A DNA stretch of 64,000 nucleotides from Psammoneis japonica (lineage: Eukaryota). Positions 1 through 64,000 of this stretch are shown piece by piece (within the stretch, counting starts at the first letter, position 1; the number at the start of each line of letters is the position of its first letter). Location of the stretch: NCBI GenBank assembly GCA_008632985.1, contig QPGO01000033.1:434001-498000 (forward strand). The letters run 5' to 3'. Made by a program: the position numbers and the translations under genes. Below the pieces are notes generated by a model. The model saw nothing but the letters and a program-made list of their open reading frames with translations, searched no databases and was not told where the DNA came from.

Positions 1-399
1 TGCACGCTGCACACCGCCACCTGAGCACAGGTTTCCAAGGTCCAATCATCTTCAGGCATGACATCAGTGTCCGGTTTGAGTGCATTGCAGAAGCAATGAA
101 AGTCTTCTTGTCTGCCATGCTCGTGCTTGTGCAAATGGAACAAGTGGACAAACATCTTGGCCAAGTGACGCCCAATCAGCTTGTCAACCATGTTGCAGCA
201 CAGCCTTTTGCAATGGCCCACCAACAGCAGCAGCATTCGGGCAGTGACACCCAAAAAACAAGGACCTGGTGCACATGCGTGCATTGCACACTGCACCAAA
301 ACCAGCTCAAGATGGTTGAGCCAAAGTGTCAAAGCAAGACAAAGGCACAGGCAACCATGTGGCTTGCTCACCTTTGCTCAATGTGTTGCCAAGGCAGCG

Positions 400-572
400 A
401 CAAGACACATCAAATCACTGGTGGTTGCTGACACATCTGCCCAGAATGTTGTCGCAGGCATCTTTTTTTTATCACATCATTGCAGACACATCAAATTGCT
501 GGTGGTTGCTGACACATCTGTCTAGAATGTTGTTGCAGGCATCTTGTTTTTTCATCACATCATTGCAGACCT
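400..572. repeat. Tandem duplication of an ~80-bp unit
   Basis: agacacatcaaatYRctggtggttgctgacacatctg...cagaatgttgtYgcaggcatctt...atcacatcattgcagac occurs twice in succession. Confidence 0.8.
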
Positions 573-1507
573 TGCACATCTGGCAGTCAATGGCACATGT
601 TGTTTCAACCTTCCATTTTCGGGGTCTTGTTCCAGACTGGACAGGCTGACCACTTGGCTGTTGTGCCATTTTTGGCATCATCATGATGCTTGCAATTGTG
701 GCCTGGAACTTCAAACATCTCACTTGGACATCCAACATTCTGCATTGTCTTGGGGTCCAGAGTGTTTCCAAATTTGGAGCTGCAATCAGGGTGAGTGGGA
801 TCAGCAAATGGAGGGGATGCTGCTGGCCTTTGGGGATGAATGCACCATTTTGCACAGCTGCACTGGCTTTTTTCATGGCGCAAATGAACACAGGATTTGG
901 AACATGGGTGCTTGACTTGTTGGACTTGGGCAACCAGGTGGCTTTAAAGAATGCTGGGGTGACTGTGTCTGTCATCACAGTGGTTGGCTGGCTTTTGACA
1001 TTTCACTGATTTCTTTTCTGGAGCAGCATTGAATTTACATCCACACTTTGTTCCAGCTTTGATGCCAGACCAATCAACATCTTTTGCCAACGTGGCAGCT
1101 TCTTTGTCATCATGGATGACTGTTGTGGCTGTTGTTGCAATGCACAAGTGTTTTGGGGTTGCACAGATGATGCGGGGCAGGAGAGATGCAGGGAGAAGCA
1201 CAAACCTGTTGAATCCATTTGTCAAGAAACTGATCAGGCACTGGCCATGTCCATGCTCACCACAGTGCAACAAGTGAGCTTGATGCTTGGCCTGCAGCCA
1301 GAAGTGAGTTTTGGAGACATTGTTCAGGATGCAGTCTACACTGAGTCAACCTTGGTTGATCAGAGCAAGCTGCTTGTCCCTGGAAAGTTTGAACTGTTCA
1401 TTGTTGTTGAACTTCTCCAAAAAAAAAACATGATTGAAAATGAGCTGCTTGTGCAGAGAAGCAGGCAAGGAATGGCGCAAGTGCCAGAACACCAGTGGGA
1501 AGCCAAT

Positions 1508-1901
1508 GACACATTCCAGCCTTGGGTGGGAGCTTCCAGTGTGGACGTGTGACACAAATGTTTTTTGTCATCCGTCACATGTTTTGCACACACATTTCTG
1601 TGTGTTGTCACACAAAAATTGTTCCACACTGCCCATTTTGCAAAGCCCCAAACATTTCATTCGGTGCATTTGTGGGAACATCAATGCACCCAATGCACTC
1701 TTGAATGCATGAAGAGTCCATTGGGTCAAGTGAAAAATGATGTGCTTCCATCATGGACGAGTTGGTGTTTTTGCAAAATTGTCTCTTTTTCTGTTGGCGA
1801 TCATTGGCACATTCATCACCTGACAATTTTGCTGCAGAGCTCGCACACAGAATTCTGTGGGCCCAATGATGTGCCAGTTCCACCTGCATCTGGGACGTGT
1901 C
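1508..1901 (-). mobile_element. MITE copy, subfamily A
   Basis: Reverse complement of the 55432 and 56928 copies; ends GACACATTCCAG...CTGGGACGTGTC; TSD CAAT at 1504-1507 and 1902-1905. Confidence 0.85.
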
Positions 1902-1948
1902 CAATGGGTGACATGGGAAGGCAGAAGCAATTGTTGGAGGCATTGGCA

Positions 1949-2235
1949 GACACGTGTTTCAGGGGACAGGACTCCGTGTGACATTGGGCCCACAGAATTC
2001 TGTGTGTGAGCGCTCCGCAGTGCAAGAACACATTTGATGGATGCACTTGTCTCCAACATCATCAAATAAACGGCCAAGTTTGCGGCACATTTGTGCCTGT
2101 CCATGCTCAAAGTTTTTGAAAAACCACCTGCCCCGTGCCACTCTGAAGATGTTTAAAAGTGGCACAGAAGAAAAAAATGTCAAAAGTTGTTGAATGGGGG
2201 ATCGCCCAACTGTTGCACTGCAAAATGACACTAAA
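1949..2235 (+). mobile_element. Truncated MITE copy, subfamily B
   Basis: ggactccgtgtgacattgggcccacagaattc...caacatcatcaaataaacggccaagtttg...aaaaatgtcaaaagttg matches the 59810 and 36498 copies; right TIR not found; ends approximate. Confidence 0.7.
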
Positions 2236-2486
2236 TTCCACCAAAGTCACCCCACCCATTTTTTTTTTGCTTGACATCCATTTTTTTTGCTGGCGGCAAG
2301 CCCAATTTTTGTGTGTGGACATCAGTGTGTCACATGTTGTGCAATCAATGCCAACACATTGTGCACACATGGATTTGTTGCACGTGAAAAATGCAGAACC
2401 TGTGAGAAAAAAAATGTGCCCACATGCACGAATGTTTGAGGTTTCAAAATTTTTTGTGACTTGTCAAAATGCGACAACAATGGCAA

Positions 2487-2645
2487 CCACGAATGCAACA
2501 CAATCCATCAATGGCCATGAACTCGCCATGACACTGACACATGTGTCGACAGTGCACATTTTGTTTCATGCCACGAATGCAACACAATCCATCAATGGCC
2601 ACAAACTTGCCATGACACTGACACATTGTGTCAACAGCGCACAAT
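2487..2645. repeat. Tandem duplication of an ~84-bp unit
   Basis: ccacgaatgcaacacaatccatcaatggccaYRaactYgccatgacactgacacat... repeated at 2487 and 2571. Confidence 0.85.
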
Positions 2646-4479
2646 TCATTTCACATGTGCATGCCTTGCTGTGCTTTGATGTTGATTTGTCACAGCAAAA
2701 ACAGCTAAAATGTTGAATTTTTTTGCACATCGCTTTTCGACTGCACAAGTCAACAACAAGCCCGTTGCACTCTCACATGTCAACACTGCCGCACATGAGT
2801 TGAGGAGATGTGACACACGCTGTTGATTGTTGTGGCTCTTTGGGACAATGCTGTTGAGAAAACGGCAACCACAGAGTTGCCATGGTGTGGTGGTTTCCAG
2901 AGTTTCCAGCTGCATGCAGTGCACCAATGGCAAATTCACAGCGCTGAAACTGAGTCGTGCTTGTCGAGTTGGCGTGGCTGCCGCTTCACACATCATGTGC
3001 CAGCCATTCTCAGTGGCGAGGCCGCCAGAAAAAAAGGATGTTTGGCAGAAAAAAAGAGACTCAGCCAAAGTCACATGGAAATGTGCATGTGCAACATCAG
3101 GCACAATCCAAAAAACTGTGGTTGACACCACAGCTCAGCAGCGCGAGGTCCTGCCCAGAGCTGGAGCTCGTTGGCAATGCTGTTGCCAACAGCAGCAGCA
3201 GAAGAAGGAAGCATCACAGTTGTTGTCATTGTCACCATCAGGGAATTGGTGCACGGTGAAGAGAGCATGTCATGCCACAGCAGAAAAGTGCCAAACAGAG
3301 CATGCTGTTGTCGTCACATCTGCGCCGGCGCTGACAAAAGGGAAGCGGCTGAGGTGGTCCATGGCAGCTGCGTGAGAGTGGCAGAAACTGCTTCAATGGG
3401 TGCAAGAGAGGCAAGCAGCTTTTCCACCTTGGTTGTGTCAGGCTAGGGATGAGAGCTCAGTGTGCTGGACAGAGCTTCAAAAGCTGAAGTGGCAGCACCA
3501 GCAAGAAAGTGCCGCCACCCAATCTTGGCTTTGTGGCTCAACACCGACGGAGATGACACACAGGCAAAGAGGGTGGAGGAGTCACTGCACATGACTTGGA
3601 AGGCCCTTTGTGAACGTGTTTTTTTTCTTGTTGTGACTGTCAGAATGACGAAGCTTGCAACGTTTCGAGCAACGCTCAGCCCCCCCACATCGCCTGAAGG
3701 GGGGCGCAAAACAGCAGCAAGAGATGAGGGCACAACACATGTTGCAAAATGCAGGCATGCATTGTTGGGTGTTGTTGTGGGCACTTGCCACATGGACACT
3801 GTTGTGCTGTTTTGTTGTTGTTGTGAGCGGTCTTGAGTGGGACCGTTGGCATGCAAAATTTTGAAAATTTCGAGTGTTGAGTTCAAATTTTCATGAAACA
3901 TCGGTCAGGAATGCTGCATGTGTCCAACAGATGGATCGGCCATTACTTAACGCACCTGACGTGAGTATGACGCACGCTTGTTGACTCCTTTCCGGGACGT
4001 TCAGAGAAAGTCATAATTATTTGTCGTTTCGGAATAATTGAATAAATGTTCTTTGTTCTTTTGTACAAGACTGTTTCTCTACTGTACAACATAATATCAT
4101 ATGTCCAGTCCTGGATGAAGTGGAGAAGTCGAAAATTTGAATACCATACACCGTAAAAAATTTAAAGTAATCTTTGAACTACAGAACTGAGAAATAAAAA
4201 TAGTAAATGTGTAAATACATAACTTCATTAAAATGTTTTAACATTGACTGTACTGCACGGAATACAGTTGGCAGAGGCACATTATTTTTTTTTAGAACGC
4301 ACACAAGATTGATTCGTCGTGACATCTCAAAAGTCACAAATTCCACATGGTCCCCATCCCCACCAGTACCGTACTATCTCTTGTACCTCGGCGGTGAAAT
4401 CTTCCTTTGTTTGAACCCCTCCGTTTTCCTTGCTTACCATAGAGGCGTCGAACTATCGTACTCTTGGGCGTGGCGAATC

Positions 4480-7400
4480 ATGCGATCCATCTCTTTGCTA
4501 ACGCTCGCAATTACGAGCTGCATCCCCAAGGAGGTGGTTGGACTCACCATGCCTCTCAATAGGGAGTGTGATTGGGTCCATACAAGGCTTGGACGGGCCC
4601 AACAGAACTGCATAGAGGAATATTTTGATCCATTCGAAAGCAAATCCTGGGTTGATGCTACAAACAATGAGTTTCATTTCGTTTTCACGTTGCTCAAGTT
4701 CAATCCTATTGGCGAGAAAACAGGCGTCTACTTTAAGACAGACTTACTGACGTGGGCGAGGCTCATTACAATCAAAGTTTGTGGTGCAGATGCCTCGCAG
4801 GTCGCGCAAGACTTTCTGGGTCTCAAGTTCTACTACGGTGCCATTGTGCTTGTCTTGAACCCAATTTATTGGGTGCTCAAGGCACTTTCGTATGCGCCCA
4901 AGATCGGCCCGTTCTTCAAAGGGCTTTCCAGGGGCTTTGAGCAACCTTTCAAGATTTTTCAGAATCTGGAAAAGCAGTTGTACGATAAATGCGACAAAGC
5001 TAACACAATTGTTTCCAATATTTTTCGAATCATTGACTTTCTGTGGTATGTGGTAAGTAATCTTCGAAACGGTCGAAACAAAGGAAAAGGCAATACAATA
5101 GCATAATTGTCTTCTGAGCTCATCGTCGTTTGATTGCCTTCGTCACCGTACATCATTCAGCAAATGGCCAGTTACATTATTGATGACCTTATCATCCCTG
5201 CCAGCAATATGGCAATCTGTCACAGCGTCAACACCAAGGTCAAGGAACTTATTGATGATGACAATGGCGATTGCAGCAATAGGAGGTTGAGCCAGAGAAG
5301 ATACCTTAGTCCAGCAAACTCGACCGAGACGACACGCCGTTTGGCAACAAAAGCGAAGTTCAAGAAGGCTTTTGATGATAGACGAGCAGCGTTTGCAGTT
5401 GTTAAGAATGCAGCAGACGTGATCAATTCCACCATCACGGTTTTCAACGACATAGTCGAGCCCATTGAAAAGGTAATGGATCCCATAGGAGATAAACTGG
5501 AAGACGTGGCAGACGTTTTTCAGGACATCCTTGACTATATGGAAGATACGGGACTCGGAGGCCTTCTAGAGGACATGAGTGAAGTCTTGAAGTATATCCA
5601 ATGTGCTCTTTGTGATGCCATCGAGAAACTAATTGAAGACGGAATCAACGAAATTCTCAAGGCTGCTGGTTTGGGAACAATTGAAGATTTTGTTGATGAA
5701 CTGTTGGATCCTGTCTATGATCTACTCCCTGTGGACATTGATATAGACTTGTCCGCTTTCGACTTTTTGAATATTAGCAATGCCGTCCAAGACGTTGTGG
5801 AGGAAGTCGAAGAAGTTATCGACGAAGCCTCCGAGTTGGCAAATTTGGCTAGGTCGGTTTTCGATCCTTCCGTTGATGCAGCAGACGCGTTGGCAGAGAT
5901 TGACGCTGGCAGCGACAAGAAGTCTTACTTTGTCACCTCCGAAGATGGTCAAAGCGTCACCTTTTCTTGTCCAAATGATTTTCTGCCTGTTGTCGTCAGC
6001 GCTCAGCATACGACATATGCTTGCACCGAGGATTTAAGTGCGTTCATGCGCTTTCCTTGTGACACCAATAGTTGTACGGTGCAGTATTCCAACGTAGTGC
6101 TTTGTCCAGACATCGAGCCCGCTGGATTCGACAGATTTGGTTTGGTGACCCCTCAGATTCTGCACTCCACATATATCTGCTTCCACAAAAGCACGGATCC
6201 AAAGGATCTGGGGATCATCAATGATTTGCAGCAATACGAGTTGAACACTGGCATTATCTCTAGCAGTTTTTCGGGGCCGATGTTTCCGATATCGAACAAG
6301 CGGTCCCGAAAAATAAACGTGAACCGGTGGGCGCAGATTCAAGACCCCTACTGCACCCTTGACCGAGTTATCGAGTTAGACCACTGGGAAAGTAAGCCTG
6401 TACCAGAGGTGCAGAATGATCAAAAGTGGTACAACCGCGGGATTGGAACCTCGGATAATAAGTACTACCGCGACCTCGGAGTGTGGCTATTTGAAATTAA
6501 GACGGGCAATGAATTCGATCCTACCGATCCAAGTGATCCTGTCTTTGAAGAGTGGAAAGCCGACGACACAACCTTTGTATGGAGTTTTGATTGCTGTGAT
6601 GGATCAAAGAAGTTTAGTTGTCTTCCTGGCTTTTCAGACAGCGATGACTGTGATTTTGACGAGTTCTGTCCTAATCGGGATGGTTGCACTACCGGGAATT
6701 CCTGCGTTGCCGGCCCTTCCCGTATGTGGCCAGGTGAAGCAGACGGCTGCTCAAACGAGGCCGAAAGGAAAGCGGAGTATGATCGTCGAGCTCGGATTGT
6801 TGACGAGTACATTGAAATGTACAATACAGTTGTTGATGGCTGTGACAAATACGTCATACCAAGCTGTCGAGGGAGCACAAGGTGCTATATGAGTCAATGT
6901 CAACGATTGGAGTTCGACTATGCGTGTGTCTTCAAGCCCGATTTTGCTCGTCAAATCCTTTCGTTTGCCTTTACAATGTCTCGGAACCCCAACTCTCCTG
7001 TTAAAGTGGCAACTTGTGGGACCGGGCGCAAGATCCGGCTGGTCAAAGCGGAGATCGGCCGTGGCTTTAACTCTTGGGATGTTACGCAGTATCAAAATAG
7101 AAAATGCGACGCGCAGACTTGCACAATAGACCCAAATTTTCTTGCTGGAAAGGTGGGACTTGCAGACGAGCCTGAACCGCAAACGGTCCGAGTCGAGACT
7201 TATTGTGAGTGCCCGGCTGGGTTTGAGCCGGAACCGCTGGAGGATGGGACTTGCGTTCCCTGTGACGATGGCGCATATCGCAAAGAGGGCATGAGTCGAT
7301 GCCTTAACTGTCCGGAGGGAACGCATAGCAAAAACAGCTCTCTTACTGCACTTGACGATTGTGTCCCATGTGAAAAAGGAAGGTATAACAGTGAGACCGG

Positions 7401-10119
7401 CTCCATAGCATGCGAATTGTGTCCTCCCGGCAAGTACAATCCCACGGAAGGGGCTGTTTCGCTGGATGCTTGTCTTGAAGTGCCCCTCAGTCGCATCGCT
7501 TATGAAGACAGGTCTGGCTTCAAGGAATGTGACAAGGGCTATGGCAATTACCCCGACAACAGAGAGGAATGTTTCCCTTGTGGACAAGGACACATTCGAC
7601 CATTAGGGGAGGACATATGCAGACCTTGCGACCCAGGATCCTACTCCCGGGGACCTCATGGGGATGAATGTAAGCTGACAAATCCAGGTACATATCAGGC
7701 ACTTTCTGGACAAGCAGGCTTCGCGCTTGCTCCTGAGGACCACTATGTGAACATCAGCGGATCTTTTGATTTTTTCCCCTGTCCGGATGGTACAGTCACG
7801 GGACGCCAAGGTGCCGATTCTATCGATTTATGCTTGCCACCTCCGGTTGTTAACTATCCAGACTGTGGCAGCTTTACTAGCTGCGATGACCTTCTCTCTT
7901 TTCTTAATCTATCCGACTCAGTTCCTGGTGATGGATTATGCTTTGGCGACCCACGTTGGTGCGTGAATACAGCACTCTGCAATTTTGATGGCGGGGATTG
8001 CTGTCCAGAGACGTGCGTCCCTGCGCAGCTCCAGATTGATGACAACGAAACACAAGAAGTAAAAGACTTCCTCCAAGATTACTATGAATATTCTTGCCAC
8101 CCATCTACTTTTCGGTGTCTTGCACCACGTAACTTGAGCTTAATCGATTGTGATGGGCGTGGCGCTTTTGATCCGGTGTCGGACCCTTTTGTTAACGAAG
8201 CATGTCAACCCCGGAGTGAATCCTGGAGCAACGGTATTTGTAACCCAGATCAGAATTATGCCAACTGTGAATACGATGGAGGTGACTGCTGCATGAGCAC
8301 TTGTAAATTTTCGTCTCACAAAGGATCTTGCAGTCGGTCATCCTTACTCGATTGCAGAGATCCATTTGCAGGCATCGACAAGCTGGCACCAGTTTGGCAT
8401 GGTCTTCCAGAACCAACGTTGAACTTGCGGTGTGAAGCTATTCCTGACTGGGCTCCTGTGTCTGTTACTGACAATGACATCTGCTTTGATGCAGTTGTAT
8501 TGACTGAAGAAGAACGCCCTCAAGTCTGTGAGGCCTGGACGTACCTTCGTCGTTGGAACTCTACTGATCGAGGCGGTAACAACATTACTTACGAGCAAAC
8601 AATGAATATTGCGGCGGACGACGTACCCCCGGTCTGGCATAACTTCCCTCCCGACGTCACACGCGTATTTCTGAATGAGGCATCATTGCATCCCGATTCG
8701 ACGGGCTGGCCACAAGTGACAGAAGAATGCTCGATGCCTGTTGCTCTTACCTGGCAAGACAAGCTCGTTATTGACGAGATGCAATGCGGAGGCGAACGCT
8801 ACTTGGAACGAACATGGATGGCATTGGACAATTGTGGCAACATGGCCAAACGAATGCAACGCATTGATGCTTTGGTGACAGAATCTTCTGTAGCGTTTGG
8901 TGAGGCATGGAATTTGCAGTTTACGACCGTGGGTGGGGATTTATCTGCCAAGTCTCCGAGTATCTTACAAGGCGCCGTTGGGAGCAAGAGAGACGTTGAC
9001 CTCTATTCGATTTCAGTGGCAACAGGGGGTTGCGCCCAGTCCGCGGCGCCATATTCGGTTGTTGCTGGATCTGACGTAGACGCAAAGAAATCTCTTCTTG
9101 ACGAATGGGATCCTCGCCCAATATACTATGTGGACAAAGTCAAAGTGGAAAAAACCTACGAGTACCTTACCAAACAAGAAGCTATCTTGGATTGGACGAG
9201 TTTGGCGACGTCGATACGCAAGAAATCGCAAGATCTCGCCCATGCAGCTCTTCTGGGAGGACTTTTCGATGGATCCAGAAAGCAGGTATGCGAGCAGGTT
9301 GAAATGCCATGCAGGAACGACGCAAGCTCCGAACCGGCGCTTGTAGGATCGACGACGGGTTCCGTAACTCGCATTGCCCAGAACCTTACCTTGTCGGGCT
9401 CTTCGTCTTATTTGAACATATTCGAAGTGAGCATTTCGGATTTCCTTGTAGACGAAAAGCAGTGCGACGATACAAACTGGGAGTTTGATGTGCCCGGCAC
9501 GGCCTTGTTGATTGTCAATGTTCGAGGCAGTGCACGTGACACGACACACTCGTCTGGCTTGAAAAGCACCTACCGGTATCAATTTAAGCCCCCCATACTT
9601 AAAATGGGTGCCTTAAGGGCGGAGCAGCTTTTGGTGAACTTGCCGGACATTGTGGACGAGAAGATAAAGTTGGAAGGTGAAAAGAACGGCGCCACAGAAC
9701 TTCCGTTCTCGCTGCTGGCGCCCGGTCTTGATCTGGATCTTCGCTACCTTGTTGTCAAAGGTCAAGTAGCTGTGCAATCTCTCAACGCACAGAGAATCCA
9801 TGGCATTTGTAAAGGTCTGTGGTGGGGAAACGCTCCCTGTAGAGATACCAATCTCAAGTTAGATGGTGGGTGGAGTGAGTGGGGTGAATGCCATTCGACG
9901 GAACAAAATCCGTTGGAATGCCGGCGTGAACGGACTTGCTCAAGTCCCAACCCTGCCTTTGGAGGGAAGGACTGTCAAGGCGTCAAATCGGAAACCTGCA
10001 TCTGTAGTGGCAAGGGTGGAAAGAAAGGCGCAAAGGGCAAATCGAACAAGCAAAACATTTTCAGCAGATCGAGTAAATCCAAAGGGGGCAAAAAGGGGTG
10101 CAATGGTTTGCTTCTGTGA
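4480..10119 (+). CDS. Large secreted multidomain protein (~1840 aa): Cys-rich ephrin-receptor-like repeats, two LNR/Notch-like repeats, HYR-like repeats, choice-of-anchor-A-like domain, TSP1 domain, Lys/Gly tail
   Basis: Exon 4480-5052 (MRSISLLTLAITSC signal-like), intron 5053-5160 (GTAAGT..CAG, phase 0), exon 5161-10119. Motifs: CxxCPxGxY repeats, CNFDGGDCC, CEYDGGDCC, RTWMALDNCGN, LIVNV..SLLAP..GQVAVQSL, DGGWSEWGEC..RERTCSSPNPAFGGKDC. Domain names are recognised by eye. Confidence 0.85.
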
Positions 10120-10348
10120 GCAAGTGCATCATGTGTCATCTTTCTTCTTTAAATGTAATTTCGCAATATACATAGACTTCTATACTATCTTCTATCTTTG
10201 ACTAGCAACAACATGAATTTATTTTAAATAGATTCCATGGACAAATCAACGCCTTAAGTGCACAGCATTCGAAATGTTTTGGTAGGAGGCAGAGGGAGTC
10301 TCGACATGGGAGATGACATCGATGATTCGCAGCCGGAGGTTCAGTCTT

Positions 10349-11436
10349 TCACGATATTTCGAGTTTGGCGTCGGGACACCCAGCCTCGGCTTTGTATTGA
10401 TCAAATAAGCGCTGTAGACCATCGATGTAGCGATCGAGTAATTCAATTACCTGCTCGTCAGTTGGATTGGGTACCTTTTTGCAAGTAAGAGTGCCATTGG
10501 ATTGGTCGGCACCCACAGTATCTGGTACTGGCCAAATGGGATCACCCAAAACCACCGATACTTTTGCAGGGTATGGTATCGGCAGTCCATATTGCCCCCA
10601 AAAGAGAGTGAAACCTCCTTTCATGACCCTCGAAAGCTTCTCCAGCATCGTTCCAACAACGCTTGTGCCGTTTTTGCTGTTCTTGTTTCCATAGGTTGCT
10701 AAATGGTCAAAGAACTCATTACCACCAAAGACATAACACGGGACGAGACAAGCACCATTCTGCAAAGCCAACTTCATGAGACCATACCGCCTTGCTTTTA
10801 CTTTGTGTGTACCTCTTTCGGAAAGAAAGATTTCGGCAACGCCTCCGGGCAACATGTAGAGGTTTCGACCATTCGTTAGCTGCTTTTGGAGAGCTCGTCT
10901 GTTGGCTGAGCCGCCACCAACCCATCCGAGAATGTTGCGTAGAAACGGAAGGCTCATGGCTATATCGGTTGTACCTCCATAGCCATACATTTCACGCAAA
11001 TACTGGTCGCACATTGCAACCCAAATATATCCTTGTACAGGAATGACGCCATGAGGATGCATGCAGATGATTGAAAGCTTGCCCTTCATCTTGTCTCTGT
11101 CACCTTTCCATCTTGGTCCAAATTATGATGCAAGTCAAAGATTTCATAGAGTAGCTGAAAGATGCCACGCACCCACGGCCAGGTTCTTGCCGGGTAAAAC
11201 GTGAGCCAGATAGCCGCCACCAAGACAACCGCAGCGGCACGAAGAGACACCAAGGCCAAGAAGGGTGGCGTCATCAACATGATTGGTCCAAGATAAAAGA
11301 CAGACCCACAGATGGTTGCAACAACCCACGCCATGAATCGATTTGGCTTGGGATACCTCGAGCTCTTCGCCTTGACAAGATCTGTCGTGTACCCATAAGT
11401 GGTCGTGGCTGCTAGTTTTTCATTCTTTCCAGCCAT
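10349..11436 (-). CDS. DGAT2/MOGAT-family acyltransferase, frameshifted near 11090
   Basis: HPHG, PGGVAE, RRYGLMKLALQNGACLVPCYVFGGNE and VVLGDPI motifs; N-terminal TM part (11086-11436) lies in a different frame from the catalytic part (10349-11089). Confidence 0.85.
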
Positions 11437-12328
11437 GATTTTAGTTATTGAGTCTTCGAGCTACAGGATATGGTTGCAGCTTTTAACTAGTGTTCAGGAG
11501 AGACGCGTCCGATGGTGTAACCACAAGCAAATCTTTCAACAAGTGTTGATCGAAAGATGAGCAACGCAAGTGAGAAGTGAGAAAGAAAAAAATGAGAAAG
11601 CTGCCGATCGTGGGTTGTGATGGCGATAGGTGGAGGGAGTGACGTCGACAGTACTCGTAGTGCGCACCAGCAACATCATTAGCGCGAGTCAGGTTGGCGT
11701 TCAACTTCAACATGCGTGAAATCTTCGGTTCACCACGTGGAACGAGATCAAATTACTTTAGTTCTCTCTCTAGCTAGGAATAAAGCTAGTCAACAATGCT
11801 AGAGTAGTGCAGTCCTTTCTTTTAACTACTTGCATGTAGAACACAGATACAGAGAGAAAAAAGGCAACCCTCTAGCTTCCAGTCCCTCCCCTCTTCCAGC
11901 TCAGTTGCTCTCTGTTCGTGTTTGGTGCGAGAACATTTGGCAAGTGCAGTTTACTCGAGAATGAACAGAACAGCACAACTGCTCTTAATCCACGTTATAT
12001 TTTTTTGTTCATCATCTCGTTCACGCCAGTTTCTTTGTACTCTAGCTAGAGAGTCATCGGTCATCGCCGAGCGCCTCGCTGTCCGTCAGAACGGCATGTT
12101 GCGCCATTTTGGTCGTACATTTTCGTATTCAATGACATATTTAATCATTCAAAATTTCAAAAATTTAGATTTTAATATGGAAAAATTGATAATGAATACA
12201 ATATTGGATTCGGTATCTTTTAGAGTGACTCAGTCAGATCATATCGCAGCGAGGTGTCAATGAACTCTTCGTTAGATCGGAACCGCTCATCTGTTGGATT
12301 GTAGTGAGGAAGTACTTTCGTATTCATC

Positions 12329-13320
12329 ATGAAGCTCAAAAGTGCCATCTTTCCCTTGCTCATGGCCGTTGGTGTCCATGGCTTTGGATTTCAAGAGACT
12401 CCAACGAAAACGTTTCTTGCTCAGAAAAGTGCAGCAGATGCGAGACGACGGGTGCTCCCTTCGGGTATGTTTTTGACGACTGGATCTTGACGGAATTTTG
12501 TGCCTTTCTCGACGTACATGCGATTGTATCGCTTACACTATATTGCTCTTTTTTTGTAGAGAACGATTTTTCAAAAGTTGCAAAAGTGATGGCTTCCGCC
12601 GCACTCGTTTCGGTGCTTGGTTTTGGTAGTCCTGCCTTTGCCGATGGTGGTGCAAGTGTGGGCGCCAATGCAAAAATTACAACTGGTGGTGCGTCTACCT
12701 TACAGAGTGGTCGAACTATTGCAATCACCCGTGGTGTCAATCTAGATAACGCCGACTTTGGCGGACAGAATTTGAAAGGTGTTGCTTTTCAGCAGGTACA
12801 TATACTCAAAGCAATTTGCCATGTGATGTGCGACTGCGTCAAATTGCCTAACTTTACTCATGTCTTGCATGTATGCTTCAAACAAAGAGCATTGTTAGAG
12901 ATGCCAATTTCAAGGGAAGTAACTTGGTAGGATCATCTTTTTTCGATGCGACGCTGGACGGATCTGATTTTGAAGATTCCGACATGTCCTTGGCGAACGT
13001 TGAAATGGCGCAATTCAATCGAGCAAACTTAAAGGTTGGTCCTCTGTGTTTACTCCATGGGTTGATACGTTCAAAACGACTCAGTCTTTTCTCAAATTTG
13101 TTCCCATGCACTTTATATTTGTAAGAATGCGGTTGTGAGAGAAATGTACGTGTCGGGTGCGACGCTGTTTGAAGGCATCAAATCCATTGAAAATACCGAT
13201 TGGTCTGATACCATGCTTCGCAAGGATCAACAAAAATACCTGTGCGAGCATCCAACGGCCAAGGGGACTAATCCGACAACAGGAGTGGATACTCGTGAGA
13301 GTCTGATGTGCCTGGATTAG
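12329..13320 (+). CDS. Plastid thylakoid-lumen pentapeptide-repeat protein
   Basis: Exons 12329-12464, 12560-12795, 12888-13034, 13126-13320 with GT-AG introns; signal peptide ending VHG-F, lumen peptide ending PAFA, A(D/N)Fxx repeats, C-terminal KGTNPTTGVDTRESLMC. Confidence 0.9.
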
Positions 13321-13465
13321 ATCCCTTGCATGCAACGCACGAAAGAGCTAAAATCAGAGTAAGGTATACTTAAAGAATGACCCATCACCAATGCCATTGC
13401 ACTTTGATACAATTAACGCAAGGAGCAGATACAGTGGTACAAAAAAATTCTAGTCATGCAAGTGT

Positions 13466-16400
13466 TTAGAGTTCGGGGTCTTCATCAACAGGTATTTTCT
13501 CTTCCTTCTTTTCGTCACCTTCTTCAGTCCTCTCTCCCTCCTCTTTCTTGTCTCCTTCCTCGGCAGTTGTTTCGTTTCCCTCCGTCTTGGTTTCATTTTC
13601 CTCCTTCTTCGGTTCCGGCTTGGGCTTTGGCTTCTTACTCAGTTTGCCAACAAGAGTCTCAATGGACTTGGTCTGCAGTGGAACCTCAGCACTAGTAAAT
13701 ACCGGATCAGCTGCAGCGTCAGCCTTAGACTGCTTCTCTTCCATGTCCGCGACCCACTTGTTTACCTCCTCCACCTTTTCCAATACACTCGCCCTCTCTT
13801 CTTCGGTTACCTGCGGCATGGTTGTTTCCCACTTCGTCATGAGTTCTCCGACCTTTTTCAGCTTGGCTTTCAGCGCTTCAATTGCAGCCGGTCGGGCCAC
13901 TAGTTCCGTCATTCGGAACCAAATCTTCTCTGACGGCGTAGATAGCTCTGCGTACTTGTCCTCCATGGTAGCCAAATCAGCATTGTAACCATCATCATAC
14001 AGCCACTCTTCAGCGTCGTTTGCCAATTTGAGAATTTCTTCCCTTTGCTCCTCCGTCGAAATCTTGGCAATCTCCTCCTCGTGATCTGACAATTTGTTTT
14101 TGATTGAATAGATGTAACTCTCCACCTTGTTACGGGCCTCCTCAAGCATCATGCGTTCCTTATCCTTCTTGGCTAGCTGCAACAGCTTTGCCTTGGATTC
14201 ACTCATGATTTCTTCCGAATACGGTTGGACGCGTCCAACATAGTATGTCACGACGTCAAGAGTGCGCTTGTGAACCTTTTTCATTTCCTTTTGACGGAGA
14301 AAGGTAGGTGACGGTTTTCGAACACCAAATATCTAACCAATGAGAATATGAAATAGTAGGTCAACGCATTGTACAATATACAAGGCAATAAAAGTGCTCA
14401 CCTTTTCGACCATTTTGGTCTTTTTCTTCTTGGGCTCGGCCTTGGTCTCATTCTCGGCAGGCTTGTCATCCTTCTCGGTTTCGTTGGCTGCAGCTTCGTC
14501 GGTGGCGGCATCATCTTTCTTCTCTTCCCCATCCTTCTTTTCTGCCTCGTCCTTCTTTTCCGCTTCATCCTGTTTCTCATCCTCCTTCTTTTCCTCGCTC
14601 GACGCTTCGGTAGTTGTGCTATTTTCGGCATTCTCGTCGTCGTCCTCGACCTCCACCTCTTCCGTCACCGTGACAGTCTCTTCCACAGCCGCCTCTGCCT
14701 TGATAAGACGAGTGATTCCGCTGATGCTGAGCTCGAACTGGAGAGACACCTTTGGCTTTCCGAGGCCCTTTTCTTCCATTTCCTTGGCAAATTTGGACAC
14801 ACCGGAAATGTTGTATCTCTCAATCGAAGTTCTGTACCAAAAGCGAGATGGCAAAACTTTGTTAGTACAACGGTGCACAGTACCAGCACGACATAGTAGC
14901 TACAATATACGTACTCGGTACCCTTTGGGAGGATCTCATCCTCTTCATAATCAATTGCACAGTGCACATCCTCGTCATGAGTAAAGGCGATTGTTTTCTT
15001 AACACCCACTTTGCCAAAGCTCTTGAAAATGACGGCATGTTTTCCCCATTCTTCTTCTTCATCATCGTCTTTCTCCTTCTTTTTCTTTTTTGAGTCTGAT
15101 TCTTCCAGATTGGAGAGTGAAATGGCAATGGGAAACGGATTGACATCGGCCATGCCGACATGGCGAACCTTGAATGCCGTACTAATGTTGGCTCCGTGGA
15201 AAGCAGCCCCCAGCGCCATGGATTCATCTGAATTAATATGCATACCGAGCTCCATATCGTGCATTGTCTTTTTGATTTCTTCCTGAATGCGTGGAACTCG
15301 CATGCCTCCACCAATCAATTCAATGGCATCCAATTCCTCGAGCGTCATGTTTGCCCTGTCGAGCGCATCGTGAATGGGGTGAACGGCCCGTTCCAACAAG
15401 TCGTGACACAACTCTTCCAATTTGGCTCTTGAAATGTGCATCGAGAGGGGTTGGTCCTTGTAGAGTGCATCAATGTAAATGGGAAAGTCCGTATTGGCAC
15501 TAAGCACATGCTTGACCTTGTTGGCTTGAAGTCTGAGTTTCGTCATGGCTCGTGCATTCTCTCGTGGATCAAGACCGGTTTGTTTTTGAAACTCGGATGC
15601 CATGAATTCCACAACCCGGTGATCAAACGACGTACCACCCAGTGTGGCATCCCACGCTTTGGAAAGAATCTCAAAGCCACCCACGGTCCGTTCCTTGGAA
15701 TACTTGGAGTCCTTGTGCTTATACGACAAGTATCTGACAATCGATACTTGCAAAGAACTGGCTCCCATGTTGTAAAAGAGTATAGTGACTGGCTTTTCTT
15801 CTACCTTGTCCATTCCAAAGTTGAGTGCAGCAGCCGTGTTTTCGTCAATAAGAGACAAAATGTTGAAATCCGCCAGAGCCGCCGCATCGAGCAACGCACG
15901 GCGTTCGTGCTGCGTCGCAAAGGACGGGACCGTCAAGACACAATCCTTGACATTGGCTTGTCCATATGCCGCGGTAATGTCCTTGGCGTGTGACAAGACC
16001 ATGGCTACCAACTCTTCTGGAGTAAAATCGCTGCCGTCAACAGTGAGAAAGGAGCCGTACCGAGTCTCATTGTACGAAGGAACAATAGGATAATGCCGTT
16101 CCGAGAGGACCTGAAAAAGATTTTAAAACGGCATAAAGTTAGTGTGAGCAAGTAAAAGTTGGAATATGGAAGCTTACAGCCACTGTATGCCATCAAGTCT
16201 CATAACATTCTGATATTCTCATGCTTCATATCTCATCTCATCTATTTGTTCTCAACACTGATCACGCACCTGAACCGTCGGGTGTTCATCATGACGTCCC
16301 AGCATGACCGACATGCCCGCCGGAGTCTTTTGTGGTTTTCTCGCCAGCAACGACGAAGCATCGGCTCCGTAGAATCTCGTTCCCGCATCGAAAAGCACCA

Positions 16401-16572
16401 TGTTTTCCGTCTTGCGCTTCGAGTGAAGATTCGTTACAATTTCAAGCGGAGCATTTCGCTGTACCAACGCCACCTTCATGTACAACGAGCCCAAGTCAAC
16501 TCCCAAAATAGCCTTGGCTGTGACAGCCAATGGCAATGCCGCTAACAAGAGACTGTTTAGCAGCAGCTTCAT
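13466..16572 (-). CDS. HYOU1: ER Hsp70-family chaperone / nucleotide exchange factor (HYOU1/GRP170/Lhs1), multi-exon
   Basis: Signal peptide, ILGVDLGS, LTVPSF, LIDENTAAAL, YNMGASS, ELIGGGMRVPRIQ, NSDESMALGA, acidic insertion, EARNKVESYIY, C-terminal DPEL retention-like motif; about four introns. Confidence 0.92.
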
Positions 16573-16699
16573 TTTCGTATTTCTAACAACAGAATGACTT
16601 TTTTAGAGCGCACAGCGTTGTTGCTGTTTTTGCCCCAACAAAAATGGGTGATGTGGAAGGAAGTTTCGGTCACGATGCCAATCGTGCTCTGCGGGTCGC

Positions 16700-16845
16700 G
16701 ACACGTGGAAATCAAATTATGTCCGTGTGTAGAAGCTACGAGGAAACTGGTACAAAACGTCAGCAGTGTCTTTTGGAGTAGTCGAAGGGGTCAAATATTT
16801 GAAAGAACAATCGCCGAAGCCAGATCAACTTGATGTGTGACGTGG
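16700..16845. promoter_or_regulatory. bZIP-type sites in the divergent HYOU1 / carotenoid oxygenase promoter
   Basis: GACACGTGG at 16700-16708 and TGACGTGG (UPRE-like) at 16838-16845; short motifs, function inferred only. Confidence 0.35.
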
Positions 16846-16991
16846 ACATTGGAGGGAAAAAAATGATGAGAAAAAATGAGAAACGAAAAACGACGGAATA
16901 GCATTAGCAGATGCAGCTTGCGAAGAACAAACGATCGATTACAAGCCCCTAACAGCACCAAAACCAATTCCATCAAAGCATCAGTCAGATC

Positions 16992-18649
16992 ATGATGAGA
17001 GCCGCTTGTAAAGTTTTGGTGTCATTTTTGTTCTTGTTCGCATCATGGTCAGATGCTTTCTCACATGTTGCATCTCCAACGACGAAACGAACCTTTCTCC
17101 ATAAATTGGATCGGTTCCTGACACGATTGCAGAATCCTCGAGAGCAACTCAAAGATCACACGTACTTGACGGGGAACTATGCTCCCGTGACGGAACAAAA
17201 CGTGAATGTTCCCGTTCAAGTCGTCGAGGGCAAGATACCGCGTGAATTGAATGGCATGGCGATTCGCAACGGTCCCAATCCCGATCCGCAATTGCTCGAG
17301 AAGCGATATCATTGGTTTGATGGACACGGTATGCTGCACTTGTTAAAATTGGAAGAGGGAGAAGCTGTGTATTCCAATCAATTTATTCCCAGCACACGGT
17401 ACACGGTGGAACAAGAACTAGGCGAGCAATTTTTTCCAACTCTTGGCGAGTACAATGGATTCGCCGGATTTGCAAAGATTTTGTTTCACGTACCCATGGT
17501 TCAACAAAAGTGGAGGATCTCAAGACGGTACTTCCACCCAACACATCGTGTCTCATGTATCAAGGCAAGTTCTATTGTTTAAATGAAGGCAACTTGCCTT
17601 TTGAGTGTCGCATTCAACCGGACGGGCGCTTGGAAGCGGTGGGCTACGAACGATTTGACGGCGTTTTGGATTATCCCGTGTCGGCTCATCCTCGTGTCGA
17701 TTCCAATGGCGATTTGCACTTTCATTCCTACACGAGCAGTCAAGAATTGATTCAAGAACACGGCAATCTCAAGGTGGGAACCTACTCGGCCAAGACCAAC
17801 AAGGTGGAATCCTACTTTTGTCCCACGTCGGAAACGTACATTTCCTTTGCGCACAATTTGCTCTTTACACAAAACTACAAGATTGTCTATGATTGCAGTG
17901 TTCATTTTGATGTCAAGGCCATGTTTGATGGTGGCTCGTACTTTCGAACAAATCCCGAATACAACTTGCGGTGGGGACTCATCCCAAAGTCGTCGTCCAG
18001 CAAGGATGACGTTATTTGGATTGATACGGGCAAACCAGGAGGGGTCGTTCATCCTCTAAACTCATGGGAAGAAGAGGACGGGACGATCGTCATTTGGACA
18101 CCTCTTTGTGACAATTTAGAACTCGATTTGGATACGGACGACATCAACACGTTCAACATGGTGGAATTCAGAATCAACCCAAAGACGCGAGAAATCAGCA
18201 AGGAGATAATTGACGATACAGTCAATATTGAATTCTCGGCCATTCAAACCATGGGACAACTTACAAGATTTGGCTACACTGCTATTCAAGACCCGTCCAC
18301 ACCTGGCGAGGGGTCCTTTACTGGATTTTGTGTCTGGGACATGATTGAGCGCAAGCTGTCAGCCAAGGTCTATTATGGAGAGCATGAAGTTGGCGGGGAA
18401 CCCATTCTTATTCCCAATGGAGACGACAAGGCTTTTGTAGGAGTTTACACATATCATTTGAAGGAGGAACAAACGTACTTTTTGATCTACGACGGGGAGA
18501 CGACTGAGCTTGTGGCTCGTCTCAAAATGCCGTATCGTGTTCCGTTTGGCTTTCACGGTATCTGGGTGTCGGGAGATGAAATGCAGACTCATTTTGACCA
18601 TCACAACGAACGGGTCTCCTCGTTAGAACCAGACTTGGTAGAGCAATAA
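16992..18649 (+). CDS. Carotenoid cleavage oxygenase (RPE65/CCD family), probably plastid-targeted, frameshift near 17508
   Basis: SDAFS cleavage-like motif, GNYAPV, RNGPNP, HWFDGHGMLH, SAHPR, FAHN, HPLNSWE, GGEP and VPFGFHG; one base missing in caacaaaagtggag would join the two ORFs. Confidence 0.9.
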
Positions 18650-18885
18650 CAATTTAATTAGACCTAGAGAGAAAAGAAGTTAAATATGTAATGATAACAA
18701 AGAACTCGATACTTTGATGAAACAGTAAATATACTACCTTATACCGGAGGCTTACCCCCTTCTAGTATATCACAACATGTACCCATAGCCTGAAATTGCT
18801 TCAAGACTTGCTATTTTTTGCCCCACAAACCCAAAACTTTCGTTTCTTCGTATCCCCCGATCGGCACCCCTCATTTTTCTTTCAG

Positions 18886-19191
18886 TTAGTTTGTCTTGTT
18901 ATTCCACGCTCGAGGTTGTTGCTGTCGACCCCTCTGTTTCAACCCCACATTCATACGCCACGTACATACCGAGCAAGTTCGTTGAAAGAGAAAGGGTTTC
19001 AACCATTGCTGCTCTGGGAATTCCTCACGAGCCTTTACTTCATGACACCAAGCACACTCTCGGGTACTGATGCTGACGTTGCAACGTGGTTTCTTACAGG
19101 GACGTGCCTCCGTGTGTGGCAAGCTATTGGTTTTGCTCGCTGTAGCATCACCCATGACAACCACGGGAATCGTAGTTGATTCAACTTGCAT
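18886..19191 (-). CDS. Cys4 zinc-finger microprotein (Stc1-domain-like), paralog 1
   Basis: MQVE start, KKPR, CAWCHEVKAREEFPEQQWLKPFLFQRTCSVCTW; motif conserved in two neighbouring ORFs. Confidence 0.7.
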   Translation of the reverse strand: MQVESTTIPVVVMGDATASKTNSLPHTEARPCKKPRCNVSISTRECAWCHEVKAREEFPEQQWLKPFLFQRTCSVCTWRMNVGLKQRGRQQQPRAWNNKTN

Positions 19192-19942
19192 CACTAAAGG
19201 CCCTCGCTCTCTTTGCTTCCTTTTGACCTTGTAAAGCTTCGCGAGTCACAACGACGAAAGTACACAGATTTTGTGCGATGGAAAAATATGGCGCGTGATG
19301 ATGCGCTTCCGCGCACTTTTTGATGTCACCTCCTGCCGCTCTACAGTGACTTCAACTTCGAACCTCGAACTTCACGTGAGGAAGGAGGATAAGGTATAAT
19401 ACCGGTAGCAGGGGCTACTGGCAGGAAGGATTCAAACATCTTTGCCTGTACTCTCTAGCGCTACTATATAGGTCATAATATGCGCTTTGGCGGAGCTGAG
19501 CGCATCCAAGAGAGAGTAAACTTGAAGCACCTTCCGCACGGATGAATCTTAACGAATCTGCGCTTTCTGGAAAGCTTAGCTGTGTCGAGAGACTCAAATC
19601 TGTTTGCTGTTTTATCTTTCTAGAAAAAAGTCTGGTTATGTACTCGTTAGCTGTTGACTATATCCATATAGTTGTTTCGCACCCGATTCCCATCTCTCTG
19701 GCATAGAGAACTCCCGTTGTAATAGATCATTACTAGGTATATTGTTTCCCATCTCCCCTCCTTGCTTTGTTCACATACTTTACAATAGAAAGATTGCTCA
19801 CTCGTGTAGACGTGCAGTATGAACCAGTATCCCTGTTACAATCTTTTTCTCCCCACTCTCTTGCCCTCCCCATAGCGACTTAGCACACCTGCGTGCAGAC
19901 TTGCGGCAGACAAGAAGCCGTCCATCTGCACCACGGCAAGAT

Positions 19943-20176
19943 CTAACCGACCCATGTACATGAGACGCAAGTGCGTCCACAAAGATATGGTTTCGACCAC
20001 TGTTGTTCTGAGAACTCGTCTCGAGACTTGACTTCTTGACACCATGCACAACGCATCGTGTATTGAACTGGCTCCATGCGTTGCTTCTTGATCGGTCGCC
20101 TATGCTCCTCCATGGCACCATTCATGACGACGTTGGTCATGGTAAAGACGGGAAGTACCTGCGTTTCGACCTGCAT
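19943..20176 (-). CDS. Cys4 zinc-finger microprotein (Stc1-domain-like), paralog 2
   Basis: MQVE start, KKQR, CAWCQEVKSRDEFSEQQWSKPYLCGRTCVSCTW. Confidence 0.7.
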   Translation of the reverse strand: MQVETQVLPVFTMTNVVMNGAMEEHRRPIKKQRMEPVQYTMRCAWCQEVKSRDEFSEQQWSKPYLCGRTCVSCTWVG

Positions 20177-20725
20177 TATCGACTATCCTTCGCTGCAATC
20201 TCGTTGACACTGATGAGTGATGCGTTGTGTGTCTTGTGCAAGTTGTGTGCTTGTGCGAAAGATACTTTTGACGGAAAAAATGGCGCGCGGCGCCATTTCC
20301 ATAATATTTGATTTTACCCCTCGAAACGGAGTATTACCTTGCCTCGATCGGCCGAAATGGCAAATCGAATCAGAATCGAATCCTTTTTGAACAAAAGAGA
20401 ATCACGCGTGTCATCCCGTCTGCTTGTCCCCCGTTTTGAATCACGTTTTGTTCGAAAGAAGTCGAAAAATGACTCTTATTGACAGATATTTAGTCGTGTT
20501 TTCACTATCTGTCAAAAAGAGCAATTTTGTTCGTGTTTTGGCAGCCAAGGAATTCGAATGAACAAAATCATCTCAAATTTTAATCGTGAAACGATGCATT
20601 TTCTAATTTTTCTCCATTTCGATCAAAAAGCGATTTGTTTCTACTTCTCACAATTCTCATTTTGACCAAAAAGTTACTTTCGAGAACAATTCAAACGAAA
20701 ACGAAAACATCTATCAGAACACACA

Positions 20726-22007
20726 ATGACGAACAATTCGAAAAAGACAACGTTGGCTTTGCCGCTCCTCACACCTGTGAAGGTTTCTGACGTTGATGGC
20801 TCCAGCTATCTCATCCGTCCCTGCAACAAGAACAATGTGATCTTCTTGGGAGTCAATGGAGACCGTAACCTCAGATGCGGTCCCGGACGTCGCATCCAGG
20901 TGAGCTTGTTTTTTGCTATGTCGATTTCATGTGAGATCCACTTACTAATGTTGCTCATAATGTTGTGTGACTTCTTTTGTTTATACACAGAAAAATGGAC
21001 GTCGTGGACCATGGGCCAAGTGGAAGATCCGAGGCGACAAGGAGAATGGCTTCACTCTCCAAAACATTGGACATCGTCGCAAGGGCAATCAGGTCTACTT
21101 GGGTGTCCAGGAAGGAACGCTCGTCGCTCTGGATCACCCCGAAACGCTCAAAATTGAGCCGACTGGATGCACCATGGAAGAGCAGTCCCAGGAAGAACAA
21201 GAAGATCTCGAGGTCCCCATGGAGATCGAGTCTACTTATGAATTGACCTACGCTTCACGCAAGGCTTTTATCGAAACCGGTATGTTGCACCTTCCAGCCT
21301 TGGTGGATAAGGAGCTGGTCGCAAACGCACTTCGTAGCATCAATGGAACTCTTGGAAAGGTGTGGGAGGGTAAAGATGCCACTCCTCGTGATCCAATGGC
21401 AGGAAAGCGCGAACCCGCGATTCGTGACTTGCTCTACAAGTCGCCTCTCTTTGGAGCTGTCGAGCAGCTATTGGGAAAAGACGAGGCCCGGCGTCCCAAA
21501 GGAGGCCAACTGGCTGTGCGATTTCCCGACAACAAAAGACGTGATCCTGGGGATGACAAGTGGCATATTGACGGCATGTACAAGCCCAAGATGTCTCCCT
21601 TTCAGCTCTTGGTCGGAGTCGCCCTTTCCTCTCAGCCCACGGAGAACTGTGGAAACCTTGCCGTCGCTCCAGGCGTTCACAATACAGTTTTCGACTCAGT
21701 GAAACGTGCTGTGCAGGTAGCCGAGAACTCTAGTAGTCAAGGCGACTCGAAAGAAGAAGAAGAAGAAGACCCTTGGTATGGCCACCGCCCAGTCCTTGGA
21801 CCCGGAGCCTTCACGCAACTAAAGTTGGAGCCGGGAGACGCCGTGATCCTTCATCAGAAGATCCCGCACCGCGTGTCGCGCAACCAGTCCCCCAACGTCA
21901 GGTACATGGTATACTTTCGTATCTCCCACGTCAATCACAAGCCGAATGGACCTATTGGTGGCTTGTGGACGAACTTTGAAGGCCTTCAAGACTTGGTGTC
22001 TGAGTAA
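20726..22007 (+). CDS. Phytanoyl-CoA dioxygenase-like 2OG-Fe(II) oxygenase with an extra N-terminal domain
   Basis: Exons 20726-20899 and 20991-22007 (GTGAG..CAG, phase 0); WHIDG, GNLAVAPGVH, EPGDAVILHQKIPH, RYMVYFR. Confidence 0.85.
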
Positions 22008-22586
22008 ATCCAGAAATGGAAGGCGGACGACGTGAGAAGGGAGACTGCATACACTCAAGTACATGTATTGAATGATACCTTATTAGATCCAAAAGTCGGT
22101 GGCGGGGCGCAGTGATTGAGGATTTCGACGTTGCTGTCGGCCGACTTTTTATGACATAAAACTCTTAGCCTATATCGAGATCGCCCTTCATAGATAGCAG
22201 GTTCCTGTATTTTAGAAATCGTTCATGTAACGTCAAGGCAAGGCTTGGTCTAGGGTGGCTGAAATCATTGTATGTACTGCATCGTTGCTGCGTGAATGAC
22301 GCCGTCGTCTCAACGTTACTCTCACTATCATTCATGATTCCCTAAAGACAATCTTGTTGACTACTTCTCAAAAAATAATGAGCTGCATCACGCTGCTTGC
22401 CTGGGAGGGGGTTCCTTTGTCGAATACACAATTATACCCTCCACTGGCTTTGCTCCGGTATCTCTGTGTCGAACTGTAGTAGTTACTGCCTGCAGAACCC
22501 TATTGGAGAAAAGTAACCACTTCAGTGTTTCTCTTGGTATTTGCGTGGCCCATCCAAGTTCAAAAGTACCGTGTCGTCTCGTCGCT

Positions 22587-22796
22587 TCAGTCGACATTCA
22601 TGAGCCATGTGCACGGGATACACGTCCGTGCAAAGAGGAAAGGTTTCGACCATTGGTGTTCCGAGAATTTGTCTCGGGGCTTGATCTCGTGGCACCAAGC
22701 GCACTCCATTTCCTTTAGGACTTGCTCCTTTCGCTGCTTCTTGACTGGCGCCTTTTGCTCCTCCAAGCTACCGTTTTTTGCGTTTGTATCAGCCAT
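22587..22796 (-). CDS. Cys4 zinc-finger microprotein (Stc1-domain-like), paralog 3
   Basis: KKQR, CAWCHEIKPRDKFSEHQWSKPFLFARTCIPCTW. Confidence 0.7.
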   Translation of the reverse strand: MADTNAKNGSLEEQKAPVKKQRKEQVLKEMECAWCHEIKPRDKFSEHQWSKPFLFARTCIPCTWLMNVD

Positions 22797-23823
22797 GGGA
22801 TGGTGTACGGTACGTGGTACTTTGTCGGATCAGGTTTTCGTAGAAAACGGCTGCATGTATCCGGATCGCTCAGTTCAAGTTTTTTCGATAATTGAGGAAA
22901 CGATAAGAGACCTCTATACCGGTAGTATCTTTGGCAAACTATGGCCCCGTATAATCACCACGTACAAAGAGAGATTCAGGATGCACAATCCTTTTGGGTC
23001 CTTCGAAAGCAAGATGTTTCCAACTTGTCGATTAAAGCCAGAGAGGAAGCTACAGTATACTTGATGAAGCTGTTGATCCCAAATGCAAACAGTAAAGGTT
23101 TTGATTAGGCGGTGTGGTGAGGAAGTGAATTACAGTAACGACGGCGACATCAACGCTGAACACTGAACACGAACCCCTCATTTTTTCGTCAAAGTCAAAA
23201 ATCAAAAAATCAAAAACTCAACGCACGCGCGTCCGTCAGTCGTCAGACGTACCCAAAACGAATTCCTTTATTCAAATAATGGGAACTCTTATTTGAAATT
23301 CAAATTGCTATAATCGTTTCCCTGGGTTTGTATTTAAAATTCGGCTGAATCTCACATCTCAGGGTACGGTAGAGTAGAGCTACTCTAGGCCCTAGAGTTT
23401 CTGCGGATGCAAGGTTGTTTCCGCGCTTCCAATTCGGTTGCTCCTAATGCTGAGGCACTGTACTTGAAGTGCTGTAATCGGGTAGTTCAGTCCTTTTAGA
23501 CCTGTGCACTAAACCTAGACGGCTTGCGCTTGCGCGTCGTCATCAACATGTGGCAGTGGCTGTCAGGAATTGATGTACTTCTGTATGACCTAATACGATG
23601 AAACCAGTATTCAAGCGATTGCGTGTTAGTTTCTTTCCGTAATGTATTAATGTGTTTATGTACAGCGGAGTGCTTGTTGACCTCGTCGCTCTGTGCAGTG
23701 GGTTCTAGTGAGCTCAGTTTGCTCGCATCTTTGTCATAATCATGCGTTGATTTCGCCCTCTATAAATGCGCTTTCGTTCCTTTCTTTTGACTGATAAAGT
23801 TCTGTTTCACATGACCCTTTCGT

Positions 23824-24714
23824 CTACCCACCGCTTGCACACAAGTGCGGTACCTCTCGCAATAGTCCGTAAAGTGTCTGTGCGTCGTTGTTTGCCCTCT
23901 CCAACAAGGTTGGTGCCAAGGACACTGGCGTATCTGGATTAACCAAGAGACCTCTTCCCGCGCGGTTTTGACTGGTATAGAGTCGAACCTGAGCTTCGTA
24001 CTTGTTGTTGTTTCGCGCCGTCAAGACGACTCGGTGCAAAGTTGTGTTCTTACGTTTCAAGCATTCTGCCATGGCCTTGACGCCTTGTTCTCGCACCAAT
24101 GTATGAGATAGATCTAAATGAATGAGCGTCGTATTGTCACATTTCAATACCGACGCCAGTTGTTCGACACCGACATTGGAAATCAAAGTTCGTTGCAGTA
24201 TTAATCGTTGCAAAGTCCCATTCTGTTGCAGAGCCATGCTGAAGACCAGAGCACCGTAGTCCCCGATTCCACTGCCACTCATATTGAGTTCGACTAGGGA
24301 CTTGTTGACTGCCAATGCTGTTGCTAAACAATGAATTCCCGTAGTCGTCATGATGCATCCCGACCCCAAGTGCAACTCCTTGAGGTTGCAAGACTCGTTC
24401 GAAAGCAGCTCTGCCAAGGCTTGGGCATCGTCATTATCAACTCCACAAAATGAAAATGCCACCTTTTCCAACGAATCAAAGTGAATGAGTGATCGAACTC
24501 CACCTTCAATGAAACAATATCGAAGATCAAGCGATTTGACGACTGTTTGATGTCGCAAAGCATTGGAAAGCTCCTTCAACTGTTCGCCTCCGAGTTTGGC
24601 GCCGTGCAGTTTGATTTCCGTCAATCTATTTGCAGATTCAACATTGTCGTTTCGTAACTCATCAATAATGTTATCAATGTTCGTGTTATCGTTCATGGTG
24701 AAGAAGGACGCCAT
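23824..24714 (-). CDS. RNI-like leucine-rich repeat protein
   Basis: ~28-aa repeats NxSLxELxMxxxGIGDxGAxxxxxAL; C-terminal NRAGR..L....LYGLLRE cap. Confidence 0.85.
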   Translation of the reverse strand: MASFFTMNDNTNIDNIIDELRNDNVESANRLTEIKLHGAKLGGEQLKELSNALRHQTVVKSLDLRYCFIEGGVRSLIHFDSLEKVAFSFCGVDNDDAQALAELLSNESCNLKELHLGSGCIMTTTGIHCLATALAVNKSLVELNMSGSGIGDYGALVFSMALQQNGTLQRLILQRTLISNVGVEQLASVLKCDNTTLIHLDLSHTLVREQGVKAMAECLKRKNTTLHRVVLTARNNNKYEAQVRLYTSQNRAGRGLLVNPDTPVSLAPTLLERANNDAQTLYGLLREVPHLCASGG

Positions 24715-25125
24715 GTTGAACGTTTACAAGTGTTCTCGTTGTACAGTATCAAGCTGGTCGACAACAAGGATCAAAATGTGATGGCCGAATGCTGATGTGG
24801 CATCAAAAAGGTGCGCGTAGGTGGCATGTTAAACAATGATGACGTCATTAGATAGCCGGTGTCAGAATCCTCGGCGCTGACGGACGACAACGGCTGCTAC
24901 TTTTGTCTGGCTGTTGATTCGAAATTGTATGTGTCGTTCTCATCTCTGCTAAACCTACCGTTTCGATGGCAGTCTTCTGCGCGCATCCTCCGGCTTCGAC
25001 AACAGACAAACCGGAAACCGGATCTCATTGCGATGATTGAAATACAATAGACAATAGGGCCGCCGCTGCTTTTGCCTTACCCTCATTACAACGCACTCAT
25101 AAATCATTAGCAACAACCTTACAAG

Positions 25126-25926
25126 ATGGGTGACTCGGCTTATTCGTTTTCACTTACAACATTTTCTCGCACGGGAAAGTTGTTACAGATTGAATACGCT
25201 CTCAACGCAGTTGCCAATGGCCGCACGTCGCTGGGGATTTGCGCCAAGGACGGAGTGGTGATTGCCACGGACAAGAAACTCGCGTCTCCTCTCGTCGACG
25301 TGGATGAGGTACACAAGGTGGAACTGGTGACTCCGTCTACCGGCTTTGTGTACAGCGGCGTTGGGCCGGATTACCGCGTGTTGGTACGAAAGGCACGCAA
25401 ATCGTCTCAGGCGTACAAGAGGCAGTACGGAGAAGTGCAGCCCGTGTCGCAGCTCGTCAAGCAAACGGCAGGAGTCATGCAGGAATACACGCAGTCGGGA
25501 GGAGTCAGGCCTTTTGGAATTAGTTTGCTCGTGGCGGGAGCAGATGGAGATGGGACTCCGCGGTTGTATCAAGTGGATCCTTCGGGGGCCTACTTCGGAT
25601 GGAAGGCTACCGCGATTGGAAAGGTATGTTGTATGGGATTTACTATTGACTTTATGAATCTTAGGTTGTGTTTACTAACTTTCACTATCCTCTTTTACTC
25701 TCCGCTACGTTTTCAGAACTACGTCAATGCGAAGAATTTCTTGGAGAAGCGATACCAAGATGATATGGAGCTGGAGGATGCCATTCACACGGCGCTCTTA
25801 ACCTTGAGAGAAGGATTCGAGGGAGAAATGAATGCCAACAATATCGAAGTTGGTGTTGTGAGGAATGGAAAGTTTGCAGTCTTGACCCCGCCACAGATTC
25901 AGGACTACTTGGATGAAGCCAATTAG
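25126..25926 (+). CDS. PSMA2: 20S proteasome subunit alpha type 2
   Basis: [44 protein letters not shown]; 93-nt in-frame intron 25624-25716 (GTATGT..CAG). Confidence 0.97.
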
Positions 25927-26039
25927 TAGAGTAGGATCTTCTCTTCTCTAGTTCTAAACTTGATTGTTTTGCGGTGTGATAAGATCTTCCAGAAAATTCT
26001 AGTGTCGCATATTCTAGAGTAGAGAGTTCTAACCTACTT

Positions 26040-26729
26040 CTACTTACACGAACCTGAACCCAGCGGTGGAGGTACGTTTTGTTCCAAGTCTTCGTTCAAT
26101 TCTCCATCATAGTTTGAAGCCTTTGCCAAGGCCGTCAAGCTCACTTCTCCACTAAGTACCACGCCTTGTTTGCCACTTCCAATCTTCCACATCGGGTATC
26201 CATCCACTTTGTTTTTATCGCAGAGACGAACGTCTGCACCGTACCCTTTGGGTGAGCACTCGACATAGGTTACTAATTCCATAGCTTGCTGTCCCAACAA
26301 TTCCTTTTGTCGTGCACAATGAGGACACCAATACGCACCATACATTGTGGCTCCGGATTTTTGCAAGTGCCTTGCCAGTTCCATGGCTTGCGGTGAGGAT
26401 GGACGAGCGGTGCGCTTGGGAATCATGACGGTTTCGCCTTTGCGATTTGTGACGGGAAAATATCCCAATTCTTCGGCAATTACAGCCATGGGAGGAGCAG
26501 CGTTCGATAAAAGAGGGATAGACGACGTGGCTACAACCATGGTACCGCAAGTTGCAATCCATTGTCGACGTCCCGATTGCGTGTTGATGGCATGAAATTG
26601 CGTTGTGCACCTTGCGCCAGATTTGTGAGCGGATAATGGAGAGAAACAACTCGTACATGCACAAAGCATCATGCAGACCAACAAGCAGAGCACTGCTCTT
26701 ACGAAACTATGCACACAATGGATTGCCAT
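26040..26729 (-). CDS. Thioredoxin-like protein resembling the C-terminal domain of VKOR/LTO1, likely plastid-targeted
   Basis: MYGAYWCPHCARQKELLG, YVECS, C..VDGYPMW; N-terminal signal with TSCFSP and an RR-hydrophobic-SNA lumen-like peptide. Confidence 0.8.
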   Translation of the reverse strand: MAIHCVHSFVRAVLCLLVCMMLCACTSCFSPLSAHKSGARCTTQFHAINTQSGRRQWIATCGTMVVATSSIPLLSNAAPPMAVIAEELGYFPVTNRKGETVMIPKRTARPSSPQAMELARHLQKSGATMYGAYWCPHCARQKELLGQQAMELVTYVECSPKGYGADVRLCDKNKVDGYPMWKIGSGKQGVVLSGEVSLTALAKASNYDGELNEDLEQNVPPPLGSGSCK

Positions 26730-27157
26730 GATAAACTCACAGTGTTCTTGACGTCGAGAAGTAGACTAGTGATATCGCCATTGCCGATGCGATGTCTGTC
26801 ATGGCCTGTCTCGTGTAGCCCTTTGTCCTTTGTCTCGCCCTCCTCCGTCACTCGTGACTGGGTAATAGTACACTAGAGGGAAACGTGACTCCTGACGAGA
26901 AATTCTACAAGTAGTACTCTGGAGGTTAGGCTCTAACTATAGCATTGTTATTCTAGATACCGTTGGCAAACAAAACGCTAAAAAGACACCATGATTTTCC
27001 TTTACATGCAAACTACCTTGACATAACATGCTCATCAGTTACTGCACCGGCAATATGATGAGACAAAAGATGTCGGTAGTCGTGCAAAAGGAACAGCTGT
27101 GTGTCGCGTCAGCCACGGGCATTGTCCTAATCAGACGCTGCTGTCACTAATTCTATT

Positions 27158-28466
27158 CTAATCATCATCAGGATCATCCGTAGGATACGCGTTCCAGTAC
27201 ACAGTCTCGTGCTGTGAAAAGTAAGAAGAAGAGCAGTCCATGATGAGTGAGCTATACAGTGAACAAACAAGAAATCCTTCCATTCTACTCTAGTTCTTGT
27301 TCTTACCCTGAAAGCAGTTCCACAATTATGAAATCCAATTGGTTCTCCGTTCTGAGTTACAACGACGAGACAGTCTTGTTAGAGGGCGGCATAAAAATTA
27401 CTGCAACATCAGGCTACGGAACTCTACTTACCTTTGGGTGATGGTGCTGAGTTACGCAGTATGGAATGTCATCGTCCGGCCCCATTTCGGCTGGTTCAAT
27501 GGAAAACTCGACGCCCTTTGAGATTGGTTTCCATTGCTGATCCATTCGGCTTCGATCGCAGTATTCGAGTGTAATGATTTTCTTGTTGTAGCGAGTCATA
27601 CACAAATTGTGATCTGCAAGTTTCAGTTGAATAAAGTTCCCCACATACCGGACAACAAAGTGTTCGCCTCGACCACCGTCACAGTCATAGATCCATAGCT
27701 GTCGCATGTGTTCACACGCAGCTCTTTTGCATGGAGGGGGGAACTGGTCAAAGTTAATCCTGGTGCATCGCATGCACTCCAAACAGTACTTCTCTTCTTT
27801 CTTGGATTCCTGCCAGAAATAACTTTTTTGCCAGTGCAACTTGATTCGAAACTCGTAATCTGGATCAAAGGGACTATATGATGGGGCGTTGGATATTGAG
27901 GGTGATTCAGATGGGGACACGGTCGGGTATTGAGTCGGTTCAAACGACGGTGAGTAGGTCGGTAGATCCGACGGTGCAATTGAAACAGAGGGCGCAAGAG
28001 AAGGGGAAGTGCTTGGAATGTCTGTAGGAGCGTGAGAAGGTGAGAGGGAGGGCTCCAAGCTGGGTTCTGACGAGACGGTTGGTTCTAACGAAGGATGTCC
28101 GGATGGTTTCGAAGTCGGCGTGGCGGATGGTGTTAACGAAGGCTCAAAAGAAGGAGCTGCAGACGCTGATGGACTCGAAGTGGGTTCAGGGCTGATGGTT
28201 GGGGAAACGCTCATCGAGGGGGCATGCGTGATACCCGTAGGAATAGGGCTTGGAATAGGGGTTGGAATGGGGGTTGGAATAGGGGTTAGAATAGGTTCAG
28301 GCTCCGTCCCCGTCTCTGTTCCCGTCCCCGTTCCCGTCGCCGAAGAGACCTCATTATTAGTTTCCGTTTCCGGACCCGAACCACTCCTCACAACAACAAC
28401 CGTAATGGCAATGATGGCGGCCAATGCTACAATTACGGAGCCAATAAGCCGATGCTTTTTACCCAT
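27158..28466 (-). CDS. Membrane-anchored protein with Pro/Ser/Thr repeat stalk and C-terminal Cys-rich, ricin-B-like domain
   Basis: N-terminal TM helix; PTPI and PSxxPS repeats; FRIKLHWQKSYFWQE..C..HHHPK. Introns at about 27431-27352 and 27306-27212 add NGEPIGFHNCGTAFR and HETVYWNAYPTDDPDDD*. Alternative start at 28520. Confidence 0.8.
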
Positions 28467-29290
28467 TTTTAACCTGGACCCGCCATGGTAACTTAGGACG
28501 CTTATTGAAGGGGAACACATCGCTGCAATGCTTTTATGAAAGTGAGATTGGAAAGAATCGTATCAAAAGAATTGTGATTGAATCTTTTTGCTTTTTCGGC
28601 TTCTCCGTTCTCCTGTGACCAACTTCCTTTTTGAATTTTTAAAATCGTGTTAGTATCAGATTAACACATTTGTCGGCGGACGGGCATGCTCCCTAATTAT
28701 TAAAGTAACGGCTTAACCTCAACGGATATTATAACGGAAAAAGAGGTATCGGATAGTCGGTCTGCCAAGCCTGTCATGCATTCTTTACCGGTTGATTGAC
28801 GTTCAACGGCATCTCTCCCACGACTGAGTGTCTCGGCCGGGCGCCACCATCCACTGGCATAGACGCAACCTGTTTGACGGGCAGACAGACGAATTGCTGT
28901 GACCGCCTCAGATTCCATTTTTTTCTTTTCACGGCACCACCATGGGCCGATCCGACGACACTGTCTTGTTAACGCCGGTGCTCGACAAGAACGTAAATCT
29001 GCCAGACACCACTCGTGCTCATGACAACAAATACAGGGAAGGTTTGTCAATGCCTTTACTCTGTGACTCATGTCTCCCTTTCTAAGACAAGCAGCCTGTC
29101 ACCACTGGCACTTTTGTTTGGCCTCTCCTTCCTCCACCTGCTGCAGCGGCATGCTTTCTGATGATGCGTCGTGCTGCTGACAGCAACTGCGACAATCGAG
29201 AATGTGTGCGTTGATGTTGTGCACTGGCCTGAGTTCGACCTTGTTGATGACAAGCCAACAAACAACCAATCAACATTGACAGGTTCAAGC

Positions 29291-32200
29291 TGACAGAAAT
29301 TGAAGGCAAATGGCAAGAATTCAAACAATGACTCCTTGCTGCTGTCTAAACAGCAGATGAGTCTCCGCTCAGAGACCGTCACAGGAGCCGAAAGACGTGC
29401 AAGTCGGCATGATCGGGCTGCTGTTGTTGTTCTTGTGAGCCTTGTGGCTCGAAAGCAAACTACATCGCGCGCGAACGCGCGGAACTAAACCACACAAAAC
29501 TGTGCACGGTAAACTAAACAGCGCGCGACATTTCGCATGCACCCAAATCCTGTTCAAATCCTGTCACTCCCCAGTTTGCTTGAGGAGTCACAGAAACAGA
29601 TTCGACTTCGGATGGAATGAAGTTCCAGAACATGAGGGGGCGGAGAAGGTCCCAGATTTGGGAGCAACCCCAATGCTTGCTGAGAATGTCAGCAGGGTTG
29701 CGGCAGCCTTCGATGAAGTGGAACTCAAGGCAACCAGAGGCAATTGCCTCATGCACACGGTGGAATGACAGTGCAGTGTGTCGCTTGTGTAACTTGGAGT
29801 GCGGGATGGTGGCACTGTCTACAACCGACTTGTTGTCACCGAACATGCAACTGACACTGCGGATCGGGACGCCAAGGCAGCGCAGGGTGATGCGCAGGTC
29901 GATGATCTGCTCGACACAAGTCCTTGCGGCAACAAATTCAGACCCGCAGGTCGCAGTCTCCATGGTGGCTTGCTTCTTAGAGAACCAATCAGCCGGGAAT
30001 TTGTTGAGGAAGTGGAGCATTCCCATGACAGAGCATCCGGTGAGCATGCAATGGCACAGGTTTGCATCGACGCAGTGGGTGGCAGTGACGAACTTGCCAA
30101 GGGGCGGTGGAGCATCCTTCGGGATCATCTCTTCTGCTTCACCGCACACGGAATGCATCCATTCACAGGCCGGAGCAGGGAGATCTGAACAGTCGGGCTC
30201 TTCCGTGCGAACGCGGAGAGCGCCGTGTCGCATCTTGGAGAGGTGCCCACAGACGCGTTTGGCACGATCCAAGTGGCCTTGACGGGGTGCAGCTCGGAAG
30301 CTAGAGAGTGACATGATGGCCGTGGTGATGTCAATTCCACCAAGAGACACTGCCCATTGGAGTGAACCAACAAGGGACTGGAACTTGTGAATGCCATCGG
30401 GCTCCAGCAGCTCGGAAGTGTCCAGTTCGGGGTGGTCACCCTTCTCCAGAGGTGACAGGGCATTGGTGGTGGGTTTCTCCCCAAACAGTCGGGTGCAGCT
30501 GTCGACCATGCGCTCGATGTACTTGTGCGGAGACAGGCACAAGGTGCCGTCGGGATCCCGGGAAAAGTCGCAACCCAGATGGAACTCAATGGGTCCCGCA
30601 CCCTTGAGCTTGAACTTGCACTTTTCCGTGAGAGTGTTGACGAAAGATTGAGGGTCCTTCACAGCAATGGCGAGGTCATCCACACAAACGGCAATGCACC
30701 CACAGTGGTCGCCGTTCCTGCGCATCCAAATGTCAGGTTCGGCGTGGCAGGGGAAGAAGCCTTCAGCTCGCAGGCAGTCGGCGAAGCGCTCGTGCCAGCG
30801 GAGACCGGAGCTGCGCAGTCCATGCAGGGCCTTGTGGATGACAAGGATGTGTCCTTCGAGTTTGCCAAATTCGGGTCCGGCCACAATGTAGAGCTTCTCC
30901 TTGGTGGTGGCTTCAAGGTGGGCATTGCCAATGTCGGTGGCCCATGTCTCCAACTCGTTGAGTTCGGCCAGGAAAATCATCAGCCGAAGGCCACGGAGGG
31001 AGACCACTCCGGAGCAGACACTGTCGACAGGTACGTCCGTGAGGTGCCCATCGGCTGCGAGCAGTGCCTTGTGGCGACCGTCGTGTTTCACGTCGCACAC
31101 CAGGTGCACTTGGATCTTCTTGTGTCCCGCAGGAGGAGTGGAAGACTCGAAGGGCCCGCAGTCATGGAAGACTTCGTATTCCTCGAGTTGGTCCATCTCG
31201 AGATTAGTTGCGTCTCCCCATTTGCGGTTGCCGTTGCGTTGGTCTAGTGACATGGCGTGTTTGCAGTTCCGGGGAACTTCATGTCCGCACTTGCAGCGAG
31301 GTGCAGTGCGGAAGGAGCGAAGCTTGGCTTGGTTGGCCATGCGAAACAGCTTCTTTTGGCACCTCGCGATGGTGCGGAACCGCTTCCAGCCATCCGTGTC
31401 GAGAAGTCCGTTCTCTCGTGCACAGATGGTGCAGGTGACGGGGTCGTCCTTGGCGATGATGGCAAGAGGCTCGGACGTGATCTCCCCACTTTCCCATTCA
31501 AGCATGATGTTGTAGCTTGAGCCTTTCCAGGTTGGGTCATGAGGCTTCAGAGGTCCTTCGTGTGACATGATGCATCGAAATTTCCAAACAGCAGTGTCTT
31601 CGTCCTCTTGCGCAATGTGATTCATGATGTCGTTGCAGGCAAGGACTTCCTCGCATTTGTCGTTGTTGACAGAGCAGATGAACTTGGTGAGCTCGGGAGA
31701 TTGCCGTTCACTTTCCATTCGTGGTCTTTGACGGCCTTGACGATGCGAGCTCTGTGGCGTTGTCCATCCTCTTGTGGCTGCATGAGGAAGGTGCGTCCGA
31801 TGATGTCTTGCGGGTCGAAAACTGGCATCTTGGGTGTCCTGATCTCCCCATCAGGAGAATCGACGGGATTGTCGTCATGGCGAGATTTGATGATGGGTTC
31901 AGGTGGCTCCCCATCAGGAGGATCAAGATGCAGGTTTCGAATGGCAGGATCGGTGGCAGCGGAGCGTACGTTGGACCGGCAGAGGATCTTCTGAGTCTCG
32001 TCAGAGAGAATCTTGAAGGTCATCTGGTGGCCGACGTGCTCAGCAATGCCAACAAAGCGTCCACGCAACTCACGGGATTCGGACGGCCAATCGGAGTCAT
32101 CGAGGTGGAAGCACACGGGTTCCCACCAGTGAAAGCGAAGCAATGGGCTGATGTCTGGGGTGGAGCCAGTGAGAGTCTCGAGGGGCGTGCGCCAGTGGAG

Positions 32201-35200
32201 ACGTGGGGATGCTGCATGGTTGAGCATGAAGCACACATGCATGAGCGCCAGCAGCCATGTGTGGGCGGGCGAACCAAAACGATCCATGACAGTGTTCGCC
32301 ATGCGCTTCACGGTCTGGTGTCGACGCTCGGCAAAGTTTTGGTGTTGCTGGTGAGGCTCACTTTGCCAGCTGGAGATGAAGAGGGCTCGTAGGATCCCGA
32401 GCACTTTGTTGCTGATCTCAACTTGAGCACGGTCGCCAATGAGTTTGGATGGGGCACCACGCTCCCGGATCTGATCCTCGAGTGTGTTGACAAACTCTTT
32501 GTCCGTCTTGGTGCCGCAGACGTCAGTGACGGTAGACTCGGTGCCAACAAACAGTTGGGCGCTGGTGCAACCAGAGTCGACGGCCGGGGTGTCGGCACAA
32601 ATGGTGTCAGTGGCGATGGGTTCGTTGCGGCGGTGCACATTAAGGGCGGGGTTGGGTGATTTGCAGGCCTTCTTGAGGTGTGCACCGGCGGGCATGCGGG
32701 CGCACTGCGTGGTGCAGTCAAAAGTGCGACGGACCGCATCGGCAGGTGGGAAGCCAAAGCAAGGCCGAAGAGACTCAAAGGGGGGGTCCTTGGGCTGCAC
32801 AGTGCGCTCTGGGGGCGGAACGTCGTCGTCCTTGGGGTCAATCGAAAGTAGATGACACTCGCAGAACACGTCGTCGTTCGGAATGAGATGATCATCGAGG
32901 GCGGACGCATGATCGGCAGACAAGGAAGCGGACATGATGGTCTCGTTGACAACGACACGATGACGGCAGTTGCCGTGTTCGTCAAATGGGTTGGCAGTGG
33001 GATCGTCCTGCAGGTCAGAGATCGAGTCGCACCACTGGTCGTCATCAGTGACAGAGTGATCGAGGACGGAAGGATCCCATGTGTCATCACCGGTGAGGAT
33101 GACATGGGGCAGGGTGTCCCATTCGGCGTCAGTGCAAGGTCACATGGCAACATGAGGCAGGCCGCCCTTGATGTCAATGGGGATGACACAGCCATCAGGA
33201 GTGGCAATGCGTTGCAAGCCGTTGGGCACCTTGACAGAGCGATCGTTGACATCCTGTTTGCACCATTCGAGCTGGCCGCAGGAATGGATGGTCTTGCCCT
33301 TGCCCGTGTGTGCGTGCTGATGGAGGATGGCGATGACGGGACCACGCTGGGTCTCAATGACGGCACCAGCGGTGACAATGGGGATGTCCACCAATTGATG
33401 GTCGTCAATGCCCTGAACGTCGACTTGGCGAGAGGTGCGTGCAATGACGCGAACGTCATCGCCAGCAATGCCGCCGTTGGCCCCACGATCAACCAGAGCA
33501 CCAGTGCGTGTGGAGCGATGAGCAGAGGCAGATTGAATGACATTGTGGTTGTTGACGCGACGGCAAGTGAGGCCGTTGAGTTCCATGTCATCAGCAGAAG
33601 CTGGTGGGGTAGAGGGAGCGGCGGATGGCCCCGGTCGACCAGCATTGGGGGCTTGGTCAGGAGACAACAGACGTTGCAGATCACCGGGTGGCAGTGGCTT
33701 GCACTTGGTGAGGTGCGCCAGGATGGGATCATCCGAAGTGGCATCCACATTTGGAGCGGGGTCACCAGAGTCAGCAGGAGTTGTGTTGGACAAGTTGACA
33801 TCACCATCACTCCCAAGGCGGTGGTCGTGAAGGTTGGCCGTAACAGACTCATGGCAGTTGCTGGCTCGCGGGTTGCGGGGAGGCGGACGAGAGTGCTCAA
33901 GGATGATCGCCTTGGAGGAATGGGGCAACGAATCCCAAATCCGTTGGTGGTCGGGAGGGAGACGTTTCCATTGGTCACCGGTGAGGCTGGGACCACGGGT
34001 GCGGGCAGCATTGGCCTGAAGGACGTCAATGTCGCTGTCAATGTCGTAGAACACATCGTCGGATGGTTCCTCGGAGTGGACGTCGTGTGCGTGTGTGGCA
34101 TGTCGGGGAGCTTGAGGTGTCGTCTTGGGTTGAAACGTGCTGTCGTGTTGAGCTGCCGCGGAGAGGAGCAAGCCACAGCATTGATCGCATGTGAGGCTCT
34201 TGCCACTCTGCGTGCGATGCTGATCAGCTTGGTTCTTGACAGCACGGAGTTCCTCGACAGGGTGTGCGGCATTCTCGAGCATGACGCGCTTCTGTCCTTC
34301 AGAGAAGTGGTCACTGGCCGGGACAAGTGCCTCGTGCTTGCGCAACTGGTCTTGCCAATGAAGGATGAATCCGTGGGTTGGACCTTTCCAAGCACCATCA
34401 CCAAGATGTGCGGTGGCAAGGTGCGTGAGCAAGGTGGAGGACTCGATGGATGCGCGGGTGGAGGCGAGCGCATGCTCGGACAAGGCGCAGTGGACGGTCT
34501 GGGCGTCAGAAGACCCCACATTTTCGCGGATGAGAGCCTTGCCCTTGTCGGTGAGAAGGATGCGTTCGAAGACGGCGAACATGTGCTTTTGCTGTTCAGC
34601 AAAGAGCAGTTTGTCTTCGGGGCTGGTCGGTTTGTACGACGAGTCTAGAATGCACTCGACGTCTTGGGCACGGGCTTGTGCCACAAGTGAGGTGTGCCAA
34701 GTGTGCCACTGCTTGTCGGATTTGAGAGCCATGAAAGCGGTGGGATCACGCTTGATGCCTCGCTTGAAGTCTCGCACCGGGTCGCGTGCCTTGGTCGGGT
34801 TGGTGACATGCGGAGGTGCGAGGGGTGAGCTGCCGATGGACACAGAAGACATGCAGTCGGGGCTGAGGTGGCAGGCAAGGAACTCGTCATGCGTGAACAA
34901 CGATGAGTCATTGGCAACGTCAAGACCTTCGTGTGCTTTGACAATGTACAGACTAACTGGAGCTGCTAACATGTTCTTGTGACCGCGGGGCAAAGGGATC
35001 ACATCAGTGCCGTTGTCGCACTCAAGCGAGTCGATTTGGGACGGCATGAACGTGAACAGCTCTTGACACGAGTCCGTGCCGTCTTGGGCCAAAGCCAAAC
35101 GAAGAGGGCTCCCAGCACCTTGGGCAAGCACGGTTCCAACAACGTGCTCGAAACCATCGGTTTGTTGCTGACGAGTGAGAACCATGGTAGACAAAAGTGG

Positions 35201-36400
35201 TGTCAGGACAAGCAATTCTTGTTGGGAAGCGAAGGCAGACTTGAAACTTGGGTGAGAACAGACTTGACTTGAAACAGACTTGACTTGAAATCTTGAACTG
35301 CCTCAAAATCAGAAGTCACCGGGTTGTGCTGTCCCGTTCGTTGTTGAGTGCTAAACTTCCCATCCGGTCCGCAGGGTTGTGCCGGCACGTCCGAACCCGC
35401 AGCCAGTGGCGCTTTGGGTTGCTTGCGAGCGGAGCAGCAGGTTGCAAACCCCTGCAGGCAAGCTGACTAGAGGTGGACAAGACCCCCGAACCGTTCTCAT
35501 TTTATGTCGGTTGGATTTCCCAATCAGGCTGGCCAGTTGACGTGGGCGTCAGGCGCTGTGGACGAACGAACAAACGCGGGAAAGCACCCTTGCCCCAACG
35601 CAGGCTGTGGTCACGGCTGCTTGCTCTCACAGTCGTCCTCGTGGACCCAGCAGAACTGTGGAGCACCAGCAGTCCGGGGTAGATCAGGCACAATGGACTC
35701 GGTGTGCTTGCAGAGTGGCAGCAAAACCGCAGTCCGAAGAGTGGGTACAAGTTCTTGGCCGTGAAGATGTGTGTGTGCGCACATGTCTTCAGCGACGAAG
35801 ATCCTTGAACATGCAGGGTTCTTGACCATCAACCAATGAATGGGTGTGTCAAGGGATGAGGATCAAGGACAGACTTGGATGTGACTGTTGATGTGTGTCT
35901 TCAGCGATCAAAGGTGGCACAATCAATCCAGATGTCCAGCGGCAAGGAGACTTGACGGTGACGTTAAAAAATCCTGCCGATGCCTGGTGTTGAATGCGCG
36001 CAGACTTGCCGATGTACGTAGAACATGCAGGGAGGTCCACGCAGAATTGAAACAGCGTCGTCGGTAAATCAACGACGACGATGGCGGTTGCTCAATGGGT
36101 TGACAATGAGCAAGACTGTTGATCTGACAGAAATTGAAGGCAAATGGCAAGAATTCAAACAACAACTCCTTGCTGCTGTCTAAACAGCAGATGAGTCTCC
36201 GCTCAGAGACCGTCACAGGAGCCGAAAGACGTGCAAGTCGGCACAATCGGGCTGCTGTTGTTGTTCTTGTGAGCCTTGTGGCTCGAAAGCAAACTGCATC
36301 ATGCGCGAACGCGCGGAACTAAAGCACACAAAACTGTGCGCGGCAAACTGAACAGCGCGCGACATTTCGTGCGCACCTGAATCCTGTTCAAATCCTGTCA
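29291..36400 (-). mobile_element. Full-length Ty1/Copia (CoDi-like) LTR retrotransposon, element 1, mutated
   Basis: 276-bp LTRs 29291-29566 and 36125-36400 (TGACAG..CTGTCA); TSD CAAGC both sides; polypurine tract at ~29567-29580; order gag, PR (LVDRGANGG), IN (SEPHQQHQNFAERR), RT (DIGNAH, CVDD), RH (NPADILSK). Confidence 0.95.
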
Positions 36401-36497
36401 CAAGCCCCAATCAACATTGACAGGTTCAAGTGCCAAACTGTTGGTGTGGTGACATGACAGGCTCCAGTGCGATTGACTGGAGTGATTGGACATTCTG

Positions 36498-36865
36498 GAC
36501 GCGTTCCAGGTCCAGGTGGGACCTCGCACCACCAAACTGTGACATCCACAGTTTTTTGAATCGCATTGCATGTCGCGCACGCACATTTCTACATGATTTT
36601 GGCCAAATTTTGCATCATTTTGTTGCACAATTGTCGGGCGATCCATTCAACAACTTTTGACATTTTTTTCTTCTGTGCCATTCTTGAGTGTCCTGAGAAT
36701 GGCACAGGGCAGGCGCATTGTCCAAAACTTTGAGTGCGAACAGAGACATGTGTGCTGCAAACTCGGCCATTTGTTTGATGTTGAAGACAAATGTGTCCAT
36801 CAACCGGAGTATGAAGCACAGAGCTCGCACGTGGAATTCTGCGGGGCAAATGTCACAAAAAGTCC
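36498..36865 (-). mobile_element. MITE copy, subfamily B, split by Copia element 2 (remainder at 54199-54219)
   Basis: Starts GACGCGTTCCAGGTCCAGGTGGGAC; the other TIR is completed by cacccaggactggagcccgtc after the Copia; TSD TCTG at 36494-36497 and 54220-54223. Confidence 0.88.
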
Positions 36866-39800
36866 TGACAGGATTTGAACAAGATTTTAGCTCATCACAC
36901 ATGATTGTGTGTGCTCTCAGTTCCATGCACGTCATGTGATGCAGTTTGCTTTCGAGCCACATGGCTCACAAGAACAACAACAGCAGCACCGATGTCACGA
37001 CACCAGTCTTTCGGCTCCTGTGACGGTCTCTGCACGGAGACTCATCTGCCATTTAGACAGCAGCAAGGAGTTGTTGTTTTCTTTCACCCAGTCATCTTCA
37101 TTTTCTGTCAGATTGACAGTCTTGCTCTTTGTCACCCATTGAGCATTCATCATTGTCATCGAGAAATTTTTGACGACCCGCACCGTTGGCGGTGGAAGCG
37201 TGCATCTGCCTTCTTCACTGCTGGGTGCTGGATTAAATCCACATGTTTGGATTCATCCGACACCTCCCATCGTTGGATGCATTTGTTCAACGGATGTTTG
37301 TTTGGCCAGGAATTTCTGAATTCTCAGACATCCAAGATTCCGGATTCCTCGCAGCAGATCCTGCCAATGCTTCCACATGCGTTCATGTGCACACGACACA
37401 AATCCCTGACTCTGGCTCTGCTCTGTGCATGCCAAGTCTACCGCCTCGTATCTGCGCCAGATTGCTGGTCTTCTCCAGTCCAGCAGGGTCCACGAGGACA
37501 ACTGTGAGAGGAAGCAATTTGTGATCACAGCCTGCGTTGGGGCGAGGGTGCATTTCCCACGTTTGTTCGTCCCTCCACAGCGCCAAATTTGGCCGGCCTG
37601 ATTGGGTTGTCCAACCGATGTAAAATGAGAATGGTTCGGAGGTCTTGTCCACCTCTGGCCAGCTTGTCAGCAGGGGTTTTTAACCCGTCACTCCACTCTC
37701 AAGCAACCCAAAGCATCGCCAGCTGTGGGTTCGGACGTGCCAGCACAACTCTGTGGACCGGACAGGAAGCTTGGCACTTGACCATGAACGGGACATCACA
37801 GCCCGGCGGCTTCTGACTGTCAAGACAGTCCAAGACATCAAGTCAAGATTCAAGTCAAGTTTCAAGTTGTTTCAAGCTCACCCTCCGACTCTGGCTGGTT
37901 CCAACATCAGCCTGGTTGCAACATGGTTCTCACCAGGCAACAACAAATCGATGGCCTCGAGCACATTCTAGGCACTGTTCTGAGTCAAGCCGCAGACAGT
38001 CCATTGCGCTCCGCTCTCAACGTTGATGGAACCGATTCGCATCAGGACCTTTTCACTTTTACTCCGTTGCAATTGGATGCCCTTGTGCACAATGACAGAA
38101 CCAATCAAATGCCTTTGCCACATGGTTGCAAAGCACAGACAGCTGTGTTGATTGGCCTGTACATGGCAAAAGCGCGTGGTGGTGCTGATGTCAGCAATGA
38201 CCCTCAGTTGTTCACACAAGAGGAGTTCACCAACTGTCGTCTCAGTCCTGAGAATGTGGTGTCCCTCTCCATGGGTGCAGCACCATCTGCTCCCACTCCT
38301 GGCTTGTTGCCACCCAAACCACGTGATCCCGTGCGTGACTTTAAACAAGGCATCAAATGTGACCCACTTGCCTTCGCGCTTCTCAAGTCCGACAAACAGT
38401 GGCACACATGGCACACCTCCATCATCGCACAGGCCCGCTCCCAAGACGTCGCACGCATTCTTGACCCGACGCACAAGCCCTCTGCAGCTGAGGACAAGGC
38501 CCTGTTTGCTGAACAACAGAAGTGCATGTTTGCCGCATTCTAATGGATCTTGAAGAATGACAAAGGCAAGGCTCTTGTTCGTCAACATGTCGGCTCCTCT
38601 GATGCTCTCAAGCAGTGCATCGTGACCTTTCCAAGCATGCCCTTGCTTCTGCTCGTGCATCCCTGGAGTCCTCAAACCTTCTCACGTACCTCGCCACTGC
38701 TCGCCTTGGTGATGGCACCTGGAAAGGTTCCACTCATGCCTTCATGCTCCACTGGCAGGACCAGCTCCGCAAGTGTGAAGCTCTCATCCCGGGTGCGGAC
38801 CATTTTTCTGCTGGCCAGAAATGTGTCATGCTTGAGAACGCCACACATCCTGCCGAGGAACTCCGTTCGGTGAAGAATCAGGCCGATCAGTTCCGCGCGC
38901 AGAATGGAAAGGGACCATCTTACGAAGAGCACTGTGGACTCCTGCTTTCCGCTGCAGCACAGTGCGACAGCACGTTCGCCCCCAAGACAGCTCCTCACGC
39001 TCCTCACCGTGCCGTCTACGAACACGACCTGGTCCCTGACGACCCTGATGACGATGTGTTCTTCGACATCGACAGTGATGTTGACGTCATGCAAGCTTGT
39101 GCTGTGCAAACTCGCGGCAATTCCCTCACCAAGGAACAGTGGCATCGCATTCCGCCGGACCACCAGCGCATTTGGGACACCTTGCCCCAGTCCACCAAGG
39201 CCATCATTCTTGGCTCGCGCACCGCCCACACGGGCAACTGCCATGACTTGATGGCGGTCAACCTGCACGACCTCCGCATTGGCAGTGATGGCGACATCAA
39301 CTTGTCTGCCAACACTCACAATCTTGCATCAGCCTCGGCACAATCCGACGCTGCAGCCGATGCAGCCGATGCCAACCCCATCCTGGCTCATCTCACCAGG
39401 CACAAGCCTCTGCCAGCACCCGGCGACTTGCAACGTCTCCTGGCACCTGAACGGCCTCCTTCCGCCCATTCTGGCAAGAAACCACCTGGATCTGCACCTT
39501 CCGTCCACTCCAACGCGAAGCCCAATGACACTGACATTGAGATCAACGGCCATGAATGCCGTCGCATTGACAACCACAATGTCATCTGCTCTGCCTTGAC
39601 CCACAAGTCAACTTGCAAAGGTGCTCTCGTGGATCGTGGTGCAAACGGTGGTGTCGCTGGTGATGATGTTCGTGTCATTGCCCGCACTGGTTGCCAGGTT
39701 GACGTCCAAGGCATCGATGATCATCAACCAGTCGACACCCCCATTGTCGCTGCTGGTGGTGTCATCCGCACGCAACACGGCCCTGCCATTGCCATCCTTC

Positions 39801-42800
39801 ACCAGTGCACCCACACTGGAAAGGGGAAGACGATGCACTCTTGCGGCCAACTCGAGTGGCACAAACACGATGTCAACGATCGGTCCATCAAGGTCCCCAA
39901 TGGTCTGCAGCGCATCACCACCATTGATGGATGCGTCATTCCCATTGACATTAAAGCCAGCCTCCCGCACATCGCCATGCGCCCATGCACTGATGCCGAA
40001 TGGGACACTCTGCCGCATGTCATTCTTGCTGGTGATGACACATGGGATCCATCTGTCCTTGACCACCAGTTCACAGACAATGAGATGTGGCATGATGCTG
40101 TGTCTGACCTCCAAGACGACCCGACTGCCAACCTCTTCGATGAGTTCGGCAACTGTCGTCACCGCCATGTCATCAACAACGCCATGCTTGCAGACTCTGT
40201 CCTTGATGATCACCTGCTCCCGACATCTGATTTCTTCTGCAAATGCCATGAGCGCGAACTCAATCCCAAGGATCCCAACTTTGAGTCCCTCCGCCCCTGC
40301 TTTGGCTTTCTCCCGAAGGACACTGTCCGCCGCACTTTTGATTGCACAACGCAGTGCGCCCGCATGCCAGCCAGCACGCACCTGAAAAAGGTGCACAAAT
40401 CCCCCAACCCGGCTCTCAATGTCCACCGACACAATGAACCCATTGCCACCGACACGGTCCACTCTGACACCCCTGCCATTGACTCTGGCTGTGCCAGCGC
40501 CCAGCTCTTTGTCGGCACGGAATCTCTCGTCACTGACGTGTGTGGTGCCAAAACTGACAAAGAATTTGTCAACACCCTCGAAGACAACATTCGCAATCGC
40601 GGTGCCCCATCCAAGCTCATCAGCGACCGTGCTCAGGTTGAGATCAGCAACAAGGTTCTTGGCATCCTTCGTGCCCTCTTCATCTCCAGTTGGCAAAGCG
40701 AGCCTCACCACCAGCATCAGAATTTTGCTGAACGCCACCACCAAACTGTGAAGACCATGGCCAACACCATCATGGATTGCTTCGGGTCCCCGGCTTGCAC
40801 CTGGCTGCTCGCCCTGATGTGCGCATGTTTTGCACTCAATCACACGGCCAAGCTCCACTGGTGCACCCCCACCGAGGTGCTGTCCGGCTCTGCTCCCGAC
40901 ATCAGCCCACTCCTCCGCTTTCAATGGTGGGAACCCATGTGCTGCCACCTGGATGATTCCGGCTGGCCACCCAAATCCGTGAATTACGTGGTCGCTTTGT
41001 TGGCATCGCCGAACACGTTGGTCACCAAATGACATTTAAGATTCTTTCTGACGACACTCAGAAGATTCTCTGCTGTTCCAACGTGCATTCCGCCCGTGAT
41101 CCGTCTGCTCCAAACCTGCATCTTGATCCTCCTGACAAGAAATCTGCTGACCCTGTCATTAAATCCCGCCACGACTCCGAGAATTTGCCAGATTCGCCAG
41201 ATGGGGAGGCGATCAGGATGCCCAAAATGCCGGTCTTTGACCCTGAGGATGTCACAGGACACACCTTCCTCATGAAGCCACAAGAGATGGACAATGCCAC
41301 AGAGCCCGCATGTCAAAGCCGTTGAGGACCATGACTGGAAAATCGGAGGCAATCCTGAACTGGTCAAGTTCATTTGCTCCATCAACAATGACGAATGCGA
41401 GGAAGTCCCAGCCTGCAATGACATTGTGCACCACATTGAGCAAGAAGATGAGGACTCAACTCTCTGGAAGTTCCGATGCATCGCATCACACGAAGGACCA
41501 TTGCAACCCCATGATCCCTCTTGGAAAGGCTCAAGCTGCAACGTCATGCTTGAATGGGAGAATGGGGAATCACGTCCAAACCCCTTGCCATCATTGCCAA
41601 GGACGACCCCCCGTCACCTGCGCCAACTGCGTGCGTGAGCACGGCCTTCTAGAAACCAAAGGATGGAGACATTTTCACAAGACAGCACTTCGTCAGAAGA
41701 AGCTGTTCTGCATGGCCAACCAAGCCAAGTTGCGCTCCTTTTGCACTGCGCCACGATGCAAGTGTGGGCATGAAGTGCCACGGGACTACAAGCATGCCAT
41801 GGCCCTTGATGAGCGCAACGGCAACCGCAAGTGGGGAGATGCAACGGACCTCGAGATGACTCAACTTGATGCAAGAATTCCAGTGCTCCATCAGGACACA
41901 AGAAGATCCGGGTGCATCTCGTCTGCCGCACGATGTCAAACATGACGGACGGCACAAAGCAAGGCTTGTCGCCGATGGACACCTCACAGACACACCCGCC
42001 AACAGTGTCCATTCTGGAGTTGTGTCCCTCCGTGGTCTGCGAATGATGATCTTCCTGGCCGAACTCAATGAACTAGAGACCTGGGCCACTGACATTGGGA
42101 ACGCCTGCCTTGAAGCTGCGACCAAGGAGAAACTGCACATCGCAGCAGGCCCCGAGTTTGGCAACCTGGAAGGACACATCCTTGTCATCCACAAGGCCTT
42201 GTGCGGACTCCGCAGCTCCGGCCTCAGATGGCATGAACACTTTGCCAATTGCTTGCGTGCCGAAGGCTTCTTTCCATGCAAGGCCGAACCCGACATCTGG
42301 CTGTGCAGGAATGGTGACCACTGCGAATGCGCGGCAGTGCATGTGGACGACCCAGCCTTCGCCATGAAGGACCCCCAGGCTTTTGCAGACACCCTCACGG
42401 AGAAGTGCAAGTTCAAGCTCAAGGGCGCTGGACCGTTGGAGTTCCATCTTGGCTGCAACTTCACCCGTGACCCAGACGGCACCCTGTGCCTTGCTCCCCA
42501 CAAGTGCATTGAGCGCATGGTTGACAACCACGTGCACCTCTTTGGGGAGAAGCCTCGCACTGATGTGCTTTCACCCCTTGACAAGGGTGACCACCCTGAG
42601 CTTGACACTTCCGAATTGCTTGAACTGGATGGCATCCACCAGCTCCAATCCTTGATTGGATCCCTGCAATGGGCCGCATCTCTGGGTTGCATTGACATCA
42701 CTGCGGCTGTCATGTCCCTGTCTGGCTTCCGCGCAGTGCCCCATCAAGGCCACCCAGAGGATTCCTCTCCAAGATGCGTCATGGCGCCCTTCGAGTGCAC

Positions 42801-43266
42801 ACCGAGGAGCCCGACCATTCGGACCTCCCCAAGCCCATGTGCGATTGGGCTCAATCCATGCATGGGGAGGTGGAAGAGCTGCTCCCACAAGATGTGCCCG
42901 AGCCGCTTGGCAAGTTCATCACCACCACGCACTGCGGTCGATGCAAACTTGTTCCATTGCATGCTCGCTGGACGCTCTGTCACCGGCATCCTCCATTTCC
43001 TCAACAAGTTTCCGGCTGATTGGTTCTCTGAGAAACAAGCAACAGTCGAGACTGCCATGCATGGATCCGAGTTTGTTGCTGCAAGGACATGTGTCGAGCA
43101 GATCATTGATCGGCGCATCACTTTGTGTTGCCTTGGCGTTCCCATTCGTGAAACATGTTGCACATTTGGGGACAACAAGTCTGTTGTGGACAGTGCCACC
43201 ATCCCGCACTCCAAGTTGCACAAGCGACACACCGCCCTCTCATTCCATCGTGTGCGTGAGGCGATT

Positions 43267-46200
43267 TGCCCTGTGCACGCACTGGGCGCTGAAAAAGAAG
43301 ATGTGTTGCGACTTTGTCTTTGTGAAAATTGCAAGCCAGTTTAGAGCAGAGAAAGTGGGATCGTGCGAATGGGGAATCTTGCCAAATCCCCATTCGTTCG
43401 CATTTGGATCGCATCAAATCGATCGTGCGTTGGCATTGTGGATCGTGCGAATCAAGCCATCATGCACTGTGCACGAGTGATGTCATCGTGTGGAATCACG
43501 CTGCCATCGTGGGCCAGACGACGGGCCAGTGTGCTTCACACGGATGCTCTCTTAGCATCCTTCTGGAATTGCCCAAGACCTGGAGCCACACCCTCCTGTG
43601 GTCGTGCTTCCCAGGTGCGTGTTGACAATGCCACGTTGCCACGTGCAAGAGGCTCATGCACGGTCTCGCCGTGTTGTCCAGCAGCGAGGCACACTGCACA
43701 CTCCCCCATGATCAGGGCCGTTAAGTGACAGAATGTCTTGCTGGTGACAGGGTGCAACCTGCCGTAGATTGTGCGTGTCTGTCAGCACTCCATTCTGGGT
43801 GCGCAACATGCCGTTGTCACACACACGGACAACTCTGGCGGGTCCTGCACAGCTGTCAGAACCGCATTCAGAGGATTGTTCCTGTTTGACAAGTGCCAAT
43901 TGCCCTGCGGTGTGTTGACACTCCTTGCGTTTCTGATTTTCACGCTTGTTGTTTAAGTGGACAAGCTTCTGCTTTCTGGTTTCTATGTGCTTCCACTTGG
44001 CACGATGGGCAACAGATAAAACCGCATCGCGTCCGAAGACCAATTGCGTGGGACTTGCACGCGTGGTCGCATGTGCCGTAGCTCTAACAGCGAAGGCTGC
44101 TGCGGAGAGGATGCCACTCCATGGGTCATCTTCGTCCAGTTCCACATCCTGCACTGAAAAGGAACATGCCATGTTACCAAGTGTCTGGTGTGCACGTTCC
44201 ACCATGGCATTCGCCTGTGGATTCCGTTCACTTGTGGGTTTCTTCAAAATCCCACAGTCATTTTTAATCATCTGGCTAAATTCTGCCACAAATTCTGTCC
44301 CACAGTCATAAACCACCTGGGTTGGCCACGGACATCTGCATGGCCACGTTTGTTCCACGACGTTTGCTGCGACGTCTGCGCGTTTCGCAGACACTTCTTC
44401 AATCTCGAACCACCCGGTTGCTGGGTCAATCATTGTGACTGCCCACAATTGCAAAGTGTCCTTTCCGCGTCTTTGAATTTTATGTGGCCCTGTCACATCT
44501 GTGCATGGAGTCTCCCATGGAATTGTCTCTGCGACCTTTTCTGGTGGCTTCCCATGACGCTGCGTTCGGCGTTTTGTCTTCTGGCATTGATCGCACTTGA
44601 CGCACGTAGAATGCACCGTAGACCTCACACCAGGCCAGCAGAAGTGCTGGGCAACAGACATTTCCGCACGTGTCTCACCTGGATGACACAGTGTCTCGTG
44701 GTGCCATTCAGTTAGCGGAACCTGCAATGACTGTGGTGCTGCGATTTTGTCCTTATGACAGATTAACTGTCGTGATGACCCTCCCCCACGATGCGCGTGA
44801 ATGGAGTGGTCGGACGAGTCCTTGGCTCGTGAGAGTGGGCGCTTGTCCTTTTGTTGTGCTTTTTGAATGCGCTTGAAGCCAATGGGCAGAGATGCCTCAT
44901 CTTGAGCATCTGCATTAAAAGCTTATGCAAAGGACGACTCGATGGAGTGTCTTTCACATCCGGATTGGCCTCGGAAGGCAAGCTGGGTGCCAGCCGAAGG
45001 CGGCCAAGAGCGTCAGCGACCAGGTCATGGGTGCCCTTAACATGGCGTAATTCGGGACCGCATTCTTCGCATGTTGACCGCCACCGCATAATGCGCTCGG
45101 CATTGAACACTTTGCACGCAAGATTTTTATGATCAGCACACACAATTGTGCGATGACCAAGGAGAATCATTCGAAATTCTTTCAACATCTCCACAATGGC
45201 GAGCAATTCTCTCTCCATTGTTGCACAATTTAGTTGCGCACTGTCAAGCTTTCTGCTGTAAAAGGCGACAGGTTTGTTGTCTTGGGACATGACTGCTCCC
45301 AATTGACATTTAGAGGCATCGGCACGCATCTCAAAGGGTTTGTTAAAATCAGGATGTGACAATGAAACATCATCCGATGTCACCCGTTTGATGGTTTCGA
45401 ACGCCTCGTCTTCAACGGACGTCCACTCCCACTTGACAGTCTCGCTTGCGAGTCGTGTCAGTGGAGCCAAGACTTCAGAACGTCTCACGTGCCCTGTGCA
45501 TGCACCAGGCACTGAAAAAGAAGATGTGTTGTGACTTTGTCGTTGTGAAAATTATGAGCTGGTTTAGAGCAGAGAAAATGGGATCGTGTGAATGGGGAAT
45601 CTTGCCAAATCCCCATTCGTTCGCATTTGGATCGCATCAAATCGATCGTGCGTTCGCATTGTGGATCGTGTGAATCAAGCCATCACGCGCCATGCACGAG
45701 TGATGTCATCGTGTGGAATCATGCTGCCATCGTGGGCCAGACGACGGGCCAGTGTGCTTCACACGGATGCTCTCTTGGCATCCTTCTGGAATTGCCTGAG
45801 ACCTGGAGCCACGCCCTCCTGTGGTCGTGCTTCCCAGGCACGTGTTAACAACACTGCGTTGCCACGTGCAAGAGGCTTGTGCATGGTCTCGCCGTGTTGT
45901 CCAGCAGCGAGGCACACTGCACACTCCCCCATGATCAGGGCCGTTAAGTGACAGGATGTCTTGCTGGTGACAGGGCACAATCTGCCGTAGATTGTGCGCA
46001 TCTGTCAGCGCTCCATTCTGGACACGCAACGTGCCGTTGTCACACACACGGACAACTCTGGCGGGTCCTGCATGGCTGTCAGAACCGCATTTAGAGGATT
46101 GTTCCTGTTTGACAAGTGCCAATTGCCCTGCGGCACATTGACACTCCTTGCGTTTCTGATTTTCACGCTTGTTGTTTGAGTGAGTGAGCTTCTGCTTTCT

Positions 46201-49200
46201 GGTTTCTGTGCACTTCCACTTGGCACGATGGGCAATGGACAAAACCGCATTGCGTCCGAAGACCAATTGCATGGGACTTGCACGCGTGGTCGCATGTGCC
46301 GCAGCTCTAATGGCGAAGGCTGCTGCGGAGAGGATGCCACTCCATGGGTCATCTTCGTCCAGTTCCATGTCCTGCACTGAAAAGGAACGCACCATGTTGC
46401 CAAGTGTCTGGTGCACACGTTCCACTGTGGCATTTGCCTGTGGATTCCATTTGCTTGTGGGTTTCTTCAAAATCCCACAGTCATTTTTAATCATCTGGCT
46501 AAATTCTGCCATAAATTCTGTCCCACGGTCACAAACCACCTGGGTTGGCCACGGACATCTGCATGGCCACGTTTGTTCCACGATGTTTGCTGCGACATCT
46601 GCGCGTTTCGCAGACACTTCTTTAATCTCGAACCACCCGGTTGCTGGGTCAATCATTGTGACTGCCCACGGTTGCAAGGTGTCCTTTCTGCGTCTTTGAA
46701 TTTTATGTGGCCCTGTCACATCTGTGCATGGAGTCTCCCATGGAATTGTCTCTGCGACCTTTTCTGGCAGCTTCCCATGATGCTGCATTCGGCGTTTTGT
46801 CTTCTGGCATCGATCGCACTTAACGCACGTAGAATGCACCGTAGACCTCACACCAGGCCAACAGAAGTGCTGGGCAATGGATGTTTCCGCACGTGTCTCA
46901 CCTGGGTGACACTTGCCATTCAGTTGGCGGAACCTGCAATGACTGTGGCACTACGATTTTGTCCTTATGACAGATTGACTGTCGTGATGACCCTCCCCCA
47001 TGACACGCGCGAATGGAGCAGTCGGACGAGTCCTCAGCTCGTGAGAGCAGGCGCTTGTCCTTTTGCTGTGCTTTTTGAATGCGCTTGAAGCTAACAGGCA
47101 GAGACAGCTCATCTTGAGCATCTGCATTAAAGGCTTCATGCAAAGGACGACTCGATGGAGTGTCTTTTACATCCGGATTGGCCTCGGAAGGCAAGCTGGG
47201 TGCTGGTCGAAGGCGACTAAGAGCGTCAGCGACTGGGTTGTGGGTGCCCTTAACATGGTGTAATTCGGGACCGTGTTCTTCGCATGCCAACCGCCAGCGC
47301 GTGACGCGCTCGGCATTGAGTGCTTTGTACGTAAGATTTTTATGATCAGCACACATGATCACACGATGACCAAGGAGAATCATTCGAAATTCTTTCAACG
47401 TCTCCACAATGGCGAGTAATTCTCTCTCCGTTGTTGCACAATTTAGTTGCTTTCTGCTGCAAAAGGCGATGGGTTTATTGTCTTGGGACACAACTGCTCC
47501 CAATTGATGTTTAGAGGCATCGGCATGCATCTCAAAGGGTTTGTTAAAATCAGGATGTGACAACAAAACATCATCCGACATCACCCGTTTGACGGTTTCG
47601 AACGCCTTGTCTTCAACGGACGTCCACTCCCACTCAACAGTCTCGCTTGCGAGTCGTGTCAGTGGAGCCAAGATTTCAGAACGTCCAATCCACGTGTCGC
47701 GGTGGCAGTTCACCACACCAGTGAATGAACGCAGGTCGCGTTCATTGGTTGGGGTCGCGATTTGCTCAATGGCGTCGACTTTATCAGGTGTTGGTCGCAT
47801 TCCGTCTCTGTTGACCAGACAACCCAAGTGTTCTAATTGGGTTTGACAGAAGTGAGATTTAGTTGCGTTGACTTTTAGTCCTGCTTTCTGGACCCTCAAC
47901 AAAACTTCTTCAAGTTTGTTGAGGTGATCTTCACAGGTGCCTTTCGTCACGACGAGAAGGTCATCTAAGTGCGTTCGAACGAACGACAGATCTTCAAATG
48001 AGCCTGACATGCGTTCTTGGAAAATGTCTGGCGAACTGCATGATCCCATGGGCAATGCCTGCATCTCACACTTGCCCCACGGGAAGATGAGCGTGCAGAG
48101 CTTCTTGCCACCAGCATCCAATCGGATGTGATGATGGCCCATGTTTAAATCCAGCGATGTAGCCCACACAAAGCCTTCGAGCTTGGGTGGCATGTCTTGG
48201 ACATGAGGAATCGGGTGAGGCAATCGCTTGATCCGTTTGTTCAGCTCTCTCAAATCATTGATGAAGCGCACCGTTAAATCTTTCTTCGGCATGACAAATG
48301 ATGGAGCTGCCCATTGGGATCGGTTGACGCGTTTGAGAACACCGACACGTGCCAGGCGTTCTACTTCTTCATGCAGCACAGCTTCGTGCGCACAAGGCAC
48401 TTTGTGCGGACGAGCGTGGCATGGTTCTGCACCCTCCTTGAGTTGGGTGTGGCAGGGTTCTCCCTTCCATTCTCCTGATGTCCCATCAAATGAGGACTCA
48501 TGGCGTTTCAATGGTGCCAAAAGGTCGTTTTGTTGAACTGTGGAAAATCCAATTGCCCCTCGCGTTATGTCCTCGAGGCAGGCCGGCGCGTGCTTGGCGT
48601 CTAAAATGCGCGAAATCCGGTCGGTTTCCGAAGACAAGGCTTCTGGATCTTGAAGATAGAAGGAGGTTTCCACCGCAGCATCTACGTGCCTCATTGGCAC
48701 TTCTCCATTGACCAATGGCCACTCTGTCATCTGTTTGGAGAAGACAACATCAATGCCTTGTGTCTCCAGAATGTCACGTCCAACAATCACATCGTGCTTG
48801 CCCAACTCTCCGTTGTGTGCGTGGACGGCATGTTTGAGTTCTGCAGTTTCGGACAATTCTGGCAACCGAAATTTAACGGTGCAGTCGTTGGACGCACCAA
48901 ACGAGCCTGCTGCCACAGTCCAGTTTGTCTCAGCCATTGAATGGCTTCGCAGACGTTTGCAGTGTCGACTGTCGAGTAGAGCACTGCTGGCGCCACTGTC
49001 CAGCAGTGCCTCAATGGTTTGAGTCTTGCCCTTGCCATGTTTGGCATTCACAGCTGCAAACAAGATTGGAGCAAGATGAGTCTTTTTAACTCGTTTGCGG
49101 GATTGGCCCACAACACGTGTACGATGGCAATTCAGTTGTTCATTTGTACATTCATCCAATGCATTGAAACTGCCTGCATCGTGTCGGCCCCCTTCTCAGG

Positions 49201-52200
49201 TGTCCGAGTCTTCGGAATCACTCAAGTTGAGGTCGCGGAAGTGATTGAGCTCCTCCTCGCGGGCCTTGCGCTTTTTCTGAGCGTTGGCAAAGCACTCCTC
49301 GACCTTCAATCCGATGAGAGCATCAACATCTTCCTCATTCCGAGGTTTTGTGTCAGGCTTGCCGCCTCCGTCATTGGAATGTCCAGTCTTGACACGTTTC
49401 ACGTGGTGCTTGAGCTGACGGCAATCTTCCGCATCATGTCCACAGCCAGTCCCGTGCAGCATGCACGACTTCTGGGTGTTCCGCTGGGTCGTGATCAATG
49501 ACTCAGGATTGTCTGTTCTACGTCCCCGCTTGCGTGGAACCTCAGCACGTTGGTCCTGGTTACCTTCGGCAAGCTCGACCTGCTCGATGCGCTTGCAGAA
49601 CTGTGCAAATTCGGCGACAGCATGCGCCAACGGGTCAAAATTCTGTAGCGTCATGAACTTCTGCCATGCGTTCGGCGCACCGCACTCGAACATGTCGCAT
49701 GGTTCGTCATCAGGCAATGGTGCCGGTGTTTCTCCATCCTCCATCACGGGTGGAAACTGAGAGACACAGCTGTTAATTTCAACAGCCCTCGCGACGTGGT
49801 CACGAGCAGAAACCTCTGCGGGCTTGCGCATGAAGCGCCGCAGACAACGCTTCTGCAACAGTGCCGCCCCATGTGGGAAGACACTTTCCTTTAGCTTCGC
49901 GACGCATGCTGCGTGCGCAGCGTTGGTTTGGGATGCCTGCTTGTCAGCGGCATTGTCAAATGACGTCAGAGCATCGCCCTGTGGTGGGTCACGCATGAGG
50001 GCAAATTTCGCTGGCCCGGTCGTGATGTTTTGTCCTTCGTGCACGCGATCCACGTTGCGCAGAAAGATCAGGAGTGTCTCGCATGTAGCCGCAGAAAGGT
50101 GCGGGATGCCCATCTCGTGCGTTGGACCATCCGGATCAGTGGGGTTGTTACGCAGCTTGAACGTCTGGTGCTCACCCTGCTGCAGCTCTTTCTTCTCCGG
50201 CCATGCGAACGGAATCGGCGGCTCAACCCACTTCTTCATGGTCGTTTTAAGATTTGTCGGTCCCACCAACATTTCGTAGTTTCATTTCTGCAGATTTCGT
50301 CACCTCGCACAACATGCGGGAGCAACATTGCTGTGCCCTGTGCATGCACCAGGCGCTGAAAAAGAAGATGTGTTGCGACTTTGTCATTGTGAAAATTGTG
50401 AGCTAGTTTAGAGCAGAGAAAATGGGATCGTGTGAACAGGGAATCTTGCCAAATCCCCATTCGTTCGCATTTGGATCGCATCAAATCGATCGTGCGTTCG
50501 CATTGTGGATCGTGTGAATCAAGCCATCACGCGCCATGCACGAGTGATGTCATCGTGTGGAATCATGCTGCCATCGTGGGCCAGACGACGGGTTGGTGTG
50601 CTTCACATGGATGCTCTCTTGGCATCCTTCTGGAATTGCCTGAGACCTGGAGCCACGCCCTCCTGTGGTCGTGCTTCCCAGGCACGTGTTGACAACACTG
50701 CGTTGCCACGTGCAAGAGGCTTGTGCACGGTCTCGCCGTGTTGTCCAGCAGCGAGGCATGCTGCACACGGCAGCAGTTCACCATGCCAACAAATGAGCGC
50801 AGGTCGCGTTTGTTGGTTGGGGTTGCGATTCACTTGATGGCGTCGACTTTGCCAGGCATTGGTCGCATTCCGTCTCTGTTGGCCAGATGACCCAAGCACT
50901 CTAATTGGGTTTGACAGAAGTGAGATTTAGTTGTGTTGACTTTTGGTCCTGCTTTCTGGACCCTCAATGAAACTTCTTCAAGTTTGTTGAGGTGATCTTC
51001 ACAGGTGCCTTTCGTCACGACGAGAAGGTCATCTGAGTGCGTTCGAACGAACGACAGATCTTCAAATGAGCCTGACATGCGTTCTTGGAAAATGTCTGGT
51101 GATTGCATGGTCCCATGGGCAATGCCTGCATCTCACACTTGCCCCACGGGAAGATGAGCGTGCAGAGCTTCTTGCCATCAGCATCCAATCGGACATGACA
51201 ACAGCCCACATTTAAATCCAGCGATGCAGCCCACATGAAGCCTTCGAGCTCAAGTGGCACATCTTGGATGTGAGGAATCGGACAAGGCAATCGCTTGATT
51301 CGTTTATTCAGCGCTCTCAAATCATTGACAAAGCGTGCCGTTAAATCTTTCTTCGGCATGATAAATGATGGAGCTGCCCATTGGGATCGGTTAACGCGTT
51401 TGAGAACACCGACACGCACCAGGCGTTCTACTTCTTTACGTAGCGTAGCTTCGTACGCACGAGGTGCTTTATACGGACGAGCGTGGCATGGTTCTACACC
51501 CTCCTTAAGTTGGATATGGTAGGGTTCTCCCTTCCATTCTCCTAATGTCCCATCAAATAAGGACTCATGGCGCTTCAATAGTGCCAAAAGGTCGTTTTGT
51601 TGAACCACAGAAAATTCTATTGCCCCTCGCGTTATGTCCTCGAGGCAGGCCGGCGCGTGCTTAGCGTCTAAAATACGCGAAATCCGGTCGGTTTCCGTAG
51701 ACAAGGCTTCTGGATCTTGAAGATAGAAGGAGGTTTCTACCGTAGCATCTACGTGCCTCATTGGCACTTCTCCATTGACTAATGGCCACTCTATCATCTG
51801 TTTAGAGAAGACAATGTCAATGCCTTGTGTCTCCAGAATGTCACGTCCAATAATCATGTCGTACTTGCCCAACTTTCCGTTGTGTACGTGGACGGCATGT
51901 TTAAGTTCTCCAGTTTCGAATGATTCTGGTAGCCGAAATTTAACGGTGCAGTCGTTAGACGTGCTGAACGAGCCTGCTGCCGTGGTCCAGTTTGTCTCAG
52001 CCGTTGAATGGCTTCGCAGACGTTTGCAGTGTCGACTGTCGAGTAGAGCACTGCTGGCGCCACTGTCCAGTGGTGCTTTAATGGTTTGAGTCTTGCCCTT
52101 GCCATGTTTGGCATTCACAGCTGCAAACAAGATTGGAGTGAGATGAGTCTTTTTAACTCGTTTGTTGGGATTGGCCCACAACAAGTGTACGATGGCAATT

Positions 52201-53754
52201 CAGTTGTTCATTGATGCATTCATCCAATGCACCAAAGCTGCCTGTGTCGTGTCGGCAAGTGTCCGAGTCTTCGGAGTCACTTGGGTTGAGTTCGCGGAAG
52301 TGATTGAGCTCCTCCTCGTGCACCTTGCGCTTTTTCTGAGCATTGGCAAAGAACTCCTCGACCTTCGATCCGATGAGAGCATTGATGTTTTCCTCATTCC
52401 GAGGTTTTGCACCAGGCTTGCTGCCTCTGTCACTGGAATGTCCAGTCTTGACACGTTTCACGTGGGTGCTCAGTTGGGTCGTGATCAACGACTCAGAATT
52501 GTCCGTTCTACGTCCCCGCTTGCGTGGAACCTTGGCATGTTGGTCCAGGTTACCTTCGGCAAGCTCGACCTGCTCGATGCACTCGCAGAACTGCACAAAT
52601 TCGGCGACAGCATGCGCCAACGGGTCAAAATTCTGTGGCGTCATGAACTTCTGCCATGCGTTCAGCACACCGCACTCGAACACATCACACAGTTCGTCAT
52701 CAGGCAATGGTGCCGGTGCTTCTCCATCCTCCGTCACGGGTGGAAACTGAGAGATGTGGCCATTGATTTCAACAGCCCTCGCGACACAGTCACGAGCAGA
52801 AACCTCTGCGGGCTTGCACATGAAGCGCCTCAGACAACGCTTCTGCAATGGCACCGCCCCATGTGGGAAGATGCTTTCCTTTAGCTTCGCGACGCATGCT
52901 GCGCACGCAGCGTTGGTTTGGGATGCCTGCTTGTCAGCGGCATTCTTGAATGACGTCAGAGCATCGCCCTGCAGCAGGTCACGCACAAGGGCAAATTTCG
53001 CTGGCCCGGTCGTCATGTTTTGTCCTTCATGCATGCGATCCACGTTGCGCAGAAAGATTGGGAGTGTCTCGCATGCAGCCGTGGAAAGGTGCGGAATGCC
53101 CATCTCGTGCGTTGGACCATCCGGATCAGCAGGGTTGTTACGCAGCTTGAATGTCTGGTGCTCGCCCTGCTGCAGCTCTTTCTTCTGCGGCCATGCGAAC
53201 GGAGTCGGCGGCTCAACCCGCTTCTTCATGGTCGTTTTGAGATTTGTCGGTCCTGCCAACATTTCGTAGTTTCGTTTCTGCAGATTTCGTTGCCTCGCAC
53301 AACATGCGGGAGCAATGTTGCTGTGCCCTGTGCATGTGCTGGGCGCTGAAAAAGAAGATGTGTTGCGACTTTGTCGTTGTGAAAATTGTGAGCTGGTTCA
53401 GAGCAGAGAAAGTGGGATCGTGCAAACAGGGAATCTTGCCAAATCCCTGTTCGTTCGCATTTGGATCGCATCAAATTGATCATGCACTCGCATTGTGGAT
53501 CGTGTGAATCAAGCCATCACGCGCTGTGCACGAGTGATGTCATCGTGTGGAATCATGCCACCATCGTGGGCCAGACGACGGCCAGTGTGCTTCACACGGA
53601 TGCTCTCTTAGCATCCTTCTGGAATTGCCTGAGACCCAGAGCAACGCCCTCCTGTGGTCGTGCTTCCCAGGTGCGTGTTGACAACACTATGTTGCCACGT
53701 GCAAGAGGCTCATGCACGGTCTCGCCGTGTTGTCCAGTGGCAAGGCACACTGCA
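43267..53754 (-). mobile_element. Ty3/Gypsy LTR retrotransposon, outer copy
   Basis: ~432-bp LTRs 43267-43698 and 53324-53754; TSD GATT; gag 52153-53262, PR (LDSGAS) and RT ~50770-52180, RH 44763-45489, IN 43730-44727; PPT catgggggagtg. Confidence 0.93.
45490..50765 (-). mobile_element. Ty3/Gypsy LTR retrotransposon, inner copy of the same family
   Basis: LTRs 45490-45921 and 50334-50765; TSD CACG; gag 49196-50272, PR-RT-RH 46898-49159 (LDSGAS, HLDDLL, DASK, ERELLAIVE), IN ~45950-46900. Confidence 0.93.
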
Positions 53755-55431
53755 GATTGCCTCCAGATTCCTCGAGTTTCATTTTGTCGAAGGCTCCCAC
53801 AACCCAGCTGACATCCTCAGCAAGCATTGGGGTCACTCCCAAGTCTGGAACCTCCTTCATCCTCTGGTGTTTTGGAACTTCGACCCCGAGGCTTTCAACC
53901 AATCCAACTTTGAATCTGTCGCTGTTGACCCCTCGAGCAAACTGGGGAGTGACAGGATTCGAACAAGATTTTGGTTTGTCACACATGATTGTGTGTGCTC
54001 TCAGTTCTGCGCGCGTCGTGCGATGCAGTTTGCTTTCAAGCCACACGGCTCACAAGAACAATGACAGCAGCGCTGACATCACCACACCAGTCTTTCGGCT
54101 CCTGTGATGGTCTCTGCACGGAGACTCATCGCCATTTAGACAGCAGCAAGGAGTTGTTGTTTTCTTCCACCCAGTCATCTTCATTTTCTGTCAAGTCCCA
54201 CCCAGGACTGGAGCCCGTCTCTGTTGTTGTGGCAAGCATTGTCGTCATTGGACATGGTCATTTTTGCTGTGCTTGTTTCATTGTGGTCGTGCATGCAACT
54301 GATGGCACTTTTTGTTTTGGTGCAGTTGCATCATGGTCACCCCAGCTTTTTTGTGACAAGAAGCACAGAATGAGATGGGGACACGGAAAGAACTGATGCA
54401 ATGCACGGGGGGTTCTGTGAAAACCTGCAGTGCACCACTTCACTTGTGTGCATCCTCCATCAGCACAATGACAACAGGATGCAGATGGAGTGTTGAAATG
54501 GCGATGGCGAGTTCAGCGACAAGTGTTGCAGACATGCCAACAAGGATGGGAGCACGACAGCTGGCATTCAACACATGCGGGGCCAGTGCGACAGGGTGGC
54601 TGGCATTCAACACTGCACAACAGGGTGGACAGCATTTGAAAGCTGGAGCACCAGCACTTGACATGATGTGGCAGAGAGCAGCACTCAACAGCCGCCAGTG
54701 GCGGCATTTAACGTGATGCGATGGATGGCATTCAATGCAATGCAGCAGCTGGTGTTTGACAGCCAGTGTTTGATGCAATGCAATGGCTGGAGCTCCCCAA
54801 CAGTTTGCTGCATCAGAGGGCGCAACACAGCGATCTTGCTTTGTCTTTTCATTGTGATTTTTGTCTCTTTGACAGATGAAATTTTTGTGGTTTCAAACCT
54901 CATCAGTTGTGTGGCTGGCAAAAAAATTCAATCTATGACAGTCAATTTTTTCAACTGTGGAGACATCTTTTCATCTGCAAGAACAAACCCCGACTGTGCA
55001 AACGTCCCCCTCTTTTCCCATTTGGCATGTGCCTTTGTTCAATGTGACAGCTGACAATCAACATCATTGTCAATTTTCACATCATGTGACAGTTTTGCAA
55101 TTTAAAGGGATGAACACAATGAACCCAGTCAACTCTTTGCAATCAACCAAGACGCATCGCTGCAGCTTTTTAACATTTTTTGTCAATCAATGCTCAATCA
55201 ATGCCAAGTTGATGCTGCAGTCCTGGTCGTCCTACATTTCCAATTTGCTCACACACTGGATTCTCATTTCCTCCGCTTCCGTCACTGTCTTCCTGGCCAG
55301 CTTCGTCTTCCTCCTCATCTTCTCTGCCACCTGGTGTCTCCGTTGCTTCATTGTCCTCCTCGTCGTCACTAGAAAGTTCCAATGTTGCCTGCGTTCTCGT
55401 CTCCGTTTTTGCTGGCTCTTGAGTGGTTCTC

Positions 55432-55827
55432 GATGGGTTCCAGTCCCAGGTGGGACTTTTTGTGACATTGGGCCCGCAGAATTCTACGTGCGAGCTCCGC
55501 AGCAAAATTGTTGAGCAATGTACATGTGAATGATCGCCAACAGAAAAAGAGGCAATTTTGCAAACGCATCTCCTCCTCCACACTTGAAGTGCATTCTTTA
55601 CAGTGTGCCCGGGTGCATTCTTTAGACATTAAAGAACACACCCAGCGCATTTTCATTGACGTGAGTGCAGATGACAGAAAGCCTTTGGCTTCGCAAAACA
55701 GGAAGTGTGGAACAATTTTTTACAACAGAACATGCAGAAATGTACGTGCGAAACATGCGACGGATGACAAAAAACAATTGTGTCACAGTTCAGCAGTGCG
55801 AGGTCCCACCTGGAGCTGGAACACGTC
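55432..55827 (+). mobile_element. MITE copy, subfamily A
   Basis: GATGGGTTCCAGTCCCAGGTGGGAC...GTCCCACCTGGAGCTGGAACACGTC; flanks TCTC/TCTT (one mismatch). Confidence 0.87.
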
Positions 55828-55829
55828 TC

Positions 55830-56860
55830 TTGCCTTTTTTCCCTTTTCTTCGCTCTCCTTTTTCTTTTCGTCTGTGTGCCACATGTCGAAATGCACACCG
55901 TGCTCTCTCGCCCTGTCTTCCTTTGCCTCCTTTGGCAAATCGTTGAAGCGCACTGTTCCTTCATCCTTCCAAGAGTCACGCTGTTGCGACAGGTCCGTGT
56001 GCAATGGAGCCGGTTTTTTCTCTTCGCTCCCTTCCTCATCTAACTCCTGCATCTTCTTGTGCTCCCAAACCTTCCAGCAGTTTTCCATCATCAACAGGGC
56101 CAGTGCCTTGTCGCTTGCAGCAGCCAGATCTGTGGCCTTGGTGCTTCCGGACTCTGCCATCCTCCTCCACATTGCAGTGCTCTTCGTGAATTTCAGGACA
56201 TTGTCGTAGAACCATGCGCGTGCCTCTCTGTCCTTTCGCTTCTCCATCACAATTGTGTCCACTGTCCCATCCTCCCAAGTCGCAATGAACTCTTCCTCAA
56301 TGTCAGCTTCATCCTGTTTCCGCTTTTTTGTGGATCTCTTCTTCCCTGCTTCTTTCTTTTTTTTTTCTTGGATTTCCTCTGCTTGTTTTTCTGTTGCAAC
56401 GACTTTAGAAAAACGAGCAATTCATCAGTGGCACCACTTTCTATTTTCGCTTCGGAAATGCTCCACTCCTCCCCACTTGCCACTCATCGCACTCCTCATT
56501 GTTGTCTGACACACGGTGTTTCTTTTCACGTTGATCGCATTGAGCACGCCTTTTTTAGCCCAGTCCTCCCATGATCCCGCCCACCCACGCTTGCCGAACT
56601 TGCCATCTGCTGTGTTTTTGCACATTGGCCGTGACACCTTGCCACCACTCGCCATGTCCGCCTTCATGAGGAATTTCGCCTTTGGGAACAGCTCTCTCCG
56701 TGCCACCTCTTCCACCTCTCTCTTCAGTGACTTGTGATCTGCCGCAGCCCCCGTCTGCTGCAATGCCGCCACAAGCCTCGGGCTGTGGGGCACTCCCTCT
56801 GCCCCTGCAGCATCCGTCTTAGCCGCTTTCTTCCTCCTTCCCATCGCCCTCGACTCATTG
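55830..56860 (-). pseudogene. Decayed, probably transposon-associated ORF of unknown family
   Basis: Coherent fragments in successive frames (RRELFPKAKF..AINVKRN, REARAWFYDNVLKF..SDKALALLMMENCW); TpA-depleted; bracketed by MITEs. Confidence 0.45.
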
Positions 56861-56927
56861 TGTCGCTGTCAGTTCCTCCTGTCTGCAGCTGTGTGGTGCA
56901 ACAGCTCTTCTGAGGAAAATTGTCTTT

Positions 56928-57324
56928 GATGGGTTCCAGTCCCAGGTGGGACTCCGTGTGACATTGGGCCCGCAGAATTCTGTGTGCGAGCTCCGCAGCA
57001 AATTTGTGCTGCAATGAAAATGTGGATGATCGCCAACAGAAAAAGAGGCAATTTTACGAACGCATCTCCTCCTTCATGCTTGGAGCACATCATTGACAGT
57101 TTGCCCGGGTGCGTTCTTCAGACATTGAAGAACACACCCAGCGCACTTTCATTCTCACAAATGTTGAAAATGGAAAGCCTTTGGCTTCGCAAAACAGGGA
57201 GCATGAAACAATTTCGTAGAATGTCACATGTAGAAATGTGCGCGCGCAACATGCGATGCGATCCAAAAAACTGTTGATGTCACAGTTCAGCAGTGCGAGG
57301 TCCCACCTGGAGCTGGAATGCATC
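56928..57324 (+). mobile_element. MITE copy, subfamily A
   Basis: Same TIRs; TSD CTTT at 56924-56927 and 57325-57328. Confidence 0.9.
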
Positions 57325-57599
57325 CTTTGCAAAATTTCAAACCTGTTCCCAACACTTTATGGCGATGCTGCTTCCCCATCCTCATGCATTGTCAACTGTC
57401 AAATCTTTCCCAAATCATCACAATTGGTGATTTTTGTCATTTGACTTTGAAAACCACACACTTGGTCATGTTCATTTCAGCTCAAGTGACCAGTTGTTCA
57501 ATTTGAATTGCACAATTAAATGTCAATGACAATTTTGACATGCAACTGGATCACTGCATTTGAAACTTTCAATTGTGCAGAATCACACATGAACATTGA

Positions 57600-59300
57600 T
57601 CACTGCAGGTCAGAAGTTCACATCCATGCTCCATGCGCACTCCAACAGAAACACGGTGCCAAAAACGATCTCCAGTCCAATTCTTCCATCGCATCCTCCT
57701 CTAAATGGACAATGACAAAATCGCTGCACCTCCCCTCGTGTGAGTGATCAGTCATGCGATCAAACGCGCTGGTCACCTCACTGACACACCCAATGAAACG
57801 CTCGACGTGATTGCAACGAATCGTTTCCTTTTTCATTTTTAGACATTGTCTCTGTAGTCTCCTGTCCTTTTCATTGTCACAACAGCCGAAGGACCCCCCA
57901 CCCAAGCCCATTTTCTCGATTTTTTCCAAGATCCAACCATTGACCTTCCCAGGTGTCAATTCAAAGAACTCCAATTCATCACACCGCCACAACCTGCAAG
58001 GTGCGTCTCGCTTTGCTTGTCGCTCAAACAAATGCGCTGGCTTCCTTGCATCAAACACGACGCCCTTTCGGTCCACAACCAGTTTGTGCACATCTCCTGA
58101 ACCGTTGTCCAATGCGAGCAGTCCGCAATTCCTGCTTTGGTCCATTCCACATGTGGGCAAGCTGAGGGTTGATTCCCTGCTTGACGAATCAACATCTTGC
58201 TTGTCAATCACCAGACGAAGCTCGCCCTCCCTTGATCCAGCTGCAAACTCATCAAACAGCTCATCGCTTGGGTCGTTTGACCAACCGCTTGCCGCGTGCT
58301 GTTCTCCCTGCCTCTCCGGGTGCGTTGCTAGCAAGCTCCAATGCTGGCGTGTTTTGTGAGCATTCCTTGCTCACTTGATGATCAAACTTGAATGCTCGTC
58401 CTTGTCGTGAATGGAGAACATGGCCTGTGTGGCGTGCATGCATTCCCTCACTTCCCTGGTCCATTCATGCATGTTCTCATGCACCCAGGCTCATGATGTT
58501 GTATTTGGTTTCCCACAGTTCCTTCCATTTCTCCTTGATGGTCCGTTCATCTCTTTCCATGATCATCAAATGAATCGCCCAAATTTCTTTGACATCTGCG
58601 GGCTCTCCGCCCAAGTCACCGCGCGCAACTTTGCTGCACGAGCCAATTAAACTGCACATGTCCATGCAGTCTCTTCACAAGTGGGGGTTGTTGGATGGTT
58701 CCTTCCTGCCGGTGCCCAACCATCGACCTGGCTCTTTTTTGGCTGTGCTGCAGTCCGCCTCCATCTTTTCCTCTTTTGCTTCTTGTCCCATGCTCTCCAC
58801 CTCAGCCAGTTTCGTCCAGCAGTCATCAGGCCAGCGTGCCAGCAACAAATCGTTCTGGACAATGGAAGCCATGGTGCAACTGCAGGTCACTCGCATGGCT
58901 GTTGTGGCACAACGTGTGTTGTTTTTGATGCACTGACACTGCCCCAATGGTGGAACTGACGGACGTGGAACAACGCGTGCCTTTTCACTGCGCGTGCAAG
59001 TTGAAGAATTGACAGTGAGTGGCGGTCACAAAATGTTCCAAAGACTGTGTTCCAACTCACTCTTCCCTTTCCGTTGGCAATTTTTGCATTCTCATTCACC
59101 ATGCAACACGAAAGTGTTCAATTGTCCCAACGCATTCTTTTGACAGGCAACTGCAAAAGCATCCATCAATGCAAAAAAATCAATGATCACCGTTTTCGTG
59201 CCAATTTCGTGTCTTGTTTCCCGCCAACCCTCGCAACACACATGCCTTCCACATGACCAAACCTCAGCCGCAACCATTCGCACAATTGTTCTCGCCGGTC
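57600..59300 (-). pseudogene. Decayed coding remnant in the repeat block, unassigned
   Basis: Chain of frameshifted minus-strand ORFs with protein-like composition and almost no Tyr; no motif recognised. Confidence 0.35.
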
Positions 59301-59331
59301 CTTTGCTGCTTCTTTCCACCAAAACACCAAA

Positions 59332-61000
59332 ATGGAACTTCCTCAGTCCAAAAACAAGGGTGAAGAAGCAACCACCTGTCCCTGTTGCCATCGCTCCTTC
59401 CAGCACATGCTCGGTCACTTAAATCGCAATCCACAATGTCTCTCTGTCGCTTGCGAATTGTCCAACTTGGCATCACAAGGTGCACCGGGACCCAACTTGT
59501 CACCCGATGCTTGTGTCAAAGTGGTTGGAAGGTGGAGCAACTCTGGGAATGCAAATTTGCATTCAATGGCTTCTCGGGGACTCGATTCTTCCTCGTCATC
59601 CAACAACACCTCCACACATGGATTGAGACAATCAAGATGAGGGGCCTCCATTTCCAATGCCCGCATGGCTGGTTCTGCCCCTTCGTTTGAACCACCTTCT
59701 GATGCTCCATGGTCACCAGCCTTCGAAGACAACATGTCCCCTCTCTCCTCCATTTGTGGCCCGGACGACAGTTGCCTCATGTCACTGGAGATGCTTTCAG
59801 ACAAAAGCAGATGCGTTCCAGCCCTGGGTGGGACTCCGTGTGACATTGGGCCCGTGGAATTCATGTGCAAGCTCCGTAGTACGAGAATTTAATCAATGGA
59901 CACATTTGTCTTCAACATCAAATGAACGGCCAAGTTTGTGGTGCAATTGTGCCTCTCACCACTCAACGTTTTTGCAATTGCACCTGCCCCACGCGATTCT
60001 TAAGACAGTGTGGAATCGCGCTGTGACAAAAAATGTCAAAAGTTTTTGGACGGATCGCTCAATGAGTGTGCCGTAAAATGACACAAAATGTCAAAAAATC
60101 ACGTAGAATTCTACGTGCGCGACATGCGACGAGATTCAAAAAACCATCGATGTCACAGTTCAGCAGTGCGAGGTCCCACCTAGACCTGGAACGCAACAGC
60201 AGCAACACAGAAGCAAACTCTTTCGCCGTGCTGCCGGACGTCACCATGGATGTTCCAGACAGCAATGTAACGGATGACACGCAAGCATCCCAAGGGAACA
60301 TTTCCTCTCTGTTGGATGACAGCGGATTGGGCAACATCTGCCAACACCCCGCCGAGGCAGCCTTTGCCGGCTTGTCGTCATTGAGCAACCTGAACGGGGC
60401 CTGTGTGGAGTTGAGCAAGCTGACAGATGACTGTAGAGCGCCGCTCCACCTGTGCAACGACATTGTGGGATTTGTCGAAAGACATTGCGGCACCACATTC
60501 AAGTTTGGGACCAAAACACCTCGTCACAGCAAGCTGATGGAAACTCTTTCCAAATCGTTCCCCGGACCTGAACAAGAGATGATGCCGGTCAATCTGGAAA
60601 CTCCAAGTGGCGAACAGGGAGAGAAAACTGCAATGGCTCCAAGATGGAACTTCCAAGAGGTGTGGGAATCACACATGCTTGACACTTGCACGTGGGCTGA
60701 CAAAAGCAATCTTGCAGACACACACAATCCTTTCAGCATGTGCGTTGCCAAGGGCTCGGATGACAAATGTGTCTTGCCTGGAGAGTGGTGCAGGAGCACG
60801 CACTTGGCTAGAGTCAAGGATCCGCTGAAACAGTTCTTGGAATGTTTGACAGTTTGTGCAGACAAGACGGGACAGACAGCTTCGATGGGGTCTTCTTGCG
60901 GAGAACCTGTGACAGTGACCTCTGTGCATGTTGCCTTCAAACAGTGGCACAACAAAGCCAAGTGGAGAGTTCTTGGATGCATTCCTGATGTCGTTTTCAC
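59332..61000 (+). pseudogene. Decayed Plavaka-like transposase fragment interrupted by a MITE
   Basis: CPCCHRSF..LGHLNRNPQC zinc-finger-like start, then PGEWC, VCADKTG, GEPVTVT, WRVLGCIPD; restoring C to Y gives WY, YADKT and WRxLGYIP as I recall them from Plavaka-type proteins. Confidence 0.55.
59810..60197 (+). mobile_element. MITE copy, subfamily B
   Basis: GATGCGTTCCAGCCCTGGGTGGGAC...GTCCCACCTAGACCTGGAACGCAAC; TSD AGCA at 59806-59809 and 60198-60201. Confidence 0.9.
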
Positions 61001-61023
61001 AAAGCTGAGTCAAGTCAAGAATG

Positions 61024-62919
61024 TCAGCGACCATGGCCTTGATTTTGGAAGACTCTTTCGCGTCGAAGTTTGAAAAGCAAAAGGGCAGGAATGCACACAC
61101 GAAGGCAACCAAAGTGCCCTTTGTAAAGAGAGTTTGCATGACGGGCGACAGAGAGTTCGTCTGAGTGGTGATCAAGGTCAGGAGGACACTCGGCTCTCAC
61201 ACGAGATGCGGCAGTTGGGTCGCTGATGGGGGCTTTGTTTGAGAAGATGTGCCAGTTTTCCCCAAGGTTGTCAGCAAGGTAAAAGTCGGCAGCGGAATGG
61301 TGAAGCACATGCTCCGTGTCAGTTGCCTTGTCAATGATGTGAGGGCATGACACATGAGCAGCAACTTTGTCTGAGGTGACAGATTGACACTTGGACGGGT
61401 CAAAGCGCTGTCGGAGTGTGGACTTGTCCAACCACGACATGTCGTTGGGGTCCAGTGGGGGAGACGACGCAACCGGGCCTTTCGTGGTGCCAACGTGTGG
61501 AGAGGCTGGCAGCTGGGTGGGAGGACCTTCCAGTGAAGAGGAAGGTTTGTGGGAATCCATGGTTTCCAACAGAGTGGGAAGGTTGGCGGTGAGAGTGCGG
61601 TTTGCCTCCCGTGATGACGGCAGGTCGGCAGACGCAGGAGGACGTGCCTTGGCAGAGCGTGATGCAGTCTTTGGCTTCTTGTTGGGGACGGTCAAGGAAG
61701 GCTCTCATGCGGCGAACATGAACAATGGGACAAAACATGGATGTGTGAGAAGACGGATGCACAAGAAACATGCGGCAACAAGGAGGGGGGGGGGGCACGT
61801 GCCATCGTACAAACAGGTGCCGTCTTTGCGGGTCCTCCCAATTTTGCGTTTGGTTTTGGATTGACACTCTCATTTGTTGTCATCATCCATGCAGTGGGCC
61901 CTCTGATCACGCATTCTGCATCGAAGGATTGTGAGCAACTTGCTGTGCTTGGGTCGCATGCCGGGTTGTTCCTCAGGACACCGCTTCCCAAATTTGTGGT
62001 TCAATGTGGAATTCATTTTTTCTTCACACGCCTCCCGACGGGCAAGGGAATCACCAGCCATTGTCACTTTGTTCTTTGTGTTGCCGATTTGGTCCGGAGT
62101 GAGGCATTCCTTGACATTGTCTGCCTGAGAGCCCGGGTCGTTAGAATCGCACGGCACAAGAAAGCTGTTGACGAACAGGCACCACTCCTTTTGCGATTGG
62201 ACATGGCAAAAAATCTGCATGAACCAGCAGTCGAAGTCATTTTGTTTGCACTGAACGTGACGCGTCACGATTTCGGTGACAAAAAATGCACCATGAAGGT
62301 CTTGTGCACGGTCGTCGATCAGTTTTTTGAGATTGTCTTCCTTTAGAAACTGGAAACAAGGCTTGCCGGAAACGGGATCATTTGGGTCATCACCGGCGAC
62401 AATCGTGTGGACAAATTCTGCCATGGCTTTGATGTTGCGGTGAAGATTCATGCGGTGCTCTTCTTGTTGAACTGTCTCTCCGGGTGTTTTGGAGAAACAG
62501 AGAGCTTCATCCAAATTTTGATGACGAAGGCAGTGTTGACCTTTCAGCGAGTGGGATTTCTTCAGGGACCAACCACGAGTCTTGATGCAAGACCAAACAT
62601 CAGGGCATCCAAGAGTTTTCCTGACAATGTTGTTGGCGCGGATGACTTCCGCGACATGTGGAATTCGACGTAACTTTGGCTTGTGGCAAAGGAAGGGAAG
62701 AGCAAGAAATTGCAGAGAGGGAGTCCATTTCGTCGACTCCAAAAACTGCTTTTTGGATGCACGTGTTGAAGTCATGCTTTTGAGCTTGGGACCAAACAAT
62801 TCCATTCCAAAACCATTGGCAAAATGTTCCATGTCATCAAAATCACATTCATCAGGAAATTGGAAGGAAGGATCAGGGTCGACCTCGTCGTGAGACGGGG
62901 TGAAGTCGTTGACCGCCAT
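61024..62919 (-). pseudogene. Decayed ORF remnants, probably transposon-associated
   Basis: 349-aa and 223-aa minus-strand ORFs, nearly Tyr-free, in TpA-depleted DNA; no motif recognised. Confidence 0.35.
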
Positions 62920-64000
62920 GGCAAGAGGTCAGTTGTGATTCGCGTAGAAAGCACGTGCATGACAACAGCACATGCTCAGGTGGAAAGCAGTTTGGGGAGA
63001 GGATGCACTGTTGTAAATTGCGCAGATGATTGCGCATGTAGAATGAGCACCCGATGCAGGGCAGAGACCCATGCACAGAAATTCCGGGAGGCACTGGAAA
63101 AATGACACTGGAAATGTGCATGGGGGAGACTGGAGCATGCCGAACAGCAGAGGACATGCCAGTCAACACGGTGGGGTGTGTGTGATGTGGAGATGTTAAA
63201 AACCAAAATCAAAGATGTCGGTTCAATGCAAATGCAATGTTGAGATCAAATGGAAATTTACAAAATCCAACAAAAGTGAAAATCGAATTAAATTGTTGAG
63301 AATGATCAAACACAAACAGATGACAAATGTTGGCATAAAACGGACTTAATGAGTTGAGTGTGTTGTTTCAATTTAAACGCGAAAACAACAATCAAAGGTG
63401 CAATGAAGTTGACTGCAATTGGCAACATTCGCACATGGAAAATTGAAAACCACTGCATTGCCGCCTCTGATGTGGATGACTTCTTAGATTTTACAACAGA
63501 AGCCAAGGGAACAAATGTGTCCTCTGACCCAAGCTGTCAAAGGCAATGACAAAAATGGAAGTGACCCTTCAGTTGCGCGCACGACCACAATGAAGAAGCT
63601 CAGCAAAACGACTTTTGATGATGACGATGACGACAACACCCACCATGAAAATGCAACACTTGGTTGCTCTTCCATGTGCAGCACAACAAACAAATGATGC
63701 CAGCAATGAAATTCAATGGACAAAGCCAAATCAACGAAGCACAAACGATGCAGCAAATGGCGCACGATCAAAAACCACAACACTGCACAAAACGACTTCA
63801 CACAACAATGACAAAACCTGCCACAACAACATCAGAGGCAAATTTTCATGAATTGTCTTGAGGTCTGATTGTCACCCAAGTCATGAAGACCTCCCCCGCT
63901 TGCTTTCTGTGGCTGCCCGAAATCATTCTACACAAATCTTCCCATCAACCAAGTTGCTCACTCGCGATGTTGCGTTTGATCTCCATGACCGGCTCCTTGA

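Follow-up and report, generated by a model that had tools for sequence, protein, structure and literature searches.

Introduction

To our knowledge, the point-mutation defences against mobile DNA that were known until 2026 were all cytosine-based, namely RIP, APOBEC and the decay of 5-methylcytosine (5mC). The closest described system to the one considered here is that of Bigelowiella natans, in lines of which 230 of 231 new mutations in integrated viral DNA were A>G/T>C; according to the main text of the preprint, all such mutations lie on TpA and arise at ~6e-7 per site per generation, by a process that acts de novo in some lines only, at ~1e-7 to 1e-6 per site per generation (Mettrop et al. 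2026, bioRxiv 10.64898/2026.01.13.699255). Its main text also reports that TpA-poor coding sequences are enriched in reverse-transcriptase and DDE Pfam families (10.64898/2026.01.13.699255). The initial annotation of the DNA described here knew of no description of such a signature; the preprint supplies one, and no diatom report of a TpA-only signature was found in the literature searched. We regard it as a rare genome defence that has so far been reported once, in an unrelated alga, the diatom case being new.

The scope of our analysis is one window of one genome, a stretch of 64,000 nucleotides of diatom DNA (the window), in which Rho TpA does not exceed 0.43, with Rho CpA+TpG at least 1.52, the cut-offs given in the main text of the preprint (10.64898/2026.01.13.699255). 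We conclude, with a probability of roughly 0.78, that transposable-element DNA of a diatom near Thalassiosirales has been changed from TA to TG or CA in the chromosome by a process of the B. natans type, probably adenine deamination.

Dinucleotide composition of the window

The repeat blocks at 1-3943 and 29090-64000 contain 277 TpA in 38,854 bases, where 2,221 are expected from base composition (7.1/kb), whereas the genic block at 3944-28790 contains 1,021 against 1,747 expected (41.1/kb). Strand-symmetrised observed/expected ratios (o/e) are 0.12 in repeat and 0.58 in genic DNA for TpA, 0.73 and 0.96 for CG, and 1.57 and 1.16 for TG and CA. The remaining 12 dinucleotides have repeat/genic ratios of 0.92-1.12 (AA/TT 1.02, AG/CT 0.94, TC/GA 0.95), AA, TC and AT not being affected. 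In 2-kb windows TpA o/e is 0.04-0.26 over 1-4000 and 30001-64000, with an exception of 0.40 at 50001-52000, and 0.40-0.75 from 4001 to 30000; by block, TA o/e is 0.04-0.27 across the transposons against 0.58 in 25 kb of genes. These windows bear out the view of the initial annotation that TA is scarce in repeats, including 1-3940, and normal in the genes between them. G+C is higher in the TpA-erased DNA (0.50-0.59 against 0.43-0.50), and TAA and TAG fall to 6.0 and 4.2 per kb from 18.1 and 16.5 in the genic block. With so many stops gone, dead transposons carry long false open reading frames (ORFs) on each strand, and the repeat region holds 37 of the window's 49 ORFs of at least 200 aa.

The genic block serves as an internal control with normal TpA. 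Its Pfam matches are Ephrin_rec_like/adhesin-like, DAGAT, HSP70, RPE65, PhyH, LRR and proteasome alpha, with no deaminase among the Pfam matches of the block; the responsible enzyme had not been evident in the window before, and Pfam searches of the window ORFs likewise gave no candidate. The left border is abrupt, with 1 TA in 3000-3943 and 17 per 200 bases from 3944, and a TA-rich promoter region is only a few bases away from 3943/3944. The right border is graded (~28790-29090), and a transition zone at 28790-29290, an apparently single-copy, TA-poor flank, has 6 TA in ~500 bases, TG and CA reaching 20-22 per 200 bases from 29000.

Transposable elements and tyrosine codons

The first Copia element (29291-36400, minus strand; LTRs 29291-29566 and 36125-36400; RVT_2, E=4e-23; TA o/e 0.12) is flanked by a 5-bp target-site duplication, CAAGC, at 29286-29290 and 36401-36405. 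The second, which is truncated (38300-43266, plus strand; RVT_2, E=3e-17; tblastn cover 40019-43269; TA o/e 0.05), is ~77% identical to it. An outer Gypsy element (43267-53754, minus strand; LTRs 43267-43698 and 53324-53754; rve and Integrase_H2C2; TA o/e 0.27), with the duplication GATT at 43263-43266 and 53755-53758, is split by an inner one nested in it (45490-50765, minus strand; LTRs 45490-45921 and 50334-50765, 96.6% identical; RVT_1, RNase H and rve; TA o/e 0.21), with the duplication CACG at 45486-45489 and 50766-50769. Pfam thus agrees with the Copia and Gypsy identities proposed before.

Three further TpA-erased blocks hold unclassified repeats. That at 1-3943, the most CpG-poor part of the window, has 10 TA (o/e 0.04; CG 0.34, TG 1.83, CA 2.04), and pieces of it match repeats at 55466-55810, 59831-60089 and 36643-36803. 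Fragments at 36402-38300 (TA o/e 0.10) match 53950-54193, 59896-60194 and LTR fragments. The block at 53755-64000 (TA o/e 0.09-0.10) includes three MITE-like units at 55432-55827, 56928-57324 and 59807-60200, which have terminal inverted repeats of 25-28 nt lying ~395 bp apart, retain 7, 3 and 8 TA, and show TG<>CA disagreements among each other. None of the 14 ORFs of 1-3943 and none of the 17 of 53755-64000 matched a Pfam family. The MITE label of the initial annotation is supported by structure (~395-bp units with inverted repeats), but its DNA-transposon remnants are not, a transposase family having been matched by 0 of the 38 ORFs in the unclassified blocks.

The altered Tyr-site motifs quoted earlier could each be located in the window, namely, for Copia, GNAHL (30915-30929), ALHGL (30816-30830) and CVDD (30675-30686) on the minus strand and GNACL (42097-42111), ALCGL (42196-42210) and HVDD (42340-42351) on the plus strand, and, for Gypsy, HLDD (47960-47971) and HSDD (51028-51039) on the minus strand. 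As had been noticed, the 734-aa Copia RT ORF is nearly without Tyr (0.5%, with 5.2% Cys, against 4.2% Tyr and 1.2% Cys in 60 homologues). At 27 Tyr columns conserved in these homologues the first Copia element has Cys at 17, His at 3 and Tyr at 4, and 0 of the 27 carry the double change Tyr>Arg; a single Arg was seen at a Tyr position of homologue P0004. Its conserved non-Tyr residues are retained (Pro 25/25, Gly 38/39, Trp 13/13). Against homologue P0002, the first element has 24 Cys, 8 His and 4 Tyr at 42 Tyr positions, the second 14 Cys, 10 His and no Tyr at 41, while a control relative (L001) keeps Tyr at 35 of 42 and has no Cys or His. Against homologue P0198, the outer Gypsy has 18 Cys, 11 His and 4 Tyr at 36 Tyr positions, and the inner one 16 His, 15 Cys and 1 Tyr at 37. 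Among 80 metagenomic Copia relatives the median TA o/e is 0.68, one showing the full signature and one a partial one. These comparisons show TpA loss to be the derived state: TA-normal relatives have Tyr where these copies have Cys or His, and Tyr has seldom given way to any other residue. The destruction of Tyr codons and of TAA and TAG stops kills the element proteins and leaves the false ORFs behind.

Read depth and copy number

Contigs from a public read run of the same sample (X1), whose reads may be those behind the assembly and whose platform is not on record, contain 0.70 of the sampled words and carry the TA-poor sequence, in agreement with the assembly; at these positions other copies have TA, or the other of the two states TG and CA. 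Transitions account for 533 of 608 variable places, and interchanges among TA, TG, CA and CG make up 29 of the 40 differences with the best support. Summed X1 depth over the TA-poor DNA at 29.3-44 kb is 5,500-138,000, compared with ~56 for single-copy genic DNA (24001-26668), and Copia, Gypsy, MITE-like and unclassified repeats are present in hundreds to thousands of copies. A contig at 28974-29266, in the transition zone, has a depth of 63, the single-copy level, and is TA-poor as well. The mutator had been described as repeat-restricted: its aim at mobile DNA stands, but a restriction to repeats is a candidate feature only, as the cue might be chromatin or small RNA as well as homology, and the target in the main text of the B. 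natans preprint is single-copy (10.64898/2026.01.13.699255).

Direction, context and age of the changes

Over 5,183 aligned positions, the Gypsy copies show 150 adjacent mismatch pairs against ~40 expected, 121 of them CA<>TG, a double change that is the most frequent difference between copies and marks independent hits. Site classes number 121 TG/CA, 68 TA/mutated and 35 TA/TA, and only 21 transversions occur in 337 difference events. Changes concentrate at TpA, AA, TC and AT being spared, which disposes of the possibility, allowed for earlier, that T>C and A>G would not be enriched there. In a rough model each lineage has ~0.88 of its TpA and 0.7% of its other sites mutated, which would put the TpA rate at roughly 300 times that of the rest. 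Relative to genic density, TpA is retained at 0.64 in TTAA, 0.42 in CTAA/TTAG, 0.23 in CTAG, 0.13 in GTAC, 0.02 in ATAC/GTAT and 0.01 in ATAT; with genic TpA density as the reference, the 3' neighbour preference of the mutated A is T > C > G > A.

TpA was not lost in a clock-like manner. The outer Gypsy, which is the older, retains more TpA than the inner one (43 sites against 25; o/e 0.27 against 0.21), and one patch of it escaped, at 51300-51960 (~38 TA in 660 bases; o/e 0.77 at 51501-52000), although 29 of those TA sites are mutated in the homologous stretch of the inner element.

Methylated transposons are expected to undergo ordinary CpG>TpG/CpA decay, which is under way in this DNA too and ends in the same TG/CA sink. 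The Gypsy comparison (5.2 kb) yields 73 CG/TG and CG/CA differences, a four-LTR comparison polarises the CpG changes as CG>TG/CA, and 5 of 32 conserved Arg in the first Copia element have become Cys, His or Gln. Decay of 5mC at CpG thus occurs here, but cannot remove TpA, and several metagenomic Copia relatives combine CpG o/e of 0.12-0.24 with TpA of 0.47-0.53, so that CpG decay and TpA loss are separable. In Thalassiosira rotula, 84% of transposon CpG is methylated (PMC11842555).

Possible mechanisms

In the transposable elements 5'-TA-3' has been converted to TG or CA, i.e. A:T>G:C at TpA, on either strand and after integration, by a highly specific process that is near saturation and spares genes a few bases away and other dinucleotides. 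We propose that this process is the same as the TpA-only hypermutation of B. natans. Most probably, adenine would be deaminated to hypoxanthine, which pairs with C, and the deaminase would presumably be directed at silenced or foreign DNA through homology, small RNA or chromatin. Our leading guess for the enzyme class, a tentative one to which we give rather less than an even chance, is an ADAT2/TadA-like DNA adenine deaminase; the natural tRNA target of ADAT2/TadA is also 5'-U-A (U33-A34). An A:T>G:C mutator of mobile DNA that spares genes had been suggested in the initial annotation, and direction, TpA specificity and reads all agree with it.

As TpA is self-complementary, T>C on one strand is indistinguishable from A>G on the other, and a TET/JBP-type enzyme might instead make 5-hydroxymethyluracil (5hmU) or 5-formyluracil in place at TpA, which would mispair with G and give T>C. 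5-Formyluracil does mispair, and dinoflagellates have 5hmU at TpA. Dinoflagellate 5hmU has been reported at TpC too, however, and TC/GA is unchanged here; we know of no such modified thymine in diatoms and no enzyme is at hand, so we consider thymine chemistry improbable.

Somewhat less probable still is that an A-to-I editor acted on transposon RNA, or a single-stranded DNA deaminase on cDNA, the changes being fixed by reverse transcription and the chromosomal copy remaining stable. The inner Gypsy LTRs, mismatched at 6 of 21 inferred-TpA sites, share the same mutated state at 14 sites and differ as TG against CA at 3, so that most of the TpA loss of this element predates its integration, and either mutated copies were still mobilised or mutagenesis acted partly on RNA or cDNA. 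The missing age gradient between outer and inner Gypsy points the same way, and a 5'-U/T preference fits known A-to-I editors, as is also stated in the preprint's Discussion (10.64898/2026.01.13.699255). But an element integrates with two identical LTRs, and those that now read TG against CA record hits after that: in the outer Gypsy pair 12 of 21 inferred-TpA sites are mismatched, in 10 cases as TG against CA, and the 12 differences of the first Copia pair comprise 4 TG<>CA, 3 TA<>TG/CA, 4 CpG-type and 1 transversion, 7 of 12 being of the TpA-derived kind. In three elements whose target-site duplications are intact, the two LTRs disagree at TpA-derived sites, which places mutation in the chromosome. 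Editing before integration also predicts sense A>G only, whereas every copy has Cys, from sense A>G, as well as His, from sense T>C, at Cys:His ratios that vary between copies (24:8 and 14:10 in the first and second Copia, 15:16 and 18:11 in the inner and outer Gypsy, and 8:15 in L065); both strands are hit about equally, without strand runs (82 against 83 expected). MITE-like units with terminal inverted repeats, which need no reverse transcription, are TpA-erased as well, which argues for action in the chromosome, as does the single-copy-depth flank, and the B. natans mutations arise in integrated DNA according to the preprint's main text (10.64898/2026.01.13.699255). Editing before integration may play a part, but cannot account for everything.

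Error-prone patch repair in heterochromatin by a Pol eta-like polymerase, an option raised in the initial annotation, is very unlikely. Pol eta makes A>G changes at WA motifs in somatic hypermutation, and TpA is one such motif, but a WA mutator should erode ApA, which is not depleted (neither AA/TT nor AG/CT departs far from 1), and ~88% of TpA sites are saturated with almost no collateral change. The reading without a mutator, in which the families are TA-poor by nature or selection, or the pattern is an artefact that sequencing or assembly produced where a base is modified, could draw on the mild under-representation of TpA even in genes and on the unrecorded read platform, but is largely refuted by relatives with normal TpA and Tyr, catalytic YxDD reading C/HxDD, copies that disagree as TG against CA, X1 contigs that are TA-poor beside copies with TA at the same sites, and a border within a few bases of a TA-rich promoter; the elements were not, as had been considered, without TpA and Tyr ancestrally.

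Discussion

With this window, the signature known from B. natans is also present in a diatom, and so in another major lineage, which is among the main primary producers of the ocean; what looked like an oddity of one species becomes a candidate for a widespread system. The enzyme also becomes findable, by comparing diatoms with and without the mark. It is conceivable, though we hold it to be more doubtful than the enzyme class itself, that one guided defence based on DNA adenine deamination is common to diatoms and chlorarachniophytes. In function a mirror image of RIP, it would recognise new or repeated DNA by homology, small RNA or a chromatin mark and erase the TpA of that DNA in the chromosome. 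If so, the editing of A in DNA would be an ancient and widespread means of immunity among SAR eukaryotes, and the enzyme a DNA adenine base editor occurring in nature. A natural DNA adenine deaminase would be of interest to genome editing. TpA erasure also skews LTR-divergence dating and G+C-based binning.

Like RIP in ascomycete fungi, the process makes dinucleotide-specific transitions in chromosomal transposons on both strands, with coding lost and sharp edges beside genes. RIP, however, converts C:G>T:A, mostly CpA>TpA, and leaves an AT- and TpA-rich product, whereas here TpA is destroyed and G+C rises; with TpA o/e at 0.12 and CpA/TpG at 1.57 the direction is opposite, and cytosine-methyltransferase-like enzymes cannot do it. 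APOBEC3 of vertebrates is similar in its deaminase-type hypermutation that leaves dead retroelement copies, but it acts as C>U in minus-strand cDNA before integration, giving strand-asymmetric G>A common to both LTRs, in contrast to the A:T>G:C on both strands after integration seen here. With the A-to-I deaminases (ADAT2/3 and TadA on tRNA, ADARs on double-stranded RNA, evolved TadA base editors) it shares an A read as G and a favoured 5' U/T, the substrate here being chromosomal DNA. ADARs are known from metazoans and prefer a 3' G, unlike the 3' order T>C>G>A found here; their 5' U preference is stated in the preprint (10.64898/2026.01.13.699255).

The comparison with B. natans, as far as the main text of the preprint describes it, is closest (10.64898/2026.01.13.699255). 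In both cases A>G/T>C is confined to TpA and gives TpG/CpA, foreign or mobile DNA in the chromosome is hit while the rest of the genome (here, the genes in the window) is normal, and the lasting mark is TpA depletion with CpA+TpG enrichment. The host is a diatom (stramenopile) here and a chlorarachniophyte (rhizarian) there, and the targets are multi-copy LTR elements, MITE-like units and unclassified repeats as opposed to single-copy giant-virus and virophage insertions. TpA o/e is near saturation at 0.04-0.27, against 0.45 in their virus region, and the rate was measured there in real time, whereas ours is only a ~300-fold relative rate from a model. Beyond that main text, the diatom window provides the 3'-neighbour order, the proof from LTR pairs and the co-occurrence of CpG decay.

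Distribution of TpA in repeats and genes

Dinucleotide counts and 2-kb windows bear out the observation of the initial annotation that TpA is rare in the repeats and ordinary in the genes between them. In the repeat blocks (1-3943 and ~29090-64000) we count 277 TpA where 2,221 are expected from base composition, as against 1,021 observed and 1,747 expected in the gene block (3944-28790). The observed/expected ratio (o/e) lies between 0.04 and 0.26 in 2-kb windows over 1-4000 and 30001-64000, with a single exception of 0.40, and between 0.40 and 0.75 over 4001-30000. After strand symmetrisation, repeats and genes have o/e values of 0.12 vs. 0.58 for TA, 0.73 vs. 0.96 for CG and 1.57 vs. 1.16 for TG/CA; for the remaining twelve dinucleotides, AA, AT and TC among them, the repeat/genic ratio stays within 0.92-1.12. 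The left border is sharp, with one TA in 3000-3943 followed by 17 per 200 bases, and the right border is gradual, extending over ~300 bases. The block 1-3943 is the most eroded (TpA 0.04, CpG 0.34, CA o/e 2.04), has short stretches duplicated in tandem at 403-570 and 2487-2653, and probably predates every other repeat of the window.

Products of the genes in the window are an adhesin-like protein, DGAT, HSP70, PhyH, a proteasome alpha subunit, an LRR protein and a carotenoid oxygenase, whose closest named proteins, from Thalassiosira sp. (67%) and Mediolabrus comicus (62%), place the organism among diatoms close to Thalassiosirales; a Pfam search of the genes in these 64 kb identified no deaminase. 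Stop codons are scarce in 29000-64000 (TAA 6.0 and TAG 4.2 per kb, vs. 18.1 and 16.5 in the genes). Because TAA and TAG are nearly absent there, this region harbors 37 of the 49 ORFs of at least 200 aa, overlapping in several frames and on both strands, and since most of these long ORFs belong to no Pfam family they represent an annotation hazard.

Mobile elements

Copia reverse transcriptases were identified with Pfam at 29514-31718 (minus strand) and 41866-43344 (plus strand), and Gypsy RT/RNase H and integrase domains at 43654-49159 (minus strand). Self-comparison and inspection of the ends define three complete insertions, each with a target-site duplication: Copia 1 (29291-36400, CAAGC), an outer Gypsy element (43267-53754, GATT) and an inner Gypsy element nested within it (45490-50765, CACG). 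About 24 bases of the left flank of Copia 1 (29264-29290, ending ...GGTTCAAG) are repeated at 36407-36430, just past the right target-site duplication; Copia 1 may have inserted into a repeat or a tandem arrangement. Three MITE-like units of ~395 bp (55432-55827, 56928-57324 and 59807-60200) have terminal inverted repeats of 25-28 nt with the consensus GAYGSGTTCCAGYCC..GGTGGGAC. The second is flanked by the 4-bp duplication CTTT, the flanks of the first match at 3 of 4 positions, and pieces akin to these units occur at 1500-1880 and 36480-36815. Pfam thus confirms the Copia and Gypsy labels of the initial annotation, its MITE label has structural support, and all eight peptide motifs it had quoted are present, each at its element. 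Its "DNA-transposon remnants" lack a transposase match: none of 38 ORFs from the unclassified blocks and the Copia upstream region matched a transposase family in Pfam, the only hit being a sub-threshold GAF domain.

Ancestral TpA and tyrosine codons were lost

We aligned the Copia 1 ORF with 60 homologues drawn from public metagenomes and genomes. At 27 columns with conserved Tyr, it reads Cys 17 times, His three times, Tyr four times, Phe twice and Trp once, and other conserved residues are retained (Pro 25/25, Gly 38/39, Trp 13/13, Leu 44/46). The codon changes are TAY to TGY, giving Cys, and TAY to CAY, giving His. Compared with the reference homologue P0002, Copia 1 has Cys at 24, His at 8 and Tyr at 4 of 42 Tyr positions, and the second Copia copy has Cys at 14, His at 10 and Tyr at none of 41. 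Against the Gypsy reference P0198, the inner element has Cys at 15, His at 16 and Tyr at 1 of 37 positions and the outer element Cys at 18, His at 11 and Tyr at 4 of 36. A Copia relative used as control (L001) keeps Tyr at 35 of the 42 positions of P0002, with neither Cys nor His. The Cys:His ratio varies among copies by no rule that we could discern; a sense-strand bias, at which the 17:3 of Copia 1 hinted, is not borne out in the other copies.

Across 80 metagenomic Copia relatives the median TpA o/e is 0.68, so these families are not inherently TA-poor, and TA-normal relatives carry Tyr where the copies of the window read Cys or His. Arg occurs at none of the 27 conserved columns, with one Arg among the Tyr positions of a further reference homologue (P0004), which indicates that a TpA site is mutated once and thereafter no longer a target. 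Double hits from TA to CG were rejected as the origin of CG differences on the same absence of Tyr to Arg changes and on the polarity in the alignment of the four Gypsy LTRs, which runs from CG to TG/CA.

Mutation in the chromosome, site by site

The two LTRs of an element are identical at integration. In the Copia 1 pair we find 12 events, comprising four TG/CA exchanges, three between TA and TG or CA, four of CpG type and one transversion. In the four-LTR Gypsy alignment, 21 sites of inferred ancestral TpA vary in outcome. Twelve of these distinguish the two outer LTRs, ten as TG against CA, and six distinguish the inner LTRs. Since LTRs that were identical at integration differ at TpA-derived sites, TpA loss occurred in the chromosome. 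TG/CA disagreement is likewise seen among the MITE-like units, and the flank at 28974-29266 has single-copy read depth and is TA-poor.

The inner Gypsy LTRs share the same state at 14 mutated sites and show TG/CA disagreement at three, which indicates that most TpA loss in this element is older than its integration: either elements already carrying the changes moved in trans, or part of the mutagenesis took place before integration. An age gradient between the two Gypsy elements was not seen: the outer, older copy retains TpA at 43 sites and the inner copy at 25 (o/e 0.27 vs. 0.21). The inner LTRs are more similar to each other (96.6% vs. 91% in the outer element), and this copy is the more depleted. 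A 660-bp patch of the outer element (51300-51960) holds ~38 TpA (o/e 0.77 in 51501-52000), whereas the element is TpA-erased elsewhere, as is the homologue of the patch in the inner copy; local protection or later conversion from an unmutated copy could account for it. TpA loss appears to come in episodes or to be excluded locally, and not to be clock-like.

Over 5,183 aligned positions, the two Gypsy copies show 150 adjacent mismatch pairs where ~40 are expected, and 121 of them oppose CA to TG, a pattern that requires an ancestral TA altered in opposite ways in the two copies. Besides these 121 TG/CA sites there are 68 TA/mutated, 35 TA/TA, 37 CG/TG and 36 CG/CA sites, and all remaining differences amount to 75 over 5,220 columns. 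A model that takes both outcomes as equal and the copies as independent since their common ancestor gives, as an estimate only, ~315 ancestral TpA, ~0.88 of them mutated per lineage, and TpA mutating some 300 times faster than other sites. Strand-coordinated bouts were rejected by runs of outcomes (82 vs. 83.0 expected in the inner, 74 vs. 73.7 in the outer element): the two strands are hit one site at a time, with TG and CA outcomes unclustered along the elements.

Read data and environmental relatives

Reads spanning the stretch come from one public sample with four runs. Contigs of run X1 have a depth of ~56 on genes and a summed depth of 5,500-138,000 over 29.3-44 kb, which implies that the families there exist in very many copies. 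Transitions make up 533 of 608 variable places; among the 40 best-supported differences 29 are interchanges of TA, TG, CA and CG, and in four of them other copies still read TA. These contigs argue against an assembly artefact but do not amount to independent proof, since X1, whose platform is not on record, may be the assembly's own data. In a second run (X2), one contig leaves out 93 bases bounded by GT..AG at 25621-25715, within the proteasome alpha-subunit gene (25126-25926). These bases form an intron, and because it is spliced out X2 is probably an RNA run, though not recorded as such; it has no cover over 29337-44000, which we do not take to bear on expression.

A metagenome contig of 2,766 bases (L065), 71-75% identical in DNA to the Copia copies of the window, has a TpA o/e of 0.02, CpG of 0.44 and 0.1% Tyr; of 37 Tyr positions, 15 carry His, 8 Cys and one Tyr, and CVDD replaces YVDD. 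Another (L067) is intermediate, with a TpA o/e of 0.33 and, among 30 positions, 15 with Tyr, six with His and four with Cys. By these signatures, the process occurs in one or more environmental sequences besides the window and is absent from most relatives, the 1-2 affected of 80 being a lower bound because the scan used peptide patterns, one with [YF], that disfavour TpA-mutated copies.

Sequence context and CpG decay

Relative to genic density, TpA is best retained in TTAA (0.64), followed by CTAA/TTAG (0.42), GTAG/CTAC (0.30), CTAG (0.23) and GTAC (0.13), and least in ATAC/GTAT (0.02) and ATAT (0.01). The values are approximately multiplicative over the two strands, which ranks the 3' neighbour of the mutated A as T > C > G > A. 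A within-site test on 216 discordant sites gave weak trends pointing the same way (T:A 27:20, C:A 13:6, C:G 32:23) and is pulled to 1:1 because sites were picked where copies disagree, so the 3'-neighbour order rests on the residual TpA contexts.

A second process in the repeats is CpG decay, seen in the four-LTR polarity from CG to TG/CA, in 5 of 32 conserved Arg of the Copia ORF that read Cys, His or Gln, and in 13 of the 40 best-supported differences, where the Copia copy has TG and read contigs of other copies CG. This fits methylated transposons; in Thalassiosira rotula, 84% of transposon CpG is methylated (PMC11842555). Six metagenomic relatives (L005, L009, L010, L022, L036 and L057) have CpG o/e of 0.12-0.24, high TG/CA and ordinary TpA (0.47-0.53), indicating that the two processes are separable.

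Mechanism and comparison with Bigelowiella natans

A TpA-specific A:T to G:C process acts on both strands of integrated mobile DNA, is far faster than background, and halts at gene borders; polarity, LTR pairs and dinucleotides support the core reading of the initial annotation, a mutator of this kind aimed at TpA in mobile DNA. As to the chemistry, we tentatively favour adenine deamination by a putative ADAT2/TadA-like enzyme, with a probability of about 0.4. Present data do not distinguish this from modification of thymine, an alternative, because TpA is its own complement; the unchanged TpC is a mild argument against a 5hmU system of the dinoflagellate type. The Pol eta-like polymerase also proposed initially, a WA mutator, is disfavoured since ApA is unaffected. 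Candidate targeting cues are homology or small-RNA guidance, which would fit the abruptness of the left border and the many copies, and a chromatin or "foreignness" cue, which would fit the flank of single-copy depth and the single-copy target in B. natans.

Full-text literature searches and term look-ups in diatom papers returned no diatom report of a TpA-only signature. The initial statement that no description was known is superseded by a 2026 preprint on Bigelowiella natans, the sole description found (bioRxiv 10.64898/2026.01.13.699255). There, two integrated viral regions received 231 of the 302 nuclear single-nucleotide mutations in mutation-accumulation lines; 230 of the 231 were A to G or T to C, all of which the authors place on TpA, at ~6e-7 per site per generation in some lines only. 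The larger region is silent and present once, coding sequences poor in TpA show an excess of reverse-transcriptase and DDE domains, and an ADAT2-like DNA adenine deaminase is proposed (10.64898/2026.01.13.699255). The process in the diatom is probably the same. As the signature has been reported in another alga, the diatom case is not categorically new. The main text mentions neither diatoms nor an analysis of flanking context (10.64898/2026.01.13.699255), and the 3'-neighbour order was derived in the diatom window, which extends the signature to a second major lineage, with far deeper depletion and in several classes of transposon, and contributes evidence on timing and context.

What the first reader, a model, noticed from the sequence alone, without database searches (positions are those of the whole stretch)
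29291..36400. LTR pair shows the TpA changes arose after integration, on both strands
LTRs are identical at insertion. The 29291-29566 LTR has aacTAcat and ggTAaacTAaac where the 36125-36400 LTR has aacTGcat and ggCAaacTGaac. Other sites differ as TG versus CA (aaTGact/aaCAact, gcaTGat/gcaCAat, ccCAaat/ccTGaat), which implies independent hits on opposite strands of an ancestral TA (or CG). I see only one transversion. This argues against ADAR-type RNA editing or RT error, which would be single-stranded and largely copied to both LTRs. It also means LTR-divergence dating would overestimate age.
Basis: partly seen in the sequence, partly recalled or inferred. Interest (0 to 1): 0.8.

Follow-up and report, generated by a model that had tools for sequence, protein, structure and literature searches.

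The report
TpA-erasing hypermutation of diatom retrotransposons
In this diatom, retrotransposons that have landed in the genome lose almost every TA dinucleotide to TG or CA, a mirror image of fungal RIP that kills the elements and makes their LTR-based ages far too old.

Summary
29291-29566 and 36125-36400 are the LTRs of one minus-strand Ty1/copia insertion with a perfect 5-bp target duplication. They differ at 16 of 276 sites (15 transitions, 1 transversion), all 15 transitions at pyrimidine-purine steps.

Four LTR pairs in the window, all with intact duplications, show 91 differences: 21 adjacent TG-versus-CA doubles, 9 TA-versus-TG/CA, 31 CG-versus-TG/CA, and only 9 elsewhere.

The direction is TA to TG/CA:
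- Conserved Tyr codons of both Copia copies now read Cys/His at 93 of 118 positions, never the reverse.
- 80 related metagenome elements keep normal TpA (o/e 0.49-1.02, against 0.05-0.13 here).
- Other copies in sequencing runs read TA where this copy has TG/CA.

CpG decay explains about 2 of the 21 doubles. Hits fall equally on both strands once context is matched, with a T-A-pyrimidine preference. TpA loss stops sharply at one edge of the repeat block. So this is a post-integration, DNA-level, repeat-restricted process, layered on ordinary CpG decay.

The same signature was reported in 2026 for integrated viruses in a chlorarachniophyte; my searches found nothing for diatoms. The enzyme is unknown. 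LTR dating here is inflated about tenfold.

The parts
36125..36400 (-). Copia#1 5' LTR (the element is on the minus strand), 276 nt, TG...CA ends
29291..29566 (-). Copia#1 3' LTR, 276 nt; differs from the 5' LTR at 16 sites (15 transitions, 1 transversion)
29286..29290 (.). Copia#1 target-site duplication CAAGC (left copy); the right copy is at 36401-36405
29567..36124 (-). Copia#1 internal region. Aligns over about 1800 aa to intact polyproteins; RVT_2 domain; YVDD now reads CVDD; Tyr codons replaced by Cys/His; TpA o/e 0.07-0.13
36866..37110 (+). Copia#2 5' LTR; target duplication AGTCC at 36861-36865 and 54194-54198
37111..43262 (+). Copia#2 internal region up to the nested Gypsy insertion; same Tyr to Cys/His pattern; TpA o/e 0.05-0.08
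53950..54193 (+). Copia#2 3' LTR (22 of 244 sites differ from the 5' LTR)
43267..53754 (-). Outer Gypsy element nested in Copia#2: LTRs 43267-43698 and 53324-53754 (38 of 431 sites differ), target duplication GATT
45490..50765 (-). Inner Gypsy element nested in the outer one: LTRs 45490-45921 and 50334-50765 (15 of 432 sites differ), target duplication CACG; RVT_1, RNase H and integrase domains
28900..64000 (.). TpA-depleted, TG/CA-enriched block (TpA o/e 0.05-0.40 per 2 kb). The drop begins about 300-500 bp left of the Copia#1 LTR
1..3950 (.). Second TpA-depleted repeat block (o/e 0.00-0.18 per 250 nt measured over 2751-4000; 0.04-0.06 per 2 kb over the whole block), with a sharp edge at about 4000 where genes begin (o/e 0.75)

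Best explanation
Shown here. After they integrate, LTR retrotransposons and other repeats in this diatom genome undergo a DNA-level hypermutation. It converts TpA to TpG or CpA, which is an A:T to G:C transition at the A of either strand.
- It is confined to the repeat blocks and leaves neighbouring genes with normal TpA content.
- It hits both strands equally once sequence context is matched.
- It prefers an A followed by a pyrimidine (T-A-T strongest).
- It runs close to saturation: about 80% of TpA sites are lost per LTR in the pooled estimate.
- It runs several-fold faster than the ordinary decay of CpG that accompanies it.
- It turns Tyr codons into Cys/His (YVDD to CVDD) and removes TAA/TAG stops, so dead elements keep long open frames.
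- It inflates LTR divergence about tenfold.

Inferred. This is an enzyme-driven, targeted genome defence of the kind just described in Bigelowiella natans. The most likely chemistry is adenine deamination in DNA by an ADAT/TadA-like deaminase. An oxidised or modified thymine at TpA that mispairs with G is the alternative chemistry. How repeats are recognised, and whether the process is episodic, is unknown.
For: 1. Post-integration. Four LTR pairs, each with an intact target duplication, carry 91 substitutions in 1383 nt: 86 transitions, of which 82 are at YpR steps, including 21 TG/CA doubles. Random transitions give a mean of 1.72 doubles (maximum 8 in 5000).

2. TA, not CG, is the ancestor of the doubles.
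- 62 CpG sites are intact in both LTRs and 31 are mutated in one. That gives p=0.20 and predicts 1.94 CpG-derived doubles, against 21 seen. TA counts (5 intact, 9 single) fit p about 0.81.
- Some sites hold TA, TG and CA among the four LTR copies (A2 columns 82 and 377; A3 columns 237 and 242).

3. Direction.
- Against 16 intact relatives, 27 conserved Tyr columns in the RT ORF read Y 4, C 18, H 4, F 1, with no reverse changes.
- Over the whole polyprotein, Copia#1 has 63 Tyr positions: TGY 34, CAY 15, TAC 6. Copia#2 has 55: TGY 27, CAY 15, TAC 4.
- 80 of 80 related metagenome loci have TpA o/e 0.49-1.02 (median 0.69), against 0.05-0.13 here.
- Of the 40 rows shown from the run contigs, about 11 have other copies reading TA where this copy has TG/CA.

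4. Both strands.
- Tyr codons preceded by G give TGN 19 against CAN 17.
- Lost GTAC gives GTGC and GCAC excesses of 27.1/32.3 in Copia#1 and 37.2/30.0 in Copia#2.
- The two Copias lie on opposite chromosome strands and show the same pattern.

5. Context.
- NTAN words with TAT on one strand survive at 0-2% relative to the 80 relatives; the other words survive at 10-30%.
- Within-site test: the hit strand had T-A-Y and the spared strand T-A-R in 25 cases, against 5 the other way.

6. Targeting. TpA o/e jumps from 0.00-0.18 to 0.75 within 250 nt at about position 4000. Genes between 4 and 28.7 kb have 0.4-0.75.

7. Precedent. Mutation-accumulation lines of B. natans show TpA to TpG/CpA hypermutation in integrated viral DNA at about 1000 times the background rate (bioRxiv 10.64898/2026.01.13.699255; abstract and passages).
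Against: - No whole genome was available, so no family-wide majority polarises the individual LTR sites. Only 40 of 583 variable places from the runs were displayed, and only 4 of those lie in an LTR.
- By simple parsimony, three TA/TG singles (A2 columns 75 and 368; A3 column 187) would read as TG to TA. Three of 15 CpG-variable Gypsy LTR sites would read as TG to CG. I explain these by repeated hits at hypermutable sites, which is an assumption.
- The sequencing platform of the assembly and of runs X1-X4 is not on record, and all four runs come from one sample that may be the assembly's own source. They are therefore not independent confirmation. At 2 of the 40 rows shown (30059 and 33533), no contig supports the window's letter.
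- None of the 80 metagenome loci, and only 1 of 240 listed protein relatives (P0293, partial), shows the signature. How general it is remains open. That sample is biased toward intact copies.
- No enzyme, base modification or timing was tested. The mechanism is inferred.
Confidence: 0.8

Rival explanations
1. Passive context-specific mutability. TpA in silenced repeat chromatin is chemically damaged or poorly repaired, for example through light-induced T-A photoproducts or loss of transcription-coupled repair. No dedicated enzyme or defence function is involved.
For: The mutation is restricted to non-genic repeat blocks, and nothing here identifies an enzyme. Diatoms live in high light (general knowledge, not a call).
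Against: - The size of the effect: about 80% of TpA sites are lost per LTR, while only 9 of 1383 aligned positions changed outside YR steps.
- It is several-fold faster than CpG decay in the same DNA.
- The youngest pair (3.47% divergent) already has 6 of its 7 scorable TA-derived sites mutated in at least one LTR.
- In B. natans the same signature appears in only a subset of lines, which the authors read as regulated (abstract).
Confidence: 0.1
2. Sequencing or assembly artefact. A modified base at TpA in repeat DNA, on the A or the T, is systematically miscalled, so the assembly shows TG/CA where the DNA has TA.
For: The platform of the assembly and of the runs is not on record. Only 0.58 of the stretch's sampled 31-mers are held by the best run. 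Two of the 40 displayed places have no contig supporting the window's letter.
Against: - Thousands of run contigs lie on the element at 80-99% likeness (16026 laid in X1, 3622 of them at 99% or more), and 509 of 575 variable places are transitions.
- Contigs up to 315 kb imply accurate reads.
- At 31062 the window's own letter is held at about single-copy depth (49694.2 minus 49628.2).
- A relative from a different assembly (P0293) has 12 of 27 Tyr columns as C/H.
- The same signature was called from mutation-accumulation lines in B. natans.
Confidence: 0.05
3. Editing before integration. ADAR-like A-to-I editing of the element's RNA, or deamination of cDNA during reverse transcription, created the changes, and copies inherited them.
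For: - Raw counts at Tyr codons favour sense-strand A to G about 2:1 (TGY 61 against CAY 30).
- Four of the five 2:2 TG/CA patterns among Gypsy LTRs separate the two elements rather than the LTRs of one element. So some changes were inherited from source copies.
Against: - LTRs of one insertion are identical at integration, yet they differ at 30 TA-type events.
- The 2:1 bias disappears when context is matched (G-preceded Tyr codons 19:17; GTAC to GTGC/GCAC). The T-A-Y preference explains it.
- RNA editing cannot produce sense-strand T to C.
Confidence: 0.03
4. Only cytosine deamination. All changes are C to T: 5mCpG decay plus RIP-like CpA to TpA. TA would then be the derived state and the TG/CA doubles would come from CpG.
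For: - 31 of the 70 difference events involve CG, and 12 of 15 such Gypsy LTR sites polarise as CG to TG/CA.
- About 17 of the 40 run rows show this copy with TG/CA where other copies read CG.
- Diatom transposable elements are CG-methylated (PMC9998398, passages).
Against: - TpA is depleted, not enriched (o/e 0.05-0.13, against 0.69 in relatives).
- GC content is raised to 0.55-0.59, against 0.44-0.54 in relatives.
- Tyr to Cys/His occurs at 93 of 118 positions, with 0 reverse changes.
- CpG counts predict 1.94 of the 21 doubles.
Confidence: 0.02

Closest known systems
TpA-targeted hypermutation of integrated viral DNA in the chlorarachniophyte Bigelowiella natans (Mettrop et al., bioRxiv 10.64898/2026.01.13.699255; abstract and passages read; supplements closed)
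   Same: Almost exclusively A to G and T to C, only at TpA, giving TpG or CpA depending on the strand. It is confined to foreign or integrated DNA and runs orders of magnitude above background. The long-term trace is TpA depletion with CpA+TpG enrichment, and TpA-poor coding sequences are enriched for reverse transcriptase and DDE domains.
   Different: - Host: a diatom (stramenopile), not a rhizarian. The word 'diatom' does not occur in that text.
- Targets: LTR retrotransposons and unclassified repeats, not giant-virus or virophage inserts.
- Extent: near saturation here (TpA o/e 0.05-0.13, against 0.45 for their viral region).
- Timing: shown here by LTR pairs, not by mutation-accumulation lines.
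- Context: a T-A-Y (TAT) preference is seen here. 'Trinucleotide', 'context' and 'flanking' have no occurrence in their main text; their Table S2 was not visible to me.
- Here it coexists with CpG decay.
Repeat-induced point mutation (RIP) of ascomycete fungi (textbook knowledge; PMC7296669 seen in a search listing only)
   Same: A DNA-level, post-integration, repeat-restricted burst of transitions in a dinucleotide context, on both strands. It inactivates transposons and distorts composition with sharp borders.
   Different: The direction is opposite. RIP makes TpA from CpA/TpG and lowers GC content. Here TpA is destroyed, CpA/TpG are made and GC content rises. Whether this process needs duplication or a sexual cycle, and which enzyme acts, is untested.
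ADAR hyperediting and APOBEC editing of retroelements (PMC4866542 and PMC5224506 seen in a search listing only)
   Same: Deamination-type transitions clustered in retroelements. ADAR prefers U before the edited A (stated in the B. natans text).
   Different: Those act on RNA or on cDNA before integration, on one strand, and leave the two LTRs alike. Here the LTRs of one insertion differ and both strands are hit equally in matched context. APOBEC gives C to T / G to A, not A to G.
Decay of methylated CpG in transposable elements (diatom CG methylation by DNMT5a: PMC9998398, passages)
   Same: 31 of the 70 LTR difference events are CG versus TG/CA, mostly polarised CG to TG/CA. CpG o/e is 0.65-0.87 in the repeats and 0.9-1.1 in the genes.
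   Different: It accounts for only about 2 of the 21 doubles and for none of the TpA loss. Its per-site probability is 0.20, against 0.81 for TpA.

Membership tests
Ty1/copia LTR retrotransposon (element 29291-36400) | Two LTRs in direct orientation with TG...CA ends, flanked by a 5-bp target-site duplication | tested here: met
   276-nt LTRs, TGACAG...CTGTCA, duplication CAAGC on both sides
Ty1/copia LTR retrotransposon (element 29291-36400) | Copia-type reverse transcriptase (RVT_2) at the C-terminal end of a gag-protease-integrase-RT polyprotein | tested here: met
   RVT_2 E=4.6e-23. About 1800 aa align to intact 1850-1930-aa polyproteins whose RVT_2 is C-terminal. Pfam did not find the integrase in the mutated ORF.
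B. natans-type TpA hypermutation | Mutations are A:T to G:C transitions at TpA, giving TpG or CpA | tested here: met
   Tyr to Cys/His at 93 of 118 positions with 0 reverse changes. TpA o/e 0.05-0.13 with TG/CA 1.4-1.9. LTR counts.
B. natans-type TpA hypermutation | Acts on DNA already integrated in the nuclear genome | tested here: met
   Differences between LTRs of single insertions with intact target duplications
B. natans-type TpA hypermutation | Confined to foreign or repeated DNA, sparing host genes | tested here: met
   Sharp edge at about position 4000; genes have o/e 0.4-0.75. The left edge near 28.9 kb lies 300-500 bp outside the LTR and is unexplained.
B. natans-type TpA hypermutation | Local rate about 1000 times background, active only in some lineages (episodic) | tested here: inconclusive
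   My arithmetic gives a few hundred-fold over non-YR sites. Episodic action cannot be tested from one assembly.
B. natans-type TpA hypermutation | Caused by an ADAT2-like DNA adenine deaminase (the authors' hypothesis, not shown) | not testable with these tools
   No genome is held for this window. None of the 13 ORFs scanned in the gene part of the window is a deaminase.
Fungal RIP | C to T at CpA (or CpG), producing TpA excess and low GC content in repeats | tested here: not met
   Opposite polarity and raised GC content
ADAR-type RNA hyperediting inherited through retrotransposition | Sense-strand A to G only; both LTRs of an insertion carry the same edits | tested here: not met
   Sense-strand T to C is common (CAY at 30 Tyr positions). 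The LTRs differ at 30 TA-type events.
Methylated-CpG decay | CG to TG/CA with CpG depletion in methylated repeats | tested here: met
   31 CG/X events, of which 12 of 15 Gypsy sites polarise as CG to TG/CA; CpG o/e 0.65-0.87. Methylation itself was not measured.

The most novel reading that the evidence does not exclude
Diatoms possess a dedicated 'inverse RIP'. This would be a chromatin- or repeat-guided enzyme that deaminates adenine (or modifies thymine) at T-A-Y in double-stranded nuclear DNA. It would erase nearly every TpA from newly integrated retrotransposons within a short time. It would be the same ancient defence seen in a chlorarachniophyte, and therefore widespread in the SAR supergroup. 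Its T-before-A requirement would be inherited from the U33-A34 recognition of tRNA adenosine deaminases (that link is recalled knowledge, not from a call).
Probability: 0.35. Interest if true: 0.9.

Novelty: new member of a known kind. Interest (0 to 1): 0.78.

Why it matters
- **A rare kind of genome defence.** If confirmed, this is a natural A:T to G:C genome-defence mutagenesis acting on nuclear DNA. It now appears in a second major algal lineage and on the commonest class of diatom transposons. Only one preprint describes anything like it.
- **A route to the enzyme.** A natural double-strand DNA A-to-G editor with T-A-Y specificity would interest both genome-defence biology and base-editing work.
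- **Retrotransposon ages.** LTR- or identity-based ages assume one substitution rate, as in bioRxiv 10.1101/2025.10.24.684338 (passages). They would be about tenfold too old here (6.58% against 0.65%).
- **Annotation traps.** Hypermutated elements keep long open frames on both strands because TAA/TAG are erased. ORF length is therefore no sign of activity, and gene callers will emit spurious Cys/His-rich proteins.
- **Repeat masking.** Composition-based masking would misjudge these GC-raised repeats.

Tried and rejected

- A protein-atlas look-up of the DAGAT ORF gave no useful taxon. The host was placed among diatoms by a proteasome alpha-2 search instead: 80% identity to Cyclophora tenuis, then Cylindrotheca and Nitzschia.

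**Ideas dropped**
- My first idea, that a 2:1 sense-strand bias at Tyr codons meant RNA-level or transcription-coupled editing. The bias vanished in context-matched counts (19:17; GTAC), and the T-A-Y preference explains it.
- Palindrome-derived tetranucleotides other than GTAC were too noisy to use.

**Searches for other hypermutated copies**
- The metagenome scan returned 80 relatives, none TpA-depleted. The scan keeps the best-matching copies, so it is biased toward intact ones. It serves as a baseline, not as evidence of absence.
- Among 240 listed protein relatives, only P0293 is partly Tyr-depleted. Its DNA could not be fetched.
- P0241 and P0001, the top scorers from Mb-sized contigs, have normal Tyr content.

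**Run data**
- Read laying printed only 40 of 583 variable places, none in the 36125-36400 LTR.

**Literature**
- Searches found no report of TpA loss in diatom transposons.
- Maumus 2009 (PMC2806351) has no occurrence of 'hypermut', 'dinucleotide' or 'deamination'.

- One script had a print error (fixed).
- One paper query had too many terms (redone).


Full report
**Anatomy of the window**

The window holds a compact gene region at about 4-28.7 kb. It includes DAGAT, HSP70, an RPE65-type oxygenase and proteasome alpha-2, among others. Two repeat blocks flank it, at 1-3.95 kb and 28.9-64 kb. The proteasome subunit is 80% identical to those of pennate diatoms (Cyclophora tenuis, then Cylindrotheca and Nitzschia), so the host is a diatom.

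Self-comparison, LTR alignments and boundary reads resolve the right-hand block into four elements:

| Element | Strand | LTRs | Target duplication | Notes |
|---|---|---|---|---|
| Copia#2 | plus | 36866-37110 and 53950-54193 | AGTCC | interrupted at 43267 by the outer Gypsy |
| Gypsy outer | minus | 43267-43698 and 53324-53754 | GATT | nested in Copia#2 |
| Gypsy inner | minus | 45490-45921 and 50334-50765 | CACG | nested in the outer Gypsy |

Pfam finds RVT_2 in Copia#1 and RVT_1, RNase H and integrase in the Gypsy copies. All four LTR pairs therefore belong to single, bona fide insertions. Their order of nesting agrees with their divergence: 9.02%, 8.82% and 3.47% from outermost to innermost.

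**Checking the observation**

The Copia#1 LTRs differ at 16 of 276 sites, 15 transitions and 1 transversion. Over the four pairs there are 91 substitutions in 1383 aligned nt, 86 of them transitions. They form these events:

| Event class | Count |
|---|---|
| Adjacent TG-versus-CA doubles | 21 |
| TA versus TG | 6 |
| TA versus CA | 3 |
| CG versus TG | 17 |
| CG versus CA | 14 |
| Transitions outside pyrimidine-purine steps | 4 |
| Transversions | 5 |

I placed 91 transitions at random in the same LTRs 5000 times. That gave on average 1.72 doubles (maximum 8) and 41.9 non-YR changes (minimum 28). The pattern is not chance.

In its own pair, 6 of the 16 substitutions are CpG-type. That includes one of the four doubles, at 29536-29537, where 99% of the depth of other copies reads CG at 29537-29538.

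**Composition**

TpA observed/expected is 0.04-0.13 across most of the repeat blocks and 0.17-0.40 in the younger Gypsy part. In the genes it is 0.40-0.75. TG and CA stand at 1.4-2.2 in the repeats, and CpG is only mildly low there (0.65-0.87).

The edge at about position 4000 is sharp: 0.00-0.18 changes to 0.75 within 250 nt. On the other side the drop begins near 28.8-29.0 kb, some 300-500 bp outside the Copia#1 LTR.

**Direction of the changes**

Four lines of evidence say TA is ancestral and TG/CA derived.

1. Proteins. The Copia#1 RT ORF was aligned to 16 intact relatives of 60-70% identity. At the 27 conserved Tyr columns it reads Y 4, C 18, H 4, F 1. No Cys or His column became Tyr, and the catalytic YVDD now reads CVDD.
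2. Whole polyprotein. I took positions where at least 5 of 8 relatives have Tyr.

| Element | Tyr positions | TGY | CAY | TAC | TAT |
|---|---|---|---|---|---|
| Copia#1 | 63 | 34 | 15 | 6 | 0 |
| Copia#2 | 55 | 27 | 15 | 4 | 0 |

   The 240 listed relatives have 2.3-5.3% Tyr and about 1% Cys. The query has 0.5% Tyr and 4.9% Cys.
3. Related DNA. All 80 related metagenome loci have TpA o/e 0.49-1.02 (median 0.69) and GC content 0.44-0.54. The two Copia copies have 0.05-0.13 and 0.55-0.59.
4. Other copies in the same sample. Contigs of four runs of one sample were laid on 29200-37200. In X1, 16026 contigs lay on it at 80% likeness or more. Of 575 variable places, 509 are transitions. Only 40 rows were shown. 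In about 11 of them other copies read TA where this copy has TG or CA, for example 31062 (100%), 30882 (96%) and 31283 (87%). In about 17 of them other copies read CG where this copy has TG or CA. These runs may be the assembly's own source, so they are not independent confirmation.

**Are the TG/CA doubles from TA or from CG?**

CpG sites intact in both LTRs number 62, and 31 are mutated in one LTR. That gives a per-LTR loss probability of 0.20 and predicts 1.94 CpG-derived doubles, against 21 observed. TA sites (5 intact in both, 9 mutated in one) fit a probability of about 0.81, roughly seven times the CpG hazard.

Among the four copies of each LTR family, some sites show TA, TG and CA together (A2 columns 82 and 377; A3 columns 237 and 242). 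One site shows TG/CA in both pairs (A2 column 115). No invariant TA remains among 116 YR sites of the Gypsy LTR, while 14 invariant CG sites remain.

CpG-variable sites mostly polarise as CG to TG/CA (12 of 15 in the Gypsy LTRs). That fits the CG methylation of transposons known in diatoms (PMC9998398, passages).

Against my reading: simple parsimony would polarise three TA/TG singles as TG to TA, and three CpG sites as TG to CG. I attribute these to repeated hits at hypermutable sites.

**Both strands, and the sequence context**

Raw Tyr-codon counts favour TGY over CAY by about 2:1 in both Copia copies, which lie on opposite chromosome strands. I first read this as a sense-strand bias. It is a context effect instead.

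- Tetranucleotides NTAN with TAT on at least one strand survive at 0-2% relative to the 80 relatives. The others survive at 10-30%.
- Relative to the window's genes, survival ranges from 0.9% for ATAT to 69% for TTAA.
- In 61 TA-versus-TG/CA sites from LTR pairs and the two Gypsy copies, the hit A was followed by a pyrimidine and the spared strand's A by a purine in 25 cases. The reverse held in 5 cases.
- With context matched, the strands are equal. Tyr codons preceded by G (the palindrome GTAC) give 19 TGN against 17 CAN.
- Lost GTAC words reappear as GTGC and GCAC in similar excess: 27.1/32.3 in Copia#1 and 37.2/30.0 in Copia#2.

A strand-symmetric process that separates the two LTRs of one insertion acts on integrated double-stranded DNA. 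It does not act on RNA or cDNA.

**Consequences**

- Divergence between LTRs is 6.58% overall and 0.65% outside YR steps. LTR dating would overstate age about tenfold, and TA-derived divergence saturates.
- The youngest pair (3.47%) has 1 TA intact in both LTRs, 3 mutated in one, and 3 doubles. It has only 5 CpG events and 1 other change. So the TpA process runs ahead of everything else.
- TAA and TAG are erased and not recreated. The dead elements therefore keep frames of 500-780 codons, including out-of-frame and antisense ones. Only 1-2 stops occur in about 1800 aligned codons.

**Mechanism**

Shown: a post-integration, DNA-level, strand-symmetric, repeat-restricted conversion of TpA to TpG/CpA with a T-A-Y preference, layered on CpG decay.

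Inferred: an enzyme-driven defence. Adenine deamination to hypoxanthine, which pairs with C, is the simplest chemistry. The requirement for T before the A recalls the U33-A34 substrate of tRNA adenosine deaminases (recalled knowledge). The B. natans authors propose an ADAT2-like enzyme. An oxidised thymine at TpA that mispairs with G would give the same letters (recalled chemistry, untested).

No deaminase lies among the 13 ORFs scanned in the gene part of the window, and no genome was available to search.

**Comparison with what is known**

The closest match is a 2026 preprint on Bigelowiella natans. In it, mutation-accumulation lines show TpA to TpG/CpA changes at about 6e-7 per site per generation in integrated giant-virus and virophage DNA. 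TpA-poor coding sequences there are enriched for reverse transcriptase and DDE domains.

Its text does not mention diatoms, retrotransposons, LTRs or wider sequence context.

Seven literature searches and a check of the founding paper on diatom Copia elements found no report of this in diatoms.

It works like RIP in logic but with the opposite chemistry. It fails the defining tests of RIP, of ADAR-type hyperediting and of APOBEC editing.

One relative from another assembly, P0293 at 63% identity, has 12 of 27 Tyr columns as Cys/His. That hints the process occurs elsewhere.

**Verdict**

It is a new member, in diatoms and on LTR retrotransposons, of a kind described only once before. The mechanism is open.

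Noticed in passing
window 29266-29289 and 36407-36430: A 24-nt stretch is repeated exactly (24 of 24) just outside the Copia#1 target duplication on both sides. The insertion site was therefore a short tandem duplication, or something more complex happened at integration. It contains no TpA.
   Followed up: partly
window 28800-29290: TpA depletion (o/e 0.38, then 0.21) and TG/CA enrichment begin 300-500 bp to the left of the Copia#1 LTR. This sequence has no other copy in the window. It is either an old repeat remnant or leakage of the hypermutation into flanking DNA, as RIP does.
   Followed up: partly
window 1-3950 and 54200-64000: Unclassified repeats, almost free of TpA, with no Pfam domain in 9 ORFs scanned. 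They share families with each other and with 36501-36865: 1512-1868 resembles 55466-55821 and 56962-57320; 1967-2249 resembles 36594-36867 and 59831-60089.
   Followed up: partly
window 32308-34644 (-), 32852-34648 (+) and others: Frames of 598-778 codons stay open out of frame and on the antisense strand of the hypermutated Copia, because TAA/TAG stops have been erased. Gene callers would report them as proteins.
   Followed up: yes
protein P0293 (from another assembly, contig of 10361 nt): A Copia relative 63% identical to the query with 12 of 27 conserved Tyr columns replaced by Cys (7) or His (5). It may be a partly hypermutated copy in another organism or sample. Its DNA could not be fetched.
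   Followed up: partly
window 30059 and 33533: At these two places every laid contig of the runs reads another letter than the window (G>A and T>G). These are possible assembly errors or strain differences.
   Followed up: no
loci L016, L003, L020: Three related metagenome Copia loci have strong CpG depletion (o/e 0.23-0.44) with TG+CA enrichment but normal TpA. This is ordinary methylation decay without the TpA process.
   Followed up: no
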